Source: Candidatus Dojkabacteria bacterium (GTDB lineage: Bacteria > Patescibacteriota > Dojkabacteria > GCA-002793355). From it: a stretch of 53,197 nt of DNA. Numbering within the stretch: position 1 is the first letter of the stretch; the number at the start of each line of letters is the position of its first letter. The stretch spans positions 1 to 53,197 of the forward strand of contig WFZK01000008.1 in NCBI GenBank assembly GCA_015489595.1, read 5' to 3'. Below the pieces are notes generated by a model, which was given only the letters and a program-made list of their open reading frames with translations, was not told the DNA's origin and made no database searches. Shown piece after piece: positions 1 to 53,197 of the stretch. Made by a program: the position numbers and the translations under genes.

Positions 1-1
1 A

Positions 2-535
2 AAGCACTTTATCAGGATAGGACAAAGGAAGTTATACGTATTCGTTGCGATAGATATAAAGACCAGGTTAGCTTTTGCAATGTTTTATGAAAGGATGAGG
101 AGCGGTGATGCTGCGGAGTTTTTAACAAGAGGGATCAAGTTTTTTGGCAGTTTTGGAGAGCTAAAATATATCCAGACAGATAACGGAGGTGAATATGAGA
201 AAGAGTTTGACAAGAAGGTTAAACAGTTAGGGTTAATACATGTGTACAGTGAGGAAGGGAAACCTAAAGAGAACGGATACGTAGAGAGGTTAATACGGAG
301 CATAAATGGAGAGTTTTTGTGCGACTTGCCGGGAGATTTAAGTGTTGATGAGTACAATGCCCATTTGTTGGAGTGGCTTACGTACTATAATACAGAGAGG
401 CCGCATGCTGGATTAAATTACAAGACTCCGGCAGAGGTAGCATATGGAAGCGGGAACCACACTTTGAATATAAATTTGTCTCAACTCTTTTGGATCTATA
501 TACAAATTTGCCAACCTGCCCCAAAAATGTCATAA
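2..535 (+). mobile_element. DDE transposase, integrase-core (rve) domain, 5'-truncated by the window edge (IS481/IS3-like)
   Basis: The frame stays open back to nt 2 (KHFIRIGQRKLYVFVAIDIKTRLAF...). Motifs seen: IQTDNGGEY, GKPKENGYVERLIRS, YYNTERPHAGLNYKTPAEV. Confidence 0.75.
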
Positions 536-536
536 T
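528..536 (+). promoter_or_regulatory. extended -10 box (TGTCATAAT), 5 nt before ATG 542
   Basis: Sequence reads tgtCATAATattccATG. There is no Shine-Dalgarno. Confidence 0.4.
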
Positions 537-541
537 ATTCC

Positions 542-1063
542 ATGGATCTTTCAGCAGTGGACACCAACCAAATCAAGCAGTGGTTCGCTCAGTTTAAGGA
601 GCTTAAAGATAAAGGTCCAAGCGGCGAGGTTATAAATCTGTTTTTAGAGACAATAGATCGCATGTTAGAGAGTCTTAACATGTCTGTTGAATCTTCTGAA
701 GCCTATCAGGTAAAATGGCAGCTACTTCAGGCTCTTTTATTAGAGGTTACAGCAGATTTCTGGAAAACCATAGGTGTGGAGCGTTTTACCGAAGAGATAA
801 AGCCATACTTGTCAGCAAAAGATAATCCAGAAGCTCAACAAGAGAAGGTCTTAGAGCTTTTTAAGAAATATTCAGAGGAGTATCAACAGAAGCGAGGTCA
901 TCAGATATGGGTCCAGCTAAGAGATATAGGGGTTAATGTCTTAGATAGTTTTATCAAGAACCTTGGTAACTCCATCTCAGAAGAGCAGAGAGAAAGCCTT
1001 AAGGCAATTCTTCAACAGTACAGCGAATATGACCTAAGCGGCTTGGAGGAACCGCGGGAGTAA
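542..1063 (+). CDS. hypothetical protein (helical, acidic)
   Basis: 173-aa ORF with a leaderless-type promoter. No motif recognised. Confidence 0.5.
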   Translation: MDLSAVDTNQIKQWFAQFKELKDKGPSGEVINLFLETIDRMLESLNMSVESSEAYQVKWQLLQALLLEVTADFWKTIGVERFTEEIKPYLSAKDNPEAQQEKVLELFKKYSEEYQQKRGHQIWVQLRDIGVNVLDSFIKNLGNSISEEQRESLKAILQQYSEYDLSGLEEPRE

Positions 1064-1087
1064 CCTGTTCACGTTGGCTGGCCTTGG

Positions 1088-2389
1088 TTGGATATGACCC
1101 TTAAAACCCCCTCTTTACTCTACCACGCCCTTTCTCATATTCCAGCCTCTGGTTATGTGTTTTACAAAGACTTGGCAGATTTACTTGAAATCTCTCCGCG
1201 GGCTGTAGGGAATTTTTTGCATCAGAACAAAGATCCGTTTAAGTTTCCGTGTTTTAGAGTTTTAAATGTTTACGGTAGAGTAAGTAAAGCTTACGCGTTT
1301 GGTGGAGCAGAAAGCCAGCGCTGTTTACTAAAGCTTCAGAACGTTAAAAAACATTTCAAATTCCCTAAGGTCTTTAAGCTTTATTTTAGGCTTCTAAAAA
1401 GATTCGGGTTGCCAGGACTTTGGCCGTGGTATCAAAATGCTGTGAGCAGTCACGATCCTGAAGAGATAATAATCGGAGCTATTCTTACGCAGAATACTTC
1501 GTGGAAAAACGTTGAGGCCGCATTTAAGAATCTTTACTCGCATCTTAGAAAGTCGCGTGTTTCTTTGAAAGATATTCACGAGCTCTCACCTGACGTTCTT
1601 GCTAAGCTTATTGTCCCTGCGCGGTATTTTAATCAGAAGGCAAAGTACCTTAAAAATGTTGCGAGAGCTTTACTCGCAGCTGATAATCCAGGTCAGTTTT
1701 TCTTTTATGAGTTTTTAGATACTTTTAAGCTAAAAGTCACAGCGCTGGTTAAAGAGTTAGTAGCCCAAAAGCTCGGGTCTAATCAATTAGAAAAGTTAGG
1801 GGACTCTATACTTTTGGCTCTTGGGCTTCAAGGCCAGTTAGGGGATTATTCTGGCACTTGTGCTGCGGCCTTTAAAGCTTGCATGGAGTCTGGGGATTGC
1901 CACAAATTGTGGCTTAGGCCAAGTAGGGTAGAACCCTACGCAGTGGTTGAGAAGGTTTGTAAACTTGTGCGGACACTGCCAGAGTCACCGGCCTTGCTGC
2001 AAAGGATTTATTCACGAGTCTATCAGCAGGTGCGTGGCGAATTTACAGAGGCCCGCAGTAAGGTTAGACAGTTTCTTTTGGGTATAAAAGGGATAGGGAA
2101 CGAGACCGCAGATACTATGATGCTTTATGCTTTTGGTTGGCCTACATTTGTAGTGGATGCGTATACCTTTAGGCTTATAAAGTTGGGTTTTTGGGGCAAA
2201 TCCGCCTTTGGAAAAGGATCTTATAGTGAGGTGCAAAGATTCGTAGAGAGCCGTTATTCGCCGCTTCTGAGCGGCTTTAACCTGGGGTGGAGTATTTGCT
2301 GCAGGCTTGCCTGGCTATCGTTTGTTTATCAGACTTATCATGCGTTGATAGTAAGGTGGGGGCAGGAGAGACAATTCGAATCTTTTTGA
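1088..2389 (+). CDS. fusion protein: MGMT-type DNA-binding domain plus HhH-GPD (endonuclease III-like) DNA glycosylase domain
   Basis: The N-terminus has FPCFRVLNVYGRVS (a PCHRV-like motif with the Cys retained). The C-terminal part has AILTQNTSWKNVEAAF, FNQKAKYLKNVA and LLGIKGIGNETADTMMLYAFGWPTFVVDAYTFRL. The track start is TTG; ATG at 1094 is an alternative start. Confidence 0.7.
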   Translation: MDMTLKTPSLLYHALSHIPASGYVFYKDLADLLEISPRAVGNFLHQNKDPFKFPCFRVLNVYGRVSKAYAFGGAESQRCLLKLQNVKKHFKFPKVFKLYFRLLKRFGLPGLWPWYQNAVSSHDPEEIIIGAILTQNTSWKNVEAAFKNLYSHLRKSRVSLKDIHELSPDVLAKLIVPARYFNQKAKYLKNVARALLAADNPGQFFFYEFLDTFKLKVTALVKELVAQKLGSNQLEKLGDSILLALGLQGQLGDYSGTCAAAFKACMESGDCHKLWLRPSRVEPYAVVEKVCKLVRTLPESPALLQRIYSRVYQQVRGEFTEARSKVRQFLLGIKGIGNETADTMMLYAFGWPTFVVDAYTFRLIKLGFWGKSAFGKGSYSEVQRFVESRYSPLLSGFNLGWSICCRLAWLSFVYQTYHALIVRWGQERQFESF

Positions 2390-2452
2390 GGCCTTCTCGT
2401 TTTTGCGTACCCCCTGTGATATTTGGTAGGTTTTCTTATAGGGTATAATCGG

Positions 2453-2947
2453 ATGGAAATAGTTTACAGAGATGTCATGAGGGTTAGACCTACTTTAAAT
2501 GGGCCTGAAGGCGGAAGGGGCGGCTATAAAGGTCCGGATTGGGAAGAGACCTTTAGGAGGCTTGAAAATTCCAGGGTAATTAAAAGTTCCCTAGCTATGT
2601 TTTCTAGTACAATGTTACTGGAGATATTTTATAGGTTGTCTGATCGGCAAATATGGCACGTGTTCGGGTGGTTATTTGTGGGTACAGCGCTTCTTTTTTC
2701 TTCATATAGCGCCTACAGAATGGCGAACTGGCAGCCAAGGGGGATTGAAGATAAGGATGGAGCCATAGGTTACTACGTTTTAGGAGGACATCTTTTCAGT
2801 TTAGGGGCCGCTCTAAGTCTTGCTGGTGCTATTACCTGGGTGTTGTATAAGGAGAGTGGGGCTTTAGAGTTAGCAGCTATCGGGGCAGCCATTGCTGTGC
2901 TAGGTGGAGCGGTTAAGAAGTTTATAGCTCAACGTAAGCTTAAGTAG
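2453..2947 (+). CDS. hypothetical membrane protein
   Basis: Several hydrophobic helices (WLFVGTALLFSS, LSLAGAITWVL). TATAAT at 2444-2449 lies just upstream. The track ORF starts at TTG 2423, so the start is uncertain. Confidence 0.45.
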   Translation: MEIVYRDVMRVRPTLNGPEGGRGGYKGPDWEETFRRLENSRVIKSSLAMFSSTMLLEIFYRLSDRQIWHVFGWLFVGTALLFSSYSAYRMANWQPRGIEDKDGAIGYYVLGGHLFSLGAALSLAGAITWVLYKESGALELAAIGAAIAVLGGAVKKFIAQRKLK

Positions 2948-3049
2948 GGAGCAAAACTGTCGCAACTCTTGTGAACCCGTATAACCCGTACAATACAATG
3001 CGTTGATTTGGTATAATAAGTTGTTGATAATATAAGATACTTTTACATA

Positions 3050-3352
3050 ATGAGGTTACCAGAAATATGCGACTCCTTACGCCTAAAAACGAGAGCACAG
3101 AGGTTTGTGAAGGCAGCTGTTAAAGTTAGCGAATGGGTTTGGCAGAAGGTTAACACCGAAAGGGGGGCTAACCTCTTCTTCCGAGCCCTAGAGGCAAGTG
3201 CTGTAGGGGTTACGGCGGCCTATTTACTTGGCGGTGGGGATAAGAAGATACAAGCAGCTGTAGGAGGTCTATTACTATTAGGTCTATTCGAGTGGGGTAG
3301 AACACCAGTCCTTCACATGATTAATACTAGGAATCGGCCTGAGGAGTTGTAA
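3050..3352 (+). CDS. small hypothetical membrane protein
   Basis: 100-aa ORF with two hydrophobic segments. Confidence 0.4.
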   Translation: MRLPEICDSLRLKTRAQRFVKAAVKVSEWVWQKVNTERGANLFFRALEASAVGVTAAYLLGGGDKKIQAAVGGLLLLGLFEWGRTPVLHMINTRNRPEEL

Positions 3353-3427
3353 GAATTCGAAGAGGATAAAGGACTCTAGAACTCTCACAACTTTTTTTGA
3401 ACATATACAAGGCCTTCATGCCTCTAA

Positions 3428-3436
3428 TGCTATAAT
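3428..3436 (+). promoter_or_regulatory. extended -10 (TGCTATAAT), 5 nt before ATG 3442
   Basis: Sequence reads tgcTATAATgttacATG, with no SD. Confidence 0.5.
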
Positions 3437-3441
3437 GTTAC

Positions 3442-5568
3442 ATGCACCGCCTTTTTAGACCCAGTTCCATCGCTGTTGTAGGTGCTTCGCATCATAAAGG
3501 CAAGGTCGGTTTTGAGCTTTTTAGGAATGTATTAAATTCAGGTGTAAAGGCGGTCCCTGTAAATATAAAAGGGGGCGCGATTTTAGGGGTGTCTGCAGTA
3601 ACATCGCTTCTTGACCTGAATTTTGTACCAGACGTAGTCTTGGTGGCTGTTCCAGTCCAGGCTGTTTTGGGTGTAGTAGAACAGGCAGTGCGTATGAAGG
3701 TCCCTTATGTTGTGGTTATAACTTCTGGATTTAAGGAATCCGGTAGTCAGGGGGCGTTATTAGAGCGGAGGATAAAAGAAACTGTGGCACGGAGCCAGAC
3801 TCGGCTCGTAGGTGTAAATTGCCTGGGATATGCATCTAACCTTGAGGGGTTTTCCCTTAATGCTTCGTTTATACAGTCTCCTCCAGCGGGAGATGTTGCG
3901 TTTGTTTCTCAGTCAGGAGCTTTTGGTGCAGCGTTCGTAGACAGAATATTAAAAACTCGAGATTTTGGCCTTAGGTATTTCGTCTCAATAGGTAACAAAA
4001 CAGATCTTACCGAGTTAGATTTCTTTGAGTATTTCAACCAAGATCCAAAAGTTAGGTCAGTAGCTGCCTATTTAGAAAGCATAGCAGATGGACATAGGTT
4101 TTTAAGGGTTGTGGCGCGGGGGCTGCTGAAAAAGCCATATGTTATTTTGCTCCCTGGAAGGTCAGATCAAGCTCAGAAGGCTGCCAGACTCCATACAGGT
4201 GCTCTAGCTAGCAATACAAAGATAACTGATGCTGTTTTTTCTAAGCTAGGAGTTGCATCTACCTATTCAATGCGAGGATTCTTTAATTCTATTAAGCTTT
4301 CAAGGAAGTTGGGTAAGAATCGTAGCCTCAATAACGCTTCGTTTTATGTTATTACAAATGCCGGTGGTCCTGGAGTAGTTACTACAGATCTTTTATCCGA
4401 AGCTGGTTTTAAGTTACAAACTACATCTAAGAATTTGCAAGAGAGGCTGGGCGCTGTCCTTCCCAAAGGCGCAAACGTGTACGGCCCCATTGATGTTTTA
4501 GGAGATGCTGATGCTAAACGTTACAGCGATGTCTTAGAGATAGTCACCAGCGATAAAAATGTGTCTGGTACTATTGTGCTGTTTACACCGCAGTTGGTAA
4601 GCGAGCCAGAAGAGACGGCCAGGGTGGTAGCAAGATATCAGAAAAAGAGAGTGTTTCCTGTATTTATAGGTGGTAAGCAGGTCTCTGGTGCCAAAGAGGT
4701 TTTAAGGTCAGCTGATATCCCTGTATTTGACTTTCCGCAGGATTTAATTGAAGCGTTAAGGAGTTTTAATTTCAAGACATATCCCTGGCCTATAGGGTTA
4801 GTAGATAAGGGGGTACGTGAGAGACAGTTAGAAGAATTAAAGAGTGTGGTTGAAAAACACAGAAGTTTTTTTGATAGGTTTAAAGGTAAGAGATTAGATC
4901 CATTGGTTTTTGATACCATCTTGCGAGCGTTGAGGTTGCCCCTGGCAGAGGCTGAGTTTATCCCATGCCGGCAGTTTGAAAAGTTAAGGTCTTCGGCGAT
5001 GTATACCTTAATTAAGAATGCATCTCGCAAAATCAGGCTGCCTTGGGTAATAAAGCTTGTGGGGCCGGGGCTGCTGCACGGTACAGATATGGGATTTGTG
5101 TATCTTGGGATTAAAAACAAGCACCAAGCAGCCAACGTATTAAAGAGTCTATGGTCTAGAATTAAAAGGTCAGAAAATCTCTGCGATAGCCATACCTACG
5201 TTCAGATTCAGCGCCAGGTGCCTGTAGAGGCAGAGATGTTTGTTGGTCTAAAGTATGATTTAACCTTTGGGCCAGTCCTGGTCTTTGGTTCTGGGGGTAT
5301 ATTCGCGGAGTTAGTAGAGGATATAGCAGTGGTGCCGCTTCCTGCTGGCAGAGATGAGTTAGAAGATAAGCTGAAGAAGACCAAGCTTTATAAATTAATA
5401 ACGGGCTATAGGGGCGCTAAGCTGATTAATCCAGAAATGGTAGTCAGTCTTCTGCTTAGGCTCTCACTGGTTGCGCGCGTGTTTAGTACTTTTTCTGAGA
5501 TGGATTTTAATCCAGTTGTGATTAACAAGCAGGGGCTTTTTATGGTTGATTATAAGCTAGTATTGTAA
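3442..5568 (+). CDS. acetate--CoA ligase (ADP-forming), fused alpha/beta (CoA-binding, CoA-ligase and ATP-grasp domains)
   Basis: FRPSSIAVVGASHHKGKVG at the N-terminus, VSQSGAFGAAF, and a C-terminal ATP-grasp-like region. The 708-aa length is typical of fused ACD. Confidence 0.8.
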   Translation: MHRLFRPSSIAVVGASHHKGKVGFELFRNVLNSGVKAVPVNIKGGAILGVSAVTSLLDLNFVPDVVLVAVPVQAVLGVVEQAVRMKVPYVVVITSGFKESGSQGALLERRIKETVARSQTRLVGVNCLGYASNLEGFSLNASFIQSPPAGDVAFVSQSGAFGAAFVDRILKTRDFGLRYFVSIGNKTDLTELDFFEYFNQDPKVRSVAAYLESIADGHRFLRVVARGLLKKPYVILLPGRSDQAQKAARLHTGALASNTKITDAVFSKLGVASTYSMRGFFNSIKLSRKLGKNRSLNNASFYVITNAGGPGVVTTDLLSEAGFKLQTTSKNLQERLGAVLPKGANVYGPIDVLGDADAKRYSDVLEIVTSDKNVSGTIVLFTPQLVSEPEETARVVARYQKKRVFPVFIGGKQVSGAKEVLRSADIPVFDFPQDLIEALRSFNFKTYPWPIGLVDKGVRERQLEELKSVVEKHRSFFDRFKGKRLDPLVFDTILRALRLPLAEAEFIPCRQFEKLRSSAMYTLIKNASRKIRLPWVIKLVGPGLLHGTDMGFVYLGIKNKHQAANVLKSLWSRIKRSENLCDSHTYVQIQRQVPVEAEMFVGLKYDLTFGPVLVFGSGGIFAELVEDIAVVPLPAGRDELEDKLKKTKLYKLITGYRGAKLINPEMVVSLLLRLSLVARVFSTFSEMDFNPVVINKQGLFMVDYKLVL

Positions 5569-5572
5569 AGCC

Positions 5573-6169
5573 ATGTCAGTACGGATGCGAATGTACAGTT
5601 CGTCTGGTTATGTGACAACAGCGCAGATTGTAAGGGTTTATATTCATAACGAATCAAAGGATAAGGTGAGCTTAGGAGAAGCTACACTTAAAGTTTACGG
5701 AGAGGGCAGCGGTTTTGAGATTACTGACCCGGCTTCTGATGTAAAACAGTCTAGATTTGAGAAATTCGGAACCTCTATTACAGCGCATCTTCCGGCTGTT
5801 GAACTTAAGCCTGATCAGTGGCTTGAGGTTTTTAGATTTACCCTAGTACCTAAAGACCGGGGGCGGGTAAGGATTGTGGTAGAGCCGGTTGATAATAATA
5901 GTTGGCCTTCAACCTACAGGGAATTCACCTTGGCTGGAGCTAGGGTGTTTAATGAGAAGATAACTTTTACTGAGGAACAGTCCCCTACCCCTTCGCCAGT
6001 AAGCCATACTCCGACCGTTGCAGGACAAGCTCCCGCAGCCACGAGTAGAGGATTCCCGCTGTGGCTGGGGTTTATAGATGTAGTAGGAGTCTTTGTTATA
6101 ATTGTTTTAATCAAAAACATACTTAATTTATTAGCTAGGAAGAAGCATGGCAAAAAAGATCAAAGTTAG
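5573..6169 (+). CDS. hypothetical protein with a C-terminal membrane anchor
   Basis: A beta-rich N-terminal part, a P/T/S linker, then the TM segment FPLWLGFIDVVGVFVIIVLI. Confidence 0.5.
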   Translation: MSVRMRMYSSSGYVTTAQIVRVYIHNESKDKVSLGEATLKVYGEGSGFEITDPASDVKQSRFEKFGTSITAHLPAVELKPDQWLEVFRFTLVPKDRGRVRIVVEPVDNNSWPSTYREFTLAGARVFNEKITFTEEQSPTPSPVSHTPTVAGQAPAATSRGFPLWLGFIDVVGVFVIIVLIKNILNLLARKKHGKKDQS

Positions 6170-6377
6170 AGTAACTCTAAATCAGGATACTTGCATAGCT
6201 TGCGGAACTTGTGGAGCCCTTATGCCCGAGGCATTTGAGTTTGATCAGAAGGCTGGGAAGTACTCTGTAAAACCAGAGTTTAGAGAGATAGAGGTAGATG
6301 AAGAGACATACAAGCGTCTTAAAGAGGCAGAGAGCATGTGCCCTACGCAGTCGATTAAGGTCGAGAAGATAGAGTAA
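6147..6377 (+). CDS. ferredoxin (single Fe-S cluster type)
   Basis: CIACGTCGALMPE ... CPTQSIKV in a 76-aa protein. Confidence 0.75.
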   Translation: MAKKIKVRVTLNQDTCIACGTCGALMPEAFEFDQKAGKYSVKPEFREIEVDEETYKRLKEAESMCPTQSIKVEKIE

Positions 6378-6940
6378 TGCGCAGTTTCTTAAGGCCGGTA
6401 GTAGATTCACGTGTGGTAAAGCCTCTTGTAAAGTTTGATCGTTATATTTCAGCACTTTTTGTAAATTGGGCGCACAAATACAGTCTAGTACATGATTTTT
6501 TCACTGTTGTGAGAGTTTTGACAAATATTTTGGGGATACCGGTATATCTTTATTTGCTGATAAGCAGTACGGAACTATCATTTTCGCAACTATTAGTTTT
6601 CCTAGGTTTTTGGCTTTTAGGCGGTATAACAGTTGAATTGGGGCTTAAGAATTTTTTTGCGAGGGTTAGGCCAGAAGCTAAGGTTAAAGTCTTTTCCTTT
6701 CTGGGAATAAAGTTTTCTAAGCCAACCTCTTATTCGTTCCCGTCTGGGCACGGTTTTCACGCAGGGTTTATTGTAGCTACAGCTTGGTTGCTTGGAGTCA
6801 AATTTAAGTGGGCAATTACAGGAGTGGCTCTAGTAGTTGCTGCCTCTAGAGTTTTTTTAGGCTTTCATTACGTTATGGATGTAGTGGCAGGTTTTATTCT
6901 TGGAGCGTTGTATGGGATATTTGTTGTAAAAATTTTGTAG
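6377..6940 (+). CDS. PAP2-family phosphatase (undecaprenyl-diphosphatase-like)
   Basis: PAP2 motifs SFPSGH and SRVFLGFHYVMDVVAG, with multiple TM helices. Confidence 0.75.
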   Translation: MRSFLRPVVDSRVVKPLVKFDRYISALFVNWAHKYSLVHDFFTVVRVLTNILGIPVYLYLLISSTELSFSQLLVFLGFWLLGGITVELGLKNFFARVRPEAKVKVFSFLGIKFSKPTSYSFPSGHGFHAGFIVATAWLLGVKFKWAITGVALVVAASRVFLGFHYVMDVVAGFILGALYGIFVVKIL

Positions 6941-7095
6941 GGGTCTCACTCAAAAATCGAAAAGGTGAATTTTCGCGTGAGACCTCTAAATTGCTCTTCC
7001 TCCAGCTGCTTTGAATGACCTTACGGTCAGTAGCCCTCACCACCGTGAAAAAAGAACTTACTTTAGGGCGTGGGGCGAAAATTTGCGGGGATGTG
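6939..7095 (+). repeat. mosaic repeat copy (hairpin A 6939-6987, core, degenerate half hairpin B 7066-7092)
   Basis: ggtctcac/gtgagacc stem around aaaaatcga. The core ttgctcttcctccagctgctttgaatga... aligns with 34898-34975. It ends in tttagggcgtggggcgaaaat. Confidence 0.7.
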
Positions 7096-7169
7096 ATAGT
7101 GTTACTTTCCTTTACTGTTGCAAAATTCTTTATGGATGGGTTTGTCGCTTTTGAGACTGGAGAGATTTA

Positions 7170-7223
7170 GCGCATGGACTGAGCGAAAATTTTTTGTGTC
7201 AAATTTTCGCTCAGTCCATGCGC
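7170..7223. repeat. solo hairpin with a 23-bp perfect stem and an 8-nt loop
   Basis: gcgcatggactgagcgaaaattt (7170-7192) pairs perfectly with aaattttcgctcagtccatgcgc (7201-7223). It abuts the -10 box of the next gene. Confidence 0.85.
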
Positions 7224-7226
7224 ATG

Positions 7227-7235
7227 TGTTATACT
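7227..7235 (+). promoter_or_regulatory. extended -10 (TGTTATACT), 5 nt before ATG 7241
   Basis: Sequence reads tgtTATACTtttctATG. Confidence 0.45.
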
Positions 7236-7240
7236 TTTCT

Positions 7241-9691
7241 ATGTGGAACATGCTCTTTTTCACCGTGGTAGGACCAGTAGTAGACACTGCCTATAGTCCT
7301 GAAAGTGGTGGTTTGTCATATGGTTTTGTACTAGGGTTTATTTTGATTGTTTTTCTAGCTCTTTTGGCTGTAATAGCTCTGACATACGTTGTGACCAAAA
7401 GGCTTAAAGAAGAAGATAAGGATAAAAAATCTCTTAAATACGTTATGTATTTGGTGAGGGTTCCTAAAGACAATGAAGTTCAGATAAAAGCGATGGAACA
7501 GTTGTTTTCTAGTTTTTATGGATTTGCTAAAAGTAAGGGATTTCTTGAAAAGTTAACTTCAGCAGAAGAGGGTATCTCCTTTGAGATAATAGGATATCCC
7601 AATTACATAGGATTCTTCGTATACACTCCGAAGAAATATGCGAATTTAGTAGAGAAACAGATTTTAGGAGCCTATCAAGATGCAGAGGTGGTTGAAGCTC
7701 CAGAACCCAATATCTACAAAGAAGGTAGTGTGGTTGCGGCCGCAGAGTTTAGGCTGAGTGATAAACCATACTACCCGATAAAGACCTATGCTGACTATGA
7801 AGACAAAAGCGACCCTCTTACCAATATAGCAGGAGCTTTTGCAAATATGGTAGAAGGAGAAGGAGCAGCCTTGCAGGTATTGATTGTTCCTAGTGACTTG
7901 TCGTGGGCTAAGAAGGGTCAGAAATTGGTGAAAAAGCAGCAGCAGCTTATGAACGATCCGGAGAAGAAGGGTAAGGTTACCTTGTCTCAACAGCAGATGG
8001 ATGCGATCTTAAAAAAGACTTCAAAGGTTGGGTTCAAGGTGTATATTAGAGCGGTAGTCAGCGCTCCTGACGAAGCTTTAGCTAAAAGCAGGCTAGGCTC
8101 TCTGGCTGGAGCGTTCCTGCAGTTTACTAACCCTGGTTTTAATTCATTTAAGATGTACAGAGTAGAGCAGGGCAAGCTCAGAGAATTTATGCGAGATTTT
8201 GTATACAGGAGGGTTCCTGAGTCAAAGCCTTCGATTCTAAATGTTGAAGAGCTGGCCACAATTTATCATTTCCCTAACAAAAATGTCCAGATTCCAGGTA
8301 TAGATTGGTTATTGGCCAAAAAGGCTCCGCCTCCACCGAATCTGCCTACAAGTGGTTTGTGGATAGGCACTTCGATTTACCGTGGTGTTAAAAAACCAGT
8401 ATACATAGGCTCCATCAAAGATAGAATGCGACATATGTATATTATCGGTCAAACAGGTGTAGGAAAGTCATATTTTATGGCCAATATGATTTTGCAGGAT
8501 ATCTATAACGGCATGGGGCTTGCTGTGCTTGATCCGCATGGGAGTCTAGTCGAAGAGGTAGTCTATAGAATTCCCCCAGAAAGGGCAGAGGACGTTATTT
8601 ATTTTAACCCCTCTGATACTGAGCGGCCGTTTGGATTAAATATCTTAGAGCACAGGAACGAATACGAAAAGCACGAGATCGTAAATGGATTCTTAGCTTT
8701 AATGAAAAAGATGTTCGACCCGCATGATCAGGGTATTGTAGGTCCTAGATTCGAGCGTGCAGTGCGAATGGCGATGCTGACGGTGATGGTTGATCCAGAG
8801 AGCACCTTAGTGGAGGTGTTAAGAGCAATAGCAGATGAGCAGTATGCACGTAGCTTTCTGCCACTTATTAAAGATCCTGAGGTTAGACTTTATTATGAGA
8901 AGGAATTAGCGAACACTGATAAGTTCCATAAATCTGAGATATTAGGCTGGATCACCTCAAAATTCGATCGGTTTGTAACTAACCTGATGATACGCAACAT
9001 AATCGGTCAGAGTAAATCGTCGTTCGATGTGCGAAAGGTTATGGATGAGGGTAAGATTCTGCTGGTTAATTTGTCGCAGGGTTTAATAGGCGTGGAGAAT
9101 GCTCAATTTTTAGGTCTGCTTTTAGTCCCTAAGATAATGAGAGCAGCTTTAAGCCGCGAAGATACTCCAGAAGATCAGCGCAGGGACTTCTTCTTGTATG
9201 TAGACGAGTTTCAGAATTTTGCAACCGAAGATTTTGCAAAGATATTGTCTGAGGCTAGAAAGTATCACCTAGGGCTAGTGGTGGCTAATCAGTATATAGC
9301 CCAGATGAATGAGAAGGTAAGAGATGCAGTGTTTGGTAATGTGGGTAATCTGATAGCTTTTCGAGTCGGTGCTACAGATGCTGAGTATCTAGAGAAAGAG
9401 TTTGCTCCTGTTTTTTCTCAGCAAGATTTGATTAAGCTAGAGAATGCAAATGCCTATGTGAAGATGCTTATTAATGGCTTTGCAGCACCACCGTTTTCTA
9501 TGAGTACTTTTTATGATATGAACAAGAGGTATCCTAAGTATCCTAAGGTGGGAGAGCTCATCAAGAAGCTATCCAGAATCAAGTACGGTAGGCCAGTGGA
9601 ACAGGTGAATCAGGATATTGAGCGCAGGGCAAGACGGACTAATGCGAGTGCTCCTACAACTACAGATGCTATGCCGCCGTTGACTTTCTGA
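7241..9691 (+). CDS. membrane-anchored P-loop ATPase, type IV coupling protein-like (VirD4/TraD/TraG family)
   Basis: N-terminal TM FVLGFILIVFLALLAVIALTYVV, Walker A IIGQTGVGKSYFM, LDPHGSL and Walker B FFLYVDEFQNF. The start was moved from 7118 to 7241 because 7118-7240 runs through the hairpin and the promoter. Confidence 0.65.
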   Translation: MWNMLFFTVVGPVVDTAYSPESGGLSYGFVLGFILIVFLALLAVIALTYVVTKRLKEEDKDKKSLKYVMYLVRVPKDNEVQIKAMEQLFSSFYGFAKSKGFLEKLTSAEEGISFEIIGYPNYIGFFVYTPKKYANLVEKQILGAYQDAEVVEAPEPNIYKEGSVVAAAEFRLSDKPYYPIKTYADYEDKSDPLTNIAGAFANMVEGEGAALQVLIVPSDLSWAKKGQKLVKKQQQLMNDPEKKGKVTLSQQQMDAILKKTSKVGFKVYIRAVVSAPDEALAKSRLGSLAGAFLQFTNPGFNSFKMYRVEQGKLREFMRDFVYRRVPESKPSILNVEELATIYHFPNKNVQIPGIDWLLAKKAPPPPNLPTSGLWIGTSIYRGVKKPVYIGSIKDRMRHMYIIGQTGVGKSYFMANMILQDIYNGMGLAVLDPHGSLVEEVVYRIPPERAEDVIYFNPSDTERPFGLNILEHRNEYEKHEIVNGFLALMKKMFDPHDQGIVGPRFERAVRMAMLTVMVDPESTLVEVLRAIADEQYARSFLPLIKDPEVRLYYEKELANTDKFHKSEILGWITSKFDRFVTNLMIRNIIGQSKSSFDVRKVMDEGKILLVNLSQGLIGVENAQFLGLLLVPKIMRAALSREDTPEDQRRDFFLYVDEFQNFATEDFAKILSEARKYHLGLVVANQYIAQMNEKVRDAVFGNVGNLIAFRVGATDAEYLEKEFAPVFSQQDLIKLENANAYVKMLINGFAAPPFSMSTFYDMNKRYPKYPKVGELIKKLSRIKYGRPVEQVNQDIERRARRTNASAPTTTDAMPPLTF

Positions 9692-9744
9692 AGTTGGTGA
9701 GACTTGGAGGGGCTGTGACGATTTGGTTTTATTGCGCTTTATTT

Positions 9745-9844
9745 GTTTGACTTGGCTAGATAGCTTGTGTGAGCACCATAGCGATGACTTTTTCTCGGGG
9801 TCTGGGGGCAAAATTGCTCTATGCGATTTTGCCCCCAGACCCCG
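9745..9844 (+). repeat. mosaic repeat copy (core-like segment plus hairpin 9796-9844)
   Basis: cggggtctgggggcaaaat / attttgcccccagaccccg forms a 19-bp perfect stem. The upstream cttggctagatagc...gcgatgacttttt resembles the core at 34905-34965. Confidence 0.7.
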
Positions 9845-9871
9845 GTGCATACGAGAGATAATTTCTTATAG

Positions 9872-9877
9872 TATAAT
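9872..9877 (+). promoter_or_regulatory. -10 box TATAAT, 17 nt upstream of tRNA-Ile
   Basis: Sequence reads agTATAATactccaaccaattgataGGGCGCG. Confidence 0.35.
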
Positions 9878-9894
9878 ACTCCAACCAATTGATA

Positions 9895-9966
9895 GGGCGC
9901 GTAGCTCAGCGGTAGAGCGCTGTTCTTATAAAGCAGTGGTCGCAGGTTCGAATCCTGCCGCGCCCA
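9895..9966 (+). tRNA. tRNA-Ile, anticodon UAU (TAT)
   Basis: Cloverleaf folded by hand: acceptor GGGCGCG/CGCGCCC, D arm GCTC-AGCGGTA-GAGC, anticodon arm CTGTT-CTTATAA-AGCAG, variable loop TGGTC, T arm GCAGG-TTCGAAT-CCTGC, discriminator A. CCA is not encoded. Confidence 0.85.
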
Positions 9967-9970
9967 GGTC

Positions 9971-10002
9971 GGCGGCGGGCGGCATAAATGCCGCCCGCCG
10001 CC
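9971..10002. repeat. G/C-only arm hairpin directly after tRNA-Ile (possible terminator)
   Basis: ggcggcgggcggca-taaa-tgccgcccgccgcc forms a 14-bp perfect stem. Only a short TT follows. Confidence 0.7.
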
Positions 10003-10011
10003 TTAATAGCT

Positions 10012-10017
10012 TAAAAT
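10012..10017 (+). promoter_or_regulatory. -10 box TAAAAT, 8 nt before ATG 10026
   Basis: Sequence reads cTAAAATctttgggtATG. Confidence 0.35.
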
Positions 10018-10025
10018 CTTTGGGT

Positions 10026-10937
10026 ATGGCTAGAGAAAGAGTTTCGATCATTATTCCCTGTTTTAACGAGAAGCAGGTATTACCGGAGCTTTTTGAGCGA
10101 CTAAAGGCTCTTGAGAAGAAACTTAAGAAAAGGTGGGACGTAGAGTTTGTTTTCGTAGATGATGGAAGTACAGATGATACTCCGGCGCTCTTAGACAATT
10201 TTATCAAGGATCATGAGGGGCGAGTTGTCCATTTTACCCGGAACTTTGGTCATCAGGCTGCTTTAGAGGCAGGATACCTTTACGCCAAAGGGGATGTATT
10301 CGTAACCATCGATGCTGATCTTCAAGACCCACCAGAGCTTATTTTAGATATGCTAAAAAAATACGATGAGGGCTATGATGTGGTCTTAGCCAAGCGCAGG
10401 CGTAGGAGAGGAGAAACCTTTTTCAAAAAGTCAACAGCCAAGATTTTTTACAAATTCCTAAACTTCATAGCAAATATCCCTATGATAGAAGAGGTGGGAG
10501 ACTTTCGACTTATAAGTGAAAGGGTAAGAGATGAGCTTCTTAAGCTAAGAGAACCTCATAAATACTGGCGAGGATTAGTTTTTTTCTTAGGCTTTCCAAC
10601 AGCGACTGTTTTATACACTAGAAGACCCAGAGCAGCAGGAGAGACTCATTATTCCTTAAAAAAGATGTTAAATCTAGCCAGGATAGCAGTCTTTGGATTT
10701 TCTGATAAGGTGCCTTCATTGGTGGCGGGGTTGTTTTTTCTCGTAAAGATCTTCACCATAGACAGTCCTACAAAGTGGGTGCTTGTAGTACATGCGGCTT
10801 TTGACGTTTTTGTTGTCTGGCTTATACTTAGCCTTCTGTTTTCAATCTACAGGCTTTTGCTCGGAAGACCTAATTATGTGGTGTTAAGAGTAGTTGAGGG
10901 GAAGCAGGGTGCGTTGGTGGTTTATTCCAAGAGTTGA
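10026..10937 (+). CDS. family-2 glycosyltransferase (polyprenyl-phosphate glycosyltransferase-like)
   Basis: VSIIIPCFNE, VFVDDGSTDDT, TIDADLQDPPE and C-terminal TM helices. The track ORF start (9723) reads through the tRNA and was rejected. Confidence 0.8.
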   Translation: MARERVSIIIPCFNEKQVLPELFERLKALEKKLKKRWDVEFVFVDDGSTDDTPALLDNFIKDHEGRVVHFTRNFGHQAALEAGYLYAKGDVFVTIDADLQDPPELILDMLKKYDEGYDVVLAKRRRRRGETFFKKSTAKIFYKFLNFIANIPMIEEVGDFRLISERVRDELLKLREPHKYWRGLVFFLGFPTATVLYTRRPRAAGETHYSLKKMLNLARIAVFGFSDKVPSLVAGLFFLVKIFTIDSPTKWVLVVHAAFDVFVVWLILSLLFSIYRLLLGRPNYVVLRVVEGKQGALVVYSKS

Positions 10938-11026
10938 TTTGTCCTGTAGGATAATATTAACCAGAGAGGTAGGACGAAGATGTTGGTCTTTGCTTTTGGT
11001 TTGATACCGCTATAGCTCTGAGAGAG

Positions 11027-11194
11027 TGAGGCAAAATGCGCTGCACCTGCTTTTTGCCCCACACCGAAGACATGCTGTCTCTCTTGTGGTATGAAGAGGA
11101 TTCTGGCTAGCGGTATGATTTAAAAGGCCAGAGGGATGACAATCTAGGGATTTTAAGCAACAATCGGCCTTTTGCGATTTTTGCTTAAAGCCCC
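11027..11194 (-). repeat. mosaic repeat copy, inverted orientation (hairpin B' 11027-11064, core, hairpin A' 11147-11194)
   Basis: The reverse complement of the core reads tgtcatccctctggccttttaaatcatacc. The hairpins are gtgaggcaaaa/ttttgccccac and gggattttaagcaa/ttgcttaaagcccc. Confidence 0.75.
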
Positions 11195-11261
11195 TGACAT
11201 ATATTTGACATTATTTATCTCTGCTGCTATATTATACTAATTAAGTTGTAACTTAGGTCCT

Positions 11262-12203
11262 ATGGCTAAACAGAACGATTTTGAGAAATTATCTCCGGTT
11301 TTAGAGACGATTTATATTGTTGTCAAAAATTTGGCAAGCTGGATTAAGATTTATGCCGAGGACACTCAAACTGATAGGCTTAGGGAGTATAAGCAGGTTA
11401 AAGAAAAGCTCGATGAGCTAGAGAGAACTTTAGCTAGAATCTATGGTTTTGCACCCCCAGAGGAGCCAGAGGAGGGTAGGGCAGAGGAGGCTTCAGCGAC
11501 CGCGGAAGCTTCTAAGGAGCAACAAGAAACACCAATGGAACCACAGGAGACTTCTAGTTTTACAGCGCCAAGCACTCCGGCTCCAGGAGCAGCTGCATCT
11601 TCGGCTGCTAGCGAATCTGGTGCATCCTCTACAGGGTCCGCACAACCAGGAGAGCCAGAGGCACCGGTAGAGCCATCAGCTCCGCCAGCACCATCGGCGC
11701 CAGCAACCCCACAGGAACCAGCAGCGTCTTCTGAGCCGCCAGCGCCGCCGGCAACACAACCTCCTGCAGCACCTCAAACTCCTGAGGCTCAGGGCGCAGC
11801 ATCTGATGTCTCGCAAGCATTTTCTGAACTGGAGCAGTTAACAAAGGAAGTCAACCAGGCAGCAGGGCAGACACAGACTCCGTCAGAGCAGCTGCAGCCA
11901 CCAGCGGGGCAGAGCACACCTCCAGAGCAGCCTCCAGCCGCTGCAACGCAAGAGGGGTCCAGCGCGGCAGGAACGTCAGCACAGCCACAGGCTGCTCAGA
12001 GTGATCAGCAGATAGCTCAAGGGGCTACAGCCACACAGCCTGGCGGAAACTCTGGATCCGATCAGACTGCAGCTGGAGCTCAGGCACAACAAGACAATCA
12101 GGGGCAAGCACAAGCAGGGCAAAGCCAAAGTGATAATCAATCGCAAGACCCAGAGCTTCAAAAGGTTTTAGAGGAGCTAAGGGCTTTGCAGCAACAGAGC
12201 TAA
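11262..12203 (+). CDS. low-complexity P/A/Q/S-rich protein with helical N- and C-termini
   Basis: 313 aa. The central ~230 aa are almost entirely P, A, Q, S, T, E and G. Shadow ORFs are open in other frames. Confidence 0.55.
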   Translation: MAKQNDFEKLSPVLETIYIVVKNLASWIKIYAEDTQTDRLREYKQVKEKLDELERTLARIYGFAPPEEPEEGRAEEASATAEASKEQQETPMEPQETSSFTAPSTPAPGAAASSAASESGASSTGSAQPGEPEAPVEPSAPPAPSAPATPQEPAASSEPPAPPATQPPAAPQTPEAQGAASDVSQAFSELEQLTKEVNQAAGQTQTPSEQLQPPAGQSTPPEQPPAAATQEGSSAAGTSAQPQAAQSDQQIAQGATATQPGGNSGSDQTAAGAQAQQDNQGQAQAGQSQSDNQSQDPELQKVLEELRALQQQS

Positions 12204-12217
12204 CGACTGTTGCTGCA
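12187..12217 (+). terminator. hairpin spanning the stop codon of the P-rich gene
   Basis: tgcagcaacag-agctaacga-ctgttgctgca forms an 11-bp stem. There is no clear U-tract. Confidence 0.3.
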
Positions 12218-12398
12218 GGCCAAAGAGGGCTCGCAGTTTTTGCGGTTTTTAAGTCGTGTCCTATAGTAAGTTTGTCGGCTAAATCGATTTAGGGTCTGGA
12301 AAGCCGTTGATTATGTCCTGATTCGATTCTTCGCAGGGAGGTTAAGTGAAATTTTTAGATAAAATTCGTTGGAATTTTCTGTCCACATTGCAGCGTGG

Positions 12399-12417
12399 CG
12401 TGAAACAATGTTTCACG
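12399..12417. promoter_or_regulatory. 19-nt perfect palindrome cgtgaaaca-a-tgtttcacg (candidate operator)
   Basis: Read directly from the sequence. It is unique in the window. Confidence 0.4.
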
Positions 12418-12429
12418 GATGAAAAATTT

Positions 12430-12521
12430 TGTAAGAATTTGGTTTGTAAGATTTTTGTAAGAATTCTGTAAAAATTATGTAAGAATTGTGTAATTATTTT
12501 GTAAGATTCATGTAAAAATTT
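12430..12521 (+). repeat. array of 8 TGTAA(G/A)AATT-like units, 7 of them at exact 11-bp spacing
   Basis: TGTAA starts at 12430, 12445, 12456, 12467, 12478, 12489, 12500 and 12511. Confidence 0.85.
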
Positions 12522-12597
12522 CAGAAAATCGGCCGACTATTGGGCCTTCAGTTGGTAAGATACCCCGCATTATGTGAAGTGGAGCCGATTTTGGTAT

Positions 12598-13548
12598 TCA
12601 ATCTCGTGTCCTTTGTTTTACATAAAAATTTACCCGGTCTTTGAACTTGTAGTATCGCATTCGTATCACTGGCGTGCCGGCGAAGGCCTTGTAAAATCCA
12701 GTGACACTCATCCTTTTTAAGACTGAGATGTGCCAAATCCTTGGAATCACCTTGCCAAATCGTTCGACCAGTTGTCGTTTTGTTAGCTTGTATGAGGCTA
12801 GTTTGTTGTAAAGACACACATCCTGACAAATGTCACAGCCAAATAGAATGTTTTTCATTTTAGCTTGGAGAGCTTTCGGGATCTTTCCTTTGTGTTCCGC
12901 TGTGAGGTATCCAATGCAGCGATGGATCTTAAGAAGCGGAGGTTTAAGGGCATTAGTAGGGCAGGCTGCAATACACATTTTGCATGAAGCGCACAGCGTA
13001 TGTTGGTATGCACACCGGGGATGTTTAAATGGGGAGTCTGGATAGATAAGTTTTGAAAGAAAGGAAGAATAAAGTTTTCTTAGCTTAGAATATTTAATAC
13101 TAGTAATTATGCCTCCTAAAAGCACAAAAGATCCAAGGGGAGAGTGCCAAAGATGGTTAAGGCCGGTAATGCCTCCGAGTGCTTTTTGAGCATAGCCCTT
13201 TTCATATATCGGAAAAATGTCGGCGTGAATCTTGTGTCTTACAGGGTTTTCTAACTTGACATTCTCAGAAAGCATTGTTATTAGCTTTTTTAACCTTTTT
13301 GGAATAATCTTATGGTACTCACGAACCATTGCATATTTAGAGATGCTCATGTAATCGGGGTGGTATATTAAGGCTGCGTCTATGTCATTGTCATAAGCTA
13401 AGCCTACAATTATTGCGCTTTTGGCCCAAGGAAAGAGCCTTTTCACATCTTCTCTTAGCCTTATTGTGTTATTTAGCCATTTAAGAGGGGTTTTGATCTT
13501 TGGGAGCCTAAATGTACTTACTTTTGCGATACCTATAAGGTCGAACAT
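12598..13548 (-). CDS. queG: epoxyqueuosine reductase
   Basis: CASCKMCIAACPTNA, HRCIGYLTAEHKG and LFGCDICQDVCLYN. The start is set at MFDLIGIAK (13548) because the longer ORF overlaps the divergent AbrB gene and its promoter. Confidence 0.7.
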   Translation of the reverse strand: MFDLIGIAKVSTFRLPKIKTPLKWLNNTIRLREDVKRLFPWAKSAIIVGLAYDNDIDAALIYHPDYMSISKYAMVREYHKIIPKRLKKLITMLSENVKLENPVRHKIHADIFPIYEKGYAQKALGGITGLNHLWHSPLGSFVLLGGIITSIKYSKLRKLYSSFLSKLIYPDSPFKHPRCAYQHTLCASCKMCIAACPTNALKPPLLKIHRCIGYLTAEHKGKIPKALQAKMKNILFGCDICQDVCLYNKLASYKLTKRQLVERFGKVIPRIWHISVLKRMSVTGFYKAFAGTPVIRMRYYKFKDRVNFYVKQRTRD

Positions 13549-13554
13549 TGGTGG

Positions 13555-13560
13555 ATTATA
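13555..13560 (-). promoter_or_regulatory. -10 box TATAAT (minus strand), 6 nt before the queG ATG
   Basis: The minus strand reads ttTATAATccaccaATG. Confidence 0.4.
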
Positions 13561-13580
13561 AACAATTTCGTCTTTTTTCT

Positions 13581-13589
13581 TGTTACAAT
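13581..13589 (+). promoter_or_regulatory. extended -10 (TGTTACAAT), 5 nt before ATG 13595
   Basis: Sequence reads tgtTACAATaagctATG. Confidence 0.4.
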
Positions 13590-13594
13590 AAGCT

Positions 13595-13867
13595 ATGCAA
13601 GGTGTTGTTGATAAATACGGAAGAATTACTATTCCAAAGGTGCTTTGGAAGGTTTTTGATATTAAGCCAGGAGACAGAGTCGTTTTTTCAAAGCTAGCGG
13701 ATGGGATATTGATTAAGAAAGAGCAGGGGCAGAGACTTAAGAATTTAACGCAAAAACTGTTCGGAGCTGCTGCCAAAGGAAGAAAAATTCGGTATATTCC
13801 GATAGAAAGGGCCAGGGCTGAGGCTGGCAAGCATCTTGCTAAAAAGTATAAGCTAGGAGATTCGTGA
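13595..13867 (+). CDS. AbrB/MazE/SpoVT-family DNA-binding protein
   Basis: VDKYGRITIPKVLWKVFDIKPGDRVVFSKLADGILIKK. Confidence 0.7.
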   Translation: MQGVVDKYGRITIPKVLWKVFDIKPGDRVVFSKLADGILIKKEQGQRLKNLTQKLFGAAAKGRKIRYIPIERARAEAGKHLAKKYKLGDS

Positions 13868-13947
13868 GGTTAGTGGGAGGCCAGCAGAATGCGAAGATCA
13901 CCTGCCAGTAGAATGACTTAAGAGGGCAGGGAGTGAGTAATTCTAGA

Positions 13948-14163
13948 GGTCTCACGCAGAAATCGATTTTTGCGTAAGTCCCGACTGGGCGTGGGGCAAA
14001 ATGTGGTAATGACACATTTTGCCCCACGCCCAAAGGTAGTTTGTCTTACGTCGGGTAGCGAAAAATAGTCCGTCAACAACGGGGAATTTAGAACAGCCAG
14101 AAGAATGATGAGTTTAGGGTGGCTGTGGCAAAAATCGACTTTTTCGATTTTTGCCACAGCCAC
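13948..14163 (-). repeat. mosaic repeat copy, inverted (extra hairpin 13948-13982, hairpin B' 13987-14031, core, hairpin A' 14119-14163)
   Basis: 19-bp perfect stem gggcgtggggcaaaatgtg/cacattttgccccacgccc and 20-bp perfect stem gtggctgtggcaaaaatcga/tcgatttttgccacagccac. The core is a near-identical reverse complement of 43736-43818. Confidence 0.9.
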
Positions 14164-14192
14164 GACTTGCCCTCGACAGAACCTATACCTAA

Positions 14193-14201
14193 TGGTAAAA
14201 T
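14193..14201 (+). promoter_or_regulatory. extended -10 (TGGTAAAAT), 9 nt upstream of tRNA-Asp
   Basis: Sequence reads tggTAAAATttcacacatGGGGGCG. Confidence 0.4.
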
Positions 14202-14210
14202 TTCACACAT

Positions 14211-14284
14211 GGGGGCGTAGCTCAACTGGTTAGAGCACTCGCCTGTCACGCGAGAGGCTGCGGGTTCGAGTCCCGTCGTCCCCG
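14211..14284 (+). tRNA. tRNA-Asp, anticodon GUC
   Basis: Acceptor GGGGGCG/CGTCCCC, D arm GCTC-AACTGGTTA-GAGC, anticodon arm CTCGC-CTGTCAC-GCGAG, T arm GCGGG-TTCGAGT-CCCGT, discriminator G. Confidence 0.85.
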
Positions 14285-14438
14285 TGGACTGGAGCGGAGA
14301 GTTCCCCAGAAATGTTAAGCTGGGATGTTGACATTAGTTGGAGTTGGAATTCCCCTGTGTTGTTGCTTTGCTGCAGGCTGGTGAGGCCGATGTCGTTGGC
14401 AACGTTGGGGGTTCATGCTAGGGTTATGCCTAACCTAA

Positions 14439-14447
14439 TGCTATAAT
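14439..14447 (+). promoter_or_regulatory. extended -10 (TGCTATAAT), 8 nt before ATG 14456
   Basis: Sequence reads tgcTATAATccttacgcATG. Confidence 0.45.
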
Positions 14448-14455
14448 CCTTACGC

Positions 14456-15952
14456 ATGAGGCGTGGGGCAAAACAAAACGGTTCGCTGAAGAACAAAAGG
14501 GCAGAAAGAAAAAGTAGAGAGAAGAAGCCTGGAGTTAGTCTTTTTAGAGGTAGGACTGCTGGAGTAAGAAATGCACAGGAATTATCTATAACTACCGATG
14601 AGTTTTGGAAAAGACCTAAGGAGTTTTTCCCGTTTTTTTCTAAGAATCCACATCGATTATATATGGATTCTGCTACACAGACTTTGCTTCCTGCTGCAGT
14701 TATTGAGGTTGTAGCCCGTCGGCTGAGCGGGGCGGGGCGGCCGCAGGCCGCCCCGCCCCGCTTTTATTCAACTGTGCTGGATTTTTTCGGCGTGTACGGC
14801 AAAGCCAGATTTTATTTTATGCCTAGCCTTTCGCACGCGCTGTTCTATACGGCTTTTAGCCTTCTGTATGAATCTTTAAAACTACCTACTGCACTGATTA
14901 AGGCTATGTATTCTGCAAAATTAAGTGGGCAGGCCCATTCCGGTTTTTCTGAACTTTCTTATGCTTTTAACGCGGGCCGAGCTGGTTCTTCCGGTGAGGA
15001 TGCTACTAAGGACGCGGCGGTAAAAAAGAATTCTTCTGAGCGAGAGAATCAGCCTTTGGCAGCAGTTAGAGATTCTGCGGAGGGCTTGACTTTTAGTTTT
15101 GGCTCGTCGTCTGTTTCCCCAGCCAGCGCTGCTGATCTTTTAGCTTACGCAAAAGATCTATTAAAAAAAGCTTATGCAGATACAGGTGTGAAAAAGGTCC
15201 ATGTGTTTGCTCAGCAAGGTGCAGATTTTGGGCATTTTAGGCAACTTTGCCACGATTTTAACCTTGAGTATACAGCCTTACCTGCTCCGCTTGATTATGA
15301 GCAAATCGACCGGATGTTAGAGAAAGATGCGTCCGGTCTGAAGATCTTAGTAGTTAACTGGGTTGATAGATACACAGGCAAAATAGCTAATTTAGAAAAA
15401 CTAAGCGAGATAGCCGATAAACGCGATGTAGTTTTTGTTCTAAACGGAGCCTGGGGTGCAGGGATAATTCCTATTGATTTGTCAAAATACAAGATAGACT
15501 TGTTTATCTTTGCTGGCTATAAAATGTACGGACCACCTTCGACTGCAGGGGTTATTGTGACCGATCCACATATAAGATGGCGGGCTCCTCGGTATCTTGA
15601 CGCCGCGAACATTGCGGGGCTTGATGCTGCACTAGATTTTTTGACAACGATTGATAGAGACCGTATCATAAACGAACACATGGATCTTGTGGCCTATACT
15701 ATAGAGAAATTCGAGAAACGAGACGGGATTGAGCCTCTAGGTGGTACTGGTCTAGATAGAGCAGGAATATTTACATTCTCCGTTGATGACATCTCATCTT
15801 TTAAGGAGCTTGTGAAGCTTAATCAGTTAGATCTTAGAATAGAGTCTAAGAAGTCAAGAGTAAGGCTAAGTTTTGGGGTTTACAGCACAAGAGACGATGT
15901 AGACGAAGCGTTCTCTGTAATAGATGATTATCTTTCTAAGTTTGGTTTCTAA
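14456..15952 (+). CDS. class-V aminotransferase / cysteine desulfurase-like protein, highly divergent with a large insert
   Basis: LYMDSATQTLLPAAV (like YLDxAAT) and FAGYKMYGPPSTAGVIV (like SGHKxxGPxGxG, with the Lys retained and His replaced by Tyr). Roughly aa 90-235 is low-complexity or unalignable. Confidence 0.55.
   Translation: MRRGAKQNGSLKNKRAERKSREKKPGVSLFRGRTAGVRNAQELSITTDEFWKRPKEFFPFFSKNPHRLYMDSATQTLLPAAVIEVVARRLSGAGRPQAAPPRFYSTVLDFFGVYGKARFYFMPSLSHALFYTAFSLLYESLKLPTALIKAMYSAKLSGQAHSGFSELSYAFNAGRAGSSGEDATKDAAVKKNSSERENQPLAAVRDSAEGLTFSFGSSSVSPASAADLLAYAKDLLKKAYADTGVKKVHVFAQQGADFGHFRQLCHDFNLEYTALPAPLDYEQIDRMLEKDASGLKILVVNWVDRYTGKIANLEKLSEIADKRDVVFVLNGAWGAGIIPIDLSKYKIDLFIFAGYKMYGPPSTAGVIVTDPHIRWRAPRYLDAANIAGLDAALDFLTTIDRDRIINEHMDLVAYTIEKFEKRDGIEPLGGTGLDRAGIFTFSVDDISSFKELVKLNQLDLRIESKKSRVRLSFGVYSTRDDVDEAFSVIDDYLSKFGF
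14727..14761. repeat. G/C-rich palindrome (16-bp stem, 3-nt loop) inside the CDS, in frame
   Basis: gcggggcggggcggcc-gca-ggccgccccgccccgc encodes SGAGRPQAAPPR. Confidence 0.9.
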
Positions 15953-15955
15953 TTT

Positions 15956-17761
15956 ATGGGGTTCCTAAGTCGTATCCTAGAATTTTTCGTCCACAAGGCA
16001 AAGAGAACAAGAAGCCGGCTTTATTTCTTAATCCGCAGGTTAGAATCTAGGGCCTGGAGCGCAAGTGCACTTATATTCCTACTTATGGTTTTTACTAAAC
16101 TTTTAGGCTTCATTAAGTTAAGGACAATAGCAGCGTTTTTCGGAGCAAGTAAAGAGCTTGATGTGTTTTGGGCAGCCTTTGCCATCCCGGATTTCGTTTT
16201 TACTCTCCTTATCGCAGGCAGTGTAAACGCAGCGCTTATTCCGGTGTTTATCAAGGTAAGAGAAAAACATTCAGACGCCAAGGTGCGGGAGATACTAAAC
16301 AACGTAATAAATCTAAATATCTTGCTCTGGCTGGGGCTCTGGTTGCTGCTTATTGTGGGGATGCCGGTCGTTGTAGCAGTTATGTATAAGCTTGCTAGCC
16401 TTAAGCTTTTACCTTTTTATTTTAGAGGACTTTTAAGCTATGATAGACAGTACATTAAGCTTTTTATAAGCTTAAGCAGGATTATGTTTTTCTCCCCGTT
16501 TGTTTTAGGGATAAGCAGCATTTTGGGCGCATACCTTAATACTTACAAAAGATTTACACCGGCAGCTGCGGCTCCACTTATGTATAACCTTGGAATCGTT
16601 GTATCGCTATGGATTGCCATGAGGTTTTTCCCAGATGCTGGAGTCTACACATTGGCTTTTAGCGTGATAGTTGGGAGTCTTTTCCATCTGTTGGTGCAGA
16701 TTCCTTCGGTTCTAGAGCTGGGGGTGCGTTTTAGATGGGTCTTAAGGATATCTAGATATGTGAAAGAGATAGTAACGCTGGCTATTCCTAGGATTATGGG
16801 GCTTGCTGTAGAGCAGATCGCTATCTTGTTTGATACTTTCTGGGCTCTTATGCTAGGAGCAGGAGCTTTAAGCATCTTCAGATATGCAACTTCGCTTCAC
16901 CTAATGCCTGTGCATCTTTTTACTAACAGTATCCTGCAGGCAGTTTTTCCAGGACTTAACGAGAATGCCGCAAGAAACGGCAAAAGCTATGAGTTTGTTA
17001 GGCTTTTCTACAAGATCTTTCTTTATATTCTCTGGGGTACCACGTTTATCGCGGTGCTTGTTGTGGTCTTAAAGATCCCTCTTGTTAAGATCCTTCTAGG
17101 TACAGGTAGGTTTACAGATAGAGAGGTGTTTATTACATCCCTTGTACTTGCGGGCTTTGCCGGAGCTATTGTTATGCAGTCTCTGGCGGCTCTTATAATC
17201 CGCGCATTTTATGCCCTCCACGAGACAAAAAAGCCTTTTTTGGCAAGTGTCGTTGGAGTGGTGTTTAACGTAGTTTTCGCGGTTATCTTTAGCAACCTGT
17301 TTAGCCACAAGCCTTTTGTGCACTTCCTAAAGGTAGTTTGGGCTTCAAGGCTTAGGAATTTTTATATTCCTTTCAGCTTGGGAGATCTGGGGCAGTTTCT
17401 CTTGACACGAGGACAAAGTCAGTTCTCTGTGGTGGGGTTGGCTGTGGGGATATCGCTAGCCTTGGTAATTGAAGTTGGGTTTGCGCTTTGGCTGCTAAAC
17501 AAAGAGGTAAAACTTTGGGATGTGTTTAGGGGGAGTCGGGAAATTAAGTTAAAGACATTTGGGATCCTGGTGTTTAACCTTTTGCTTTTCTGGCTGGGGT
17601 TTGTAATCTATGATGCTATAAAGCATGTTACAAGCTCATATTTGGTGCATCTTGTGGTAGTGAGTGGAGTTTTAGGGGTTCTGTATTTGGGTGTCAGTGT
17701 TCTGGTAGAGAAAATTGGGTGGCTAGGTAAGAATTCAAGCTTAACCTCAGGGGGAAATTAG
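15956..17761 (+). CDS. murJ: lipid II flippase MurJ (MviN family)
   Basis: TKLLGFIKLRTIAAFFGASKELDVFWAAFAIPDFVFTLLIAGSVNAALIPVF, with about 14 predicted TM helices. Confidence 0.8.
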   Translation: MGFLSRILEFFVHKAKRTRSRLYFLIRRLESRAWSASALIFLLMVFTKLLGFIKLRTIAAFFGASKELDVFWAAFAIPDFVFTLLIAGSVNAALIPVFIKVREKHSDAKVREILNNVINLNILLWLGLWLLLIVGMPVVVAVMYKLASLKLLPFYFRGLLSYDRQYIKLFISLSRIMFFSPFVLGISSILGAYLNTYKRFTPAAAAPLMYNLGIVVSLWIAMRFFPDAGVYTLAFSVIVGSLFHLLVQIPSVLELGVRFRWVLRISRYVKEIVTLAIPRIMGLAVEQIAILFDTFWALMLGAGALSIFRYATSLHLMPVHLFTNSILQAVFPGLNENAARNGKSYEFVRLFYKIFLYILWGTTFIAVLVVVLKIPLVKILLGTGRFTDREVFITSLVLAGFAGAIVMQSLAALIIRAFYALHETKKPFLASVVGVVFNVVFAVIFSNLFSHKPFVHFLKVVWASRLRNFYIPFSLGDLGQFLLTRGQSQFSVVGLAVGISLALVIEVGFALWLLNKEVKLWDVFRGSREIKLKTFGILVFNLLLFWLGFVIYDAIKHVTSSYLVHLVVVSGVLGVLYLGVSVLVEKIGWLGKNSSLTSGGN

Positions 17762-17784
17762 ACAGCAAGACATAAGAGACTGTG

Positions 17785-17817
17785 GGATGGGGGCAAAATG
17801 GGATTTTGCCCCCATCC
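17785..17817. repeat. solo hairpin (B-type) 24 nt after the murJ stop
   Basis: ggatgggggcaaaat-ggg-attttgcccccatcc forms a 15-bp perfect stem. Confidence 0.8.
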
Positions 17818-17960
17818 TAGGATAGAAGTTGCGACCAAAATAGTTTTGTGATGGCAAAAGAAGGTGTAGATGAGATAAAGAAAGCCGAGGATAAAATCCA
17901 CAGATTTGACCAAATTTGGGGATTGCATTCCACGAATTTGACTGAATTTGTGGAACTTAT

Positions 17961-17966
17961 TATAAT
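17961..17966 (+). promoter_or_regulatory. -10 box TATAAT, 5 nt before ATG 17972
   Basis: Sequence reads ttatTATAATgccttATG. Confidence 0.45.
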
Positions 17967-17971
17967 GCCTT

Positions 17972-19135
17972 ATGGGAAACAGGGGAATAGTGCTAGAAAC
18001 AGAGGAATTTATTCCGCGCCTAATTTATGATCAGGTGGCGGACAAATTAAAGCCTAATCAGGTGGTAGTAATCTACGGAGCAAGGCAAGTAGGGAAAACC
18101 ACTCTTATTAACAAGCTAATAAGCAAGATTAAAAGAAAGTACCTCTTTGTCAACGCTGATTTTTCATCAGAGCGTGAGTGGCTTTCTTCCTTGAATTTGG
18201 AGGTGTATAAAAGATATCTAACAGGGGTAGAATTGTTGGTTATAGATGAGGCGCAGCGGGTAGAGAATATTGGTCTGGCACTAAAAATTATAGTGGACAA
18301 CATTCCTAGCATAAGAGTACTAGTTTCTGGCTCTTCGAGTTTAGAGTTGGCGAACAAAATAAGTGAGCCTCTCACAGGAAGAAAGTATGTGTTTAAGCTT
18401 TATCCTATGGCCGTCAAAGAATTAGAGACCGTGTATGCGAAAAACAGGTTAGTATCTATCCTAGAGGAACTTTTAATTTACGGTCAATATCCAAAGATCT
18501 TCAAGTTAGCTTCTAAGAGTGAAAAAGAGGATTATCTTTTTGAGGTGGCTGAATCGTATCTTTTCAAGGATGTGCTCAACCTAACGAATATCCGCAAGTC
18601 GAGCACTCTTTATAGGCTTTTGCAGTTGCTGGCTTATCAGATAGGATCAGAGGTTTCTGCCAGTAAGTTAAGTAATAGTCTGGATCTAGATAAAAAGACG
18701 GTATTAAAGTACCTTGATTTATTAGAACAGACCTTCGTGATACATTCTTTACCAGCTTTTTCAAGGAATAAAAGAAAGGAGGTAAGTAAATCTCGGAAGT
18801 ATTACTTTTGGGACCTTGGCATAAGGAATGCTTTAATCAAAGACTTTAGATCATTAGATCTTAGAAATGATGTAGGAGGTATATGGGAGAATTTTATCGT
18901 TAATGAGCGTATTAAGTTAGCAGAGTACTTAAATCTCCGAAAAGATTTTTACTTTTGGAGAACATACTGGGGAAGCGAGATCGATTTGGTAGAACAGAGT
19001 GTTTCTGAGTTGATAGGGTTTGAGATTAAATTTGGGACAAAAAGGGTAAAACCTCCTAAGATGTGGACTAACCTTTACCCCCAGGCCAAGTTTTATCTGA
19101 TTAATAAGGAAAATTGGATAGATTGGGTGGGGTAG
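17972..19135 (+). CDS. AAA+ ATPase with a C-terminal PD-(D/E)xK-like domain (DUF4143-type)
   Basis: Walker A VIYGARQVGKTTL, Walker B LLVIDEAQ, and C-terminal SEIDLVEQ...GFEIKFG. It is a paralog of 27419-28678. Confidence 0.7.
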   Translation: MGNRGIVLETEEFIPRLIYDQVADKLKPNQVVVIYGARQVGKTTLINKLISKIKRKYLFVNADFSSEREWLSSLNLEVYKRYLTGVELLVIDEAQRVENIGLALKIIVDNIPSIRVLVSGSSSLELANKISEPLTGRKYVFKLYPMAVKELETVYAKNRLVSILEELLIYGQYPKIFKLASKSEKEDYLFEVAESYLFKDVLNLTNIRKSSTLYRLLQLLAYQIGSEVSASKLSNSLDLDKKTVLKYLDLLEQTFVIHSLPAFSRNKRKEVSKSRKYYFWDLGIRNALIKDFRSLDLRNDVGGIWENFIVNERIKLAEYLNLRKDFYFWRTYWGSEIDLVEQSVSELIGFEIKFGTKRVKPPKMWTNLYPQAKFYLINKENWIDWVG

Positions 19136-19252
19136 GGGCTAATTGAAGGTTATACGGAGGTTATGGAAGAATAGATATGGTTTTTAGTTGAATAGAGGGT
19201 GAGTTACCCTAGTGTGATATAATTTTATATTATAGGACAGCAACAAAGACTT

Positions 19253-20296
19253 ATGACATCTGTTAGTCACTCTCCGGAGGGAGCACCACAAAGGGAGGAA
19301 ACTAGGGTACTTAAGCCACCTTTTGGGTTGGAGCTAGCATCACTTATTACTAACTTCTGGGAGGGCTATGAGAGGCCATATACACCAACAGATGATAATA
19401 TAGGTTTCTGGGCTAGAGCTTGGGTAGAAGATCTTAACGGACTTTTCGGAGGGGAGGTTTTTATAAGAGATACTACTTTAGGGGTTGAAAGGATCTGGGA
19501 TAAAGAGAGCCCTCATAAGGATGTACCTGAGAGGGGAAACTACCGTATTACAACTGGGATGAAAGTGTATCTCTTTAAGGGGAGGGAACCGCAGACTCCG
19601 GAGTGGGTGATAGCTGGACCGCAGAGGGAACCTGATTTATTGATTGTGAGGACAACGCAGGAGAATGAGCAATTTACCATAGAAGAGGGGATTCTATGGA
19701 ATTCCGCTCCCCTCGATAGGAGGGCTTCTCTCAATTGGTTGGCGTCGGAATTACCATGGAAGTTGGTTGACTTGGGTGACTTGTCTCAAGCTGCTGGTAT
19801 GGATCTTCAGGGGTTACTTACTCTCCCCGAGGCTGGGGAACGGTTGTTATCCGCCCGATTAGTTCACGTGGCTGACTTTGTGGTGTGGTTACATCTCCCC
19901 GATGGACTCGTTACTGTCACCGTGGGGGAGTGGTTAGAATTAGGAAGGGATGGGGAGGGAAGACCGGGACAATTTGTTCTTATCACTTATGGGGATAAGA
20001 GACAATTTGAACGTATGCCTCATGATTGTAGGGCTTGTACTTTGTTTGCAGCAAGAGATTTAAGAGACGGACCTTGGTCAGTAGGAGTTAGGGAGCCTTT
20101 TTCATGGATGGATTCCCCTCCTTCTTTGCTACTGAGATCAGGCCGTCGGTGGCGGAGCGGGGATCCTTTACCGGAGTTTAGACTCTACGGTTCCCCTTCT
20201 ACAGGGAAATGGTGGGAGGTCCCACGAGAGCTTTCTCGGTTAATGCTTACTCTACTTACTGTGATAGAGGGGAAAAGTGGTAAGTCTATCGCGTAG
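19253..20296 (+). CDS. hypothetical protein (ORFan, W/R/G/E-rich)
   Basis: 347-aa ORF with no overlapping alternative ORF of comparable size. No motif recognised. Confidence 0.5.
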   Translation: MTSVSHSPEGAPQREETRVLKPPFGLELASLITNFWEGYERPYTPTDDNIGFWARAWVEDLNGLFGGEVFIRDTTLGVERIWDKESPHKDVPERGNYRITTGMKVYLFKGREPQTPEWVIAGPQREPDLLIVRTTQENEQFTIEEGILWNSAPLDRRASLNWLASELPWKLVDLGDLSQAAGMDLQGLLTLPEAGERLLSARLVHVADFVVWLHLPDGLVTVTVGEWLELGRDGEGRPGQFVLITYGDKRQFERMPHDCRACTLFAARDLRDGPWSVGVREPFSWMDSPPSLLLRSGRRWRSGDPLPEFRLYGSPSTGKWWEVPRELSRLMLTLLTVIEGKSGKSIA

Positions 20297-20324
20297 TGGA
20301 GGTGTGCTAGGGTGTGGTTTAAGA

Positions 20325-20472
20325 TTGCATTTTGTCCTCGTCAGGTATCGGCCAGGTTTTTCTATATTAGTAGTAGATCGTTTGCCAGCAGGATAGTTTA
20401 AAACAACCATAGGGATGAGGAATTAAGAGGGCTTGGGCTAAAATCGTAAAAAGTCGATTTTGGCCCAAGCCC
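20325..20472 (-). repeat. mosaic repeat copy, inverted (core plus hairpin A' 20429-20472)
   Basis: 18-bp stem gggcttgggctaaaatcg/cgattttggcccaagccc. The reverse complement of the core reads ttcctcatccctatggttgttttaaactatcc. Confidence 0.75.
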
Positions 20473-20508
20473 TGTCCCCTTCCCATTGATTTTTTCCCCC
20501 ATCTTAGT

Positions 20509-20514
20509 TAGAAT
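20509..20514 (+). promoter_or_regulatory. -10 box TAGAAT (with TTGATT 16 nt upstream), 8 nt before the rplU ATG
   Basis: Sequence reads TTGATTttttcccccatcttagtTAGAATtagccattATG. Confidence 0.45.
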
Positions 20515-20522
20515 TAGCCATT

Positions 20523-20945
20523 ATGAAATTTGCAATAGTGAAAAAGGGTAACCATCAGTATTTTCTAGAGGAGGGTCAGATCTTAGAGATTCCCAGAATA
20601 GCGGCTCCAGAAGGTAAGGATTACGAGTTTACAGAAGTCTTAGCAGCCGGCGATGATAAAGATTTTATCCTTGGAACCCCCGTAATTGAGGGCGCTAAGG
20701 TAGTAGTTTTTGTAGTAAAGCATAAAAAGGGTAAAAAACAGAGCGGGTTTAAGTACAGAGCAAAATCAAGATACAGACGAAGATGGGGTTATAGAACTTT
20801 GTATACTAGAATTAGAGTTAAAAAAGTGGAGGTCCCAGGTCTACAAGAGAGTGGGCAAGCTGGTGAGAGCGGGGGTAAGAAGGAATCAAAGCCAAAGTCT
20901 ACAACAAAGAAGCAGGCTAAAGGGGCAGAAGCTGCCGAAGCCTAA
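20523..20945 (+). CDS. rplU: 50S ribosomal protein L21 with a lysine-rich C-terminal extension
   Basis: MKFAIVKKGNHQYFLEEGQILEIPRI matches the L21 N-terminus. The C-terminal ~40 aa are K/E/G/A-rich. Confidence 0.85.
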   Translation: MKFAIVKKGNHQYFLEEGQILEIPRIAAPEGKDYEFTEVLAAGDDKDFILGTPVIEGAKVVVFVVKHKKGKKQSGFKYRAKSRYRRRWGYRTLYTRIRVKKVEVPGLQESGQAGESGGKKESKPKSTTKKQAKGAEAAEA

Positions 20946-20957
20946 ATATATCTAGCA

Positions 20958-22133
20958 ATGAAGTATTCTCATTTCTTTACACTAGGTACCCACAGGGGTA
21001 TATCTTGGGCCGAAGTTTTAGAGGTTTTTAAGCTAGAGGCGGAGAGTACACAAAGACTTGATTCTTTTCTGCTTGCGAGTCTTAAAAACACAGCCCAGTT
21101 AGATCTGCTATTTAACCGTTTGGCTGGTGCAGTAAAGATGGGAGAGATTATATCTGTAGCTTCTGAAGCCTCTGAGGTGGCAAAAATTATTGTAAGGTAT
21201 TTAGAGCAGGAGAAGTTTAATCCTAAGGCCGTGGTGATTAATGTACACCATAGTAAACTTTCTCCTCGTGATATAAGGATGCGGGTAAAAGAACAGTTTG
21301 GCGGTGGCCTTAAGTTCTTAGGTGATATGAAAAAGCCAAGTTACAACTCCGCTACGACTGCTAAGGCTTTAAGAAAAGAGGGGATAGAGCTCTTAATCTT
21401 TGGCGACGCCGAGCATATCTATATTGGCAGAACTTTGTATGTTCAAGATATCAGCCTCTGGAGTGCTTTAGACTATGAAAAGCCTCACCGGGATATGAAG
21501 ATAGGCATGCTTCCTTCTAAGCTGGCTCGTATAATGCTAAATCTTGCTGGCCTTAAGCCTGATGATGGTTTTTGGGATCCGTTTTGCGGTTTGGGTACAC
21601 TTCTGATGCAGGGGCAGTTTCTGGATCTTTATTCCTATGGTTCTGATATTGATGTGAACACGTTGCGTATGGCGCGAGAAAATGTAGAGTGGCTTTTAAA
21701 GAGGGGTTATGTAAAGAGGCTTAAGTTTAGGGTGTTTAAGTACGATATCAGAAAAGATCCCATGTCGAACAAAATACTAAGGGATATTGCCGGGCGCGGT
21801 AAGTTTAATGCGATCGTAACAGAGGGGTATCTTGGGAAGCCTAGAACCAAGCCGTTTAGTACCAAACGTCAGGTCTTAGCCCAATGGGTTCAGGTTAGAC
21901 CGCTTTATAAGGTGTTTTTGCGGCATGTGTCGTATCTTATTGATCCTGGGGCCAGGGTTGTTTTTGTAGTTCCGAGGTATAGGTTAAAGGGTAGTAATGG
22001 TTGGTATGCTCCTAAGCTAGAGATAAACTTTAAACGATGGAAACCTGTGCGTTTTAACACAGGCCCTTTGATCTGGCAGCACAGCGATAGTATTGTAGCA
22101 AGAGAGTTGGTGGTGGTAGAGAAGAGAGGATGA
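20958..22133 (+). CDS. SAM-dependent methyltransferase (RNA/DNA N-methylase-like)
   Basis: SAM motif I WDPFCGLGTLLMQG, plus SDID and NAIVTEGYLGKP where the motif IV (D/N)PPY box would be. Confidence 0.55.
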   Translation: MKYSHFFTLGTHRGISWAEVLEVFKLEAESTQRLDSFLLASLKNTAQLDLLFNRLAGAVKMGEIISVASEASEVAKIIVRYLEQEKFNPKAVVINVHHSKLSPRDIRMRVKEQFGGGLKFLGDMKKPSYNSATTAKALRKEGIELLIFGDAEHIYIGRTLYVQDISLWSALDYEKPHRDMKIGMLPSKLARIMLNLAGLKPDDGFWDPFCGLGTLLMQGQFLDLYSYGSDIDVNTLRMARENVEWLLKRGYVKRLKFRVFKYDIRKDPMSNKILRDIAGRGKFNAIVTEGYLGKPRTKPFSTKRQVLAQWVQVRPLYKVFLRHVSYLIDPGARVVFVVPRYRLKGSNGWYAPKLEINFKRWKPVRFNTGPLIWQHSDSIVARELVVVEKRG

Positions 22134-22135
22134 TG

Positions 22136-22287
22136 GGAGTTTATGCTAAAATAGAAAAAACGATTTTCGCTTAAAGCTCCTAAAATTGCTGCCTCTGTAT
22201 GAGTTGCCTATTCCTGCTGGAAGATAGCCTACTGTTGATCCTGAAAAAGCAATCTACCTTAGGGTATTCTTACATTTTGCCTCACGG
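22136..22287 (+). repeat. mosaic repeat copy that fills the convergent gap between the methyltransferase and SDR stops
   Basis: Hairpin A ggagtttatgctaaaat.../...attttcgcttaaagctcc (imperfect), then the core, ending in acattttgcctcac (right arm of hairpin B only). Confidence 0.65.
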
Positions 22288-23034
22288 TTAATACTCTCCT
22301 TTCAACATTAAACCTGCATCTACTGTTAATATCTCGCCACAGACGGCAGTGTTTTCTATTAAAAACCATACTGCATCTGCTACCTCTTCGGGCGTAACCC
22401 ATTTTTTAAGTGGTACATCTTTTATCCAATATCTTTTCTCGGCCTTGTCAAGGTCTCCCCACATAGGTGTGAGGGTTCTCCCAGGGGCCACTGCATTAAC
22501 CCTGATCTTTGGAGCAAGAGCCCTTGCTAAGTTTTTCATGTATGAGTTTAGTGCTGCTTTCATGGCGGAGTAAGCGATCGTCTCTGGCATTCCGCTACCT
22601 ATAAATCCAGCAATAGAAGAGATAAAAACAATGCTGCTCCCTTTGGGCATCAGAGGGACTGCTCTTTTTGCAACTTTTATTTGTGCTAGAAAATTAACTT
22701 GAAAGTTGTGTTCGAACACCTCGATTGCAAAAGGGGCTTCCCTTTCGTCGTATATGCCCACGTTGTTTACAAGAACGTGCAAAGTGGGAGTGGTTTTTTT
22801 GATCTGGTCAAACACCTTGTCAAGCTGTGCATCGCTTGTAATATCTGCTTGAAAGAGTTTGGCTTTTCTCCCGTAAGATTGAATAGCTTTTTCGACTTGC
22901 GCTGCACCTGTTTTGTCGGTGCGGTAGATTCCGAAGATATTTAGCCCTTCTCGAGCGAGCCTTTTTGCAATAGCTGCGCCGATGCCTTTACTTGCCCCAG
23001 TGACCAGGGCCCACCTTTCCGACTGTTGCCTCAT
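22288..23034 (-). CDS. SDR-family oxidoreductase (FabG-like)
   Basis: ALVTGASKGIGAAIAKRLAREG, NNVG and YSAMKAAL. Confidence 0.85.
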   Translation of the reverse strand: MRQQSERWALVTGASKGIGAAIAKRLAREGLNIFGIYRTDKTGAAQVEKAIQSYGRKAKLFQADITSDAQLDKVFDQIKKTTPTLHVLVNNVGIYDEREAPFAIEVFEHNFQVNFLAQIKVAKRAVPLMPKGSSIVFISSIAGFIGSGMPETIAYSAMKAALNSYMKNLARALAPKIRVNAVAPGRTLTPMWGDLDKAEKRYWIKDVPLKKWVTPEEVADAVWFLIENTAVCGEILTVDAGLMLKGEY

Positions 23035-23130
23035 TTATATTTAGCTTAACATAAAAATTTCAGATAAGCTAATTTATCACAACGGCGGGTTAAGTGGTAG
23101 AATACGATAGATAAGTTAAGATTATACAAG

Positions 23131-23595
23131 ATGGACGAGCAGGTTCGTAAAAATCTTTTGGAGTATTTAAGAACCCAGAAGCTAATGTCTGTTGCAACTT
23201 ATGGCAAAGAGCCCTGGATCGCTACAGTCTACTATGTGGTGGATGACGATCTAAACCTTTACTTTTTATCTAGCATCAATTCACAGCATGCCCAGGATAT
23301 CCTAAAGAATGGAAAGGTGGCGTGCAATATTTTTGATTCGCATCAGAGGGTGACTGATAAGAAGGTCGGGGTGCAGATCTCAGGAGCCTGCAGGGCGTTT
23401 GAGGATCAAGACAAGATTGAGTGGGTGCTGCGGCAGTGGCATAAGGCTAATCCTAGCTCAAAGTGCGCGGATCTGAAGAAGATTAAAGAGGGCAAGACAG
23501 ATACCAGGGTGTTTTGTGTGACCCCGAAACATATAAAGTTCTTTAATGAGGAGCTTTATCCGGAGAGTAAGGTGGTGGAGGTAAGGATGGGGTGA
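23131..23595 (+). CDS. pyridoxamine 5'-phosphate oxidase-family (split-barrel FMN-binding) protein
   Basis: LMSVATYGKEPWIATVYYVVDDDLNLYFLS in a 154-aa protein. Confidence 0.6.
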   Translation: MDEQVRKNLLEYLRTQKLMSVATYGKEPWIATVYYVVDDDLNLYFLSSINSQHAQDILKNGKVACNIFDSHQRVTDKKVGVQISGACRAFEDQDKIEWVLRQWHKANPSSKCADLKKIKEGKTDTRVFCVTPKHIKFFNEELYPESKVVEVRMG

Positions 23596-23761
23596 GAGGT
23601 AAAGGGTCGCATTCTAGAGTAATATCTATAGAATGTTTGGCCCAAAATAGGAGGTGTGTAGTTTTTATGCTGAGCATGTATTTACGAGATAGGGTTGAAA
23701 TTCAGAGATGACGTGTAGTAATATCTTATAAGTCATACCACTAAATATATAAGAGGTGAAA

Positions 23762-24061
23762 ATGAATTTGCGGAGGCGAGGCCCGAAAAGTGAAAGGGAT
23801 TGGCGGGAAGCTGTTCCGGATGTTGTAGCAGCGGCCTTGGTTGTGTTGTTGGAAATAACTCGTCAGATCTACCAGACTCTTCCAGACGGCTTGAGGAGAG
23901 TGGTAGATCGTTGGCTGGATGGGATTGGTATACCCGAAGTGGCGAAGGAGCCTACCGCAGAGGGACATTCTTCTGGTTCTGCTTCGCCACGACCTCAAGG
24001 AGGGAGTATGACACGGTTAGGAGACGTGGTTGAGACCCCCGGGGGCCATGGGATCTACTAA
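23762..24061 (+). CDS. hypothetical small protein (ORFan)
   Basis: It is preceded by a real Shine-Dalgarno (aaGAGGTGaaaATG), unlike its neighbours. The region is open in three frames, so the call is tentative. Confidence 0.35.
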   Translation: MNLRRRGPKSERDWREAVPDVVAAALVVLLEITRQIYQTLPDGLRRVVDRWLDGIGIPEVAKEPTAEGHSSGSASPRPQGGSMTRLGDVVETPGGHGIY

Positions 24062-24088
24062 TTCTTTTATAGACTCCTTAGATATTTA

Positions 24089-24097
24089 TGCTAAAAT
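24089..24097 (+). promoter_or_regulatory. extended -10 (TGCTAAAAT), 6 nt before the rpmA ATG
   Basis: Sequence reads tgcTAAAATactcacATG. Confidence 0.5.
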
Positions 24098-24103
24098 ACT
24101 CAC

Positions 24104-24370
24104 ATGGCGCATGTTAAATCTGCTGGTGCAACAGCAAATCAAAAAGGGAATGTAGCTGGCAAAAGGTTAGGGCTTAAGGTTGGTGCTGGCCAGATCGTTG
24201 AGCCTGGTATGATTCTTGTCCGCCAGCGGGGTACGAAGTATTATCCGGGTAAGAATACTAAGCTGACGCGCAATTTTGATATAGTCGCGAGGATAAGGGG
24301 GAAAGTGGTTTTTGGTCATATTAGAAGGCCCCATGGGCTTAGGACTGTAATCAATGTGGTCCCTGTTTAG
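24104..24370 (+). CDS. rpmA: 50S ribosomal protein L27
   Basis: MAHVKSAGATANQKGNVAGKRLGLKV...VRQRGTKYYPGKN. Confidence 0.9.
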   Translation: MAHVKSAGATANQKGNVAGKRLGLKVGAGQIVEPGMILVRQRGTKYYPGKNTKLTRNFDIVARIRGKVVFGHIRRPHGLRTVINVVPV

Positions 24371-24373
24371 GGC

Positions 24374-25381
24374 ATGCTTGAACTGCGCTCGTATAGGAAT
24401 TTTTTAAGAAAGTTTGAGCTATTTTTGGAAGCTAGGATAAAGCAGCATTTCTTTCGAAGGTGTGTTGATCGTACGCTGTGTGAACAGGCCAAAGGGGCTA
24501 TCCTTAACGGGGGTAAAAGACTTAGACCTTATCTAGCTTATATTGCATATAATTTGCGTGCGCAGAAATGGACTTCTTCGATAGAGCTGCTAAGATTGGG
24601 AGTTGCACTTGAGGCCATCCATGCGTTTTTGCTGGTCCAGGACGATATTATGGACAGCGCCTATTTAAGGCGTGGCAACCCTGCAGTTTTTAGGGTGTTT
24701 GAAGAACAGTATCAAGATCTTCATACAGGAGAGTCGTTAGGAATTTTGACGAGCGATCTTATCTATAACTTTGCTTTAAAAACGCTTGCAGGAATGAAAA
24801 TTAAATTGCTAGAGGATGTGCTGGATTTTATCGACGATACCATAAACGGTCAGTATCTTGACGTTACCGCACCTTTTAAAGACTGGAGCGAGGAGACTGT
24901 GCTTAAGATCTATAAGCTAAAGACATCTAAATATTCTGTGATAATGCCACTTTCTTTGGGAGCGCGCCTTAGAGGTAGGAAACTTGATAGGTGGCTTGTT
25001 AAGTTTGCTGAGGCACTCGGGGTGGCATATCAGATCTCAGATGATATTATTGGAGCCTTTGGAGATAAGAAGCGTTCCGGCAAAGACGCTGATTCGGATT
25101 TTAAAGAGGGCAAAAGGACAATTTTGACGGTTTATGCCTATAATAAGCTTGAAGACCCTACAGAACTTACTAAGCTTTTAGGAGATCCAGAGTTAAGTGT
25201 AGTTGGCGCTGATAAGATTAGGGAGATCTTGAGAGAAACAGGAGCACTAGACTACGCTAAGGATTTGTTAGATAAATACTATGTGGATGCCTTAGAGAGC
25301 TTGAAAAGATCGAATATTAGTCCACGGGCTAAAGAAGAGCTAAGTCGGTTGGCAGAGTTTGTGGTAAAGAGAGATTATTAG
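24374..25381 (+). CDS. polyprenyl diphosphate synthase (trans-IPPS, GGPP/FPP synthase family)
   Basis: First Asp-rich motif LLVQDDIMDS and second motif YQISDDIIGAFGD. Confidence 0.85.
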   Translation: MLELRSYRNFLRKFELFLEARIKQHFFRRCVDRTLCEQAKGAILNGGKRLRPYLAYIAYNLRAQKWTSSIELLRLGVALEAIHAFLLVQDDIMDSAYLRRGNPAVFRVFEEQYQDLHTGESLGILTSDLIYNFALKTLAGMKIKLLEDVLDFIDDTINGQYLDVTAPFKDWSEETVLKIYKLKTSKYSVIMPLSLGARLRGRKLDRWLVKFAEALGVAYQISDDIIGAFGDKKRSGKDADSDFKEGKRTILTVYAYNKLEDPTELTKLLGDPELSVVGADKIREILRETGALDYAKDLLDKYYVDALESLKRSNISPRAKEELSRLAEFVVKRDY

Positions 25382-26176
25382 ATCCCACTGTTCTTTTGTA
25401 AGTTCACCTGGACGTTTGTTTAGGAGCTGCTCTGGAAGGTGTTGATCTTTGATTTTGCAGAGCATCTTAAAGATTTTACCTATTGTTTTTCTTTGGAAAT
25501 TGTAGAATTTTCTTATTATCTTTAACCGTTTTTCAGCCTCTTCTTGCTGCTTAAAGGTGAAACTTTGTTTTGGGATAATATCTATGACTGAGCTGTACAC
25601 CTGTGGCTTTGGAGAGAATGCACCTGGAGGGATGTGTTTGAGGATGGAGACATTAACCACGTAGGGGATGATGGACCAGTACAGCCAGTCGGTTCTGTTT
25701 GGGGAGGGGAGGTAGCGTTCGGCTACCTCCTTTTGAATTATGAATCTGAGTCTTTTAAGGATAGAGCCTTGCTGATTAAGAGCTGGGATCTGTCTTAGGC
25801 TCCATTGGATGATGCGTTTGCTTATGTTGTATGGCAAAGATCCGTATATGTAGAGGTCGGTGGGGTGTTTGAGAAGAGAAGGCAGAGAAACCGTAAGCAC
25901 GTCTTGATTGATTAGGTGGATCCAGTGATACTTCTGGGTTAGTTGCTTAAGCTTTGGGGTAAGGCGAGGATCAATTTCGATTAGGATAAGCTCTTTTTTG
26001 TTTTTTAGCTTAAGAAGAGTCTCTATTGTGGGAAGAGTAAGGATCCCTAGGCCTGGGCCTATTTCAATTACAGTTATGGATCCATCAGATTTAAGCTCGT
26101 CCGGAGAAAATAGGGCCTCTTGAACTGGGTGTTTGAGGAAGTTTTGTCCGAGCGATTTTTTAGGGTAAAATCCCAT
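25340..26176 (-). CDS. rsmA: 16S rRNA (adenine1518/1519-N6)-dimethyltransferase
   Basis: KKSLGQNFLKHP, VIEIGPGLGILT and LPYNIS. Confidence 0.85.
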   Translation of the reverse strand: MGFYPKKSLGQNFLKHPVQEALFSPDELKSDGSITVIEIGPGLGILTLPTIETLLKLKNKKELILIEIDPRLTPKLKQLTQKYHWIHLINQDVLTVSLPSLLKHPTDLYIYGSLPYNISKRIIQWSLRQIPALNQQGSILKRLRFIIQKEVAERYLPSPNRTDWLYWSIIPYVVNVSILKHIPPGAFSPKPQVYSSVIDIIPKQSFTFKQQEEAEKRLKIIRKFYNFQRKTIGKIFKMLCKIKDQHLPEQLLNKRPGELTKEQWDLIISLYHKLCQPT

Positions 26177-26182
26177 AGTAAG

Positions 26183-26191
26183 ATTATAGCA
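26183..26191 (-). promoter_or_regulatory. extended -10 (TGCTATAAT, minus strand), 6 nt before the rsmA ATG
   Basis: The minus strand reads tgcTATAATcttactATG. Confidence 0.5.
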
Positions 26192-26192
26192 G

Positions 26193-26954
26193 GTGAGAGT
26201 GGGAGGACTTCCTGGACAAGGGGAGGTGGTAGAGGTATCCGAACCGCTAGGTCGTGAGGGTAGAACAAGAAAGAACGGGCAAGAACGATTTGAGATTCCG
26301 GGGCCTCGTTTGTTAAATTCTGTGGTAGTGCAGTTTCCGGATAGAGGAGATGAGTCTAATTTAGGGGCGGCGATAGGGGAATTTTGGCCAGAGCTCCCTC
26401 TAGAGGCCAGGAATTTACTACTACGATTATTGGGTAGTTATGATTTAGCTATACTTGTTGATGCAGGGACAGCTGTTGAATCAGAGGAGCCCTTGGGCGC
26501 GGGTATGCCTCAACGATCTTTTACTGCTCTTGTACCGAAGCGGATTCTTACGGTGGTGCCATCGGGGTGGGCGCAAGGATTTGTCTCTACCTTGAGGGCT
26601 TACGTTGTGGGGGAATTGTATGGAACGTTATGGAGGAGCATATCTAAAAGTTTAGAGAAAAACGGTAATCGGCCACTTCTCTCAGAGGGTTATTTTTTGC
26701 TGGGGTTACAGTGGATCGATACAGTAGAAGTCATTATGGCAGATGTAATCAAAGTGGATGCGGAAGAGGGGAAGGGTAGTGTGAGACCTCTTGTTCTTAT
26801 GCAGGTTAAGGTAAGTAGAGACGGAGTTTATGTAGTGGAGCTTGAAGAGGATAGTCGAGCCCAAATACTTAAGGAGCGGCGATCCCCTGATGATGTTTAC
26901 CAGATCTTTGCAACCTTTCTAAGGCTTGCTCGTATGTTTGCAATGGGGAGTTGA
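26193..26954 (+). CDS. hypothetical protein (ORFan); GTG start uncertain
   Basis: 253-aa ORF with no motif recognised. It ends 20 nt from the 3' end of the minus-strand initiator tRNA. Confidence 0.45.
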   Translation: MRVGGLPGQGEVVEVSEPLGREGRTRKNGQERFEIPGPRLLNSVVVQFPDRGDESNLGAAIGEFWPELPLEARNLLLRLLGSYDLAILVDAGTAVESEEPLGAGMPQRSFTALVPKRILTVVPSGWAQGFVSTLRAYVVGELYGTLWRSISKSLEKNGNRPLLSEGYFLLGLQWIDTVEVIMADVIKVDAEEGKGSVRPLVLMQVKVSRDGVYVVELEEDSRAQILKERRSPDDVYQIFATFLRLARMFAMGS

Positions 26955-26974
26955 GACTTAAACAAAGTTTCCCT

Positions 26975-27046
26975 TCGCGGGGGGTGGATTCGAACCACCA
27001 ACCTCCGGGTTATGGGCCCGGCGAGCTGCCATTGCTCCACCCCGCA
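26975..27046 (-). tRNA. initiator tRNA-fMet, anticodon CAU
   Basis: The minus strand reads TGCGGGG-TG-GAGC-AATGGCA-GCTC-G-CCGGG-CCCATAA-CCCGG-AGGTT-GGTGG-TTCGAAT-CCACC-CCCCGCG-A. Initiator hallmarks are three G-C pairs at 29-31/39-41 and A11-U24. The 1-72 pair is a weak U-G. The sequence is very similar to E. coli tRNA-fMet. Confidence 0.85.
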
Positions 27047-27053
27047 GTGAAGT

Positions 27054-27062
27054 ATTATAGCA
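27054..27062 (-). promoter_or_regulatory. extended -10 (TGCTATAAT, minus strand), 7 nt before nucleotide 1 of tRNA-fMet
   Basis: The minus strand reads tgcTATAATacttcac, then the tRNA 5' end. Confidence 0.45.
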
Positions 27063-27092
27063 TATGTTTCTTGCAGTTCTTTGGGTCTGCAC

Positions 27093-27138
27093 GGGAGTGG
27101 GGCAGAAACTGGCTTTTTCGATTTCTCCCCCAGCCCCG
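27093..27138. repeat. degenerate A-type hairpin
   Basis: gtggggcagaaactggctttttcgatttctcccccagcccc forms an imperfect stem. Confidence 0.45.
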
Positions 27139-27402
27139 CGCACCTCTTTGCAGTTTTTCTGAATATCTATCTTTGTTTTGATTAGGAGTAGTTTGTTTGT
27201 CCGTCGTGGAGACTGTATCTAAACATTTCATACGTGATAAGAGGCTTAAGGGGTGAGTATGCATAGACTCTGTGTCAAGCACTAATAGTGAAGATTTAGG
27301 AGCTAGGATAAAATTTGGAAAAAGGTCGGTTTTGCTCCACGCCTATCTAATGTCGAGATTAGTGTAGCTTAGTATACTAATCTTTAAATTTTTAGTATAT
27401 TA

Positions 27403-27411
27403 TGGTATACT
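27403..27411 (+). promoter_or_regulatory. extended -10 (TGGTATACT), 7 nt before ATG 27419
   Basis: Sequence reads tggTATACTaatcttgATG. The 13-mer gtatactaatctt also occurs at 27372-27384. Confidence 0.4.
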
Positions 27412-27418
27412 AATCTTG

Positions 27419-28678
27419 ATGCCAGGTGTGGACACATTAATACTGCAAAACCCATGGTGGAAGACCTCACGTGTTCCTGAGGTGTTTTTGGGTAGAAGGA
27501 GAAAAGAATTCTATCGTAAGATACAGAAGTTTTTACCTCTCAGGCAGATCCTTTTAATCTATGGGCTAAGAAGAACAGGAAAAACAACTTTTTTATATCA
27601 GCTTATTCAGGATTTCTTAAATAGTGGTGTGGATCCGCGTCATATCTTGTATTTTTCGTTTGATGAAAAAGTGCTTAATTTAAAACAGCTTCTAAATACC
27701 TATGAGACTTATATTTTAAAACAGCCGATCACCGAAGAATCTAGAATCTACATGTTCCTAGATGAAATACAAAAGTTATCAGATTGGCAAGATCAGGTCA
27801 AACTCATCTATGATAGATTTCCTAAGATAAAGATATTTTTGTCTGGCTCAGCGTCTGTTAATCTTCAGAGAAATGTACGCGAGAGTTTAGCAGGTAGGGT
27901 ATTTGAGTTTGAGTTTCCTCCTTTAAGCTTTGGGGAATTTTTGGAATGGAAAAAAGCTAAAGTTGGAGATCTGCATAAGAAAGAGTTAAAGCTCCTGGCC
28001 CGTGAGTATGTGTTAAAAGGAGGGTTCCCGGAGATTATAGGTGAGCAAAGCAGCGAGGTCATTCGTATGTATCTTAAAAGTTCAGTACTTTATAAAATCT
28101 TGGAACAAGACTTACCTGCTGTATTTGGTTTGCGAGATCCTGAATTTTTAAAGGCTCTTGTTGAGTACCTTTTCTCCCAGCCCGGTAGCATTATAAATTA
28201 TGATTCTTTAAGCTCCCATTTCGGGCGAAGTAAGGTAACCGTGATTAATTATGTGTTTTATTTAAAGTATGCGTTACTAGTCCGTGAGGTTAGAAATTTT
28301 AGACCCAATTTGCTTCTTGCCTCTAGAAAAGGAAGGAAACTTTACCCTTACAATCCTGCTTTTTGTTTTGTCTATATTCCGGAGGACCAGTTTTTTAAGA
28401 GAGCTTTAGAAACAGCAGTGGCTTATGCGCTTTCGGCAAGGTACTATTACAGGAATCGTTTCGAGGTAGACTTCGTTTTAAGAAAACAGAATAGGCTTTA
28501 TCCGGTAGAGGTAAAAGCAGGTGAGCCTGATGTTAGCCAGGTAGCGAAGTTTTTGAAAAAGTTCGGAGGTAGTAAAGGTTATGTAGTGACAGAAGACTAT
28601 GAAGAGGTTTGGGGAAACATAGAGATTCTGCCTCTTTGGAAGGTGATGTTAGAAGGGGTGGGGGCGGAATTTGTTTAA
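27419..28678 (+). CDS. AAA+ ATPase with a C-terminal PD-(D/E)xK-like domain (DUF4143-type), paralog of 17972-19135
   Basis: Walker A LIYGLRRTGKTTFL, Walker B MFLDEIQ, and C-terminal FEVDFVLR...YPVEVKAG. Confidence 0.7.
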   Translation: MPGVDTLILQNPWWKTSRVPEVFLGRRRKEFYRKIQKFLPLRQILLIYGLRRTGKTTFLYQLIQDFLNSGVDPRHILYFSFDEKVLNLKQLLNTYETYILKQPITEESRIYMFLDEIQKLSDWQDQVKLIYDRFPKIKIFLSGSASVNLQRNVRESLAGRVFEFEFPPLSFGEFLEWKKAKVGDLHKKELKLLAREYVLKGGFPEIIGEQSSEVIRMYLKSSVLYKILEQDLPAVFGLRDPEFLKALVEYLFSQPGSIINYDSLSSHFGRSKVTVINYVFYLKYALLVREVRNFRPNLLLASRKGRKLYPYNPAFCFVYIPEDQFFKRALETAVAYALSARYYYRNRFEVDFVLRKQNRLYPVEVKAGEPDVSQVAKFLKKFGGSKGYVVTEDYEEVWGNIEILPLWKVMLEGVGAEFV

Positions 28679-28700
28679 ACAAATTCCGCCCCCACCCCTT
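28653..28700. repeat. 48-nt perfect palindrome centred on the ATPase stop codon
   Basis: aaggggtgggggcggaatttgttt|aaacaaattccgcccccacccctt. The TAA stop at 28676-28678 spans the centre. Confidence 0.9.
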
Positions 28701-28744
28701 AAAATAGGTTCTCTGGGCGGTTGTGGAGGCTCTATGAGGGACTT

Positions 28745-29137
28745 TTACTTGTCTTTGTGTCCTACTGTCAGCAACTTAAGCCACATTTTGTATGGTGGAG
28801 GTGGAGACGGTGTCGGTGTAGGTGTTGTGTTGGGCAGCTGCTGTGTAAAGATTACGAGCTTCTCTCCGGGTTTGTAATAATTTAAGCTATTGCGCAGCTG
28901 TTGTTCTAGATAAAACGGCGATGTGACGTAATCTAGCTCATTCTGTTTTTTGATGATTTGGACATATTGCTTCTGAAGCTGTTTAAAACGCGGGCGATAA
29001 AGGCTTATCATGTAAAGGGAGGCTTTAATGCTTTTGTATGAATTGTAAATAAGTATGCTTGAGACGATTAGGAGTAGTAGCGTGGTTATAATGTTCTGGA
29101 AGCTGGGCTTGGTTTTAGGCTTTCTGGGCAAGACCAT
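28745..29137 (-). CDS. septum formation initiator family protein (FtsB/DivIC-like) with a P/T-rich tail
   Basis: N-terminal TM TTLLLLIVSSILIY, a coiled-coil segment, YLEQQLRNSLNYYKPGEKLVIF, and the tail TPTPTPSPPPP. Confidence 0.55.
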   Translation of the reverse strand: MVLPRKPKTKPSFQNIITTLLLLIVSSILIYNSYKSIKASLYMISLYRPRFKQLQKQYVQIIKKQNELDYVTSPFYLEQQLRNSLNYYKPGEKLVIFTQQLPNTTPTPTPSPPPPYKMWLKLLTVGHKDK

Positions 29138-32100
29138 AGGATTTTAGTTTTTCAAGTAACGTAAAGAGGGCATCAGGATAGTTGGCTTTGTCCATCTGGG
29201 TTTCTAGCCATGCCGTAAAATCGACTGAGATAAGGTCAGGGTAGTGTTTTTCAAGATAACTAAAAGTGGTTATGCCTTTTTTGGTTGGTATTAGTCTGCC
29301 TTTTCTGTCAATTATGTATCCACGCGTAAGGAGGGTTTTTATAATTATGGCATAGGTTGAAGGTCTGCCTAGGCCTAGCTCTTGCATCTTCTCGATTATT
29401 TGTGCGTATGTGTATGGTTTGTAACGAGGCTTGTAGTTTAGGCTCGCTGGGGCTTTAATTGTCTTTTGGTCGTTAAGGGCTGTGATCGGTTTGGGTTTAA
29501 GATATCCTATGGCGTAGAACCCTGGATCTATCACTTCTACTGTGACTTCGTCTTCGGCAAGTTTCTGGTTATTGTAATAGACTTGAATTTTTGCTTTTTT
29601 TATCTTTGCTTTTTGAGCTTGGGAGGTGATAAATCTTTGAAGAATTAGATTGTACAATTTAATGTGTTGGGAGCTTAACGGTAGTTCGTGGCTAAGCAGA
29701 GGTTTTGTAGGACGGATGCACTCGTGGGTGCCTGGAGTGCCGAAGGGGCGGGGCGCGGCGCGCGCGCCGCGCCCCGCCAGCTTAATAAGCTGGATGGCAA
29801 GGTTACGGCCCGCTTTGGACACGTACGTAGAATCGGTTCGGTGGTATGTGATGTAGCCTTGTTCGAATAGATCTTGGGCAAGCTCCATCGTTTTAGAGGA
29901 GGGGAACCTCAGTCTTCTAAATGCCTCCTTTAAAAGCTCGGCTGTGCTAAACGGCGGGGGTGGAGCTTGCTCCTTTTGGCTTACTCCTACAACTTTAATC
30001 TCTACTTCTTTTATAGGTTCGTTGGGGTTATCTTCAAGCCAGTATTGTAAGATTTGATCTTGTAGCTTAATCTCAAGTTGAGGATACTTCTGCTTTGTTT
30101 GTTCGAAACGCTGTATTATTAAACCTAGAACCGGGGTTTGCACACGACCGGCCGAAAGATTTTTCTCTTTGAACTGTTCCTGAAGTTTTTCGCTTAGAGC
30201 AAAGCCTACCCAACGGTCAGCTATTCGTCTGGTTAATTGCCCTGCAACTTTGGTTGTATCCGTATCGCGCAGGTTTTGGAGCTGTTTTAGGAACTCTGAT
30301 GGAGTTATCTCGTGCAGCTCCATGCGCTTTACATTTGGGTTAAGAGGGTGAAGATAAAGCTTAAGATCGTAGGCTATTTTTTCACCTTCAGTATCAGGAT
30401 CTGTGGTTATATAAACAGAATCAGTATAGTATGCTAAAAGCCTTAGCTCGTCGATTATGTCCTTCTTGGTTAGGAAGCGTTTGCTTCCACATATAGGACA
30501 CACGGTGGTTTCTGTATCTACTTTTCTGCCGCACTTTGCACACATTTTGATTGGACAGAACCAAGGGATAAGTTCGGGTTTAAGAAGGGTGCCGTAATAA
30601 CCAGGGTTGTGTTTAAGATCAGTTATATGGCCTGCTGAAGCGGTGATGATAAAAGTTTTGTTGCCTAAGCTGGCCTCGTAGGCATAAATGTTACCGTACT
30701 GTTTCTTTGCAGGTTTTGAGAAGAATCCCGCGAGAGTTTTTGCTTTGGTCGGAGACTCCACGATCACTAGAACTGTTTCTACTAGGTCAGGTAGATGTTT
30801 AGCTTTGGTCTGTTTTTTTAGTTTTTCTCTTTCTTTTAAGATTTTTTCAAGTATATTGTTAAGCTTCTCTTCAGATAGAGTGCTCATATCTTTAAACTCT
30901 GCGGCAAGGCCCGTTTTTCTAAGGTGTTCAAGCAGCAAGGATATAGGTTTTTCAGATGTGTCGATGATGCAGGAGAGTCCTAGGGTCAGACCGAATGGGC
31001 TTAGCCTGCTTGTCCTGCCTGATGCTTGGATGTATGTTTTTGTGTCTGGGATAAGTGCAAATCTTCTCTGGTCTTTCTTTACGCAAGGGAAAGGAAAGGT
31101 TGGTAAGGTGCAGTCTGTCTGTTTGAGCAGTGTGCTGATAAGGTCCGCTACTGGTTCTATCTTTTTGCGAAGCGTTGGGTTATTCTCTACAAATGTTTTA
31201 GAGAGATTAAGGTATGGTTCTAATTGTTTTCTTAGCTTAAGATAATCTTTAAGTGCTAAAACTCGAGCGCGGGTCAGTACTGAGGCTAGAAACAGGAGCC
31301 TTTTAGGCGAGAGGGTTACTTCAAGGGGTACTCTTAAGATAGGCGTTCCGACAAAAACAGCGTGCTTTATAACTTCTGGAAGGTTTACCCCTCTAACGAG
31401 TGGATTTTTGGGATTAGCTTTAGTTACCACTGCTGCATATTCTCCGTTTTCGAACTGTTCTAGTTTGTTTTCGAACTCATCATAGGTTAATACTGCGATG
31501 TTGTTGGTTTTAAGGACCTCTACGGTTTTATCAAAATCATACGGTTCAGATACGAATACAATTGTTCCTGAGTTAAGTTTTTTTACAATTCTGGCCGTTT
31601 CTTTATAGGGGTCCTGAGTGATCTTGTATAGGTCGATAATGTTGCGCAGAGTGGTGTTGGTTGATCCTAGCTCAAAGTTAAGTAGCTCTCTAAATAGCTT
31701 GATTTTGTTGGTTTTAGGGACAAAGGTCGCTGATGCTGAGATTATTTGGGTGTTTTTTCTCTTGATCTTTCTTTTTAGCTTTTCTGCTAGATCAAATTTA
31801 CCGTAAGCTTTAAGCTTAATTATCTTTTTGGCAAGATCAATATCATCGATAGAGAAACCAGCTAGCATTAAAACTTTTTCTATATTTGAAGCCTGTCTTA
31901 AAAGGGAGTCAGCATCGTCAATAAAGATAAATTGGAAATCACGCGGTAGCTTGTCAAAATTTTTGTGCATAAAGGCGGTGGTTGTGACTAGAATGTCTAT
32001 GTTTTCGGGGTGGTTAAGTAGAGCTTGTTTGTCTTGTTTTGTGAGAACTCCTAGGATCTTTTTACCTACGCGGTTGTACTTAGTTAGCCTTTCAGCCACC

Positions 32101-32495
32101 TGTTTTACCAATACCCTGGTGGGTACTATGTAGTATGTTTTTCTGATGGTAAAGAGGCTGTAGAGGATACCGAAGGTGGTTTTGCCAAGTCCGGTTGGAG
32201 CAAGGATAGCAAAGCTTTCATGGTTCAGGGCCCTTTTGACCCAATATTTAAGGAGTCTGAAAGGCTCCGCTTTTAGGGCGTCTTTAGCAAACTTTATGAA
32301 GTGATCTAGTCTCACTTCGAGTTCGCATATGTCATGTGTGGCGGGGATTGTTTGGCATAGATGCTTTTTTAATAACTCTGAGTATGAAAGTTCGTGTTTG
32401 TTGCAGGCCCCTTTTTCTAAGATCTCAGTGTTTTCCGCGGCTGAGCCGCAGACGGGACAGAGAAGATCGTAAAGGATTTTAGGCTCAGGTTGCAT
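29115..32495 (-). CDS. rgy: reverse gyrase (helicase-like domain fused to type IA topoisomerase)
   Basis: N-terminal Zn finger CPVCG...C. Helicase motifs are I (LAPTGLGKTTFG), II (FIDDADS) and VI (QASGRTSR). Toprim motif is VIVESPTKAKTL. There is an internal Zn ribbon (CAKCG...CPICG), the topo IA active site GYITYHRTDSTYVS, and THECIRPT. Length is 1126 aa. Confidence 0.9.
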   Translation of the reverse strand: MQPEPKILYDLLCPVCGSAAENTEILEKGACNKHELSYSELLKKHLCQTIPATHDICELEVRLDHFIKFAKDALKAEPFRLLKYWVKRALNHESFAILAPTGLGKTTFGILYSLFTIRKTYYIVPTRVLVKQVAERLTKYNRVGKKILGVLTKQDKQALLNHPENIDILVTTTAFMHKNFDKLPRDFQFIFIDDADSLLRQASNIEKVLMLAGFSIDDIDLAKKIIKLKAYGKFDLAEKLKRKIKRKNTQIISASATFVPKTNKIKLFRELLNFELGSTNTTLRNIIDLYKITQDPYKETARIVKKLNSGTIVFVSEPYDFDKTVEVLKTNNIAVLTYDEFENKLEQFENGEYAAVVTKANPKNPLVRGVNLPEVIKHAVFVGTPILRVPLEVTLSPKRLLFLASVLTRARVLALKDYLKLRKQLEPYLNLSKTFVENNPTLRKKIEPVADLISTLLKQTDCTLPTFPFPCVKKDQRRFALIPDTKTYIQASGRTSRLSPFGLTLGLSCIIDTSEKPISLLLEHLRKTGLAAEFKDMSTLSEEKLNNILEKILKEREKLKKQTKAKHLPDLVETVLVIVESPTKAKTLAGFFSKPAKKQYGNIYAYEASLGNKTFIITASAGHITDLKHNPGYYGTLLKPELIPWFCPIKMCAKCGRKVDTETTVCPICGSKRFLTKKDIIDELRLLAYYTDSVYITTDPDTEGEKIAYDLKLYLHPLNPNVKRMELHEITPSEFLKQLQNLRDTDTTKVAGQLTRRIADRWVGFALSEKLQEQFKEKNLSAGRVQTPVLGLIIQRFEQTKQKYPQLEIKLQDQILQYWLEDNPNEPIKEVEIKVVGVSQKEQAPPPPFSTAELLKEAFRRLRFPSSKTMELAQDLFEQGYITYHRTDSTYVSKAGRNLAIQLIKLAGRGARAAPRPFGTPGTHECIRPTKPLLSHELPLSSQHIKLYNLILQRFITSQAQKAKIKKAKIQVYYNNQKLAEDEVTVEVIDPGFYAIGYLKPKPITALNDQKTIKAPASLNYKPRYKPYTYAQIIEKMQELGLGRPSTYAIIIKTLLTRGYIIDRKGRLIPTKKGITTFSYLEKHYPDLISVDFTAWLETQMDKANYPDALFTLLEKLKSYGLAQKA
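29747..29778. repeat. 32-nt perfect G/C-only palindrome inside rgy, in frame
   Basis: ggcggggcgcggcgcg|cgcgccgcgccccgcc encodes AGRGARAAPRP just upstream of the conserved THECIRPT motif. Confidence 0.9.
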
Positions 32496-32500
32496 GTACT

Positions 32501-32506
32501 ATTATA
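32501..32506 (-). promoter_or_regulatory. -10 box TATAAT (minus strand), 5 nt before the rgy ATG
   Basis: The minus strand reads cgcTATAATagtacATG. Confidence 0.45.
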
Positions 32507-32535
32507 GCGTTAAAGGGTGATGGATCTATTAAGTG

Positions 32536-32674
32536 GGCCTTTAGCGAAAATCGGTTTTTGCTAAAGGCCATGGATTACCATCACTCTGGCCGTTTTAAAT
32601 TATCTATTTGGCAGGTGATCTCCTACGACGGGGGCGGGGGGAAAATCGACTTTTTTGATTTTCGCCCCGCCCCC
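32536..32674 (+). repeat. mosaic repeat copy (hairpin A 32536-32569, short core, G-rich hairpin 32629-32674)
   Basis: ggcctttagcgaaaa/ttttgctaaaggcc, the core ccatcactctggccgttttaaattatc, and gggggcgggggggaaaatcga/tgattttcgccccgccccc. Confidence 0.8.
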
Positions 32675-32688
32675 AGTGGCTTTTTGAG

Positions 32689-32694
32689 TATAAT
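32689..32694 (+). promoter_or_regulatory. -10 box TATAAT, 6 nt before ATG 32701
   Basis: Sequence reads gagTATAATtgtactATG. Confidence 0.45.
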
Positions 32695-32700
32695 TGTACT

Positions 32701-33747
32701 ATGTCTAAGATCGCTATTGTGGGTGGGGGGCTTTCTGGTATAACCTATGCATTTTTTAAGAAGAGTCTGTCGCCTGGTAGTCGGATTTACATCTTTGACC
32801 CAAAGTCTGATTTTTCTGTTTATCCCTCTACAGGTCTGCTTACTTATCCTAATCTAAAAAAATTACAGCGGTGGTTTGATCTTAACCCTTTTGTGTTAGC
32901 TACGTATTCCGGGTGGGGGTTGCTTAAAGAACAAAACAGCCGGTTAGTGTCCCACAGAATTATAAGATTCAGGCATCCATTCATGGTTTATTGGGATGTG
33001 GGAGATTTTATAAACAAGCTTTATCAGAAGCTAAAGATTAAAAGAGTGGTCTCGTTTGTTGATGAGGTTAGATATTCAAAAAGCGGCTGGGAGTTAAAAA
33101 CTCGTAATTCTTGGTACAAGGGCTTTGATAGATTAGTGCTGGCAGCAGGCTCAGGAGTCGGAAGATTTCGTGTTGTAAAGAAGTGCCTTAAGACCGATCC
33201 TTTTGCCAGGAGCTTTTTTGCCATAGAGGAGGTCTATAGAATTCCTTCTTTTAATCTAGATAAAGACGTGGTCTGGTTTTATCCTTATGGAGCCTATGGC
33301 GCGTGGGCTGTTTCCGTAGATGGGAAGTTAAAAATAGGTGCAGCAGTAGATGCTGACAAGAAAGACAACGCTGCTGATCTTTTAAAGCTTATAAAAAATT
33401 CTTTTTATCTTAAGTTAGAAAATCGAATTTCTGTCGTGTCAAATTTTTTACCAGGCAGTGGGGTAGCATTATTGCAGCGCCGCAGTGCTACCTGTAGAAA
33501 TCTTGACATTGTAGGGGATGCAGGAGGTTTTTGCGGTCCTCTTGCTCTTGATGGACTTTATTATGCTGTGCTTAGTAGTGTTTGGGCCTCGCATGGTAAA
33601 AAGGTGCCGGCTTGGTTTGTTGCCAAGTCGAGAGCGGAGCGATATCTTTCTTTATTGGTTGCTAAGTATAATTTTGCTAGGAGTATTGTTTTTAAATTTA
33701 GCCCTATTCTGCTTAGGTTGTGGTTTCTAATAAAGCAGAGGTTTTAG
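32701..33747 (+). CDS. FAD/NAD(P)-dependent oxidoreductase (geranylgeranyl reductase-like fold)
   Basis: N-terminal Rossmann motif KIAIVGGGLSGITYAF, with a later GDAGGF. Confidence 0.55.
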   Translation: MSKIAIVGGGLSGITYAFFKKSLSPGSRIYIFDPKSDFSVYPSTGLLTYPNLKKLQRWFDLNPFVLATYSGWGLLKEQNSRLVSHRIIRFRHPFMVYWDVGDFINKLYQKLKIKRVVSFVDEVRYSKSGWELKTRNSWYKGFDRLVLAAGSGVGRFRVVKKCLKTDPFARSFFAIEEVYRIPSFNLDKDVVWFYPYGAYGAWAVSVDGKLKIGAAVDADKKDNAADLLKLIKNSFYLKLENRISVVSNFLPGSGVALLQRRSATCRNLDIVGDAGGFCGPLALDGLYYAVLSSVWASHGKKVPAWFVAKSRAERYLSLLVAKYNFARSIVFKFSPILLRLWFLIKQRF

Positions 33748-33857
33748 TGGGTATAGGGGGCATGGTGTTGGTTAGTTAGGGTTTTGAATTTGGGAATACG
33801 GTTTGATATCCCGGCTGTTCAGTATTAATGTGAGTCCTCGGCTGCGAGATTCATTCA

Positions 33858-33901
33858 CGGGCTCACGCAAAAATCGATCTTCTGTGATTTTTGGCCCGGC
33901 C
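33858..33901. repeat. degenerate A-type hairpin, preceded by a core-like segment (about 33800-33857)
   Basis: gggctcacgcaaaaatcgatcttctgtgatttttggcccggcc. Upstream, cccggctgttcagtattaat resembles the core block. Confidence 0.5.
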
Positions 33902-33967
33902 TGGATACTGCACATAAAATTCTTTTATGTTATAATTGACTAGTCATATAAGAATACTTTATACGTT

Positions 33968-34846
33968 ATGCAGGAATACATCAATAAGTTTATTGACTAT
34001 TTAAAGCAGCAGGGCAAGAGTCAATACACCATCGTAGCCTATCGAAATGATCTTGGACAGTTAGTTAGATACCTTAAGGAGCAGAAAGACAAGCATGATG
34101 TCCAAAAAATTACGTTACAAGATCTTAAGGACTTTATAGAGTATCTAAAGACCGAGAAAGGTTTTAACTTAAAAACAATCTCTAGGAAGATAAATAGTAT
34201 AAGGAGCTTTTTTAAATATCTTGCCTCTACCGGGGTAATCGATGAGGTGTCTAATCCGGCTTTAAGGCTTGTTCATCCTAAGGTGGAGCCTTCTCCTCCT
34301 AGAGTCTTGTCTCAACTTGAGTATAGAGCTCTAAGAGATGCTAGCAGAAAAGATCCCAGGCTTTATGCCATTGTAGAGGTCTTACTCCAGACAGGTTTAA
34401 GGCTGGGAGAGCTACACAGATTAAAGGTTTCAGATATAAGGTATACCTCGAGTGGTAAACCTTATCTTTATATAGAAGCTTATGGGACCCATCCAGCACG
34501 AAAGGTGCCTTTAAATCAAGCGGCGTATGAAGCCTTAAAAACTTATATAGAGAAGTACAGGCCTGAACCTCAGCCTGGTGTAGAGAACATCTTTATTACC
34601 AAAACTGGCCGCCCTATTCCAATGAGAAATATCAGAGCTATGATAAAACGCGCCTTTAAGGCAGCTGGTATTAAGAAGGCTACAGTAAATGATATCAGGA
34701 ATACGTTTATTGTTTATCACCTGGCCCGCGGTATGAATCCCTTGACATTGGCAAAGATCGTGGGCCACAGGAGAATTTCTACAACCGAGAAATATTTAGC
34801 TTTCGTTAAATCTAAACCAGAGAAGACCGGCCTGCAGGAACTGTAG
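33968..34846 (+). CDS. tyrosine recombinase, XerC/XerD family
   Basis: An N-terminal SAM-like domain (SQYTIVAYRNDLGQLVRYL), LLQTGLRLGEL and GHRRISTTEKYL, in a 292-aa protein. Confidence 0.8.
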   Translation: MQEYINKFIDYLKQQGKSQYTIVAYRNDLGQLVRYLKEQKDKHDVQKITLQDLKDFIEYLKTEKGFNLKTISRKINSIRSFFKYLASTGVIDEVSNPALRLVHPKVEPSPPRVLSQLEYRALRDASRKDPRLYAIVEVLLQTGLRLGELHRLKVSDIRYTSSGKPYLYIEAYGTHPARKVPLNQAAYEALKTYIEKYRPEPQPGVENIFITKTGRPIPMRNIRAMIKRAFKAAGIKKATVNDIRNTFIVYHLARGMNPLTLAKIVGHRRISTTEKYLAFVKSKPEKTGLQEL

Positions 34847-34874
34847 AGGTGATTCTCTAGAGTTAGTTAATTGT

Positions 34875-35020
34875 TTGGCCTTGCTTAAAGCCCCTTTAAA
34901 TTACTCTTCTCTTGGCTGCTTTGGATGATCCTGTGGATAGGCAACTTCGTTACGCTATGAAAAAAGAGCCCATTTCGGGCGTGGGGCAAAATGCGGGACC
35001 GCCGCATTTTGCCCCACGCC
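34875..35020 (+). repeat. mosaic repeat copy (right arm of hairpin A, core, hairpin B 34976-35020)
   Basis: ttgcttaaagcccc, then the core ctcttctcttggctgctttggatgatcctgtgg, then the 20-bp perfect stem gggcgtggggcaaaatgcgg/ccgcattttgccccacgccc. Confidence 0.85.
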
Positions 35021-35032
35021 CTTTATCTTTCT

Positions 35033-35041
35033 CTGCTATAA
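35033..35041 (+). promoter_or_regulatory. extended -10 (TGCTATAAT), 12 nt upstream of tRNA-Met
   Basis: Sequence reads tgcTATAATaccaccgataagGGTGCCG. Confidence 0.45.
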
Positions 35042-35053
35042 TACCACCGATAA

Positions 35054-35127
35054 GGTGCCGTAGCTCAACTGGTGAGAGCGCGGGATTCATAACCCCGAGG
35101 TTGGCGGTTCGAGTCCGCCCGGCACCA
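35054..35127 (+). tRNA. elongator tRNA-Met, anticodon CAU (a lysidine-type tRNA-Ile2 cannot be excluded from sequence alone)
   Basis: Acceptor GGTGCCG/CGGCACC, D arm GCTC-AACTGGTGA-GAGC, anticodon arm CGGGA-TTCATAA-CCCCG (A31-C39 mismatch), T arm GGCGG-TTCGAGT-CCGCC, discriminator A. Confidence 0.8.
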
Positions 35128-35154
35128 TGGTAGTTAATTTTTTAGTTGTTTGTA

Positions 35155-37095
35155 ATGCCATCAAGAGGGGTAGTGGTAAGGCGCGTGGTTACAGGTGATG
35201 ATATTAAAAAGGTATTTATTGCCATTGTTATTGCCTTTTTTATTTTTAGCGGAGTGATGTATCTAAAATCCCTGGCAAAAGGCCAGAAGGTACCAGTAAC
35301 TACCGCAATTTCTGAGATAAAGCAGAATCAGGTGAAAAAGCTTGATATTAAAGGTGATGAAGTCGACATCGTTACCCGCTCTAAGAAAAAGCAATACACG
35401 AAGATTGAGAGCAAGTCTTCTTTTTTAGAACTGCTTCAGCGAGAAGGGGTTAGACTCTCAGAGCTAAAGGACGTAGAGATCTCAGTATCAGAACCAAGCC
35501 TTACCTATCTAGATATCCTTTCTGCTGTTGTCAATATTCTGTTTCTTATATTTTTAGCTTATGCAGTTTATAGATTTTTAGGCTTTTTTGAAAGACAGGG
35601 AGCCTCTGGAGGGCTGTTGTCTTTTGGAAAAAGTCCAGCACGAGTAATAATAGGTAAGCGCCCTGATGTTACATTCAAAGACGTTGCGGGACTAAAAGAG
35701 GTAAAGGAAGAGATCTCTGAGGTTGTAGAGTTCTTAAGAAATCCAAGAAAGTTTCTTAAAATGGGGGCAAGAATCCCCAAAGGTATCTTGCTAGAAGGTC
35801 CCCCAGGTACAGGTAAGACGCTACTTGCAAGAGCAGTTGCTGGAGAGGCAGGTGTTCCATTTTTCCATACTTCTGGGGCTGAGTTTGAAGAGATGTTAGT
35901 TGGTGCAGGGGCGGCAAGGGTCAGGGATCTTTTCAGAAGGGCAAAGCATATAGCTCCGTCAATAATATTCATCGATGAGATAGACGCTGTAGCCAAAAAG
36001 CGCGGAGTAGATTTTAGAAGCACATACTCAGAGCAGACTCTAAATCAGATCCTTGTTGAGATGGATGGGTTTGAGAGAACAGACACAGTTATAGTAATTG
36101 CCGCTACTAACCGAGTAGACGTTTTAGACCCGGCGTTGTTGCGCCCAGGTAGGTTTGATAGAAGGATTCATCTCTCTTTGCCTGATGTTTATGAGCGAGA
36201 GGAGATTTTAAAGATTCATTCGCGTAACAAGAAGCTCGGGCCAGATGTGGATCTTAGGCGTATTGCTGCTGTTACAGTAGGTTTCTCAGGGGCAGACTTG
36301 GAGAACTTAGTAAATGAGGCTGCAATTCTGGCGGTGCGAAAAGGGCAGGAATACATAAGCATGGACGATATGATAGAGGCTATGTACAAAGTCAGCATGG
36401 GGCCACAGAGGAAGACACTTGCAGTCACAAAAGAAGACATTTTAAGCACAGCCTATCATGAGGCAGGCCATGCGATTGTAGCCGCATATATAAAGGAGGC
36501 AGAAAAGGTTCAGACTATAACGATCGTTCCTAGGGGCAGAGCACTCGGAGTCACTGTGACAAGGGATGAGATCGAGAGGTCTCATATTACCTATAAAGAG
36601 CTTCTAGCTAAAATAGCGGTACTTACAGGAGGCAGAGCAGCAGAGACCTTAATCTTTGGCCCCGAAGATATCACTGCTGGTGCAAGCTCAGATATAGAAA
36701 AGGCAAGCACCATAGCAAGGGCCATGGTTAAAGAATTTGGAATGAGTAAAAAGTTGGGATTCGTTAAGTATGCTACAAAGGACGAATATCTGTTGTTTGC
36801 TTTAAAGCAGGACTATTCAGATGATACGGCTAAGAAGATCGACACTGAGGTCTTGTCTATTATCGATTCTCAGTTTAGGCGAGCCTTAGAGATTCTAAAG
36901 CGGGAGAAAAAGCTGCTAGACAAGGTCGCTGAAGCACTACAAAAGCACGAGACCTTAGATGCTAAGCAGTTCGAGGCACTAGTTAAGAGATACGGTACGG
37001 AGCAGCCGCCTAAGAAACCCAAGGCTGTTGTAAAGAGTGTAGAGAAGTGGATAAAGGGAAATCAGAAGTTAAGGAAGAATAAGGCGGAGAAGTAA
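35155..37095 (+). CDS. ftsH: ATP-dependent zinc metalloprotease FtsH
   Basis: GPPGTGKTLLARAVAGEAGVPFF, IIFIDEIDA, the SRH region ATNRVDVLDPALLRPGRFDR and the zinc site HEAGHAIV. TTG at 35146 is an alternative start. Confidence 0.9.
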   Translation: MPSRGVVVRRVVTGDDIKKVFIAIVIAFFIFSGVMYLKSLAKGQKVPVTTAISEIKQNQVKKLDIKGDEVDIVTRSKKKQYTKIESKSSFLELLQREGVRLSELKDVEISVSEPSLTYLDILSAVVNILFLIFLAYAVYRFLGFFERQGASGGLLSFGKSPARVIIGKRPDVTFKDVAGLKEVKEEISEVVEFLRNPRKFLKMGARIPKGILLEGPPGTGKTLLARAVAGEAGVPFFHTSGAEFEEMLVGAGAARVRDLFRRAKHIAPSIIFIDEIDAVAKKRGVDFRSTYSEQTLNQILVEMDGFERTDTVIVIAATNRVDVLDPALLRPGRFDRRIHLSLPDVYEREEILKIHSRNKKLGPDVDLRRIAAVTVGFSGADLENLVNEAAILAVRKGQEYISMDDMIEAMYKVSMGPQRKTLAVTKEDILSTAYHEAGHAIVAAYIKEAEKVQTITIVPRGRALGVTVTRDEIERSHITYKELLAKIAVLTGGRAAETLIFGPEDITAGASSDIEKASTIARAMVKEFGMSKKLGFVKYATKDEYLLFALKQDYSDDTAKKIDTEVLSIIDSQFRRALEILKREKKLLDKVAEALQKHETLDAKQFEALVKRYGTEQPPKKPKAVVKSVEKWIKGNQKLRKNKAEK

Positions 37096-37199
37096 GCCTG
37101 GGAGTAGCTCTGTAGTAGTTTCTAAGGTATCGTTACGATTCCTGCGTCGAGGAAGGATCTCCTCTGTGAGGGTCTGTGTAATTTGTCTTCTAGTTGTTT

Positions 37200-37205
37200 T
37201 ACAAT
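37200..37205 (+). promoter_or_regulatory. -10 box TACAAT, 5 nt before ATG 37211
   Basis: Sequence reads tttTACAATtgtatATG. Confidence 0.35.
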
Positions 37206-37210
37206 TGTAT

Positions 37211-38563
37211 ATGCAACATTTGTCGACTTCAGAGGTAAGAAGGAACTCGGGGGTACCCGAGGAGCGTAAGCTTCGGGAGAGGAATTTGGAAGCGTTGGTG
37301 TTGACCCTCCCAAATTTAGATGCCATGGGATCGATGCTTGCTCGGGGAGTTATTTGGGACAGGTTGAGTTTCTATGTGGCTTTTGGTGGAGTTTTCAACA
37401 GACAAAAATACGGTTCTTGGTTTCAAGGAGAGGAGGAGTTTCGGGGGACGTTACAGGATATCCAAGAGGCGTATAATGTTAAGCAGGGGGTTGCTAGCTT
37501 GAATCCCACAGATCCCATAGACTTTGCTTTATTAGAAAGGGTTAAGGCTTCACATATTTATCCAGGGCCTGAGGTAAGGGAGTTACGAGATAAATATTTG
37601 AGCTTCCTAATAAGAAGTTACACATTGGCTTTAGCTCAGGCTATCGTAAGGGAGACGTTGGTTTGGGGAGGTCAGGTTCGTGGAAGAGGGAGGGAATTAA
37701 TACGCGAACACTATAGGTCGGCGATTAGAGCGTATTTCGAGGGGGATTCGTCTGCTAAAATAGAGAATCTTCTTGAGGCAGGGGAATTAGTTTTCCTTTA
37801 TAGGGAGAGCGAACGAGGTGGGGCCATTTCTTCAGATTTTACCAGAGAAAGATATGGCTGGGATAGGGCTATATCTATTTTTCATTCTTTAAATAGTTTA
37901 TCCCATCCTCTCAGAGGACAAGAGTTAAGTAGGGGGATAAGATTAATTGATGCTTTGCATAATACGGCTCATAATGCAGGATTCCTATTAGGGCATATGA
38001 TAAGGAATGGCCCTGGTTTGTTAACTACTCTGCGTCTTTTTTCTAGGGATGCTAACGATTATTATCTGGCATCTCCTTACGCACGGTCCGTGGTTAGTAG
38101 GTTCTCTCTGGAGTGGATACCTCGCAGGAAAGGCCCTCTTTATATTCTGGATTTAAAGGACTTCGAAGCGTTGGTGGAGAGGTGGGAGCGAGATAAGGAT
38201 ATCGTAGTTGGGGCAAGTCCCTCAGTTCTTACAAGAGTGTTTCTCTGGGAGGTTGCTCTGTACCATAATGAGGAAGGATATAGATTCATCAGGGATGCCA
38301 TTATGAGATCCCCTGTGCTGCGTAGGTACGTAGATACCGAAGCATTGGAGATTCTTGATTTATATACGGCGTTAAGGAGGTACAATAGGACCAGGATTCC
38401 CTCTAAGAGGCTGATAGATTTTCTTAGAAGTCGGTTAGAGAGACTTAGGGCGACGGTTAGGTTGAGGAAAGGTGTTGACGTCGAAGAAGCAGATGAACTG
38501 GGGCGGTTAAATTTAGAAATTAGAACTCTTGGGGAGATACTAAGTAAACAGGAAGCTATCTAG
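37211..38563 (+). CDS. hypothetical protein (ORFan, R/E/L-rich)
   Basis: Long ORF; the track start is 37166. ATG 37211 fits the window-wide -10-N5-ATG pattern. No confident domain; an R-x5-H string occurs (RLIDALH). Confidence 0.5.
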   Translation: MQHLSTSEVRRNSGVPEERKLRERNLEALVLTLPNLDAMGSMLARGVIWDRLSFYVAFGGVFNRQKYGSWFQGEEEFRGTLQDIQEAYNVKQGVASLNPTDPIDFALLERVKASHIYPGPEVRELRDKYLSFLIRSYTLALAQAIVRETLVWGGQVRGRGRELIREHYRSAIRAYFEGDSSAKIENLLEAGELVFLYRESERGGAISSDFTRERYGWDRAISIFHSLNSLSHPLRGQELSRGIRLIDALHNTAHNAGFLLGHMIRNGPGLLTTLRLFSRDANDYYLASPYARSVVSRFSLEWIPRRKGPLYILDLKDFEALVERWERDKDIVVGASPSVLTRVFLWEVALYHNEEGYRFIRDAIMRSPVLRRYVDTEALEILDLYTALRRYNRTRIPSKRLIDFLRSRLERLRATVRLRKGVDVEEADELGRLNLEIRTLGEILSKQEAI

Positions 38564-38605
38564 CCAGTATTCTAACCATGGACGGTTGTTCGGTATCTTC
38601 AACTT

Positions 38606-38614
38606 TGATATACT
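38606..38614 (+). promoter_or_regulatory. extended -10 (TGATATACT), 6 nt before ATG 38621
   Basis: Sequence reads tgaTATACTctagcaATG. Confidence 0.4.
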
Positions 38615-38620
38615 CTAGCA

Positions 38621-38968
38621 ATGCCCTCATCCTCTCTCACATTTAACTCTTATCAAAACACTGCCAAGAAAACGGCACTTTACAGCGCTGTTGATGTTCC
38701 AGCTTTAGTTTATTTAGCATTAGGCCTTGCAGGTGAGACTGGCGAGATAGTAGATAAGGTCAAAAAGCTCTTTCGAGACAAAGCAGGCAAGCTCGATGAG
38801 GCTACCAAGCAGGCGCTTATAAAAGAGCTAGGAGATCTGTTGTGGTATATCTCAGAATTTTCAAGGCAGCTTGGAGTATCTCTAGGCGATGTGGCCCACC
38901 AGAATCTCTTAAAGATTAAAGATAGAAAAAAACGAGGTAAGCTTCGCGGTCAAGGCGATGACAGGTAG
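38621..38968 (+). CDS. MazG-like nucleotide pyrophosphohydrolase
   Basis: LGLAGETGEIVDKVKK and ELGDLLWYISEF (the ExxE/ExxD metal motifs of all-alpha NTP-PPases). Confidence 0.7.
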   Translation: MPSSSLTFNSYQNTAKKTALYSAVDVPALVYLALGLAGETGEIVDKVKKLFRDKAGKLDEATKQALIKELGDLLWYISEFSRQLGVSLGDVAHQNLLKIKDRKKRGKLRGQGDDR

Positions 38969-40049
38969 ATACGTAGTCAATCTGCCGATTCATTCAGGTA
39001 AGGCTCCACGGTGGCTGTTTGAGAGAATGGTGAGTTTAGCTGAACAGATTTTAATTATTATTGCCGAAAGCTTCTCCCCTACCGAGATACTAAATAGACT
39101 TGCGGATCCTTGGTGGTTTCAAGCCTTGGGTGGAATACTGGGCTTTGATTGGCACTCTTCTGGCCTTACCACCACTACAGCAGGGGCTTTAAAAGTAGTC
39201 CTAGATAGGATAGGGCCTGAGCTTGGAATATTTGCAGCAGGAGGCAAAGGTAAGACTTCTCTTAAGACTCCGGAGCATATAAGGCAGAGTGTCGAGAGGT
39301 ACGGTCTTAATGTTGACGCAGAGAAGTTGGTTGATACAAGCAGAGTGGTTGCAAAGATCGATAATGCACTTGTTCAGGACGGTTATACCTTGTACCATCA
39401 CTTCTTTGTTTTTGACAACCAAGGCAGGTGGATTGTTATCCAGCAGGGCATGAATCAGAATGCTCGTTACGCTAGGCGATATCATTGGCGGTTTGATAAC
39501 AAGATCCTTAATAATGACAAAGCAAGGATAGTAGCTCCGTTTAAGCTATCTAGGGTTTTAAATCTGGTATCAAGTACCAGCGCTTCAACTCGGGAGTTCA
39601 TTTTAGAATTTATCAGATCTTATCCAGACGTTGCAGTGGGTGTGTATAAAAAGATGCTAGAGGATGTGCGAGAGATTAATTTTCCGAGGAGGGAGTACAT
39701 TGTTCCAAGCTTAGATATAAAACCAGAGAATCTGTACAAAATTCTGGTAAAAACTTATGAAGCTCACCCTAGGGATTTTTATGAGCTAATTAAGATAAGG
39801 GGGGTTGGTCCTAAAACATTTAGAGCTTTAGCTTTGGTGGGTGAGCTGGTGTATGGCACTGAGGTTTCATGGAGAGATCCAGTGAAGTTTACCTATGCTC
39901 ATGGAGGCAAAGACGGCCATCCTTATCCAATAAATAGGGAAGATTATGACAGGACAATTCAGATTCTTGAAAAGCTGGCGAGCAAATTAAAGGACAAAAG
40001 AGCGAGAGGTAAGGCAAGGCAGTTGCTGTTGGGCTTGGGGGAGGGGTAG
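38958..40049 (+). CDS. conserved hypothetical protein, DUF763-like, with a helix-hairpin-helix element
   Basis: HSGKAPRWLFERM, WWFQALGGILGFDWHSSGLTTT and IRGVGPKTFRALAL. The family name is recalled from memory and not verified. Confidence 0.5.
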   Translation: MTGRYVVNLPIHSGKAPRWLFERMVSLAEQILIIIAESFSPTEILNRLADPWWFQALGGILGFDWHSSGLTTTTAGALKVVLDRIGPELGIFAAGGKGKTSLKTPEHIRQSVERYGLNVDAEKLVDTSRVVAKIDNALVQDGYTLYHHFFVFDNQGRWIVIQQGMNQNARYARRYHWRFDNKILNNDKARIVAPFKLSRVLNLVSSTSASTREFILEFIRSYPDVAVGVYKKMLEDVREINFPRREYIVPSLDIKPENLYKILVKTYEAHPRDFYELIKIRGVGPKTFRALALVGELVYGTEVSWRDPVKFTYAHGGKDGHPYPINREDYDRTIQILEKLASKLKDKRARGKARQLLLGLGEG

Positions 40050-40055
40050 AGGATA

Positions 40056-40228
40056 GGGGCGTTAAGCGAAAATCGAAGAAAGTCGATTTTCGCTTAAGAC
40101 CCCGCGAATTGTTATTCTTATGGCTATTTTAAATCTTGATGTTGAGAGCGCCATTTCGATACCGTGGGTAAGGCAACCTACTTAAGGGGGTGAGGTAAAA
40201 CGTGATGCTAACATAGTTTGCCTCACTC
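40056..40228 (+). repeat. mosaic repeat copy (hairpin A 40056-40103, core, hairpin B 40188-40228)
   Basis: ggggcgttaagcgaaaatcga/tcgattttcgcttaagacccc. The core attgttattcttatggctattttaaatcttgatgttg...gtaaggcaacctactta aligns with 43736-43818. Confidence 0.85.
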
Positions 40229-40267
40229 TCAATAGAGCCTTTTGACTTGAGTGGTAGCAGGTTTGTG

Positions 40268-40459
40268 TTAAGCCTTGGAATAATCGATATACCTGCGTAT
40301 GTAGTCTATATCGATTTTAAATTTGGGTTTCATGTGTTTGTATTTTCCGGCGATGGCCAAAATACCTTTAGAAGGGTGTTTTGAGGTACGGCTCTTGTCT
40401 TTGTGGCTTGGAGGCGTTTTTCTGAGGGCTTTCTTAGATGTTCTTCGAGCTTGGCTCAT
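40268..40459 (-). CDS. small basic hypothetical protein
   Basis: 63-aa K/R/S-rich ORF. No motif recognised, and it could be spurious. Confidence 0.25.
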   Translation of the reverse strand: MSQARRTSKKALRKTPPSHKDKSRTSKHPSKGILAIAGKYKHMKPKFKIDIDYIRRYIDYSKA

Positions 40460-40525
40460 TTTGAAACTGAGCTTAAGATTATTACGTTTTACGAGAACTT
40501 CTTCTTTAAGTATACCCTATCTCCA

Positions 40526-40534
40526 TGCTAAAAT
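40526..40534 (+). promoter_or_regulatory. extended -10 (TGCTAAAAT), 5 nt before ATG 40540
   Basis: Sequence reads tgcTAAAATccttcATG. The track start 40525 lies inside this box. Confidence 0.45.
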
Positions 40535-40539
40535 CCTTC

Positions 40540-42459
40540 ATGCCTTTTTTATCAAACACAATAGCCCCTGAAACAGCTACTCTGAGGGCTAAAATTAAAA
40601 GCCTGGTTGAGGGTGCCAGCAAAAAATTAGGCTATCCTGCCATTGAGGTTGAGATAACTTATCCTAAATACGAGAACTTCGGCGATTATTCAACAAACTA
40701 TGCCTTAAGTATTGTCAAGCACATAAAGCAAAACCCACGTGAGGTTGCGAAGAATCTAGCAGAGGTAATCAGCCAGGACTTGCCAGAGTTTATTGATAGG
40801 GTTGAAGTCGCAGGTCCAGGTTTTTTGAACTTTTATTTAAATTACAAAAATGCCATAGAATATGGTTATTCTTTTCCAAAGATTGCACTCAACACCAAAG
40901 ATAAAATTGTTGTAGAACACACTTCGGTTAATCCTAACAAGGCTCTGCATGTGGGGCATATAAGAAACGCTGTTTTGGGCGATACGATCGCTAGGTTGCT
41001 ACATGTCTTTTTCAAGAAGATAGAGGTCCAAAATTACATTGATGACACTGGTCTTCAGGTGGCAGATACTACTGCAGCGCTTCATAGATATGGCGAAAAT
41101 ATACCCCGGGGGGTATTATTTGACGACTATTGTTGGGACATCTATGCTCGTTTTCATAGAGAATTAAAAGATCCAGAGAAATCACAAGAGCTTTCCAAGC
41201 TTAGAGAAAAGATTCTACATCAAATAGAAGCACATTCTGGGGAATTTTTTAAGCTGTCTCAGAAAGTAGTAAAACAGATTCTAGATCATCATCTTGCTGA
41301 GCTATCGTCGCTTAACATAGCCTATGACCTTTTAGTTTACGAGAAAGACATCATAGCTTTTAAGCTCTGGGAGAGCGCATTTGAGATTTTGAAGGCTTCA
41401 GGTAAGCTAAGGTATCACAGCGATGGTAAGTACAGGGGCTGCTGGGTGTTTGAAAGCAAAGCTATGCCTCCGAAGATATTAGTAAGAAGCAACGGAACTA
41501 AGGTGTACACCGCCAAAGATATAGCCTATCACCTGTGGAAAATTGGAGCTTTAGATGTTGATTTCTTATACAAGCCGTGGGATGGGACCTTGTATCAAAA
41601 TCCTCAGCTTTATCAGACTTCAAAGGATGGCAAGGCTTACCCCGATCGCTTTGGTAGGGCTTCAAAGGTGATCAATGTTATTGATTACAGGCAGAGTTAT
41701 CCCCAGCAAGTGGTAAGGGAGGCGGTAGAGGAGATAGTTGGTAAAAAAGATCTTATCTATCACCTGGCTTATGGGGTGGTCTCTTTGTCGAAAGATACAG
41801 CAGCTATGCTTGGAGTAGATGTCAGCGATGGTAAAAATTCCTATGCTATGTCCGGAAGAAAAGGGATAGGGGTAAAGTCTAAAGATCTTTACAAGAAGGT
41901 AAAGCAGACTATTGTAGAAAAAGTTAAACAATCTGGAGCGGATGTGAGCCAGATAGATGTAGATGCCATCACAGTAGCCGCGATCAGATACGAGATGGTA
42001 AAGTATACAGCCCAGAGAGATATGGTATTTGATATAAATCAAGCCACGCAGTTTGTGGGAAAGAGCGGGCCGTATCTGCAGTATTCGTACGTTAGAGGGC
42101 TTAATATCTTGAGAAAGTTCACATCTACTCAGAATCCATCTATTAGCTGGAAAGACTATGCATCAGGGTCAGATTTTCTGCAGGTGGATTTTAGCGCATT
42201 AGAAAAGGCGCTGGTAGCTACAATGGCCAGGCACTCAGAGGCTCTATATGACGCAGTCTCAGAACTAGAGCCCGTGATTTATGCGGAATACGCTTTTTAT
42301 TTGGCTTCGGTTTTTAATAGCTTTTATGAAAAACACAGAATCTTAAGCGAGAAAGATGAGAAGGTAAGGCGCATACGTCTTGGTCTGGTGGCGATGTTTT
42401 TAGAGCATATGGGAAGGGTTTTAGATCTTTTGGGTATTCCGAGAGTTGAGAGGATGTAG
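40540..42459 (+). CDS. argS: arginine--tRNA ligase
   Basis: HIGH-region motif HTSVNPNKALHVGHIRNAVLGD, MSGRKG (KMSK-like), and an anticodon-binding C-terminus. Confidence 0.85.
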   Translation: MPFLSNTIAPETATLRAKIKSLVEGASKKLGYPAIEVEITYPKYENFGDYSTNYALSIVKHIKQNPREVAKNLAEVISQDLPEFIDRVEVAGPGFLNFYLNYKNAIEYGYSFPKIALNTKDKIVVEHTSVNPNKALHVGHIRNAVLGDTIARLLHVFFKKIEVQNYIDDTGLQVADTTAALHRYGENIPRGVLFDDYCWDIYARFHRELKDPEKSQELSKLREKILHQIEAHSGEFFKLSQKVVKQILDHHLAELSSLNIAYDLLVYEKDIIAFKLWESAFEILKASGKLRYHSDGKYRGCWVFESKAMPPKILVRSNGTKVYTAKDIAYHLWKIGALDVDFLYKPWDGTLYQNPQLYQTSKDGKAYPDRFGRASKVINVIDYRQSYPQQVVREAVEEIVGKKDLIYHLAYGVVSLSKDTAAMLGVDVSDGKNSYAMSGRKGIGVKSKDLYKKVKQTIVEKVKQSGADVSQIDVDAITVAAIRYEMVKYTAQRDMVFDINQATQFVGKSGPYLQYSYVRGLNILRKFTSTQNPSISWKDYASGSDFLQVDFSALEKALVATMARHSEALYDAVSELEPVIYAEYAFYLASVFNSFYEKHRILSEKDEKVRRIRLGLVAMFLEHMGRVLDLLGIPRVERM

Positions 42460-42479
42460 CCTGTAGGGCTGTAGCCAGA

Positions 42480-42620
42480 GTCAATTTTGCCCGTCTTGTG
42501 GAGCATGTTATTTTTATACTAGTTGGAGGATCTACCAGTGGATGATTCCAAACAGGGGGCGTGGCAACTTTCTAGAGGCATGGGCAAGAATCGACTTTTT
42601 ACGATTCTTGCCCATGCCTC
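42480..42620 (-). repeat. mosaic repeat copy, inverted (degenerate B', core, hairpin A' 42575-42620)
   Basis: 19-bp perfect stem gaggcatgggcaagaatcg/cgattcttgcccatgcctc. It ends exactly at the response regulator stop (42621). Confidence 0.75.
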
Positions 42621-43646
42621 TCACACCCACTCTTTCCCACACTTAAGACAAACAAGTCGGGCGTTGTATTCTGAGATAAGTTTACCTGTTTGCGGATTTT
42701 TCTGCTTTACGGGGATTAGCTTAAGTCCAATAGGCCCTCCGCAGAGAGGACATTTACCTGTCCGAACCTCTGGAGGTGCGGTTTTTAAAAGCTGCCTGAC
42801 TTCTGGTGCCTGAAGGTTAAGGGGAATAACATATACAGATGGTTGAGATTCAGACAGGATCATCTCTTTTATCTTTTCAACCACCTGCAGCAGTGTAGTA
42901 TCAGCCTTGATCAGAAACATATCTGCTCCCATCTCGTAGGCTTTTTGAATGTCTTCAGGGGCTCCCAGGTTACTTAAAATTATTATCTTAGGCCTGTAGG
43001 TAGATGTGTATTCTCTGAGGGCTTTAAGAGCCGCCCAACCGTCCATCTCTGGCATTAAGATATCCAGCAGAATAATCTGTGGTCTTTCTTTGATAGCTTT
43101 GACTATTCCCTCTTCACCATTTGAGGCTGTGATTACATTAAAGCCAAACTTCTTAAGTACGAATTCGTATTGATATCTAACATCACTGTTGTCTTCTATG
43201 ATTAAAACTTTATACTTTGCTAGTCTTGGATCTTTAATGCTTTGAGGTTGTACATCTGGGATTCCGCTTGGATCATCTTCCCAATGTGGCTCTGATTGAG
43301 GCGCGGGTTGAGCTGTTGGCTCTGGGACTGTGGTAGCAAGTCCTGGTTCTGGAGCAGGTTGAGACAGTGTGGGTTGTTGAGGGGCAGATGGAGTTATTTG
43401 GTTGTTAGGTTGTGTAGTATTGGCTTGGGGTGGAGTATTTGGTTGGGGTAGATTCTGAGTTTGTGGGGTTGCTGAAGGGGGTGAAGTAGGTGAAGTTACA
43501 GTAGAAGCAGGGGGCGCTGTAGTTTGGGCAGTGTTTTGAGGTGATGTGCTAGAAGGTGCTTGATTTTGAGTAAAGGATGCTAGAGGATCTTGGTTTGTGT
43601 CTTCAGGCGGAATGTTTCCACTTAAACCTGGTGGTATTTGGCCCAT
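42621..43646 (-). CDS. response regulator: P/T/Q-rich N-terminal region, receiver domain and C-terminal zinc ribbon
   Basis: KVLIIEDNSDVRYQYEFVLKKFGFNV...ILLDILMPEMDGW, and C-terminal CPLCGG...CLKCG. Confidence 0.8.
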   Translation of the reverse strand: MGQIPPGLSGNIPPEDTNQDPLASFTQNQAPSSTSPQNTAQTTAPPASTVTSPTSPPSATPQTQNLPQPNTPPQANTTQPNNQITPSAPQQPTLSQPAPEPGLATTVPEPTAQPAPQSEPHWEDDPSGIPDVQPQSIKDPRLAKYKVLIIEDNSDVRYQYEFVLKKFGFNVITASNGEEGIVKAIKERPQIILLDILMPEMDGWAALKALREYTSTYRPKIIILSNLGAPEDIQKAYEMGADMFLIKADTTLLQVVEKIKEMILSESQPSVYVIPLNLQAPEVRQLLKTAPPEVRTGKCPLCGGPIGLKLIPVKQKNPQTGKLISEYNARLVCLKCGKEWV

Positions 43647-43651
43647 GAATT

Positions 43652-43660
43652 ATTATTGCA
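43652..43660 (-). promoter_or_regulatory. extended -10 (TGCAATAAT, minus strand), 5 nt before the response regulator ATG
   Basis: The minus strand reads tgcAATAATaattcATG. Confidence 0.35.
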
Positions 43661-43684
43661 GAAAACATAAGTTGAGTCAAAAAC

Positions 43685-43862
43685 TAGGGGGCTCACGCAA
43701 AAATTGAAAAAATCAATTTTTGCGTGAGCCCCCTAAACTTATCATCCTTCTGGCTGTTCTAAATTTCCCGTTGTTGGCGAATGATTTTTCGCTACCCCGC
43801 GTAAGGCAGGCTACTTTAGGGCGTGGGGAGAATATGGTATTGACACATTTTGCCCCACGCCC
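43685..43862 (+). repeat. mosaic repeat, best-preserved copy (hairpin A 43685-43735, core 43736-43818, hairpin B 43819-43862)
   Basis: 23-bp perfect stem tagggggctcacgcaaaaattga/tcaatttttgcgtgagcccccta. The core holds atccttctggctgttctaaat. Hairpin B is gggcgtgggg...ccccacgccc. Confidence 0.9.
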
Positions 43863-43890
43863 AGGGGTAGAGTCGTACAAACTCCGGTCT

Positions 43891-46083
43891 TTACGTGTTT
43901 ATCTGTGTTGCATTCTTAAGCACCCACTCTGGGAGTTTGGTGGGTAGAGCTATATAAAATGTGCTTCCCTTGCCTACTTCACTTTCTACCCATACCCTGC
44001 CTCCATGGCTCTCTACTATGCGCTTTACCAGATAAAGTCCTATTCCAGTGCCGTCTGGTCTTACACGCCGTGCGTTTTCAAGGCGTACGAATTTTTTAAA
44101 CAGCTGATGGATTTTGTCCTTTGGAATACCTATTCCTGTATCTTTAACCGCATAGATTACCCATTGTGGGTTAGGCTGGTAGAGGTATACATGGACATAG
44201 CCCTGTTGCGTATAGTGTATTGCGTTATCTATAAGGTTCCCAAAAGCTTCAAAGAGTTTATCTTTATCACATTGGATTGTAAGATTTTTGACATCGCTGG
44301 TGATCTCTAGCTTATACTCAAGACGTTTCCGAGCAGCTAGATCTTTGTATTGCTCAAAAACTTCTTGCACTAAGCTAGCTAGGTTTACCGTGGAGATTAC
44401 GAGCTTAAATTTACCTCGCTCTAAGCGGCTGCTTTGGAGGATGTCGGTGATTAGGTTGGCAAGGCGGGTCATCGCCTGGCGGATGCGGAGCAGGAATTTT
44501 TGTTGCTCAGCGGTAAGTGGGCCTGCTGCTCCGGATAGGATCATATCCACGTAGTTTTTAACTATTGAGATGGGGGTTCTTAATTGGTGGCTGGCGATGG
44601 AGATAAACATGGTTTTTGCCTCATCTGATTCTTTTACAGCCTGATACATAGTTTCAAGCTTGGCTAGGGTTTGTTTGAGTTTGAGGTTGGCTTCGGCGAG
44701 TTCTTGGGTGCGGAGTTTAACGGTTTGCTCGAGGCGTTGGTTGTAGGTTTTGATTTGTTCATATAAGAGGGCTCTTGATAGGGCCGTGCTCATAATCTTG
44801 AGGAAATCTTTAAGGAATGCTAGATCTTTAGTGGTTAATACGCTGTTATTAAGGGGTTTGGAGAAAAGAATCGCGAATTTATGGTTCTCAACTTCAAAAG
44901 GGAGAATAGCTGCAATTCTATTTTTGACCAGCCAGTGATAAATTGGCTGTAAGGATTGATCTGTGGAGGTATAAACATCTACAGATAAGAGCAGTTTAAA
45001 TTCCGAGGAAAATAGAGAGTTAAAGTTTTCTTTAGGCAGTGAAAGCTCTTCAATCGGTAAGATGTCTATATTTTCGAAGGGTAGCCTCTTTTTTAACAAT
45101 TTTCGGGCTGTTTCGAAGACTTCTTCTCTATCTATCTTCTTTGCGAATTCGAGGTAGAGGGCTTCTATGCTTTCGCTTCTTCCTTTTGTTATTTGTTTTT
45201 TTGCAAGATTGAACAGTTCTAAAGAAATTACAGCTATACTTGCAATTCCGCTATCACTCAAGATGGATGATCCAACACTAAAGAGTTTTAGAATGAATGT
45301 AAGTGTCAGTATCTTAAGAAAGATTTCTCCTAGCTTTTTTAAAATTGCATCTAGAGGCAAGAAAATTGTTGTTTTAGAGAATAGATTGGTTAAAAAGAGC
45401 CATAGAAATAAGGGTATTACGCCGAGCGAAGAATATTTTGAACTGTGGGTGTAAAGAGGGAGTGCTACATTTGTAAAGGATACACCTATTACGGCTAGGA
45501 TAGTTATGAGTAGAAACCACGTCGTTCTAGTGATATTTAAGGCAAGGGCCAGAGATTTAGTTTTTAAGGAAATTTTTCTTATATAAATGTAGAGGACTAT
45601 TGCTGCTATAATGGGTAAGAATACAGAGACAAGATAGAAGGGGTAGAGCGGCCCATGGACTACATTGTTATAGGTATGCATCCACACCAGTTTTTCTATT
45701 ACCTCGTGGGTAAATAGTATGAGGAAAGTGGATGCAATTGTGGTAAAAAAGATTAGGTTTTTTAGAAAGAGAAACCATTTTGGGAGAAGTTCCTTTTTGG
45801 GCACTTTAAAGGTGAGTAGTTTTTCTAGGAAGATAAAGACGAAAAGGGAGGTATACATTGGGGCGAGAAAGGCGAGTTGATTGACGATTAGTACTAGGGT
45901 TCCGGGGGGACCAAGATCGGCCATTTTGAGAGATAAAATCCATAAAAGGGATATTAAGGAGAGAATCGTGGAGAAGGTGTTAAGGGGACTCCTTTTTCGA
46001 TAGTAGTAGGTATAAAAAGCTTGTAAGGCGAATAGGAATAGGCTTATTAGCCAGACAATATCAACCCAGGAGATCAGTCCCAT
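43891..46083 (-). CDS. sensor histidine kinase with a polytopic membrane N-terminus
   Basis: H-box FISIASHQLRTPISIV, N-box GNLIDNAIHYT and G-box DTGIGIP...GTGIGLYLVKRIVESHGG. There are about 8 TM helices. Confidence 0.85.
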   Translation of the reverse strand: MGLISWVDIVWLISLFLFALQAFYTYYYRKRSPLNTFSTILSLISLLWILSLKMADLGPPGTLVLIVNQLAFLAPMYTSLFVFIFLEKLLTFKVPKKELLPKWFLFLKNLIFFTTIASTFLILFTHEVIEKLVWMHTYNNVVHGPLYPFYLVSVFLPIIAAIVLYIYIRKISLKTKSLALALNITRTTWFLLITILAVIGVSFTNVALPLYTHSSKYSSLGVIPLFLWLFLTNLFSKTTIFLPLDAILKKLGEIFLKILTLTFILKLFSVGSSILSDSGIASIAVISLELFNLAKKQITKGRSESIEALYLEFAKKIDREEVFETARKLLKKRLPFENIDILPIEELSLPKENFNSLFSSEFKLLLSVDVYTSTDQSLQPIYHWLVKNRIAAILPFEVENHKFAILFSKPLNNSVLTTKDLAFLKDFLKIMSTALSRALLYEQIKTYNQRLEQTVKLRTQELAEANLKLKQTLAKLETMYQAVKESDEAKTMFISIASHQLRTPISIVKNYVDMILSGAAGPLTAEQQKFLLRIRQAMTRLANLITDILQSSRLERGKFKLVISTVNLASLVQEVFEQYKDLAARKRLEYKLEITSDVKNLTIQCDKDKLFEAFGNLIDNAIHYTQQGYVHVYLYQPNPQWVIYAVKDTGIGIPKDKIHQLFKKFVRLENARRVRPDGTGIGLYLVKRIVESHGGRVWVESEVGKGSTFYIALPTKLPEWVLKNATQINT

Positions 46084-46088
46084 TAGAC

Positions 46089-46097
46089 ATTATAGCA
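46089..46097 (-). promoter_or_regulatory. extended -10 (TGCTATAAT, minus strand), 5 nt before the histidine kinase ATG
   Basis: The minus strand reads tgcTATAATgtctaATG, inside the 21-nt gap after the upstream ORF. Confidence 0.45.
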
Positions 46098-46104
46098 TCG
46101 ACAT

Positions 46105-48012
46105 TTATCCCCGATGTTTATTTTTTTTACTTCCTGTGGGCTTTAATACGCTCTTCAAAACCTGGGGCAAGGCGCATACAGCTATCCCCGTGTCTATAAC
46201 AAAAATAGGAGGAGGATCCATTATATTATCGTCAAAAGACGCAGGCATATACGCAACAGGTTCTAGTCTTCTGATTGCATCTTGATGATTTCCAAGTAGA
46301 TTTTCTGCATACTTCGCAAACCAGGGGGTGTCGGTTGTAAAGATAATAACCGGAGCTTTGGGAAATCGGGAGATTATTTTTCTTAGGGGGGTGAGGCCAT
46401 CCGGGTAGAGCCTCGATTCTTTCCTTGGTTTTCTAGACGACTTCGCACCTTCTCCGGTAAGATTATAGGGATCTGTTCCCCAAGGTGCGAATTCCTCTGT
46501 GTTGGCACTTATCTTTGTTAGACTTGCATGGACAAGCATCCTAAGTATGTCTCCAGGGGTCAGGGCCTTTTTGACAAGACGAGAAAGAAGAGCCCTAGAT
46601 GGGGTTTTTAAATGACCATTCGACGAGGTCTGTACACGTATAGCAACTACTTGAGACCATTCCCAAGACGCTCTCTGGAGCAAGGTTAATTCTTTTATGA
46701 GTGTTGGGGTTAGACGGTCGGGGTTTTCAAGTGGTTTATGATGTTGGGCTGCCCAGGCAATTACCGAGGGTAGTAGAGGGAGTTTATACTTGGCTATGAT
46801 ATTTTTAAGTTGCTCAATCCTTGGTTTCTGTCCTTCGGGGAGGGACATGGAGTCTAAAACGTGGGCAATAGCCTTGTCGGCTTGGTTAGGAGGTAAAGGC
46901 GAGAGTACTCTGGCACTCCCCACGGGGAGGCGGTATGTTCGTTTTTCGCCACTTTCTTTTAAGGTAATGGAAGTATATGCTACAAAATTTTGTGCAGTTG
47001 TTCTCCATGGATCCTGTCGGAGCTTTCCGTTGGTTTCAGGAAGGAAACCAGACTCTGTGTACACGCGTTCTACGAGTGCTAACCTCAGTTGATCTGCTAT
47101 GCTATTGGTTGCTACTTGTCTGACTTTGATTTTAGGATTAGGGGGGATTGTAACCTCTTTGGGTAGCTGTAAGGTGAAGTGAAATGGCGGCTTGTTCCCT
47201 CGCCGATGAAGTCCGGAGGCCAGCCAACCGGTGAAAACCTTAAGATGTACGAAAGGATTGGAATGAGGTTTCCATTTCGTCTCAGCTGTGTCACTGGACG
47301 GTGGGTGGACTTCATTGGCTGTTGAGTTTGTCGCTTTTAGGCTAGATATCAGGGGATCGACTTCCCGATGAAGCTCTTGTTTGAGGCGCCCTGGGTTTCT
47401 CCAATGTGATTTAGCTATTCCAAACATCCTTTTACCCAATGTTAATATACGACCCGCGTTCCATTCCTCGAGTATCTGAGGGTTGAGCCAAAGGTGTGCT
47501 AGAAAATAGTTGCCTACATAAGGAAGATACGAAAGGAGCATACCTGAAATAATTCTGTCGAGGGGACCAGGTGATTTTGAATTTTCTCCATCTGGGGAAT
47601 ATCGCCATGACAGGGGGGCTGCTGTAAGTGCCCTTATGATAGCCCCTGGGGTTGGAATAGGAGTAAAGAGGGAGAAAGGGAATGGTATGGCGTATGCAAT
47701 AGCCTGAAGCGATAATGTTATTCCCGCAAGGATTCGGAGAATTTCTTGCGTGTCTTTCCCCTTTGCGATATTAAGAAGATATCTACCGCCCTTGAAATCT
47801 AAGATGGCGCTTGTCGCCATGAAAAGAAGGGCCAAAGTAGATGCTGTAACCGGCTCTTTCTTAAGGTCACGAAGTTGGTTTTTAAACCTTTCGGTCAAGG
47901 TTCCCTTGGCTTGTTCGAGTGTGGTTCGGGCGGATTCTATTGGTGAATGTGGCGTGCCTTCGGGGGGGGCAGGAGGGGAGGAGAATTTTTCAATGATGTT
48001 GAGTAACCCCAC
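46105..48012 (-). CDS. hypothetical large protein (ORFan) with N-terminal hydrophobic segments; GTG start
   Basis: 635-aa ORF with TM-like segments STLALLFMATSAILDF and ILAGITLSLQAIAYAIPFPF. No catalytic motif recognised. Confidence 0.5.
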   Translation of the reverse strand: MGLLNIIEKFSSPPAPPEGTPHSPIESARTTLEQAKGTLTERFKNQLRDLKKEPVTASTLALLFMATSAILDFKGGRYLLNIAKGKDTQEILRILAGITLSLQAIAYAIPFPFSLFTPIPTPGAIIRALTAAPLSWRYSPDGENSKSPGPLDRIISGMLLSYLPYVGNYFLAHLWLNPQILEEWNAGRILTLGKRMFGIAKSHWRNPGRLKQELHREVDPLISSLKATNSTANEVHPPSSDTAETKWKPHSNPFVHLKVFTGWLASGLHRRGNKPPFHFTLQLPKEVTIPPNPKIKVRQVATNSIADQLRLALVERVYTESGFLPETNGKLRQDPWRTTAQNFVAYTSITLKESGEKRTYRLPVGSARVLSPLPPNQADKAIAHVLDSMSLPEGQKPRIEQLKNIIAKYKLPLLPSVIAWAAQHHKPLENPDRLTPTLIKELTLLQRASWEWSQVVAIRVQTSSNGHLKTPSRALLSRLVKKALTPGDILRMLVHASLTKISANTEEFAPWGTDPYNLTGEGAKSSRKPRKESRLYPDGLTPLRKIISRFPKAPVIIFTTDTPWFAKYAENLLGNHQDAIRRLEPVAYMPASFDDNIMDPPPIFVIDTGIAVCALPQVLKSVLKPTGSKKNKHRG

Positions 48013-48130
48013 TTTTGGTATATAGTATAAAGTTATAGGACATCTTATTTTAACATAGGGGTTTGGGCACTCATAATAGAGGAGGAAGATTCAGACTGCT
48101 TAGGTCTGCGGCGCCCTTCCCCACTTGCGC

Positions 48131-48136
48131 TATAAT
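48131..48136 (+). promoter_or_regulatory. -10 box TATAAT, 5 nt before the gatC ATG
   Basis: Sequence reads gcgcTATAATcctctATG. Confidence 0.5.
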
Positions 48137-48141
48137 CCTCT

Positions 48142-48420
48142 ATGACTCTAATTGACCTTCTAGAACAGCTTTCAAAATTGCGCCTTAAAAGCGACGAAAA
48201 GGCGCTTCTTAAAAAACAGCTTCCTGAGATAATAGAGTACGTATCACGCATCAAAAGCCTAAAAACAGAAGGTGTAAAGCCTACGTTTCACACAAGTACC
48301 GGATCGGTTTCGTTGCGTAGCGATACTATTAAAAGGGATAGGAGACTGCGACTTAATGGTAAATATTTCAACATTAGCACCAAGCAAAAGGATTATTTTA
48401 TAGTAGATAAGGTTCTATGA
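48142..48420 (+). CDS. gatC: Asp/Glu-tRNA amidotransferase subunit C
   Basis: A 92-aa protein with LSKLRLKSDEKALLKKQLPEIIEYV...VKPTFH. It overlaps gatA by 4 nt. Confidence 0.75.
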   Translation: MTLIDLLEQLSKLRLKSDEKALLKKQLPEIIEYVSRIKSLKTEGVKPTFHTSTGSVSLRSDTIKRDRRLRLNGKYFNISTKQKDYFIVDKVL

Positions 48421-49979
48421 AGGCTAGAGATGTCGCTTTGTTAAGTCTAAAAGACACTCTAGAAGTGCTGCGATCCGGTGATGTTTCACGCAGCGAAATT
48501 CTTAACTCTTATTACTCCCGAGTACAAAAACTCGCCAAACCTCTAAATGTTTTTATTACTCCCCCCGATCTTGCAGCTCTAACCGATGGCTCTGTGTCTT
48601 TGCCAGAGGCACAGCAGTCCACTGATGAGCCTGCCTTAGCCGACTCTCCAGATGCCTCTTCTAAGCGGCCTCTAAAAAAATCCGAGGCCCAAGGTACAAA
48701 ACGCCCTGGAGAGGCTTCTTCTGGCCAACTTTTTGGAATCCCTGTTTCTTTTAAAGATAACTGGCTGGTAAAAGACACAAGAACCACGGCAGGAAGCAGA
48801 GTCTTAGAGAACTTTATTGCTCCATATACAGCCACAGCAGCAGAAAGACTCTTAAGGGAAGGGGCCGTAGTATGGGGTAAAACAAATATGGATGCATGGG
48901 GGCACGGCTCAAGTGGCGAAAATAGCGATTTTGGCCCAACCCTTAACCCGTGGGATACCCGATACACTCCAGGTGGTTCTTCTAGCGGTTCTGCAGTCGC
49001 AGTTGCAGCAGATCTTACCCTTGTTGCGACCGGTACAGATACGGGTGGTTCTATCAGACTCCCTGCTGCATATACTGGAGTAGTTGGCATCAAGCCTACC
49101 TACGGAAGAGTCTCCAGGTACGGCATAGTCGCAATGGCAAGCTCTACGGACTCAATCGGCCACCTTACCAAAACAGTTTGGGACGCTGCTTATGTCCTTT
49201 CAATTACAGCAGGTAGGGACAAATATGACGCTACAACCTCTGATAAACCCGTGCCAGCGTATCATGAGGGCCTTAGACAGTTTGATCCTTCTAGCTTAAA
49301 AGTAGGTGTAATAAGCGAATTTATGGGGGAGGGGATAGATGAAGATGTACTCTCTGCCACAGAAAAGGCAATCTCTAAGCTTAAAGAGGCATCGGCTCAG
49401 GTAGTAGAGGTGAGCATTCCGGAGACAAGGTTCGGTATCGAGATGTATTACATCCTTATGAGTGCAGAGGTAGCCTCTAACCTTGCGCGTTATGACGGCG
49501 TCAGATACGGAAGAGACAGAACCTATTTTGGGATGGAGGCAAAGCGCCGCATAATGTTGGGTACTTATGTGCTTTCAGATGTAATCCCAGGTAAAGGGCT
49601 CGAGACAACTTATGCTAAGGTTGCTATGGGCCGCACTTTATTGGTCGAAGCATTCAAACGTGCCTTCGAAAAGGTAGATGTTTTGATAACCCCGGTTGCT
49701 CCAACTTTGCCTTTTAAGCTAGGAGAATTAATAGATGATCCTTTGAAGATGTACATGGGAGATCTGCTTACGGTTCCGGTAAGCATCGCTGGCTTGCCTG
49801 CCCTAGTTGTTCCTACGGGAACTGCAAAAAACGAAGAAGGAGTATTATTCCCTGCTGCAGTGCAGATAATCGGCCCCTGGTTTAGAGAGGATTTGCTTTT
49901 TAAGGTTGGAGCCTTCCTAGAGGATCTATCTGTTCATCAGATCTTAAGGGAGAAATTAGATAAAGAGTTTGGCCTATGA
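48417..49979 (+). CDS. gatA: Asp/Glu-tRNA amidotransferase subunit A (amidase family) with an N-terminal low-complexity insert
   Basis: Amidase signature GGSSSGSAVAVAA, plus GIPVSFKDN and GKTNMDAWGHGSS. Confidence 0.9.
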   Translation: MKARDVALLSLKDTLEVLRSGDVSRSEILNSYYSRVQKLAKPLNVFITPPDLAALTDGSVSLPEAQQSTDEPALADSPDASSKRPLKKSEAQGTKRPGEASSGQLFGIPVSFKDNWLVKDTRTTAGSRVLENFIAPYTATAAERLLREGAVVWGKTNMDAWGHGSSGENSDFGPTLNPWDTRYTPGGSSSGSAVAVAADLTLVATGTDTGGSIRLPAAYTGVVGIKPTYGRVSRYGIVAMASSTDSIGHLTKTVWDAAYVLSITAGRDKYDATTSDKPVPAYHEGLRQFDPSSLKVGVISEFMGEGIDEDVLSATEKAISKLKEASAQVVEVSIPETRFGIEMYYILMSAEVASNLARYDGVRYGRDRTYFGMEAKRRIMLGTYVLSDVIPGKGLETTYAKVAMGRTLLVEAFKRAFEKVDVLITPVAPTLPFKLGELIDDPLKMYMGDLLTVPVSIAGLPALVVPTGTAKNEEGVLFPAAVQIIGPWFREDLLFKVGAFLEDLSVHQILREKLDKEFGL

Positions 49980-51310
49980 GCTTTGTAGAGAGCCTGTATC
50001 AAGAGTACGAATTAATAGTAGGTCTTGAAGTGCATGTTGAGTTAAGGACCAAGTCAAAGATGTTTTGCGAGTGTCCTGCGTACCATTTTGGGGTTGCCCC
50101 GAATACGAATGTGTGCCCTGTGTGCTTGGGGCTTCCTGGGGCTTTGCCTGTGCCAAACAGGAAGGCTCTAGAATGGACAATGCTTATAGCAGATGCTTTA
50201 AACTGCAAGATCAATACTTATCAGCAGTTTGATAGAAAGCATTACTTTTATCCAGATCTGCCCAAAGGGTATCAGATTACCCAGTTTTATTTCCCAGTTG
50301 GGGAACATGGTTTTGTTAAGCTAGGAGACAAAAAATTTAGAATTCGCAGGGTGCACCTGGAGGAAGATACAGGAAAGCTCATACACGAGGGAGACAAGAG
50401 CTTGGTTGATTTCAATAGATCAGGAGTGCCCTTGGTTGAGATAGTTACAGAGCCAGATTTTAGAGATCCAGCTGATGTAAAGGAATTTCTTAAGCTTTTG
50501 CATCTTACAGTAAAGTATCTTGGGGTCTCAGATGCAGATTTAGAAAAGGGAAGTATGCGTCTTGAGCCTAATATCTCTGTGCGGAAAAAGGGTGAAACCA
50601 AGATGCCGTCGTATAAGGTTGAGGTTAAGAACATTAATTCGTTCAACTTTGTGGTAAAAGCAATAGAGTATGAATTTGCTCGTCAGGCTAAGCTTTTAAG
50701 GGAGGGCAAGCCAGTAGCCCAGGAAACTCGGGGATTTGATCCTGCAACAGGAAAAACTTTGCCGCAGAGGAGAAAAGAAGTAGCTACAGATTACAGGTAT
50801 CTGCCGGACCCTGATATTCCTCCAGTGAAGTTCAGCAGGCAAGAGATAGATCAGATAATCTCTAAGCGCCCTGAATTGCCACAAGAGAGATTTAACCGTT
50901 ATCGTAAGTTAGGTATTCGCGAAGATGCAGCGTGGTTTTTAGTTTATAACAAAGAGCTGGCAGACAATTTTGATAAGCTACTTACCAAAGAACCCGGGCT
51001 TGATTTTAAAGGCCTTGCTGTATTTTTGGCTAATACGCCTGAGAAAAAGCGCAGTTTGCCATTTGACAGGCTAGTAGAAGAGTTTAAAGCTAGCCGTCAG
51101 AAGGAAACTTTAGACGAGCAGACAATTGCCAAGATAGCAGATGAGGTGATAGAGCAGAACCCAAAGGCCGTGCAGGACTATCTAAATGGTAAGCAGAACG
51201 CAATTCAATTTTTGCTCGGGCAATTTATGCGCAGGGTTCGGAAGAGAATCGATGTAGGCCCGGTTATTACGTATCTGAGAAAAAGACTCGATGGTATGAG
51301 GGAAGGTTAA
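49976..51310 (+). CDS. gatB: Asp/Glu-tRNA amidotransferase subunit B
   Basis: YELIVGLEVHVELRTKSKMFC, RVHLEEDTGK and GSMRLEPNISV. Confidence 0.9.
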   Translation: MSFVESLYQEYELIVGLEVHVELRTKSKMFCECPAYHFGVAPNTNVCPVCLGLPGALPVPNRKALEWTMLIADALNCKINTYQQFDRKHYFYPDLPKGYQITQFYFPVGEHGFVKLGDKKFRIRRVHLEEDTGKLIHEGDKSLVDFNRSGVPLVEIVTEPDFRDPADVKEFLKLLHLTVKYLGVSDADLEKGSMRLEPNISVRKKGETKMPSYKVEVKNINSFNFVVKAIEYEFARQAKLLREGKPVAQETRGFDPATGKTLPQRRKEVATDYRYLPDPDIPPVKFSRQEIDQIISKRPELPQERFNRYRKLGIREDAAWFLVYNKELADNFDKLLTKEPGLDFKGLAVFLANTPEKKRSLPFDRLVEEFKASRQKETLDEQTIAKIADEVIEQNPKAVQDYLNGKQNAIQFLLGQFMRRVRKRIDVGPVITYLRKRLDGMREG

Positions 51311-51311
51311 G

Positions 51312-51470
51312 GGCGGGGGCAAAAATCGGCTTTCCCGATTTTTGCCCCCGCCTCTTCTCAAAAGTATCCTTCCTCCGGTCGTTTTAAATCATCCTTTTGT
51401 AGGCAATCTCCCTTTACTACAGGGAATAGGGCTCTTTTGGGGTTTAAGGCAAAATATGGAGATATAACAT
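51312..51470 (+). repeat. mosaic repeat copy (hairpin A 51312-51352 starting 2 nt after the gatB stop, core, degenerate hairpin B)
   Basis: 18-bp perfect stem ggcgggggcaaaaatcgg/ccgatttttgcccccgcc. The core holds atccttcctccggtcgttttaaatcatcc. Confidence 0.8.
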
Positions 51471-51513
51471 GTTGTCCTGCGCCTCTCTTTATCGAACGTT
51501 TTGGCACAATTTG

Positions 51514-51522
51514 TGATAAAAT
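51514..51522 (+). promoter_or_regulatory. extended -10 (TGATAAAAT), 5 nt before ATG 51528
   Basis: Sequence reads tgaTAAAATccctaATG. Confidence 0.4.
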
Positions 51523-51527
51523 CCCTA

Positions 51528-53197
51528 ATGTCCGTTAAATATCTAGCAGACAAAGAGATAGGTGACCTTTCATTAAAGGAAGCTCTTTGGGCATATTGGG
51601 AATATTTTAAGTTTTTGTATAGGGCCTTAGGATTTTGGCTTAGCTTGGTGTATTTGTTGATTCAAGTTTTTGGAGCTTTGATCCCTATAGCCGTGGGTTA
51701 CGCCATGGCGCAATTGATTAATATACTAACGCAACCTAATGACCCAGCTAAGGTCTGGTTTTGGTTCTGGGTTTTGGCGGGAATAGCTGTCTTATCTACT
51801 ATATTCGAAGGACGTTTTGCACTCGGTAAGCTTATTCAGGAGACTGTAGGGGAGAAAGTTGAAATTTTCGCTCACTATTTGTGGGAGAAGTTGCTGCTGT
51901 CTTCTCCTGCTGCTGTGTTAGAGAATTCTGAGTTCGTAAAGGTGGTAGAAAGAGCAAAACGAGCTGTGGCTGGTGGATGGTTGAATCACTATATGTCAGA
52001 AGTTATGTTTCAAGTTCGAACCTTAATAACAGTATTTACTTTGGTAGGGGTTTTAGTGTGGAAATTCCCAGGCATAGTACTTTTGGCAATTATAGTAGGC
52101 CTCTTGTATGGTTATGGGAGCTATAAGTCTATTACATTGAGAAATAAAATACACGAGAGAAATCGATACCTGGAGCTCGCCTCTACCTGGGCCCTGTCAG
52201 ACCTAAGAGGGCCTTCTCGTTTTAGTGTAATAAAGTACTTTGGTTTAGCAGACAGTCTACTAAAGAAGTTCAGTTTCGGTATAAGTCTAGATTGGGTCGT
52301 ATGGCGCGAAAGCTTTGTGTTTTTTGCCAAAAAATATCTAGCTCCCCTTAAGGTAGTTTATAATGCCGTTGACCTTGGAATACTGGTGTACTTGATCCGC
52401 CAGGTTTTAAGAGCTGGTTTGAAGGTGGGTGATTTTTCGTTTTATTACAATAGTTCTACTTCATTGATGAGCAACCTTGCTAGTGTGGTAACCTCAGCCG
52501 GTTACATGTTTTCTGAGAGTTATTACCTTTTTCTTTACTTCAAGCTTGTGAACGGGGAGGTAAGCAAAGAAGTCCTACAGAAGGCATTCAAAAAATCGAA
52601 ATTACCAGCCGAACAGATAAAGATCAGAAACAGCGATCTGGGAAAGGTAAAAGTTTCTTCGCTTAAAGGTGCAGATATAGTAGCGAAGAGGCTAAGCTTT
52701 AGGTATCCTTCTGGGAAAAAGCAAGTGCTTTCGAATATCAATATTAATATCCCTTACGGTGCCAATATAGCGATTGTAGGAGAAAACGGTGCTGGGAAAA
52801 CCACGTTGCTTAAACTGATTCTCGGCGCTTATCCTACCTATCAAGGCTCGCTTAAGATTAAAGATACAGAGGTCTATAAGTACGATCAACTGAGCCTAAG
52901 CAAGCGTTTTAGTGTGCTGCCCCAGCAGATTGTGAGGTTCCCCTATCTTACTGTAGGTCAAATGATTAGGCTTGACTACGAGGCTGCAAAAGACGCAGAT
53001 ACAGAGTTTACTTTAGAGCATATGTACATCGACGCTGCGTTCTCAAGCAATAAAGAGAAGCGCAAGGTATTAAGAGACTTGTTTTCTGGGAAGATCAAAG
53101 ACCTGTATCGAGATTTCTTTTTAAAGAAGAAATGGAATGTAGATCCAGACAAAGATCCTAAGCTTATAGAAGTGACAAAAAAGGTCGGAATGTATGA
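51528..53197 (+). CDS. ABC transporter, fused permease/ATP-binding protein (MsbA-like), 3'-truncated by the window edge
   Basis: It is not in the ORF track because no stop falls inside the window. I translated the frame from ATG 51528 by hand and found it open to the end. It has a TM-rich N-terminal half and Walker A IVGENGAGKTTLLKLILG at 52776. Confidence 0.75.
   Translation, partial: MSVKYLADKEIGDLSLKEALWAYWEYFKFLYRALGFWLSLVYLLIQVFGALIPIAVGYAMAQLINILTQPNDPAKVWFWFWVLAGIAVLSTIFEGRFALGKLIQETVGEKVEIFAHYLWEKLLLSSPAAVLENSEFVKVVERAKRAVAGGWLNHYMSEVMFQVRTLITVFTLVGVLVWKFPGIVLLAIIVGLLYGYGSYKSITLRNKIHERNRYLELASTWALSDLRGPSRFSVIKYFGLADSLLKKFSFGISLDWVVWRESFVFFAKKYLAPLKVVYNAVDLGILVYLIRQVLRAGLKVGDFSFYYNSSTSLMSNLASVVTSAGYMFSESYYLFLYFKLVNGEVSKEVLQKAFKKSKLPAEQIKIRNSDLGKVKVSSLKGADIVAKRLSFRYPSGKKQVLSNININIPYGANIAIVGENGAGKTTLLKLILGAYPTYQGSLKIKDTEVYKYDQLSLSKRFSVLPQQIVRFPYLTVGQMIRLDYEAAKDADTEFTLEHMYIDAAFSSNKEKRKVLRDLFSGKIKDLYRDFFLKKKWNVDPDKDPKLIEVTKKVGMY

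Follow-up and report, generated by a model that had tools for sequence, protein, structure and literature searches.

The 53,197-nt stretch of DNA analysed here (the window) carries a previously undescribed family of long-hairpin repeats, in far more copies, and far more densely placed, than chance would give. It belongs to a thermophilic, Patescibacteria-like MAG with reverse gyrase, from an ultra-small bacterium. With a probability of roughly 0.55, we read the family as a lineage-specific, hairpin-dependent selfish repeat, REP/BIME-like in its working, that multiplied in one genome. An earlier note on this DNA had reported a hairpin-core-hairpin intergenic repeat, and a hairpin scan against shuffles, a covariance model and a leave-one-out core profile established that this repeat is real.

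A mechanical scan of the window for arms of 12 or more paired bases gave 22 hairpins, compared with 0–3 in each of ten dinucleotide shuffles of the window; 16 of the 22 had at least 15 paired bases per arm, a length that no shuffle produced. The covariance model placed long GC-rich hairpins of one design at 24 separate loci (E = 1e-15 to 0.3), ten of them with perfect arms of 15–24 bp. The inventory of the window comprises 11 composite copies, 2 partial copies and 5 solo hairpins, with 13 core-bearing copies in 53 kb, and totals 2,255 bp (2.26 kb), or 38% of the intergenic DNA. The element is not confined to the window, as the covariance model found five more hairpin loci (about four further copies) in the adjoining 3.5 kb past its end. 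Searches of Rfam, plasmids, phages, viral contigs and metagenomes gave nothing resembling the family. Separately, public contigs end at repeats, with the start of the NCBI contig about 100 nt away from the copy at 22132-22290, which suggests that more copies lie elsewhere in the genome.

The unit of the family is a palindrome of 45–50 bp with the fixed frame G...GC-AAAAT...ATTTT-GC...C, inside which a segment of 5–6 bp varies among copies and is complementary across the arms. It occurs solo, or as two hairpins (A and B) flanking a core of about 85 nt; hairpins across the family measure 33–55 nt, with arms of 15–24 bp. This three-part layout held for 11 of the 12 composites originally listed, which align over about 180 columns. 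For the leave-one-out test, a core-only profile was built without the tested copy and then searched against the window. Core homology was supported in 9 of the 11 copies (E = 3e-3 to 2e-9), with zero false matches elsewhere in the window. The cores of 22136-22287 and 42480-42620 were missed; these two loci have only hairpin A and half of hairpin B at the correct spacing. The apparent terminal inverted repeats amount to no more than a 60–70% resemblance of hairpins A and B to a common template.

Four copies are full composites. On the minus strand, 11020-11195 (core E = 4e-4) has its hairpin A facing the TTGACA-17-TATATT promoter of the next gene, and 13984-14164, in the divergent QueG/tRNA-Asp region, has perfect hairpins A and B with 20-bp arms each. 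On the plus strand, 40053-40234 (core E = 3e-5, hairpin B degenerate) follows the DUF763 stop codon by 3–6 nt, and 43685-43865, between the histidine kinase and response-regulator genes, combines a perfect hairpin A (23-bp arms) with a hairpin B whose left arm is decayed. Five further composites keep a supported core. The plus-strand copy at 6938-7095 (core E = 1.2e-5) begins at the TAG stop of PAP2 with a hairpin A of 20-bp arms and 3 mismatches, and the minus-strand copy at 20315-20477 (core E = 2e-9) has its hairpin A, with one mismatch, facing the L21 gene promoter; both have the left arm only of hairpin B. The other three are on the plus strand: 32533-32678 (core E = 9e-9), flanked by the diverging promoters of reverse gyrase and ORF 32701, with a shortened hairpin A and a hairpin B carrying an A-type inner stem; 34870-35024 (core E = 3e-7), between an Xer-like recombinase gene and a tRNA-Met promoter, with no left arm in hairpin A and a perfect hairpin B; and 51306-51484 (core E = 4e-8), 1 nt after the GatB stop codon, with a perfect hairpin A (18-bp arms) and a degenerate hairpin B. 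Core homology is unsupported in the two remaining composites. The degenerate plus-strand copy at 22132-22290 occupies the entire convergent methyltransferase/SDR gap from stop to stop, and the minus-strand copy at 42463-42625 occupies the convergent ArgRS/response-regulator gap with a perfect hairpin A (20-bp arms) and only a remnant of hairpin B.

Three loci had to be redescribed. What the earlier note gave as a plus-strand composite at 9745-9844 is a minus-strand partial copy at 9776-9844, 50 nt upstream of tRNA-Ile, with hairpin A (22-bp arms, one mismatch) and the left part of the core. A hairpin taken as solo at 13948-13982 belongs to a second partial copy, 13893-13983 on the minus strand, which consists of hairpin A and left core, abuts 13984-14164 and was found by the core profile though outside its training set. 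The third, a minus-strand solo hairpin at 33853-33902 (previously 33858-33901), has arms from two different stem classes and is chimeric or decayed. Among the other solo hairpins, 7170-7223 has perfect 23-bp arms of different outer sequence and retains the family design, a GC-rich outer stem and an AAAAT...ATTTT inner stem; 17783-17819 is short (15–17-bp arms around a GGG loop) and follows the MurJ stop codon by 21 nt; 27088-27142 (21-bp arms, 4 mismatches) lies 46 nt upstream of a minus-strand tRNA-Met; and 28649-28704, a perfect loopless palindrome with 24-bp arms, overlaps the final codons and stop codon of the AAA_14 ATPase gene.

The family is, as first described, a dispersed mosaic repeat that keeps stem pairing while stem sequence varies. 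In the alignment 89.9% of stem cells pair, against 36–52% with partners slid, and 18 of 20 stem pairs have both-side changes; the fitting of the alignment to the model and its inclusion of both strands of each locus inflate these counts but not the contrast. The observed covariation score was reached by none of 500 shuffles. Stem mismatches of the G.U type number 7 on the plus and 7 on the minus strand (with 15 other mismatches overall) and have no bias towards the transcribed strand (4 vs 5 at loci transcribed one way). Closely related copies have flipped loops, AAAAA vs CTTTTT, on near-identical stems. The compensated stems alone are no proof of RNA function, and the mismatch pattern and the flipped loops both point to events on the DNA palindrome. 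Modules have also been shuffled. Three copies with 86–90% identical cores have hairpin A outer stems GTGGCTGTGGC, GGGGCTCACGC and GGGGCGCACGC, all perfectly paired and one with an inverted loop, and copies 6939 and 34875 have a common core type and different stem classes. Decay series are visible in copies that are truncated, tandem or nested, in half hairpins and in a chimeric hairpin. Hairpin B is half lost in copies 6939, 20325, 22136 and 42480 and is lost or decayed in most copies; the left arm of hairpin A is missing in copy 34875. Copies of equal age preserve hairpin A far better than hairpin B, and hairpin A is perfect even in 42463-42625, where the core is unrecognisable. A selfish element in simple decay would not explain this difference, which points to host selection or to a renewed hairpin A.

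Copies are strictly intergenic and sit in the interval from a stop codon to the following promoter. They occupy 15 of the 20 intergenic gaps of at least 150 nt, leaving five without a copy, so that the original wording, almost every operon boundary, is fair. Hairpin A does lie beside the stop codons of PAP2, the methyltransferase, DUF763, the response regulator and GatB. Subtracting the element leaves spacers of 0–63 nt in 7 of 12 gaps and negative values in both convergent gaps; as element-free spacers are this short, stop-codon adjacency is also expected of any tolerated insertion. Both orientations occur (7 plus, 6 minus), in tandem gaps, convergent gaps and 3 of 6 divergent, promoter-only gaps, a distribution more in keeping with insertion at any tolerated site than with a single fixed function. 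There is no orientation bias (7 vs 6) with respect to the one replication direction implied by the uniform GC skew; a Y1 mechanism targeting the lagging strand would be expected to produce one. The statement that no hairpin is followed by a U-tract was nearly right: it applies to 22 of 24 hairpins, with T-rich tails at 34977-35021 and, on the minus strand, at 43687-43733. The hairpins are not canonical intrinsic terminators.

The family is restricted to the host lineage, with one genome as its carrier. Searched across 71 kb of the four nearest relatives, the covariance model found no repeat hairpins even at E ≤ 1. GatB of these relatives is 66–72% identical to that of the host, and their GC content is 33–36%, compared with 43% in the window; their hairpins are AT-rich and at chance level only. 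The spacer between the histidine kinase and response-regulator genes is 244 nt in the host, of which 181 nt is the element, and 51 nt in one relative (L124). Syntenic spacers are short in the relatives and similar in size to host spacers minus the element, a comparison of length between species too distant for spacer alignment, and it revealed no empty-site allele. The copy at 51306-51484 holds 6 of the 10 between-assembly differences in the last 13.2 kb of the window, a clustering that fits exchange among copies or read mixing between repeats.

The comparison with REP/BIME mosaics or a MITE made in the earlier note holds as a functional analogy, on account of strictly intergenic placement, shuffled modules, truncated and tandem copies and absence from related genomes; membership of either named family is unproven. 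REP/BIME elements are recognised by RAYT transposases, and the ends of IS200/IS605 by Y1 transposases. In the 56.7 kb readable there is no RAYT or other Y1 transposase and no transposase able to act on hairpins; the sole transposase, at the window's left edge, is a truncated rve-type fragment with an end unlike the element. A REP-type GT[A/G]G foot is inconsistent among copies (of 14 A hairpins, about 6 have TAG ahead of the G-run, one has GTAG and two have GTGG). No consistent target-site duplication or conserved flanking target was found around copies, and no clear terminal repeats in the composites. We infer that spread would depend on the palindrome folded as a hairpin or cruciform, which may be recognised by an enzyme encoded elsewhere in the genome. 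Copies would settle where insertion is harmless, in the few bases that separate a stop codon from the promoter after it, and recombination between copies may exchange or invert modules. An inserted copy would put a very stable stem-loop into any transcript crossing it, and a secondary effect on RNA 3' ends or read-through is likely.

It is possible, if somewhat improbable, that the hairpins are mainly host signals, very stable and bidirectional boundary elements without a U-tract that suit high temperature, acting as terminators or insulators, as 3'-end protecting stems or as RNase III processing sites, with mobility only their delivery route. Hairpin A abuts the stop codon in seven copies (–9 to +6 nt), in three of which the stop codon lies inside the element's own TAG...GGG foot; in five others its foot precedes the -35 box of a near-consensus promoter by 4–13 nt. 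A family hairpin lies 29–50 nt upstream of each of the four tRNA genes, and both wide convergent gaps are filled exactly, stop to stop. Hairpin-plus-T-tract terminators are not enriched over shuffled sequence (18 vs 19.5 expected, 23 vs 19.3), the stems are still stable at 75 °C (RNA folding energies of -15 to -22 kcal/mol), and compensated changes preserve hairpin A in copies where hairpin B decays. However, the relatives lack both these hairpins and an excess of canonical terminators (14 vs 12.0 expected), so the lineage does not need the hairpins. The copies in divergent promoter-only regions, including the perfect hairpin at 14119-14163, the large gaps without a copy, the rarity of T-rich tails and the absence of a sense-strand G.U bias also count against a signal, and it would give no role to the conserved core, for which no conserved RNA structure is predicted.

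We consider it unlikely that the perfect arms and compensated changes are by-products of DNA metabolism and not of selection, for example of template switches at quasi-palindromes or of conversion from arm to arm in extruded cruciforms, with copies spread by recombination or local duplication and no dedicated enzyme. The flipped loops and the same mismatch types on both strands speak for it, as do three perfect G/C-only palindromes outside the family, which suggest a genome generally inclined to make or keep palindromes. Mutation alone should, however, treat hairpins A and B equally, yet only B decays; local duplication cannot explain dispersal over at least 57 kb, beside unrelated neighbours and in two orientations, and the relatives' hairpins stay at chance level. 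One of the G/C-only palindromes lies inside the reverse gyrase coding sequence, with protein length unchanged. It is very improbable that the composite copy is a small RNA gene with a weak promoter in the left core (candidate consensus TTGTCA-17-AATCAT) and hairpin B as terminator: the best-conserved core block overlaps this hexamer pair, one copy passes a promoter scan (TTGTCA-16-AATCAT at 11142-11115, minus strand) and a T-rich tail follows hairpin B of 34977-35021, but the two hexamers are unconserved among copies, the putatively transcribed part is the least conserved and has no predicted conserved fold, most copies have lost or decayed their hairpin B, and Rfam gave no match.

The family can be compared with several known systems. 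Integron attC sites are imperfect palindromes directly after stop codons that conserve structure over sequence, as the family does, and the window has a tyrosine recombinase gene (33968-34846). Unlike attC sites, the repeats are flanked by housekeeping genes on both strands, without a cassette array or GTTRRRY core sites, and the recombinase gene is at the same place in repeat-free relatives (L122). IS200/IS605-derived MITEs (palindrome-associated transposable elements, PATE) share with the family a same-strand hairpin near each end and the lack of a classical terminal inverted repeat or target duplication; the family differs in having no conserved tetra- or pentanucleotide target at its ends, stems about twice as long, unbiased orientation relative to replication and no TnpA/TnpB gene in reach. 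BOX elements of Streptococcus pneumoniae are, like the family, modular (A-B-C) with a variable module set, lie between genes and have no known transposase. Their modules are not long perfect palindromes, whereas the family has such palindromes with compensated variable stems and no sequence similarity to BOX. Correia elements (NEMIS/CREE) of Neisseria give transcript stems that are cut by RNase III. They resemble the family in their intergenic placement, length of 100–160 bp, two orientations, very high density, long transcript stems, positions near promoters and gene ends and termini starting TA...G. They differ in their TA target duplication and in true terminal inverted repeats of 26 bp that pair with one another, whereas each end of the present repeat forms a palindrome by itself and duplications around it are not consistent.

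REPINs are mobilised by RAYT (TnpA-REP) transposases. Definitions of REP, BIME and RAYT follow PMC3479197 and PMC3116915. REPs are imperfect stem-loops of 35–40 nt, and RAYT binding requires their mismatch (PMC3479197). The hairpins of the family are longer than REPs and often perfect, with an inconsistent 5' GTAG foot; its linker of about 85 nt has a conserved block of its own, its readable 56.7 kb lacks a RAYT, and its host is thermophilic and Patescibacteria-like rather than a proteobacterium, whereas the REP/BIME elements compared are those of enterobacteria and pseudomonads. Like REP, BIME and REPIN elements, the family consists of high-copy, strictly intergenic palindromes, single or in a two-hairpin mosaic around a linker. 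It likewise has several hairpin classes with shared linkers, lies mostly after genes and is lineage-restricted, at a comparable or higher density.

A mechanical scan of the window, which has 43% GC and a positive GC skew throughout, returned 22 hairpins whose arms have 12 or more paired bases, 16 of them with 15 or more, compared with 0–3 and 0, respectively, in 10 dinucleotide-preserving shuffles. A repeat finder placed perfect inverted repeats with arms of 15–24 bp where an earlier note, made from the sequence alone, had reported hairpins, and that report is borne out by both analyses. With a covariance model of the hairpin we located 24 loci, all between genes or at gene ends. Their arms measure 15–24 bp and are perfectly paired in 10 of the 24, with mismatches at no fixed position in the others. 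Almost all follow the same plan: a GC-rich outer stem of 9–14 bp is succeeded by an A-run closed by T (AAAAT), an inner stem of 2–4 bp (mostly CGA for hairpin A, GYG for hairpin B) and a loop of 3–11 nt, after which the second arm mirrors the first.

The layout of hairpin A, core and hairpin B could be aligned over about 180 columns in 11 of the 12 composite copies originally proposed. The exception, 9745-9844, had been read as a plus-strand composite and is really a partial copy on the minus strand at 9776-9844, comprising hairpin A and the left portion of the core; likewise, the supposed solo hairpin at 13948 is part of a partial copy at 13893-13983(-), which abuts the full copy at 13984-14164(-). 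Core homology was assessed non-circularly, using a core-only profile trained without the tested copy (leave-one-out). This recovered 9 of the 11 cores (E from 3e-3 to 2e-9), with one partial copy outside the training set as the sole other match in the window; the cores of 22132-22290 and 42463-42625 were not recovered. As pairwise BLAST among the cores detected only the closest pair of copies, the evidence for core homology comes from the profile and its leave-one-out test. RNAalifold gave a consensus structure consisting of hairpin A alone and predicted no conserved RNA structure in the core. A promoter within the core was rejected, as the hexamers vary between copies.

In total the element makes up 2,255 bp, or 4.2% of all bases in the window and 38% of those between genes, a load that is unexpected in Patescibacteria (CPR), whose genomes are regarded as small and streamlined. 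It had been placed at almost every operon boundary, and a copy is present in 15 of the 20 gaps of at least 150 nt. Nor is the family confined to the window: a further 3.5 kb of an ENA scaffold, beyond the window end, held five extra hairpin loci and about four extra core-bearing copies; were this density to hold, copies in the whole genome would number a few hundred. The repeat breaks assemblies of this lineage and therefore needs masking or modelling in the binning and annotation of such genomes. The metagenome-assembled genome recorded as that scaffold (ENA ERZ23495249 scaffold_382) and as NCBI GCA_027052685.1 shares 13.2 kb with the window at 99.9% DNA identity and encodes an identical GatB. 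The window departs from the ENA and NCBI assemblies at 10 positions in the shared 13.2 kb, six of which (a 2-nt indel and four SNPs, at 51350-51421) fall within one 179-bp copy; this clustering could reflect copy exchange, strain variation or read mixing between repeats.

The suggestion that structure is conserved in the stems rather than sequence was upheld by a covariation test. Standard pairs filled 89.9% of cells in the model-fitted alignment, compared with 36–52% when partners were slid by 1–3 columns. Changes on both sides were seen in 18 of 20 pairs, and the observed covariation score was reached by 0 of 500 shuffles; the alignment was structure-fitted and held both strands of each locus, which inflates the counts and leaves the contrast unaffected. 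Outer-stem variation lies mostly at positions 5–10, with G4, the G11-C12 step and the A-run almost invariant. Hairpin A stems fall into several classes (..CTTTAAGC, ..CTCACGC, ..CTTGGGC, ..CTGTGGC and ..CGGGGGC), and the outer stem of hairpin B is rather uniform (GGG[C/T]GTGGGGC). Three copies, 13984-14164(-), 43685-43865(+) and one past the window end, make up a young subfamily: their cores are 86–90% identical and their hairpin A stems differ at six base pairs, all compensated, and one of the three has its loop inverted (CTTTTT versus AAAAA) on an almost identical stem. These three copies carry one perfect hairpin B, one with a decayed left arm and one without a right arm, and across all copies hairpin A is far better kept than hairpin B, so that the element contains its own internal control. 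We regard this as an unusually clear case of a hairpin shape being retained as its sequence drifts.

Among the 29 stem mismatches, 7 would be G.U pairs in plus-strand RNA, 7 in minus-strand RNA, and 15 are of other kinds. At loci transcribed one way the sense RNA carries 4 G.U against 5 A.C. There is no asymmetry at this low power (n = 29 in total), and these small numbers give no indication of selection for pairing in one RNA strand. RNA folding energies of the stems range from -21 to -46 kcal/mol at 37 °C, and well-paired stems still reach -15 to -22 kcal/mol as RNA at 75 °C. Energies computed with DNA parameters at 90 °C were disregarded as they were non-monotonic with temperature.

Copies sit between the stop codon of one gene and the promoter of the next. 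Near-consensus promoters lie just outside the element, serving downstream genes and all four tRNA genes (for example TTGACA-17-TATATT, TCGACA-17-TAAAAT and TGCTATAAT), with a few to about 30 nt separating the hairpin foot from the -35 box, or from the -10 box where no -35 is recognisable. Seven copies have hairpin A adjoining a stop codon (-9 to +6 nt), in agreement with the earlier note, and three of these seven use a TAG supplied by the element itself as that stop codon; in a further five copies hairpin A is directed towards the promoter and not the stop codon. Orientations are mixed (7 plus, 6 minus). Once the element is subtracted, 7 of 12 gaps retain spacers of 0–63 nt, and two wide convergent gaps are filled exactly, from stop codon to stop codon. 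Copies also occupy 3 of the 6 divergent gaps, which hold promoters only and offer nothing to terminate. Canonical hairpin plus T-tract terminators showed no enrichment over shuffled sequence, either in the window or in DNA from a close relative (L122). A T-rich tail follows only two of the 24 family hairpins, where the earlier note had seen none; the T-run lies inside the stem.

A family hairpin lies 29–50 nt 5′ of all four tRNA genes (9844-9895, 14163-14210, 27046-27093 and 35021-35054), with a -10 box of TATAAT/TAAAAT type between hairpin and gene; for three of these genes that box is TGn-extended. At 17972-19135 and 27416-28678 there are two paralogous AAA_14/DUF4143 ATPase genes, the second of which has its stop codon within a perfect family palindrome with 24-bp arms. 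Read from its annotated TTG start, ORF 7118-9691, which encodes a type IV secretion coupling protein-like (TraG/VirD4-like) product, would cross the solo hairpin at 7170-7223, and the true start is probably downstream of that hairpin.

Three further perfect palindromes, of 32–37 nt and composed of G and C only, are present in this 43% GC genome at 9971-10002, 14726-14762 and 29747-29778. The first sits 4 nt after tRNA-Ile (9895-9966), whose anticodon is TAT; AUA is normally read in bacteria by a modified CAT anticodon, and TAT is unusual. The second falls in the N-terminal part of ORF 14456-15952, a part that matches nothing in Pfam, and this palindrome may precede the real start codon. The third is inside the reverse gyrase coding sequence and encodes LAGRGARAAPRP, replacing a segment of the same length in homologs.

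That reverse gyrase (29115-32495, minus strand) is full-length, with helicase and topoisomerase IA parts in 1126 aa. Its nearest homologs among 5.8 billion proteins are about 43% identical, the named ones being from Minisyncoccia or Patescibacteria MAGs, and the best named relatives of GatB are from Roizmanbacteria and Paceibacteria. We infer that the host is a thermophilic bacterium of the Patescibacteria (CPR); the reverse gyrase points to a thermophile in a group known mostly from cool habitats. The four closest GatB relatives are 66–72% identical, one of them from the same sample, and their DNA was retrieved as the GatB locus with up to 10 kb of flank on each side, 71 kb in total. This DNA has 33–36% GC and partly the same gene order. 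Neither the composite profile nor the hairpin covariance model matched it at E ≤ 1, and its hairpins are at chance level and AT-rich only, so that the repeat is present here and absent from 71 kb of four relatives. The spacer between the histidine kinase and response regulator genes measures 51 nt in one relative (L124) versus 244 nt here, of which 181 nt are the element, at a distance between genomes too great for exact empty sites to be aligned. Close relatives from the same hot-spring sample that lack the repeat allow a clean comparison, set up by nature, between genomes that carry it and genomes that do not.

Searches of wider collections gave no relative of the element. In Rfam, only the four tRNAs matched at the gathering score; at an E-value threshold the hairpins resembled microRNA precursor models by chance and below threshold. 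No plasmid or phage matched a full copy by BLAST, the hairpin A and B motifs found only isolated chance hairpins in viral contigs, and the core motif found one chance match in JGI metagenomes. The pattern GGGGCAAAATN{3,12}ATTTTGCCCC was too permissive to be informative on 185,579 species genomes; the matches listed did not extend to the genome of the window and were sporadic single hairpins from many phyla, with Ca. Amphrikana amoebophyrae (a Simkaniaceae MAG) as one multi-match genome among them. This was rejected as a relative (core-only profile E = 1.2). Its own repeat is at least 260 nt long, with near-identical copies at seven contig ends (L040, L045, L051, L070, L097, L100 and L105) and contains the hairpin GGGGGGGCAAAATGC...GCATTTTGCCCCCCC plus a second, perfect one, AGAATTTTCC...GGAAAATTCT; this repeat probably represents the end of an insertion sequence present in multiple copies.

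The original observation is confirmed with minor corrections, for an element unrelated in sequence to known ones and in an unexpected host. Taken together, its features are characteristic of selfish repeat families in intergenic DNA, of the kind represented by REP/BIME or MITEs. This reading follows from the high copy number in one lineage, the series from full to truncated copies, the tandem copies, the mosaic modules in both orientations and in every kind of spacer, and the agreement between spacers minus element and the spacer size of relatives. As stems in the young copies are perfect and compensated, it appears that only foldable palindromes were propagated. Such fold-dependent spread would follow the logic of enzymes that recognise single-stranded hairpins, as RAYTs do with REP and Y1 transposases with IS200/IS605 (PMC3479197).

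The main competing reading makes hairpin A first and foremost a signal of the host, acting for example as a boundary without a U-tract, an insulator or an RNA-processing stem. It is supported by the better retention of hairpin A than hairpin B, by the way hairpin A directly adjoins stop codons or promoters and by the lack of canonical terminators; against it, copies occur in divergent gaps, the relatives do without the hairpins and there is no G.U strand bias. REP elements are known to influence mRNA ends, and for this reason the selfish and host-signal readings are compatible. A bolder combination, which we consider unlikely, is that hairpin A is a portable operon boundary, flexible in sequence, maintained by the host, free of a U-tract at high temperature (serving, for example, as an RNase III site, a terminator or an insulator) and dispersed by an enzyme that recognises hairpins and is as yet undescribed in Patescibacteria. 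If so, the variable, compensated stretch of 5–6 bp in a fixed frame would mean that shape and not sequence is recognised, and a selfish repeat would have been co-opted for genome organisation in a streamlined, ultra-small bacterium. If the arms were perfected by mutation alone, through template switching at quasi-palindromes, the flipped loops and strand symmetry would be accounted for, and the three GC-only palindromes fit this view, but the decay of hairpin B alongside retention of hairpin A would not be explained. With hairpin A kept and hairpin B decaying, the element is a clean model in which to study how long palindromes are maintained in a streamlined thermophile, whether by a transposase, host RNA metabolism or DNA repair.

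Compared with known systems, the element differs from integron attC sites in that its neighbors are housekeeping genes on both strands with no cassette array, and its hairpins end in GGGG/CCCC rather than in R″/R′ core sites. A link to the neighboring Xer-like recombinase was rejected, as that gene is syntenic in relatives without the repeat. Intrinsic terminators have a U-tract and lie only downstream of transcription units, whereas the element's hairpins mostly lack one (T-rich tail in 2/24) and also occur in divergent gaps (3/6). Unlike MITEs derived from IS200/IS605, the element has unconserved flanks with no target or cleavage motif and no strand bias, with the 7 plus and 6 minus copies lying in uniformly positive GC skew.

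For MITEs in general, terminal inverted repeats would require hairpin A's left arm to match hairpin B's right arm once the latter is reverse-complemented; the two have nothing in common beyond the frame GGG..GCAAAAT, about 6–7 of 11 outer-stem bases. The best flanking direct repeats are of 2–5 nt at varying offsets, like those of random site pairs. With target duplications inconsistent and terminal repeats that amount to the shared hairpin frame, membership is not established. The only transposase in the 56.7 kb of window and extension is an rve-type (DDE) fragment at 2-535, at the left contig edge, which has no homolog in a large protein database and whose end does not resemble the element.

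REP/BIME units are imperfect hairpins of 35–40 nt with a conserved mismatch or bulge (PMC3479197), whereas arms here are 15–24 bp, often perfect, with mismatches at no fixed position. As for the GT[A/G]G foot of REP, the G-run is immediately preceded by TAG in about 6 of the 14 A hairpins; the full GTAG is restricted to 6937-6940, and GTGG is seen at 14163(-) and in the copy beyond the window. No RAYT gene (Y1/HUH, PF01797) was found among ORFs of the window plus the 3.5-kb extension (56.7 kb), which says little since RAYT genes are single-copy. With its longer, often perfect hairpins and inconsistent GTAG foot, REP/BIME membership is likewise not established. The analogy with REP/BIME or MITEs drawn in the earlier note is supported as one of function, not of membership of either family. 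Like REP/BIME, the element consists of high-copy, intergenic, palindromic stem-loop units. The REP/BIME mosaic has two units in inverse orientation around a linker; here two hairpins of the same design flank a core of about 85 nt, and an inverse orientation is undefinable because each is itself a near-perfect palindrome.

Follow-up and report, generated by a model that had tools for sequence, protein, structure and literature searches.

Palindromes that are translated as part of a protein have been described in the mitochondria of Nematomorpha, where gene length is unchanged, the palindromes are either perfect or absent, and conversion between the arms has been proposed (PMC6649704). In yeast, template switching within coding inverted repeats has been described as recognizable from an inverted spacer combined with homogenized arms (PMC8604942). 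The palindromic elements of Rickettsia are approximately 100–150 bp long and are grouped by sequence into families that number tens of copies; they specify a conserved peptide and lengthen the proteins in which they lie (PMC10969869). REP and BIME elements are found outside genes in many copies, bear a GTAG or CGTC tag, and are associated with RAYT transposases (PMC3733652). Here, we examined a GC-rich palindrome (c1) located within a coding gene of an ultra-small, thermophilic vent bacterium, together with three further palindromes of the same genome (c2–c4), and compared them with these systems.

The window, i.e., the whole 53,197-nt stretch of DNA that was analyzed, comes from a hydrothermal-vent metagenome and carries ordinary bacterial housekeeping genes along with a reverse gyrase gene, the nearest homologs of which, from Parcubacteria/Patescibacteria, share approximately 43% identity with it. 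These features identify the organism as a thermophilic CPR (Patescibacteria) bacterium; its genome has a GC content of 43%. The genome sequence examined amounted to approximately 57 kb, consisting of the window and a 3.5-kb extension on ENA scaffold L052, which belongs to the same organism, and it contained at least four GC-only perfect palindromes, three of them coding and one behind tRNA-Ile. These were 28–37 nt in size, with stems of 13–17 bp that fold at −35 to −45 kcal/mol. No GC-rich palindromes were present at the reverse gyrase loci of two Parcubacteria genomes with 23% GC, which shows that CPR genomes possessing this gene do not share the trait in general. The features of the window are listed in Table 1.

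Table 1. Positions of the palindromes in the window and of the genes and sequences associated with them
Feature	Position	Strand	Description	Evidence
tRNA-Ile	9895–9966	+	anticodon TAT; directly upstream of c3	
c3 palindrome	9971–10002		15-bp arms, loop AA; non-coding, GC-rich	
c1 host gene	14456–15952	+	498 aa, very divergent SufS-like class-V aminotransferase-fold protein	Pfam PF00266, 4.5e-19; PDB SufS matches
c1 palindrome	14726–14762		arms 14726–14742 and 14746–14762, loop GCA 14743–14745	read directly; inverted-repeat search
T-rich tail of c1	14763–14769	+	TTTATTC right behind the last stem T (TTTTATT)	read directly
Reverse gyrase gene	29115–32495	-	host of c2	PDB 1GL9, 3e-175
c2 palindrome	29745–29778		perfect over 29747–29778, 16+16 nt, no loop; in reverse gyrase gene	

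The c1 palindrome (AGCGGGGCGGGGCGGCC-GCA-GGCCGCCCCGCCCCGCT) is 37 nt long, is composed almost only of G and C, and forms a perfect 17-bp stem with a 3-nt loop. The original prediction had recognized this palindrome from the DNA and was right about its self-complementarity, having placed it at 14727–14761 with a stem of 16 bp, where the stem is in fact 17 bp. It was also correct that c1 is translated in frame: in the ORF at 14456–15952(+), the codons that start at 14726 (AGC GGG GCG GGG CGG CCG CAG GCC GCC CCG CCC CGC; codons 91–102 of 498) read SGAGRPQAAPPR. The RNA fold of c1 has an energy of −45.2 kcal/mol, which was equaled by none of 200 shuffled sequences. The motif GGGGCGGGGCG has exact matches in the window at 14729(+), 14749(−), 29745(+), and 32663(−) and is thus common to c1, the reverse gyrase palindrome, and one intergenic hairpin, in agreement with the predicted sharing of an arm motif with reverse gyrase; when one mismatch was allowed, there were seven matches in the window versus 0.37 expected. 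The grouping of c1 with the reverse gyrase palindrome and the one that follows tRNA-Ile was likewise borne out; these are the three GC-rich perfect hairpins with stems of at least 8 bp in the window (9971–10002, 14726–14762, and 29747–29778), against 0.03 in composition-matched Markov simulations, in which the longest stem was 8 bp. The supposed likeness to the intergenic hairpins holds for the style of the G-rich arm, and the base composition of c1 confirms the statement that it brings in no stop codon, whatever the frame. The description of the setting as locally AT-rich was overstated, because the surrounding kilobase (14001–15000) has a GC content of 48% versus 43% for the whole window.

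The c2 palindrome encodes (L)AGRGARAAPRP on the minus strand, and c3 begins 5 nt past the 3′ end of tRNA-Ile(UAU) and has a weak tail. The fourth palindrome, c4 (CGAGGCGGCGCGCGTACGCGCGCCGCCTCG; 30 nt, perfect), is located on L052 beyond the window and encodes LPRRRAYARRLA close to the beginning of an AlkD-like gene related to PF08713. Within their genes, the coding palindromes have no common place (approximately codons 23, 91, and 906), and, as worked out from the coordinates, they occupy three different codon phases. Direct reading showed that GCGGCGCGCG is common to c2 and c4. In 20 of the 21 hairpins of the genome, the G-rich arm is the 5′ arm, and approximately 17 intergenic hairpins just behind stop codons have this same polarity as c1–c4. 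There were no decayed GC-rich palindromes in the window, and Rfam identified only the four tRNAs there, with no family matching the palindromes.

Exact matches to c1 were also considered in other DNA. The source metagenome contains the c1 30-mer a second time, but this copy was rejected as evidence of a repeat, because it belongs to another, high-GC bacterium: its flanks match a contig of 64% GC (L022), on which the hairpin and a following TTTTTT terminate a multihaem cytochrome gene. This bacterium co-occurs with the c1 organism, and the 30-mer was found in further metagenomes too. Exact scans of genome and metagenome collections for the c1 core were similarly set aside as evidence of mobility, since they retrieved only unrelated contigs of 55–75% GC, in which the motif is a common terminator stem. 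Dozens of high-GC genomes and metagenomes with no relation to this organism also contain the c1 29-mer, and its identity across unrelated genomes is convergence among GC-rich terminator stems.

The original prediction regarded c1 as an element inserted in frame, as one of several copies of a repeat comparable to those of Rickettsia, and it proposed that an alignment of orthologs would reveal an insertion of approximately 12 residues and that strains should be checked for presence or absence of the palindrome. The idea of an inserted, repeated element was not supported. The sequences of c1–c4 are all different, as are the encoded peptides (SGAGRPQAAPPR, AGRGARAAPRP, and LPRRRAYARRLA), and c1–c4 occur at the orthologous site in every relative seen, with no presence/absence variation. 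When reverse gyrase was aligned with 56 homologs (57 sequences in total), there was no gap at c2, and the interval between the invariant anchors YHRTDS and HECIRPT had the same length as in the 56 homologs, in agreement with PDB 1GL9. The columns of AGRGARAAPRP hold ordinary residues in the homologs (e.g., QNKEEISYLRS), and the conserved Arg before [WF]G is kept within the c2-encoded peptide; an 11-residue deletion is located approximately 20 residues downstream of c2. In an alignment of seven AlkD-like sequences, LPRRRAYARRLA matched LPQRRKEGQRIA column for column with no gap, and the codons for LPQRRKEGQRIA in the AlkD-like homologs, which are approximately 40% identical, are non-palindromic and AT-rich. 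The ungapped match and the non-palindromic DNA of the homologs therefore indicate that c4 was written over a conserved Arg-rich motif by substitution.

The SufS-like host protein of c1 contains only one Cys, and its catalytic Cys loop is missing. No ortholog was found in a search of 5.8 billion proteins or in one of 1.8 billion representatives, and searches of species-representative genomes for the host protein and the reverse gyrase locus yielded no close relative. As these large protein searches contained no ortholog, c1 could be aligned only by way of remote SufS matches and the contigs of relatives, and its homolog alignment is weak because the host protein has no ortholog outside the vent relatives. 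These weak remote alignments cross c1, setting SGAGRPQAAPPR against SNN--HAAVGRG with a length difference of no more than two residues. Judging from the alignments, c1 is apparently not an insertion and overlies codons that relatives also have. Homologs without a palindrome possess equivalent residues, which is the outcome that the original prediction itself had named as speaking against an insertion.

Relatives of the organism were represented in four other vent metagenomes (X4–X7) by short assembled contigs only. In the X4 and X7 relatives, the c1 site was spanned without any indel, and there were 0 changes in the 34 arm nucleotides, whereas 52 of 300 nucleotides outside c1 differed in X4 (17%) and 10 of 123 in X7 (8%); the corresponding probabilities, computed from these counts, are P ≈ 0.002 and P ≈ 0.06, respectively. 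The 30 nt just upstream of c1 contained 7–8 differences in the relatives, several of them non-synonymous. In both X4 and X7, the loop GCA was replaced by TGC, its exact reverse complement, which changes Q to A. The c2 palindrome was present in the X4 relative, and c3 was unchanged in X4; in X6, the c3 loop AA had become TT and one arm pair had changed from G:C to G·T. In three orthologs, c4 was identical at every nucleotide, with third codon positions otherwise 44% identical, and all 11 of its codons were identical; among codons for the same residue, this share was 57% in the vicinity and 39% across the remainder of the gene. An identity run of 46 nt, the longest in the AlkD-like gene, covers c4. 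Loop inversion was also observed in one intergenic hairpin, between L052 and L057. These inversions are unlikely to be assembly ambiguities, because with k=31 and an arm plus loop of no more than 20 nt, the words that join flank and loop should fix the orientation.

Together, the palindromes combine in-frame perfect arms without a change in length, an exact inversion of the loop, and arms that exceed their surroundings in conservation, which are the marks of template switching. Because unchanged arms together with exact loop inversion are its described signature (PMC8604942), template switching between the arms is suggested as the process at work. We consider it probable that c1 is a coding palindrome that arose in place and has been kept perfect by such arm-to-arm template switching. 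Under this explanation, the lineage would carry sequence-unique, GC-only perfect inverted repeats over pre-existing codons, with the length of the protein unchanged. The repeat would most likely have started from GC-rich Arg, Gly, Ala, and Pro codons, after which template switching or hairpin-directed repair between the arms, presumably at the level of the polymerase, would extend the repeat and keep its self-complementarity perfect. Copying from arm to arm would homogenize the arms and now and then flip the loop. At the growth temperature, perhaps only very GC-rich stems pair within one strand, and a GC-biased correction of mismatches between the arms may drive them to pure G/C. The palindromes would sit in tolerant or Arg-rich segments of the proteins, and they probably survive in genes because G/C-only codons specify Gly, Ala, Arg, and Pro and include no stop, and because such sites are tolerant or Arg-rich. 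They may have no dedicated function. Template switching explains the perfection of the palindromes and the flipping of the loop, but not the pure G/C arms in a genome of 43% GC, nor the G-rich 5′ arm in 20 of the 21 hairpins. Moreover, conservation of the arms is equally expected from purifying selection for a hairpin function.

The first alternative is accordingly that the hairpin is a selected heat-stable element, acting either as RNA (by terminating or attenuating transcription within the gene, serving as a processing site, or blocking 3′-exonucleases) or as DNA (a cruciform or hairpin recognized by a protein). We regard this as less likely but plausible; a selected hairpin would be compatible with template switching as its route of repair and does not exclude it. 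The relatives keep the arms far better than the flanks, as such selection would predict; the arms are, however, perfect Watson–Crick helices, not the G–U-tolerant pattern typical of selected RNA helices, and no compensatory changes were seen. In favor of selection, the sole arm change (G:C to G·T in c3 of X6) is one that is still paired in RNA. The c1 palindrome has the look of an intrinsic terminator, as a GC-rich stem-loop followed by TTTTATT, and its core is identical to the bona fide hairpin and T-tract terminator of another bacterium. Similarly, c3 lies behind a tRNA, only 5 nt from its 3′ end. Unlike intrinsic terminators, however, three of the palindromes (c1, c2, and c4) interrupt no reading frame but form part of one, a T-tract is missing from c2 and c4, and stems of 13–17 bp are at the long end of the range; c1 was absent from the output of a simple terminator scan, and no Rfam family was matched. 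A strong terminator inside reverse gyrase would also be costly, and the positions of the palindromes within their genes are inconsistent. The 5′-G-rich polarity shared with the approximately 17 intergenic hairpins behind stop codons is in favor of selection, as is the expectation that stems of −35 to −45 kcal/mol withstand high temperature.

More broadly, we tentatively suggest the possibility that thermophilic Patescibacteria have a lineage-specific process that builds and perpetuates GC-only, perfectly self-complementary hairpins over codons and behind tRNAs. This process might be either a GC-biased arm-conversion drive acting only on heat-stable stems or a selected, heat-proof structural punctuation of DNA or RNA that shares the 5′-G-rich polarity of the intergenic hairpins.

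It is considerably less probable, and in our view improbable, that a small GC-rich mobile element gave rise to the palindromes as copies inserted in frame, with the protein length later restored by deletion or selection. The GC composition is foreign to the genome, the palindromes are stop-free in all frames, and the 11-residue deletion downstream of c2 in reverse gyrase could represent such a restoration, but the two well-aligned sites show no gain in length, and conserved residues are kept inside the palindrome-encoded peptide. Short motifs are shared (GGGGCGGGGCG by c1 and c2, and GCGGCGCGCG by c2 and c4); however, shared 10–11-mers are weak evidence given a two-letter, G-biased alphabet, no two of the palindromes have the same sequence, and c2 and c3 each occur only once in the source metagenome (run X1). 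No target-site duplications were visible in the flanks of c1–c4, the relatives show no presence/absence variation, and no RAYT or IS200-type gene with a Y1-transposase domain was found among the scanned proteins of the window (53 kb). The likeness to the Rickettsia palindromic elements is that hairpin-forming DNA is translated in frame, without stops, in otherwise normal bacterial genes; unlike those elements, c1–c4 are 28–37 nt in size, are each unique, add no length, and are at the same site in relatives. The GC clusters of yeast mitochondria are short GC-rich palindromes in a genome of lower GC content and are occasionally coding (var1). They fall into sequence classes, move to characteristic target sites, and give rise to presence/absence polymorphisms in which the occupied site has additional residues. 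In c1–c4, by contrast, there are no sequence classes, presence/absence variation, added residues, or visible target-site duplications. Like REP and BIME elements, c1–c4 are short palindromes, but three of the four are genic, all are unique, none has a GTAG or CGTC tag, and the window holds no RAYT gene. Therefore, c1–c4 are not Rickettsia palindromic elements, REP elements, or yeast GC clusters; they behave like coding inverted repeats maintained by template switching.

Finally, chance or an assembly or library artefact has a negligible probability, for although de Bruijn graphs are broken by palindromes and c1 and c2 do coincide with ends of Logan contigs, three hairpins stand against 0.03 expected, an NCBI assembly made independently has the same c1 sequence, one Logan contig of normal depth runs through c1 and both flanks, and the palindromes were recovered in four other metagenomes from diverged relatives, confirming that c1 is real and not an assembly artefact.

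Under the proposed origin in place with arm-to-arm template switching, c1–c4 may be compared with two of the described systems. Like the palindromes of Nematomorpha mitochondria, they have both arms translated, lie over residues shared with homologs, are length-neutral, and are all or nothing, and in both cases arm conversion or template switching is the proposed means of upkeep. They differ from these in being bacterial and 28–37 nt long, versus up to 284 bp in Nematomorpha, and in having pure G/C arms in a genome of 43% GC, with the G-rich arm at the 5′ side. Furthermore, one copy is non-coding and lies behind a tRNA, and the inversion of the loop between relatives has been directly seen. 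The template-switch repeats of yeast (PMC8604942) and the conserved short inverted repeats of proteobacteria (PMC5941160) are similar in having genic arms of 10–16 bp and spacers of 2–5 nt, homogenized arms, and exact spacer inversion between close lineages, with the replacement of one or two amino acids (Q to A in c1). Those repeats are of ordinary composition and mostly represent young, strain-level events, whereas c1–c4 are GC-only and extremely stable, and they have been retained by lineages that have largely diverged at synonymous sites. For bacteria, several features appear to be new: arms of G and C only, their high stability and fixed polarity, their conservation in lineages that have diverged, and their presence in a thermophilic CPR genome.

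These observations imply that a foreign-looking GC hairpin in a gene need not be selfish inserted DNA, and that a hairpin can be written over existing codons and then held perfect by the machinery of replication and repair. Should the phenomenon extend across the genome, thermophilic CPR bacteria would represent the bacterial equivalent of the coding palindromes known from mitochondria, offering a natural system for studying how template switching, possibly with GC-biased correction, shapes proteins, how much loop sequence a protein can cede to nucleic-acid constraint, and whether extremely stable hairpins play any part in gene expression at high temperature. Annotators of such genomes should note that segments rich in Ala, Gly, Arg, and Pro can arise as by-products of DNA structure.

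Two further features of the window may be mentioned. It holds a REP-like family of intergenic hairpins with an AAAATCG core. The core of the intergenic family (GGCAAAAATCG..CGATTTTTGCC) was tried as a route to relatives and rejected, as it retrieved none of them and matched 42 loci in many phyla, representing a generic hairpin background. In addition, a joint from 9966 to 10142 is probably a tRNA-related cross-match.

The window also carries an intergenic hairpin family of at least 17 members with perfect stems of 18-25 bp, most of which are located directly 3' of stop codons or ahead of tRNAs. In each layout, the outer G-rich arm is variable and the inner core, (C/G)AAAAT(C/T)G...C(A/G)ATTTT, is conserved, accompanied by a C-rich arm. 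Several of these hairpins were joined to one another by Logan contigs, indicating that the family is multi-copy. The members look like REP elements or terminators; however, their A/T tracts are located within the stem.

These hairpins differ among assemblies and among relatives. In the hairpin at 51309-51355, the length of the C-run (window position 51350) differed by 2 nt. When L052, a scaffold of the window organism, was compared with the related genome L057, the loop of the hairpin after an ABC transporter gene was inverted (ATTTTTC versus GAAAAAG), and the left arm of one hairpin had been lost in the relative through a deletion of approximately 150 nt. Across L052 positions 13150-15260, the identity between the two genomes was mosaic: the ABC transporter gene was approximately 95% identical at its 3' end, and the following gene shared 83% identity in its first 180 nt and 66% identity overall, with the remainder past 180 nt visibly more diverged. 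This pattern possibly represents a recombination tract ending approximately 30 nt past c4, the palindrome in the AlkD-like gene.

Intergenic hairpins and other features of the window
Feature	Position	Remark
Integrase-core (rve_3) fragment	80-532	contig start
Hairpin	6942-6984	
VirD4/TraG-like coupling protein	7118-9688	
Hairpin	7170-7223	
Hairpin	9796-9844	
tRNA-Ile	9895-9966	anticodon TAT (UAU)
Hairpin	11152-11189	
Hairpin	13948-14032	
Hairpin	14119-14163	
SufS-like protein	14456-15952	host of c1
Hairpin	17783-17819	
AAA_14/DUF4143 ATPase	17972-19135	one of two paralogues
Hairpin	20426-20475	
AAA_14/DUF4143 ATPase	27416-28678	one of two paralogues
Hairpin	28649-28704	
Reverse gyrase	29115-32495	minus strand
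Hairpin	32536-32674	
XerC/D-like recombinase	33968-34846	adjoins tRNA-Met
Hairpin	34977-35021	
Hairpin	40056-40103	
Hairpin	42574-42621	
Hairpin	43685-43735	
Hairpin	51309-51355	

The exact 30-mer of c1, the GC-only palindrome in the SufS-like gene, also occurred in a co-occurring high-GC bacterium (409-437 of contig JGI Ga0256832_1028222), where it forms a canonical terminator 3' of a multihaem cytochrome gene. Logan contigs carrying the 30-mer of this bacterium were found in the source metagenome run (X1) and in three other vent metagenomes (X4, X6, and X7). The identity is probably the result of convergence, although the presence of the 30-mer in both organisms within the same vent communities is curious. 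In the SufS-like protein that hosts c1, there is a single Cys residue, the catalytic Cys loop is absent, and approximately 90 additional low-complexity residues occur at roughly positions 150-240; no orthologue was found among billions of proteins. The protein is probably not a cysteine desulfurase.

In two Parcubacteria genomes that encode reverse gyrase and have a GC content of only 23% (L054 and L055), no GC-rich hairpin was detected in the 47 kb scanned, so that the habit of carrying GC palindromes is specific to the lineage of the window. The reverse gyrase of the window, which belongs to a Patescibacteria genome, lacks 11 residues that are present in all 56 of the 56 aligned homologues, and this gap (PLLSHEL-----PLSSQH) is located approximately 20 residues downstream of its palindrome, c2.

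The anticodon of the tRNA-Ile represents an uncommon mode of AUA reading in bacteria. The GC skew was strongly positive (about +0.1 to +0.3) across nearly all 53 kb and persisted at 29-32 kb, where the long genes lie on the minus strand, which suggests a single replication arm with strong strand asymmetry.

Follow-up and report, generated by a model that had tools for sequence, protein, structure and literature searches.

A complete, chromosomally native reverse gyrase in a reduced-genome bacterium, probably of the Dojkabacteria, that looks thermophilic

Reverse gyrase overwinds DNA in heat-loving microbes. It is considered the one protein that goes with life in the heat, and its hosts are, as a rule, thermophiles or hyperthermophiles (Catchpole & Forterre 2019, PMC6878951), so that finding the gene gives an inexpensive indication of temperature for organisms not in culture. 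What, then, are we to make of a reverse gyrase gene on a 53,197-nt contig (hereafter the window, meaning this whole stretch of DNA) that was deposited under Dojkabacteria? Is the enzyme complete, does the gene belong to this genome, does the host otherwise look heat-adapted, and by what route did the gene arrive?

The gene (rgy) lies at 29115..32495 on the minus strand, where a single open reading frame with an ATG start and no internal stops encodes a protein of 1126 amino acids (P0001). Against the TIGR01054 reverse gyrase profile, P0001 scores 993.1 bits (cut-off 471.7) in a single stretch that spans model positions 4-1151 of 1172, and Pfam recognises DEAD (1.1e-15), ResIII, Toprim (1.9e-18) and Topoisom_bac (1.5e-75) domains. 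The SF2 helicase-like module, with the DEAD and ResIII matches, takes up approximately residues 60-560 (30816..32318, minus strand) and displays, in translation, motifs I (APTGLGKT, 99-106), II (DDAD, 193-196), III (SAT, 255-257) and VI (QASGRTSR, 490-497). The Toprim and type IA topoisomerase module follows at residues 573-1105 (29181..30779, minus strand), with E580 and DPDTEGE at 699-705 (D699-x-D701-x-E703) in Toprim and with the catalytic tyrosine Y884 (codon at 29844..29846, minus strand) inside ITYHRTDS, which lines up with its counterpart in the A. fulgidus enzyme. Wherever 61 diverse reverse gyrases all agree in an alignment column, P0001 has the shared residue; in the helicase half these columns include A99, P100, G102, G104, K105, D193, D194, T257, Q490, G493, R494, S496 and R497. 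The first-pass annotation had named motifs I, II and VI, Toprim and the YHRTDS tyrosine as marks of a full-length, catalytically intact enzyme in one reading frame, and had proposed the TIGR01054 profile as a check; the score is far above the cut-off and all of these elements are in place.

The N-terminal zinc finger that the same annotation reported is there as a putative variant of the canonical one: instead of four cysteines, the alignment columns give three cysteines and a histidine (C13-x2-C16 ... C31-x2-H34; 32394..32459, minus strand). Four cysteines occupy these positions in 37 of the 61 reverse gyrases, and a clade of enzymes specific to Patescibacteria has Cys-Asp-Cys-Asp. The second zinc finger, within the Toprim domain (30489..30542, minus strand), has all four of its cysteines (C652, C655, C666 and C669) both in translation and in alignment, and Pfam zinc-ribbon models match weakly at residues 650-672. 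A profile search with Pfam zf_Rg (PF17915) finds no match in P0001 or in the Patescibacteria clade.

The predicted fold tells a similar story. Foldseek matches an AF2 model of P0001 (pLDDT 89.1, pTM 0.86) to 7FSF, 4DDT and 1GL9 at TM 0.78-0.80 across some 1100-1170 columns, in agreement with the padlock arrangement of helicase and topoisomerase modules in the solved enzymes, and P0001 aligns full-length with PDB 1GL9 and 4DDT. The lowest-confidence part of the model (pLDDT 66-79) sits at the position of the latch, the insert in the second RecA-like domain by which reverse gyrases couple their ATPase to strand passage; P0001 has a mainly helical insert of about 80 residues there (approximately 392-470). 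Two alleles with 92.5% protein identity to P0001 give a dN/dS of 0.089-0.094 at a dS of 0.43. We conclude that P0001 is a reverse gyrase that is complete and kept by selection. One might object that the gene is a relic or has been repurposed: it would generate no positive supercoils and would persist as a helicase or DNA chaperone, or simply be in decay, and its host need not then be a thermophile. The unorthodox first finger, the poorly modelled latch region and the undetected PF17915 domain, here and in the Patescibacteria clade, could be taken as hints in this direction. However, the catalytic and ATPase residues are all kept, a dN/dS of 0.09 holds across the whole gene, and the rRNA, tRNAs and proteome of the host carry signatures of heat (see below), so that we regard such a relic as very unlikely.

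Taking P0001 as a working reverse gyrase, we infer that it is expressed and enzymatically active. By family membership, the helicase-like module would bind and hydrolyse ATP (Walker A K105, DDAD) and open a short stretch of duplex, the type IA module would cut one strand by forming a 5'-phosphotyrosine at Y884 while E580 and D699/D701 of Toprim hold Mg2+, and the other strand would then be passed and the cut resealed, raising the linking number. The outcome in the cell would be that negative supercoils are removed or positive ones added and that DNA is kept annealed at high temperature. The host genome also encodes gyrase (GyrA, GyrB) and TopA, alongside which reverse gyrase may act as it does in Thermotoga.

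Is the host, then, an organism in which such an enzyme would be expected? The genome measures 825 kb (93.5% complete, GC 42%), and MurJ, FtsH, KsgA, QueG and XerD are encoded in the window. The host is a reduced-genome Patescibacterium, probably of the class Dojkabacteria, in keeping with the Patescibacteria-like bacterium that the first-pass annotation had surmised. The accession of a near-identical contig falls within the series of a study of metagenome-assembled genomes (MAGs) from deep-sea vents, and accession order thus suggests deep-sea hydrothermal deposits as the probable habitat; the vent MAG study lists an S143 bin as Dojkabacteria, order SC72, by a label in its supplementary tree.

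Several proxies for temperature point the same way. GC content of the 16S rRNA is 60.4% in the host and 61.7% in G003, the other rgy carrier of the family, compared with 44.2-52.2% in 25 relatives. Mean GC across 44 tRNAs is 63.7%, for a genome GC of 42%, and the G+C-rich acceptor stems that had first drawn attention are indeed there (GGGCGCG in tRNA-Ile, GGGGGC in tRNA-Asp). In the proteome, the IVYWREL fraction is 0.425 versus 0.38-0.41 in mesophilic family members, and the charged-minus-polar index is 6.4 versus -1.6 to 0.8. All three kinds of index, from 16S rRNA, tRNA and proteome, separate the host and G003 from their mesophilic kin. The host looks thermophilic by these sequence-derived proxies, as had been suspected at first pass, and it is by proxies only that it conforms to the rule of thermophilic hosts. 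Translated into temperature, the IVYWREL index gives roughly 63 °C, itself a proxy, by a formula that reportedly goes back to Zeldovich and colleagues in 2007. In a small sample, a relative without rgy (G029) is likewise high in IVYWREL.

A rival explanation is that the rgy stretch, or the contig as a whole, could be a binning or assembly artefact derived from a co-occurring thermophile, for example a member of the Aquificota. The genome is, after all, a MAG of 47 contigs, and its community is rich in rgy-bearing thermophiles, with rgy found in many vent MAGs. If the gene were foreign in this sense, however, we would not expect it to resemble the genome as closely as it does. Its GC is 42.5% (genome 41.6 +/- 2.6), its plus-strand GC skew 0.181 (contig 0.185), its codon use is typical of lagging-strand genes, and its tetranucleotide correlation falls at the 22nd percentile of genome windows; the tetranucleotide profile was one of the checks for a chimera that had been recommended at the outset.

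The start of the gene follows host habits, too. A -10 hexamer, TATAAT, lies 5 nt upstream of the ATG (32501..32506, minus strand) and would make a leaderless-type promoter; inspection of the upstream sequence reveals no Shine-Dalgarno motif before the ATG. Arrangements of the TATAAT-N5-ATG type precede 99 of the genome's 623 longest-ORF starts but only 0.4% of random positions. Furthermore, the order xerD, 348-aa ORF, rgy, ftsB-like recurs in GCA_027052685.1, GCA_027002255.1 and ENA ERZ23491094, so that the same junctions are shared by four assemblies, each from a different sample, and among them are alleles at a dS of 0.43. The flanking genes (ftsB-like on one side, xerD and ftsH on the other) are syntenic with those of Dojkabacteria-family relatives, and the nearest relatives of this rgy themselves come from Patescibacteria genomes of 0.6-0.7 Mb. 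The artefact has a negligible chance of being right and looks already refuted. Given genome-typical composition, skew and codon use, a promoter of the host's own type, a gene order shared with three further assemblies and a dN/dS of 0.09, rgy is native to the host chromosome and not chimeric.

How did it get there? In four mesophilic family members (G001, G002, G004 and G007) the ftsB-like gene and xerD are directly adjacent, whereas in the host a 4.8-kb block, made up of rgy and the 348-aa ORF P0280, separates the two. We read this block as a horizontal insertion because the site is empty in these four relatives. The polarity of the indel (insertion here versus deletion in the kin) is set by parsimony; the adjacency of the ftsB-like gene and xerD is not kept in outgroup families, which thus do not polarise it. 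Only two of 221 genomes of the class carry rgy above the cut-off, and none of the others among 400 sampled genomes of the phylum does; no helicase half of rgy is found in the closest species-level relative (G005, median protein identity 60%), whose genome, however, is only 88% complete and in 190 contigs. In the gene tree, P0001 is sister (SH-aLRT 99) to the reverse gyrases of Paceibacter, Minisyncoccia and other Patescibacteria, to which it is 38-44% identical. P0001 sits on a long branch (1.36), however, and the support value probably overstates how surely its sister group is known.

There is an alternative scenario that might explain this pattern: the ancestor of the family, or of some larger set of Patescibacteria, was a thermophile that already had rgy of this type, and the gene was passed down vertically, deleted cleanly in the mesophiles and replaced in the G003 lineage. 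P0001 branching beside the Patescibacteria clade and not inside it, the full amelioration of the gene, a first finger intermediate between four cysteines and the clade's Cys-Asp-Cys-Asp, and outgroups that leave the indel unpolarised would all fit such a history. Two observations fit it poorly, namely the presence of rgy in only 2/221 class genomes and the direct adjacency of its flanks in four mesophilic kin; moreover, the sister thermophile G003 has a different type of rgy at a non-syntenic locus, and more events are needed than with two gains. Vertical descent therefore strikes us as unlikely. Horizontal acquisition, which the first-pass annotation had thought probable and for which it had proposed a phylogeny of the protein, finds support both in the gene tree and in the four relatives whose site is empty. 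The transfer is old, since the gene is fully ameliorated in composition and codon use. We are thus fairly confident that a working reverse gyrase has long resided in the chromosome of this thermophilic, reduced-genome Patescibacterium, having arrived horizontally in a 4.8-kb block. The donor may have belonged to a lineage related to the Patescibacteria-specific clade; the block would have been inserted between the ftsB-like gene and xerD, rgy would since have taken on host composition and a leaderless promoter of host type, and its transcript would now read through into the ftsB-like gene.

The flanks deserve a closer description. The downstream neighbour (28745..29137, minus strand) encodes a putative FtsB/DivIC-like membrane protein of 130 amino acids, with a DivIC (PF04977) match that is weak (E 7.6e-4; 19.7 bits, below the cut-off of 28.9) and with orthologues, 44-57% identical, that adjoin xerD in the four relatives named above and have in common with it a membrane helix and a KKxNELDY...PGEKL block. 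Its start overlaps the 3' end of rgy by 23 nt, the figure given at first pass, or by 17 nt if translation begins at a TTG two codons in; besides this TTG, no other start codon is found ahead of the membrane helix, and relative to its kin the ORF has an N-terminal extension of about 10 amino acids. The overlap is conserved in the diverged alleles. Because of it, the ftsB-like gene is probably co-transcribed with rgy. Beyond its stop codon, between convergent genes, lies a perfect G+C-rich palindrome (28653..28698, unstranded; a 46-nt inverted self-match), likely a terminator or a repeat hairpin. On the other side, the xerD-type tyrosine recombinase gene (33968..34846, plus strand; NCBIfam XerA, XerD and XerC matches, all below their cut-offs) is the conserved flank of the insertion site and lies outside the insert; it is 56-59% identical to, and syntenic with ftsH in, the four relatives.

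The second gene of the block, P0280 (32701..33747, plus strand), is found beside rgy in 4/4 assemblies, and no homologue was found in any of 10 family genomes. Its recognisable motifs are an FAD-binding GxGxxG at residues 7-12 and a C-terminal GDAGG-like motif only, and it weakly matches TIGR02032 (9e-5) and Pfam DAO. Membership of the geranylgeranyl reductase family (TIGR02032) was considered and rejected at 22.3 bits, well short of the cut-off of 158.8, and we file P0280 no further than as a putative FAD/NAD(P)-dependent oxidoreductase-like protein. A bolder proposal, which we hold to be doubtful, is that two heat-adapted sister lineages within a single Dojkabacteria family each gained rgy on its own and from a separate donor, so that one copy is related to the Patescibacteria clade and the other is of Hydrogenothermaceae type. 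In the lineage described here, rgy would have come with an FAD-dependent enzyme resembling geranylgeranyl reductases, the two genes forming a heat-adaptation cassette that serves DNA topology and lipid saturation, adjoins xerD and has captured the ftsB-like gene into its transcript. If this were true, gain of rgy would be a recurrent, perhaps rate-limiting step for ultra-small symbionts following their hosts into heat.

As a temperature call, rgy agrees here with three independent genome-wide signals in an organism whose close relatives are mesophilic. The locus offers a clean, datable case of heat adaptation in a reduced-genome, probably host-dependent bacterium, in which one small insert at a defined site became fully domesticated, while the sister lineage made a second, independent acquisition.

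How does P0001 compare with reverse gyrases already known? The enzymes of T. maritima (PDB 4DDT, 4DDU, 7FSF) and A. fulgidus (PDB 1GKU, 1GL9) likewise join an SF2 helicase-like module to Toprim and a type IA topoisomerase in one polypeptide and share motifs I, II, III and VI, the Toprim acidic residues, the active-site tyrosine, the second zinc finger and, at TM 0.78-0.80, the full-length structure. However, P0001 is only 30-32% identical to them, has Cys-Cys-Cys-His in place of four cysteines in its first finger and a mainly helical insert, modelled at lower confidence, at the position of the latch, and its host is a 0.8-Mb, probably symbiotic Patescibacterium rather than a free-living hyperthermophile. 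The reverse gyrase of G003 (P0262, 1201 aa; 1120 bits, full-length) comes from a host in the same family, which resembles ours in its GC-rich 16S rRNA and whose proteome index is more thermophile-like than that of any other genome sampled. Yet P0262 is just 34% identical to P0001, is without the second zinc finger, has a different gene neighbourhood and, unlike P0001, groups with Hydrogenothermaceae (Aquificota) enzymes. A single clade of P0262 and P0001 is rejected (delta lnL 139.8, AU p = 1e-57).

The nearest relatives are the enzymes of the Patescibacteria clade, which includes Ca. Paceibacter KUB_Bin06, Minisyncoccia KM4337-23, SKYB72, SRBZ-1.bins.49 and ERB_C1_2, with records such as 'reverse gyrase [Candidatus Parcubacteria bacterium]' and '[Patescibacteria group bacterium]'. 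Like P0001, they conserve the second zinc finger, leave PF17915 undetected and reside in tiny genomes (0.6-0.7 Mb). P0001 lies outside this clade on its long branch, retains C16 and carries H34 at two positions that are Asp in the clade, and probably stems from a deep-sea vent rather than a hot spring; the clade's hosts belong to another class (none is among the 221 class genomes), and in several of them rgy is followed by argS instead of the ftsB-like gene. Patescibacteria go unmentioned in the main paper on reverse gyrase phylogeny. Public records already annotate reverse gyrase in Patescibacteria of hot habitats, with the related clade present in at least 11 GTDB species genomes, and P0001 illustrates well a kind of gene that is already known. 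The first-pass view of rgy as a marker of thermal adaptation is supported, but the gene is not unusual in such company. Knowledge of the enzyme itself is unchanged by P0001, which adds one more class to the Patescibacteria with reverse gyrase and gives the Patescibacteria-specific clade a basal sequence whose zinc finger is intermediate.

The reverse gyrase gene of the contig (rgy, 29115-32495, minus strand) encodes a protein of 1126 amino acids, P0001. The first-pass annotation had described it as a full-length reverse gyrase contained in one open reading frame, and this description holds at the level of profile, residues and structure. TIGR01054, the NCBIfam equivalog model for reverse gyrase, matches it at 993.1 bits, above the cut-off of 471.7 bits, in a single stretch (model positions 4-1151) that covers both halves of the enzyme. 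Pfam finds DEAD, ResIII, Toprim and Topoisom_bac domains, and the crystallised reverse gyrases of A. fulgidus and T. maritima align with P0001 over its entire length. We aligned 61 diverse reverse gyrases to define invariant columns. All invariant catalytic residues of the helicase and the topoisomerase are retained: A99, P100, G102, G104 and K105 in Walker A; D193 and D194 in motif II, along with T257; Q490, G493, R494, S496 and R497 in motif VI; E580 and D699-P-D701-x-E703 in Toprim; and Y884-HRTD at the active site. An AlphaFold2 model (pLDDT 89.1, pTM 0.86) superimposes on the T. maritima (7FSF, 4DDT) and A. fulgidus (1GL9) structures with TM values of 0.78-0.80 over ~1100 columns, while plain type IA topoisomerases match its C-terminal half only. 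Comparing the window with two diverged alleles yields a dN/dS of 0.09 at a dS of 0.43, and the gene is therefore under strong purifying selection.

Might the gene be foreign to the genome in which it was binned? The window is a complete contig of an 825-kb genome (47 contigs, estimated 93.5% complete and 1.7% contaminated) that also encodes GyrA, GyrB and TopA, and the neighbours of rgy are bacterial housekeeping genes (MurJ, QueG, KsgA, FtsH, XerD, ArgRS, GatA/B). The window's FtsH is uninformative for taxonomy: its best matches, 44-51% identical, come from both Chloroflexota and Patescibacteria. GyrA itself (contig C4, 1694-4474; loci L222 and L223) is one 957-aa frame that the gyrA model matches in two pieces, ~100 residues apart, near model position 195, which suggests an insertion in its N-terminal domain.

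Other assemblies carry the same arrangement. GCA_027052685.1 encodes an identical P0001 on a 31-kb contig that shares 99.77% identity with the window over 9.4 kb, with gene order unchanged. Alleles with 92.5% protein identity occur in GCA_027002255.1 and ENA ERZ23491094, both of which preserve the order xerD, 348-aa ORF, rgy, ftsB-like. The accession prefixes of the matching assemblies fall within the series of a deep-sea vent MAG study (PMC9793634), from which order we infer a tie to that study; an entry in its supplement places bin S143_metabat1_scaf2bin.068 in Dojkabacteria, order SC72, family GCA-002793355.

Composition, too, is that of the host. The GC content of rgy is 42.5% (genome 41.6 +/- 2.6), its plus-strand GC skew is 0.181 (contig 0.185), and its tetranucleotide profile, which the first-pass annotation had proposed as a check for chimerism, is ordinary, ranking in the 22nd percentile among windows of the genome. 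Raw codon-usage distance, at the 96th percentile of long genes, might be taken as a foreign signature. However, GC skew in this genome is very strong (absolute value 0.1-0.24 on 38 of 47 contigs) and ~72% of the ORFs located on skewed contigs point the same way as the G-rich strand (361 versus 140), so that codon use differs markedly by strand; rgy is a lagging-strand gene, and its apparent peculiarity vanishes when it is compared with other lagging-strand genes. A TATAAT hexamer lies 5 nt upstream of the rgy ATG, with no ribosome-binding site, an arrangement found at 99 of 623 ORF starts in the genome versus 0.4% of random sites. By its host-like composition, codon use and TATAAT-N5-ATG arrangement, rgy is therefore a long-standing resident. 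Hairpin repeats next to the gene could have served as a further sign of native DNA, but a search of the rest of the genome recovered only four short matches, on other contigs, and their support is weak.

How rgy came to be there is best seen by comparison with kin. In four mesophilic family members (G001, G002, G004, G007), a gene for an ftsB-like membrane protein on the minus strand and xerD on the plus strand stand back to back, followed by ftsH (plus strand). Here, the ftsB-like gene (28745-29137, minus strand) and xerD (33968-34846, plus strand) are separated by 4.8 kb holding two genes, rgy and the 348-aa ORF P0280. Deletion in the relatives could in principle produce the same pattern, and outgroup families, which do not always keep xerD next to ftsH, do not polarise the indel; parsimony and the gene tree both point to insertion, and with it to the horizontal acquisition that the first-pass annotation had thought probable. 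The 23-nt overlap between the 3' end of rgy and the ftsB-like gene is real: the sole alternative start before the membrane helix is a TTG two codons in, and the protein carries ~10 extra N-terminal residues encoded across the junction. Two tRNA-Met(CAU) genes (26975-27046, minus strand; 35054-35127, plus strand) flank the variable region, which comprises an AAA_14/DUF4143 gene, ftsB-like, rgy, P0280 and xerD. Left of ftsB-like, KsgA, a 253-aa ORF and AAA_14 are likewise non-syntenic with the four relatives examined.

P0280 (32701-33747, plus strand) has an N-terminal FAD-binding GxGxxG and a GDAGG-like motif, and matches the geranylgeranyl reductase family TIGR02032 faintly (22 bits). It was not found in any family member, and none of 81 further rgy loci has it as a neighbour, so it is not tied to rgy in other lineages. 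Possibly this is an enzyme of lipid saturation that came in together with rgy. A polyprenyl diphosphate synthase gene lies 7 kb away (24374-25381).

Reverse gyrase is rare in this class: only 2 of 221 genomes exceed the TIGR01054 cut-off, with none further among 400 genomes sampled across the phylum, and its helicase half was not found in G005, the closest species-level relative (88% complete). FtsH-like and TopA-like matches each occur twice in G005, at differing identity (contigs C120 and C146; C129 and C75), which may reflect two mixed populations or paralogues. In a search of 5.8 billion proteins, the nearest to P0001 share 38-44% identity, several of them annotated as reverse gyrase from Candidatus Parcubacteria or from Patescibacteria group bacteria. 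Related loci were recovered by an alignment query; a single-protein query returned none. They define a clade whose hosts, with genomes of 0.6-0.7 Mb each, include at least 11 GTDB species, and to this clade P0001 is sister on a long branch (SH-aLRT 99; IQ-TREE LG+C20 PMSF). Enzymes of this clade also occur in MAGs labelled Thermodesulfobacteriota (L015, JAUQQL010000009.1), almost identical to the Patescibacteria copy L014, and Dehalococcoidia (L023, DAOTYJ010000137.1), with an internal TAG, at a contig end and in a 2.8-Mb bin; both are likely mislabelled or mis-binned. In one branch of the clade (L014, L015, L020, L021, L022), an arginyl-tRNA synthetase gene directly follows rgy, at ~8.4-10.0 kb in each locus.

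The only other carrier in the class is G003, the sister of our genome on 16S; proteins of the two are mutually closer than either is to G001, G002, G004 or G007, with G005 closer still. The G003 reverse gyrase (contig C24, L006:1489-5094) lies near a contig end and is non-syntenic, in a neighbourhood that differs from the window's. At 34% identity to P0001 and without the second zinc finger, this enzyme is of a different type and groups with those of Hydrogenothermaceae (Aquificota; SH-aLRT 100). When the two are constrained to form one clade, the log-likelihood falls by 139.8 units (AU p = 1e-57; IQ-TREE LG+F+G4, 28 rows, a model more prone to long-branch artefacts, with a difference of ~140 far from marginal). 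This is evidence for a separate, second gain of rgy on the sister branch.

The first-pass annotation had regarded rgy as a marker of thermal adaptation. Judged against relatives rather than absolute thresholds, several proxies agree. GC content of 16S rRNA is 60.4% in our genome and 61.7% in G003, versus 44.2-52.2% in 25 other relatives (51.0-52.2% in five members of the same family), and the 44 tRNAs of our genome average 63.7%. The IVYWREL fraction is 0.425 in our genome and 0.442 in G003, versus 0.381-0.409 in mesophilic family members; charged-minus-polar values are 6.4 and 9.2 versus -1.6 to 0.8. By the Zeldovich 2007 regression, an IVYWREL of 0.425 reportedly corresponds to about 63 °C. 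G005 and G006 are intermediate (0.413 and 0.422), and G029, an unrelated class member without rgy, is also high, on a small sample. From these comparisons, the two rgy carriers are the genomes with the clearest heat signatures.

In Catchpole & Forterre 2019 (PMC6878951), which does not mention Patescibacteria, reverse gyrase is taken to occur in every hyperthermophile, in some thermophiles and in no mesophile. A Kerguelen hot-spring study includes a Paceibacteria MAG among its rgy-bearing MAGs, without comment, and PMC9793634 reports 154 Patescibacteria MAGs from vents, Dojkabacteria included, with no mention of reverse gyrase. Our literature search found no paper discussing the enzyme in Patescibacteria, although such sequences are already annotated in public records. 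The original finding is correct and its interpretation supported; new here are the host class, the well-defined insertion with evidence for an independent second acquisition in a sister lineage, and the basal position of P0001 with its intermediate zinc finger.

Compared with P0001's host, three hosts of the Patescibacteria clade also have raised 16S GC (49.8-57.3% at ~25-30% flanking GC), albeit less sharply. The enzymes differ in their first finger. The N-terminal finger noted in the first-pass annotation is there in P0001, but as Cys-x2-Cys ... Cys-x2-His (C13, C16, C31, H34), whereas four Cys occupy these positions in 37 of 61 reverse gyrases; the second finger retains all four of its Cys. 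Clade members, by contrast, lack the second and fourth Cys in 23 of 23 sampled sequences: most read Cys-x2-Asp ... Cys-x2-Asp, and three have His in place of the fourth Cys.

Follow-up and report, generated by a model that had tools for sequence, protein, structure and literature searches.

As a rule, perfect palindromes are eliminated from coding sequences. In-frame palindromic elements in protein-coding genes are represented by the Rickettsia palindromic elements and the yeast mitochondrial GC clusters; these stand out as GC-rich islands against AT-richer genomes, make the protein longer than its orthologs, are found in many near-identical copies and are polymorphic for presence or absence. 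REP elements, which go with RAYT transposases, are short, GC-rich, multi-copy stem-loops that lie outside genes and are marked by a GTAG or CGTC tag (Di Nocera et al. 2013, PMC3733652). Perfect inverted repeats lying wholly in intact protein-coding genes were described in 2019 for Nematomorpha. These mitochondrial repeats reach 284 bp, and both arms encode conserved protein regions (PMC6649704). Within genes, the homogenisation of repeat arms, the inversion of spacers and the replacement of several codons have been ascribed to template switching (Abraham & Hazkani-Covo 2021, PMC8604942). In the published cases, which include E. coli and yeast (PMC7202029), the repeats are short and of ordinary base composition, and an ancestral imperfect repeat is visible.

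The DNA studied here (the window, i.e. the whole stretch of 53,197 nucleotides, with 43.2% G+C) comes from an uncultured hydrothermal-vent bacterium. It encodes reverse gyrase, and a perfect inverted repeat lies entirely within the intact open reading frame of this gene:

29115-32495, minus strand: reverse gyrase gene, 1126 aa (Pfam, PDB sequence search, AlphaFold2 model)
29747-29778, no strand assigned: perfect G/C-only 32-nt palindrome, 16-bp arms, symmetry centre between 29762 and 29763
29745-29777, minus strand: eleven codons, residues 907-917, GCG GGG CGC GGC GCG CGC GCC GCG CCC CGC CCC = AGRGARAAPRP

Reverse gyrase is a hallmark enzyme of high-temperature life. In the 1126-aa ORF, Pfam detected the domains DEAD/ResIII, Toprim and Topoisom_bac. 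The protein shows the features by which reverse gyrases are recognised, as a helicase-like domain forms its N-terminal half and is joined to a type IA topoisomerase as the C-terminal half, Toprim is present and the catalytic Tyr884 stands in the motif ITYHRTDS. A PDB sequence search returned the A. fulgidus reverse gyrase structure (E=1e-175) and that of T. maritima (1e-155), and 1GL9 was matched at E=3e-175. The AlphaFold2 model reached a mean pLDDT of 86 and a pTM of 0.80. A protein-pattern scan for this reverse gyrase in representative-genome contigs gave no match, which argues that the lineage is absent from the representative genomes, and a search for literature on the MAG accessions found none.

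The palindrome consists of GGCGGGGCGCGGCGCG followed directly by CGCGCCGCGCCCCGCC, 16 + 16 nt that are 100% self-complementary with a spacer of 0, between the flanks ...cgaagg and agctta.... The G/C-only run around it comprises 34 nt (29745-29778), in a gene of 42.5% G+C (GC3 41.6%). At the composition of the window a run of this length is expected ~2e-8 times and, given a G/C-only run, perfect 16-bp symmetry has a probability of 2^-16. Taken together, these values exclude a chance origin of the palindrome. Perfect hairpins whose stems span 11 bp or more are altogether frequent in the window (15, compared to 0.05 in shuffles). Computed as RNA, the hairpin energy of the palindrome went from -35.2 kcal/mol at 37 C to -16.4 at 80 C and to -10.5 at 95 C; the DNA hairpin was computed at -23.2 kcal/mol at 37 C. 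Neither strand carries a T-run next to the palindrome, the stop codon is 630 nt away, and scans for promoters and terminators revealed no such context and no terminator entry at this site. Rfam yielded no matching family. A restriction-site explanation was rejected as unsupported, since the window shows no unusual avoidance of GCGC or CGCG sites.

The palindrome was recovered unchanged in four MAG/metagenome assemblies and in the k-mer contigs of three runs (X1, X2 and X4). A second assembly (L001), which has 36 differences in 20.5 kb, carries the identical palindrome, and so do the relatives L093 and L094. In X1, the source run, the k=31 contigs on the two sides each cover 30 of the 32 nt at a depth of 37-42x, and the palindrome bases covered by X2 and X4 contigs are unchanged. 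Logan contigs of the reverse gyrase gene all stop at the palindrome. One might suspect a chimera formed by fold-back or an error in the k-mer graph, as palindromes of length at least k break de Bruijn graphs and the breaks fall exactly at this site. However, the four agreeing assemblies derive from different samples and studies, and reading frame and homology run on through the palindrome. Because the same palindrome recurs in multiple assemblies and runs, it is not a product of assembly, and we give an assembly or sequencing artefact next to no credence. The palindrome is thus real, and the original prediction is confirmed in this respect.

On the minus strand the frame is open throughout, and AGRGARAAPRP is followed by four residues (FGTP) and then GTHECIRPT. 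The original prediction had read the same peptide just before THECIRPT. It had further regarded the peptide as an insertion of ~11 residues, and this part is not supported. The interval from Y884-HRTDS to G922-THECIRP comprises 32 residues here. This is the modal length (range 27-35), shared by 88 of the 113 sequences that have both motifs, the query being counted among them, and AGRGARAAPRP aligns ungapped to QNKEEISYLRS-type sequence of homologs. Orthologs therefore possess a segment of the same length without palindromic DNA, an outcome that the original prediction had itself listed as refuting. The closest palindrome-free homologs are just 43% identical, and no homolog was found between 43% and 90% identity; at this distance, an insertion could have been offset by a deletion of equal size. 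Judged from these alignments, the palindrome replaces 11 codons of a linker of variable sequence and constant length, without extending the protein. This linker belongs to that part of the type IA topoisomerase module which bears the tyrosine. The palindrome-encoded Arg916 is aligned to a column with a conservation of 90% or more among homologs; it is the only such residue, the others being on variable positions, so that conserved protein is not encoded by both arms. In the AlphaFold2 model the peptide is predicted to come after a helix (894-906) and to be almost wholly non-regular (block pLDDT 80-86).

The palindrome is probably translated through, considering the open frame and the conserved length. 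Ribosome bypass or RNA removal of the hairpin, as in T4 gene 60 or the mitochondrial 'byp' elements, would leave it untranslated. A very stable hairpin inside a coding region would suit such a process, and the G/C-only composition resembles byp elements. But 32 nt is not divisible by three and skipping the palindrome would shift the frame, while skipping 33 nt would leave the linker 11 residues below the modal 32 and remove the conserved Arg916. Together with the open frame, this makes bypass or removal very improbable. The codons themselves are atypical of the gene, in which, outside the palindrome, GCG accounts for 7 of 71 Ala, CGC for 7 of 49 Arg and GGG for 4 of 44 Gly codons; under the gene's own codon usage, AGRGARAAPRP arises from G/C codons only with P = 3e-6. 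Constraint acts on the nucleic acid and not on the protein, as the codons are atypical and protein selection would not produce a perfect central symmetry.

Comparison with the relatives that carry the identical palindrome, in which the reverse gyrase gene is ~10% diverged, revealed how little this region has changed. The 32 nt have 0 differences in L093 and L094, where the gene mean is 3.3 per 32 nt and only 6-8% of the 32-nt segments of the gene are unchanged. Presence/absence polymorphism was not observed; the palindrome is present in L001, L093, L094, X2 and X4 (the P3 runs were too shallow and were left out). Two further features are located here:

29597-29793, minus strand: low-divergence block, gene positions 2703-2899, with 1 difference (L093) and 2 differences (L094) versus ~20 expected
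29777-29793, minus strand: 7-bp hairpin CCAGCTT-ATT-AAGCTGG, DNA energy -5.7 kcal/mol, z -4.7

The palindrome lies near the mRNA-5' edge of the low-divergence block, which nearly coincides with the least-diverged 200 nt of the 7.5 kb aligned (29583-29782, 3 differences), and synonymous sites of the block are unchanged too. The conservation statistics of the palindrome are modest, as the adjoining block is conserved anyway. No compensated change was seen within the palindrome in these comparisons. The 7-bp hairpin overlaps the end of the palindrome by its first two bases and is kept in L093 and L094.

This conservation bears on a selected functional hairpin. It could act in the mRNA, for example by ribosome pausing after the catalytic-tyrosine region, as a nuclease barrier or as a processing site, or else as a duplex or cruciform site for protein binding or recombination. 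Identity in three lineages at ~10% divergence, the position bordering those 200 nt of the locus that have diverged least, with their unchanged synonymous sites, and a fold computed to persist at 95 C are all in line with such a role. Structured RNA of low-GC thermophiles is typically G/C-enriched, which the palindrome fits, and a sister hairpin next to a tRNA gene (described below) tolerates a G.T pair (G.U in RNA), like RNA stems. On the other hand, the block folded without the palindrome has no extra structure (z -1.6, -1.2), an RNA hairpin needs no symmetry through its centre, the two genes that harbour the in-gene palindromes are unrelated, and neither an Rfam family nor a promoter- or terminator-like context was found. 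We regard this rival explanation as unlikely.

Further hairpins of the window provide the context for the reverse gyrase palindrome:

14726-14762, plus strand: sister GC hairpin ("copy 1"), 17-bp arms, loop GCA, within a degenerate SufS-like gene (14456-15952)
9971-10002, plus strand: sister GC-rich hairpin, 15-bp arms, loop AA, 4 nt past tRNA-Ile(UAU)
28653-28700, no strand assigned: perfect 48-nt palindrome belonging to the intergenic hairpin family with a GCAAAAT core; it separates the convergent AAA_14 gene from the operon of the 130-aa and reverse gyrase genes
32629-32674, no strand assigned: hairpin of the intergenic family, in the upstream region of reverse gyrase

Copy 1 encodes SGAGRPQAAPPR, and the two in-gene palindromes have GCGGGGCG[G/C]GGCG arms in common. 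The likeness of the two peptides, pointed out originally, holds for the reason given then, namely related palindromes read in equivalent frames. G/C-only DNA encodes only Ala, Gly, Arg and Pro, which makes the peptides alike. Homolog searches with the SufS-like host of copy 1 gave nothing alignable over the palindrome region. In the relatives X2 and X6, copy 1 keeps 34 of 34 stem bases, and the sole change converts the loop GCA to TGC, its reverse complement. Likewise, the hairpin at 9971-10002 has the loop TT instead of AA in the relative X5, again the reverse complement, as well as a single C>T substitution that results in a G.T pair. Spacer inversion between relatives was thus seen in both sister hairpins; the reverse gyrase copy has no spacer, and an inversion would be invisible there. 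The intergenic hairpins stay perfect via compensated double substitutions, including G:C to T:A and multi-pair changes. In the 32629-32674 hairpin of L093 and L094, several compensated changes rewrite both arms and pairing is still perfect. More distant relatives (35-37% G+C) are without such hairpins; in 22 kb each of L088 and L090, perfect hairpins with stems of 11 bp or more numbered 0, compared to the 15 of the window. Perfect hairpins with a G-rich 5' arm are best read as a burst specific to this narrow vent lineage.

A degenerate DNA pattern covering both in-gene palindromes had 0 matches in viral contigs; elsewhere it gave 52 single matches, nearly all in high-GC Actinomycetota and similar groups, and 0 in relatives. 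A scan with the copy-1 stem found 34 contigs, all with 61-74% G+C. The contig sharing 30 nt with copy 1 was considered as a second genomic copy and rejected, as it belongs to an unrelated co-resident organism (L058, 64% G+C), in which a T-run follows the hairpin, i.e. it is an ordinary terminator.

These data also allow an evaluation of a mobile palindromic element (of the REP, MITE, RPE or mitochondrial GC-cluster type) that landed in frame and was followed by an equal-length deletion, or that replaced its target. Such an origin would account for a composition foreign to the gene and for the arms shared by both in-gene palindromes. The intergenic hairpin family is dispersed, as the 43685-43735 hairpin recurs with ~92% identity in the relative L092, where its site is non-homologous, and the whole phenomenon is lineage-specific. 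However, there is no net gain in length over the aligned homologs, a unit of 32 nt is not divisible by three, and a target duplication is not visible. The 32-mer has no second copy in the window or in the X1 (source metagenome) contigs, the palindrome is present in every relative examined with no empty site, and the seeming extra copy of copy 1 is the terminator mentioned above. No transposase or Y1 (RAYT) gene was found among the ORFs of the 53-kb window. For this palindrome we therefore consider a mobile element unlikely, and the original suggestion of an active invasive element is weakened for this copy by the single 32-mer, the uniform presence and the lack of target duplication and transposase.

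Our preferred reading, to which we assign an even chance, is a translated coding palindrome that was made and kept perfect by DNA-level hairpin template switching within the lineage-specific hairpin burst. The perfect arms and the length-neutral multi-nucleotide change are those expected of template switching. When single-stranded, as DNA or as RNA, the arms would fold into a hairpin that keeps its stability at 80-95 C, and a nascent strand could switch template between them in replication or repair. Such a switch would copy one arm over the other, so that the repeat stays perfect, and would at the same time invert any spacer between the arms. Several neighbouring codons would be rewritten at unchanged length. 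The product would be tolerated, as G/C-only codons provide just Ala, Gly, Arg and Pro in a non-helical linker and the conserved Arg916 is kept. The original suggestion of a hairpin at the DNA or RNA level is supported, as the palindrome is best understood in this way.

We infer that template switching is both the generating and the maintaining process. It copies local sequence, however, and alone does not account for arms of 100% G/C where the gene has 42% G+C; this calls for a further force or for DNA of foreign origin. The G/C-only composition and the lack of change would be explained by a GC-biased correction process or by selection that favours a thermostable hairpin. Arm-to-arm correction alone should not slow substitution, yet the palindrome shows no compensated change, which counts against the template-switch reading. 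Whether the palindrome has a selected role at the nucleic acid level or is a tolerated by-product appears evenly balanced to us. A more far-reaching possibility, which we consider quite unlikely, is that G/C-only palindromes are new length-neutral "overwriting" elements in a thermophile. Their hairpins, being stable at the temperature of growth, would rewrite coding DNA through hairpin-templated synthesis and then spread between strains via homologous recombination that starts at the hairpin; the ~200-nt near-identical tract ending at the palindrome would be the footprint of this spread. In a related version, the palindromes would be signals of mRNA or DNA that are thermostable and lie within essential genes.

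A 16-bp all-G/C hairpin can thus reside in a reverse gyrase gene, unchanged at ~10% gene divergence and with the protein length unaltered. The same genome bears direct signs of hairpin-driven DNA rearrangement in the form of flipped loops and compensated arm changes. Should these patterns extend across the genome, the lineage would offer a natural system in which to study how template switching makes new protein sequence in bacteria, and would also inform on the handling of extremely stable DNA and mRNA secondary structures by thermophiles. In practical terms, such palindromes break k-mer assemblies inside genes and thereby fragment gene calls in metagenomes.

Among the known systems, the Rickettsia elements and GC clusters differ, since none of their three characteristics (added residues, near-identical copies, polymorphism) holds for the reverse gyrase palindrome. 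REP elements are likewise short GC-rich stem-loops, and the intergenic GCAAAAT-core hairpins of the window have a REP-like position and dispersal; the reverse gyrase palindrome, in contrast, is intragenic and single-copy, lacks a GTAG or CGTC tag at its ends and was seen with no RAYT gene in the 53 kb. The intrinsic-terminator hairpins of high-GC genomes (L058 and 33 other contigs) have nearly the same G4C-type stems, and one shares 30 identical nt with copy 1. These terminators are intergenic in genomes of 61-74% G+C, with a T-run after the hairpin in L058, the only one examined, whereas the palindrome is without a T-run and lies 630 nt before the end of a gene with 42% G+C. The coding palindromes of Nematomorpha (PMC6649704) are alike in being perfect inverted repeats wholly in intact protein-coding genes, translated by inference, with protein and stringent secondary structure kept together; the palindrome described here is 32 bp long, bacterial and G/C-only, and lies in a variable linker with one conserved residue. 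Compared with the published template-switch quasipalindromes (PMC8604942; PMC7202029), it differs by its 16-bp 100% G/C arms, its conservation across lineages and the lack of an ancestor to compare. It resembles them in its perfect arms and the length-neutral replacement of adjacent codons, and the likeness extends to the spacer inversion of the sister hairpins and the compensated arm changes in the same genome.

The palindrome at 29747-29778 is a real, conserved coding palindrome that replaces a variable linker of reverse gyrase in frame; its translation is deduced from the open frame. Two 16-nt arms, GGCGGGGCGCGGCGCG and CGCGCCGCGCCCCGCC, adjoin with no spacer (0 nt), and with two G's to the left they form an A/T-free run of 34 nt. 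At the window's G+C content of 43.2% the expected number of such runs is ~2e-8, and perfect symmetry of a G/C-only run brings in a further factor of 2^-16. The host gene is:

29115-32495, minus strand: reverse gyrase ORF, 1126 residues, with DEAD/ResIII, Toprim and Topoisom_bac domains

This ORF matches reverse gyrase structures end to end (Archaeoglobus, E=3e-175; Thermotoga, E=2e-155). The palindrome is read as AGRGARAAPRP (residues 907-917); this peptide follows the catalytic tyrosine (ITYHRTDS) by 23 residues and precedes GTHECIRPT by four. The perfect, G/C-only, in-frame palindrome of the original prediction was borne out by its self-complementarity, the open frame and repeated assemblies. 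The gene has a G+C content of 42.5%, and palindrome-type codons are rare elsewhere in it (GCG 7/71 Ala, CGC 7/49 Arg, GGG 4/44 Gly). Under the gene's own codon usage, the probability that AGRGARAAPRP is encoded by G/C codons alone is P = 3e-6. The signal is therefore at the nucleic-acid level rather than the protein level. A 7-bp hairpin, CCAGCTT-ATT-AAGCTGG in mRNA sense, was noticed at 29777-29793 and is kept in L093 and L094, two assemblies of relatives. It shares two bases with the end of the palindrome, so that the stems would compete for them.

An assembly artefact was ruled out on contig-level data, by the same palindrome in several assemblies and by source-run contigs at 37-42x. The palindrome is identical in a second assembly of the same population (NCBI MAG GCA_027052685.1; 36 differences in 20.5 kb) and also occurs in L093 and L094, which come from other samples. 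In the source run, a hydrothermal-vent metagenome, the left k=31 contig reaches 29776 and the right one begins at 29749, both at 37-42x; they break here because the palindrome is longer than k. A 32-nt contig of this run is the palindrome itself.

The expected insertion of ~11 residues was not found. Reverse gyrase was aligned by MAFFT with its 29 best homologs, several of them labelled Minisyncoccia or Patescibacteria (identity at most 44%; 43% by BLASTP), and AGRGARAAPRP aligned without gaps to segments such as QNKEEISYLRS. Motif spacing was surveyed in the query and 119 homologs, 120 sequences in all, and both motifs were located in 113. The interval from Y-HRTDS to HE(C/A)IRP was 32 residues in 88 of these (range 27-35), as in the query, and none of the surveyed homologs had an Ala/Gly/Arg/Pro-only run at the site. 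Orthologs thus have a segment of the same length without such a run, the outcome that the original prediction had named as refuting it. Arg916, encoded by the penultimate codon of the palindrome, falls in an alignment column that is conserved in 90% or more of sequences. Judged from these alignments, the palindrome appears to have overwritten linker sequence rather than lengthened it. An insertion exactly balanced by a deletion would be unparsimonious, yet the nearest homologs are only 43% identical. In an AlphaFold2 model (mean pLDDT 86, pTM 0.80) the peptide starts at the end of helix 894-906 and is almost wholly non-regular (block pLDDT 80-86). Further along the protein, at 29685-29700 (residues ~932-937), ~10 residues after IRPTKPL are missing that are present in all 29 aligned homologs (a TVDELIEQSI-type segment); residues 935-937 are the lowest-confidence stretch of the model (pLDDT <50).

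The reverse gyrase genes of L093 and L094 differ from that of the window at 352 and 348 of 3381 positions (89.6% identity, no indels), ~235 of the differences being in synonymous codons. The palindrome has no change in either, while only 6-8% of the 32-nt windows of the gene are unchanged (mean 3.3 differences). Contigs of runs X2 and X4 agree on the unchanged palindrome; the X4 contig covers 29 palindrome bases without a difference and has eight in the 60 nt to the right of the palindrome. Unexpectedly, the segment of the locus that diverges least among three lineages includes the palindrome, which lies 15 nt from the segment's edge. In gene positions 2703-2899 (window 29597-29793) there are 1-2 differences where ~20 are expected, and synonymous sites are conserved too. 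Across the 7.5 kb aligned, 200-nt windows average 19 differences (sd 8); the minimum is three, in the almost coincident stretch 29583-29782, and a single further window has four. A third lineage, run X3, has the same contrast. Once the palindrome is left out, the block shows no significant RNA fold (z -1.6 and -1.2), and it gave no Rfam match or promoter-like site. The block may be a recent recombination tract with the palindrome as its boundary, or it may be under constraint at the nucleotide level.

Perfect hairpins with stems of 11 bp or more number 15 in the window, compared with 0.05 in shuffled sequence. Twelve of the 15 are intergenic or at gene ends and have a GCAAAAT core and a G-rich outer stem in common; the only ones clearly intragenic are the two G/C-only hairpins. 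The sister hairpins, an adjacent tRNA gene and the GCAAAAT family are:

14726-14762: copy 1, 17-bp arms, loop GCA, inside an orphan, degenerate SufS-like gene
9895-9966: tRNA-Ile, anticodon UAU
9971-10002: GC-rich hairpin, 15 bp, 4 nt after tRNA-Ile(UAU), no T-run follows
7170-7223, 9796-9844, 13986-14032, 14119-14163, 17785-17817, 28653-28700, 32629-32674, 34977-35021, 40056-40103, 42574-42621, 43685-43735 and 51312-51352: GCAAAAT hairpin family

Members of the family, 33-54 nt long and mostly perfect, combine a G-rich outer with a GCAAAAT(CG) inner stem. They are found in ~10 of the 28 intergenic regions, some behind genes, others 32-50 nt ahead of three tRNA genes or in divergent promoter regions. 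They look like REP sequences, but are without the GTAG or CGTC tags of REP. In all 15 hairpins the G-rich arm (more G than C) is on the 5' side; since each repeat is a palindrome, this polarity is identical on either strand. At 80 C the stability of the compact G/C-only stems (-16 to -21 kcal/mol) is comparable to that of the longer mixed intergenic ones (-9 to -19 kcal/mol). Such hairpins are present in a relative with 94% identical ArgRS (~89% nucleotide identity). In relatives whose ArgRS is 57-59% identical and whose G+C content is 35-37%, none with a stem of at least 11 bp was found in 22 kb each (contigs L088 and L090), even though L090 has the local gene order of the window. On this sampling the phenomenon is lineage-specific.

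The idea of an active invasive element, raised in the original prediction, was tested in several ways. No further copy of the 32-mer occurs in the window or the source-metagenome contigs, no empty site was found in the relatives examined, no target duplication is visible, and no transposase was found in the window. One contig with 30 nt in common with copy 1 was rejected as a second copy: it belongs to an unrelated 64% G+C organism, where the hairpin precedes a T-run and is therefore an ordinary terminator. The copy-1 stem is present in 34 high-GC contigs, and a degenerate pattern spanning both in-gene palindromes matched almost solely high-GC Actinomycetota and similar groups, and no viral contigs. 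For the dispersed intergenic family, a ~92%-identical copy of hairpin 43685-43735 lies at a non-homologous site of the relative's contig L092 (264-309), so some copy-and-paste process does operate in this lineage.

Gene content around the locus also varies. L090 has the syntenic order L27, polyprenyl synthase, KsgA ... XerC-like, FtsH, ArgRS, and its KsgA to XerC-like interval (5173-6959) holds only two small ORFs. The matching interval of the window (~26975-33747) holds tRNA-Met, an AAA_14/DUF4143 ATPase, a 130-aa gene, reverse gyrase and a 348-aa ORF; reverse gyrase may therefore be located in a lineage-specific insertion. Relatives ~89% nucleotide-identical differ in content as well (37166-38563 and 40050-40524, compared with L091/L092): a 465-aa ORF between FtsH and MazG is missing in L092, and L091 and L092 carry, between DUF763 and ArgRS, a PIN/MazE toxin-antitoxin pair and a DHH gene. 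Each 2-kb bin of the window has a positive GC skew (0.05-0.26), the minus-strand reverse gyrase region included, which suggests one replication arm and not a transcription effect. Further features are:

80-535: rve_3 integrase-core fragment
17972-19135 and 27416-28678: two AAA_14/DUF4143 paralogs

The sister hairpins change in a characteristic way. In relatives X2 and X6 the flanks of copy 1 differ at eight of 30 nt and all 34 stem bases are unchanged; within the hairpin only the loop has changed, from GCA to its exact reverse complement TGC. In X5 the loop of hairpin 9971-10002 is TT instead of AA, and one C>T leaves a G.T pair. Intergenic hairpins vary through compensated double substitutions: the one after the ArgRS gene, CATGGGC/GCCCATG, is CATTGGC/GCCAATG in a relative. 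The one upstream of reverse gyrase has several pairs altered at once, L093 and L094 also differ from each other by an exchange of C:G for A:T, and every version stays perfectly paired. The host of copy 1 (14456-15952) encodes an orphan SufS-like protein (best homolog E=8e-15 in a search of 1.8 billion representatives). It retains the PLP lysine (AGYKMYGP, His to Tyr), lacks both the catalytic Cys loop and the GGG...EAGTPN segment, and has ~160 lineage-specific residues past the palindrome; it is probably non-catalytic.

Published hallmarks of polymerase template switching between inverted-repeat arms, within genes too, are arm homogenisation, spacer inversion and length-neutral replacement of several codons (PMC8604942). 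Hairpin formation at the DNA level with template switching would be the most economical mechanism for the palindrome, in a lineage that has recently accumulated thermostable perfect hairpins. Template switching alone does not account for the pure G/C composition or the total lack of change; to explain these, selection for a stable hairpin, biased correction or foreign origin is needed. The two closest precedents come from yeast genes, with their template-switch inverted repeats, and from Nematomorpha mitochondria, with their coding palindromes (PMC6649704); new relative to these is a bacterial, thermophilic, G/C-only coding palindrome.
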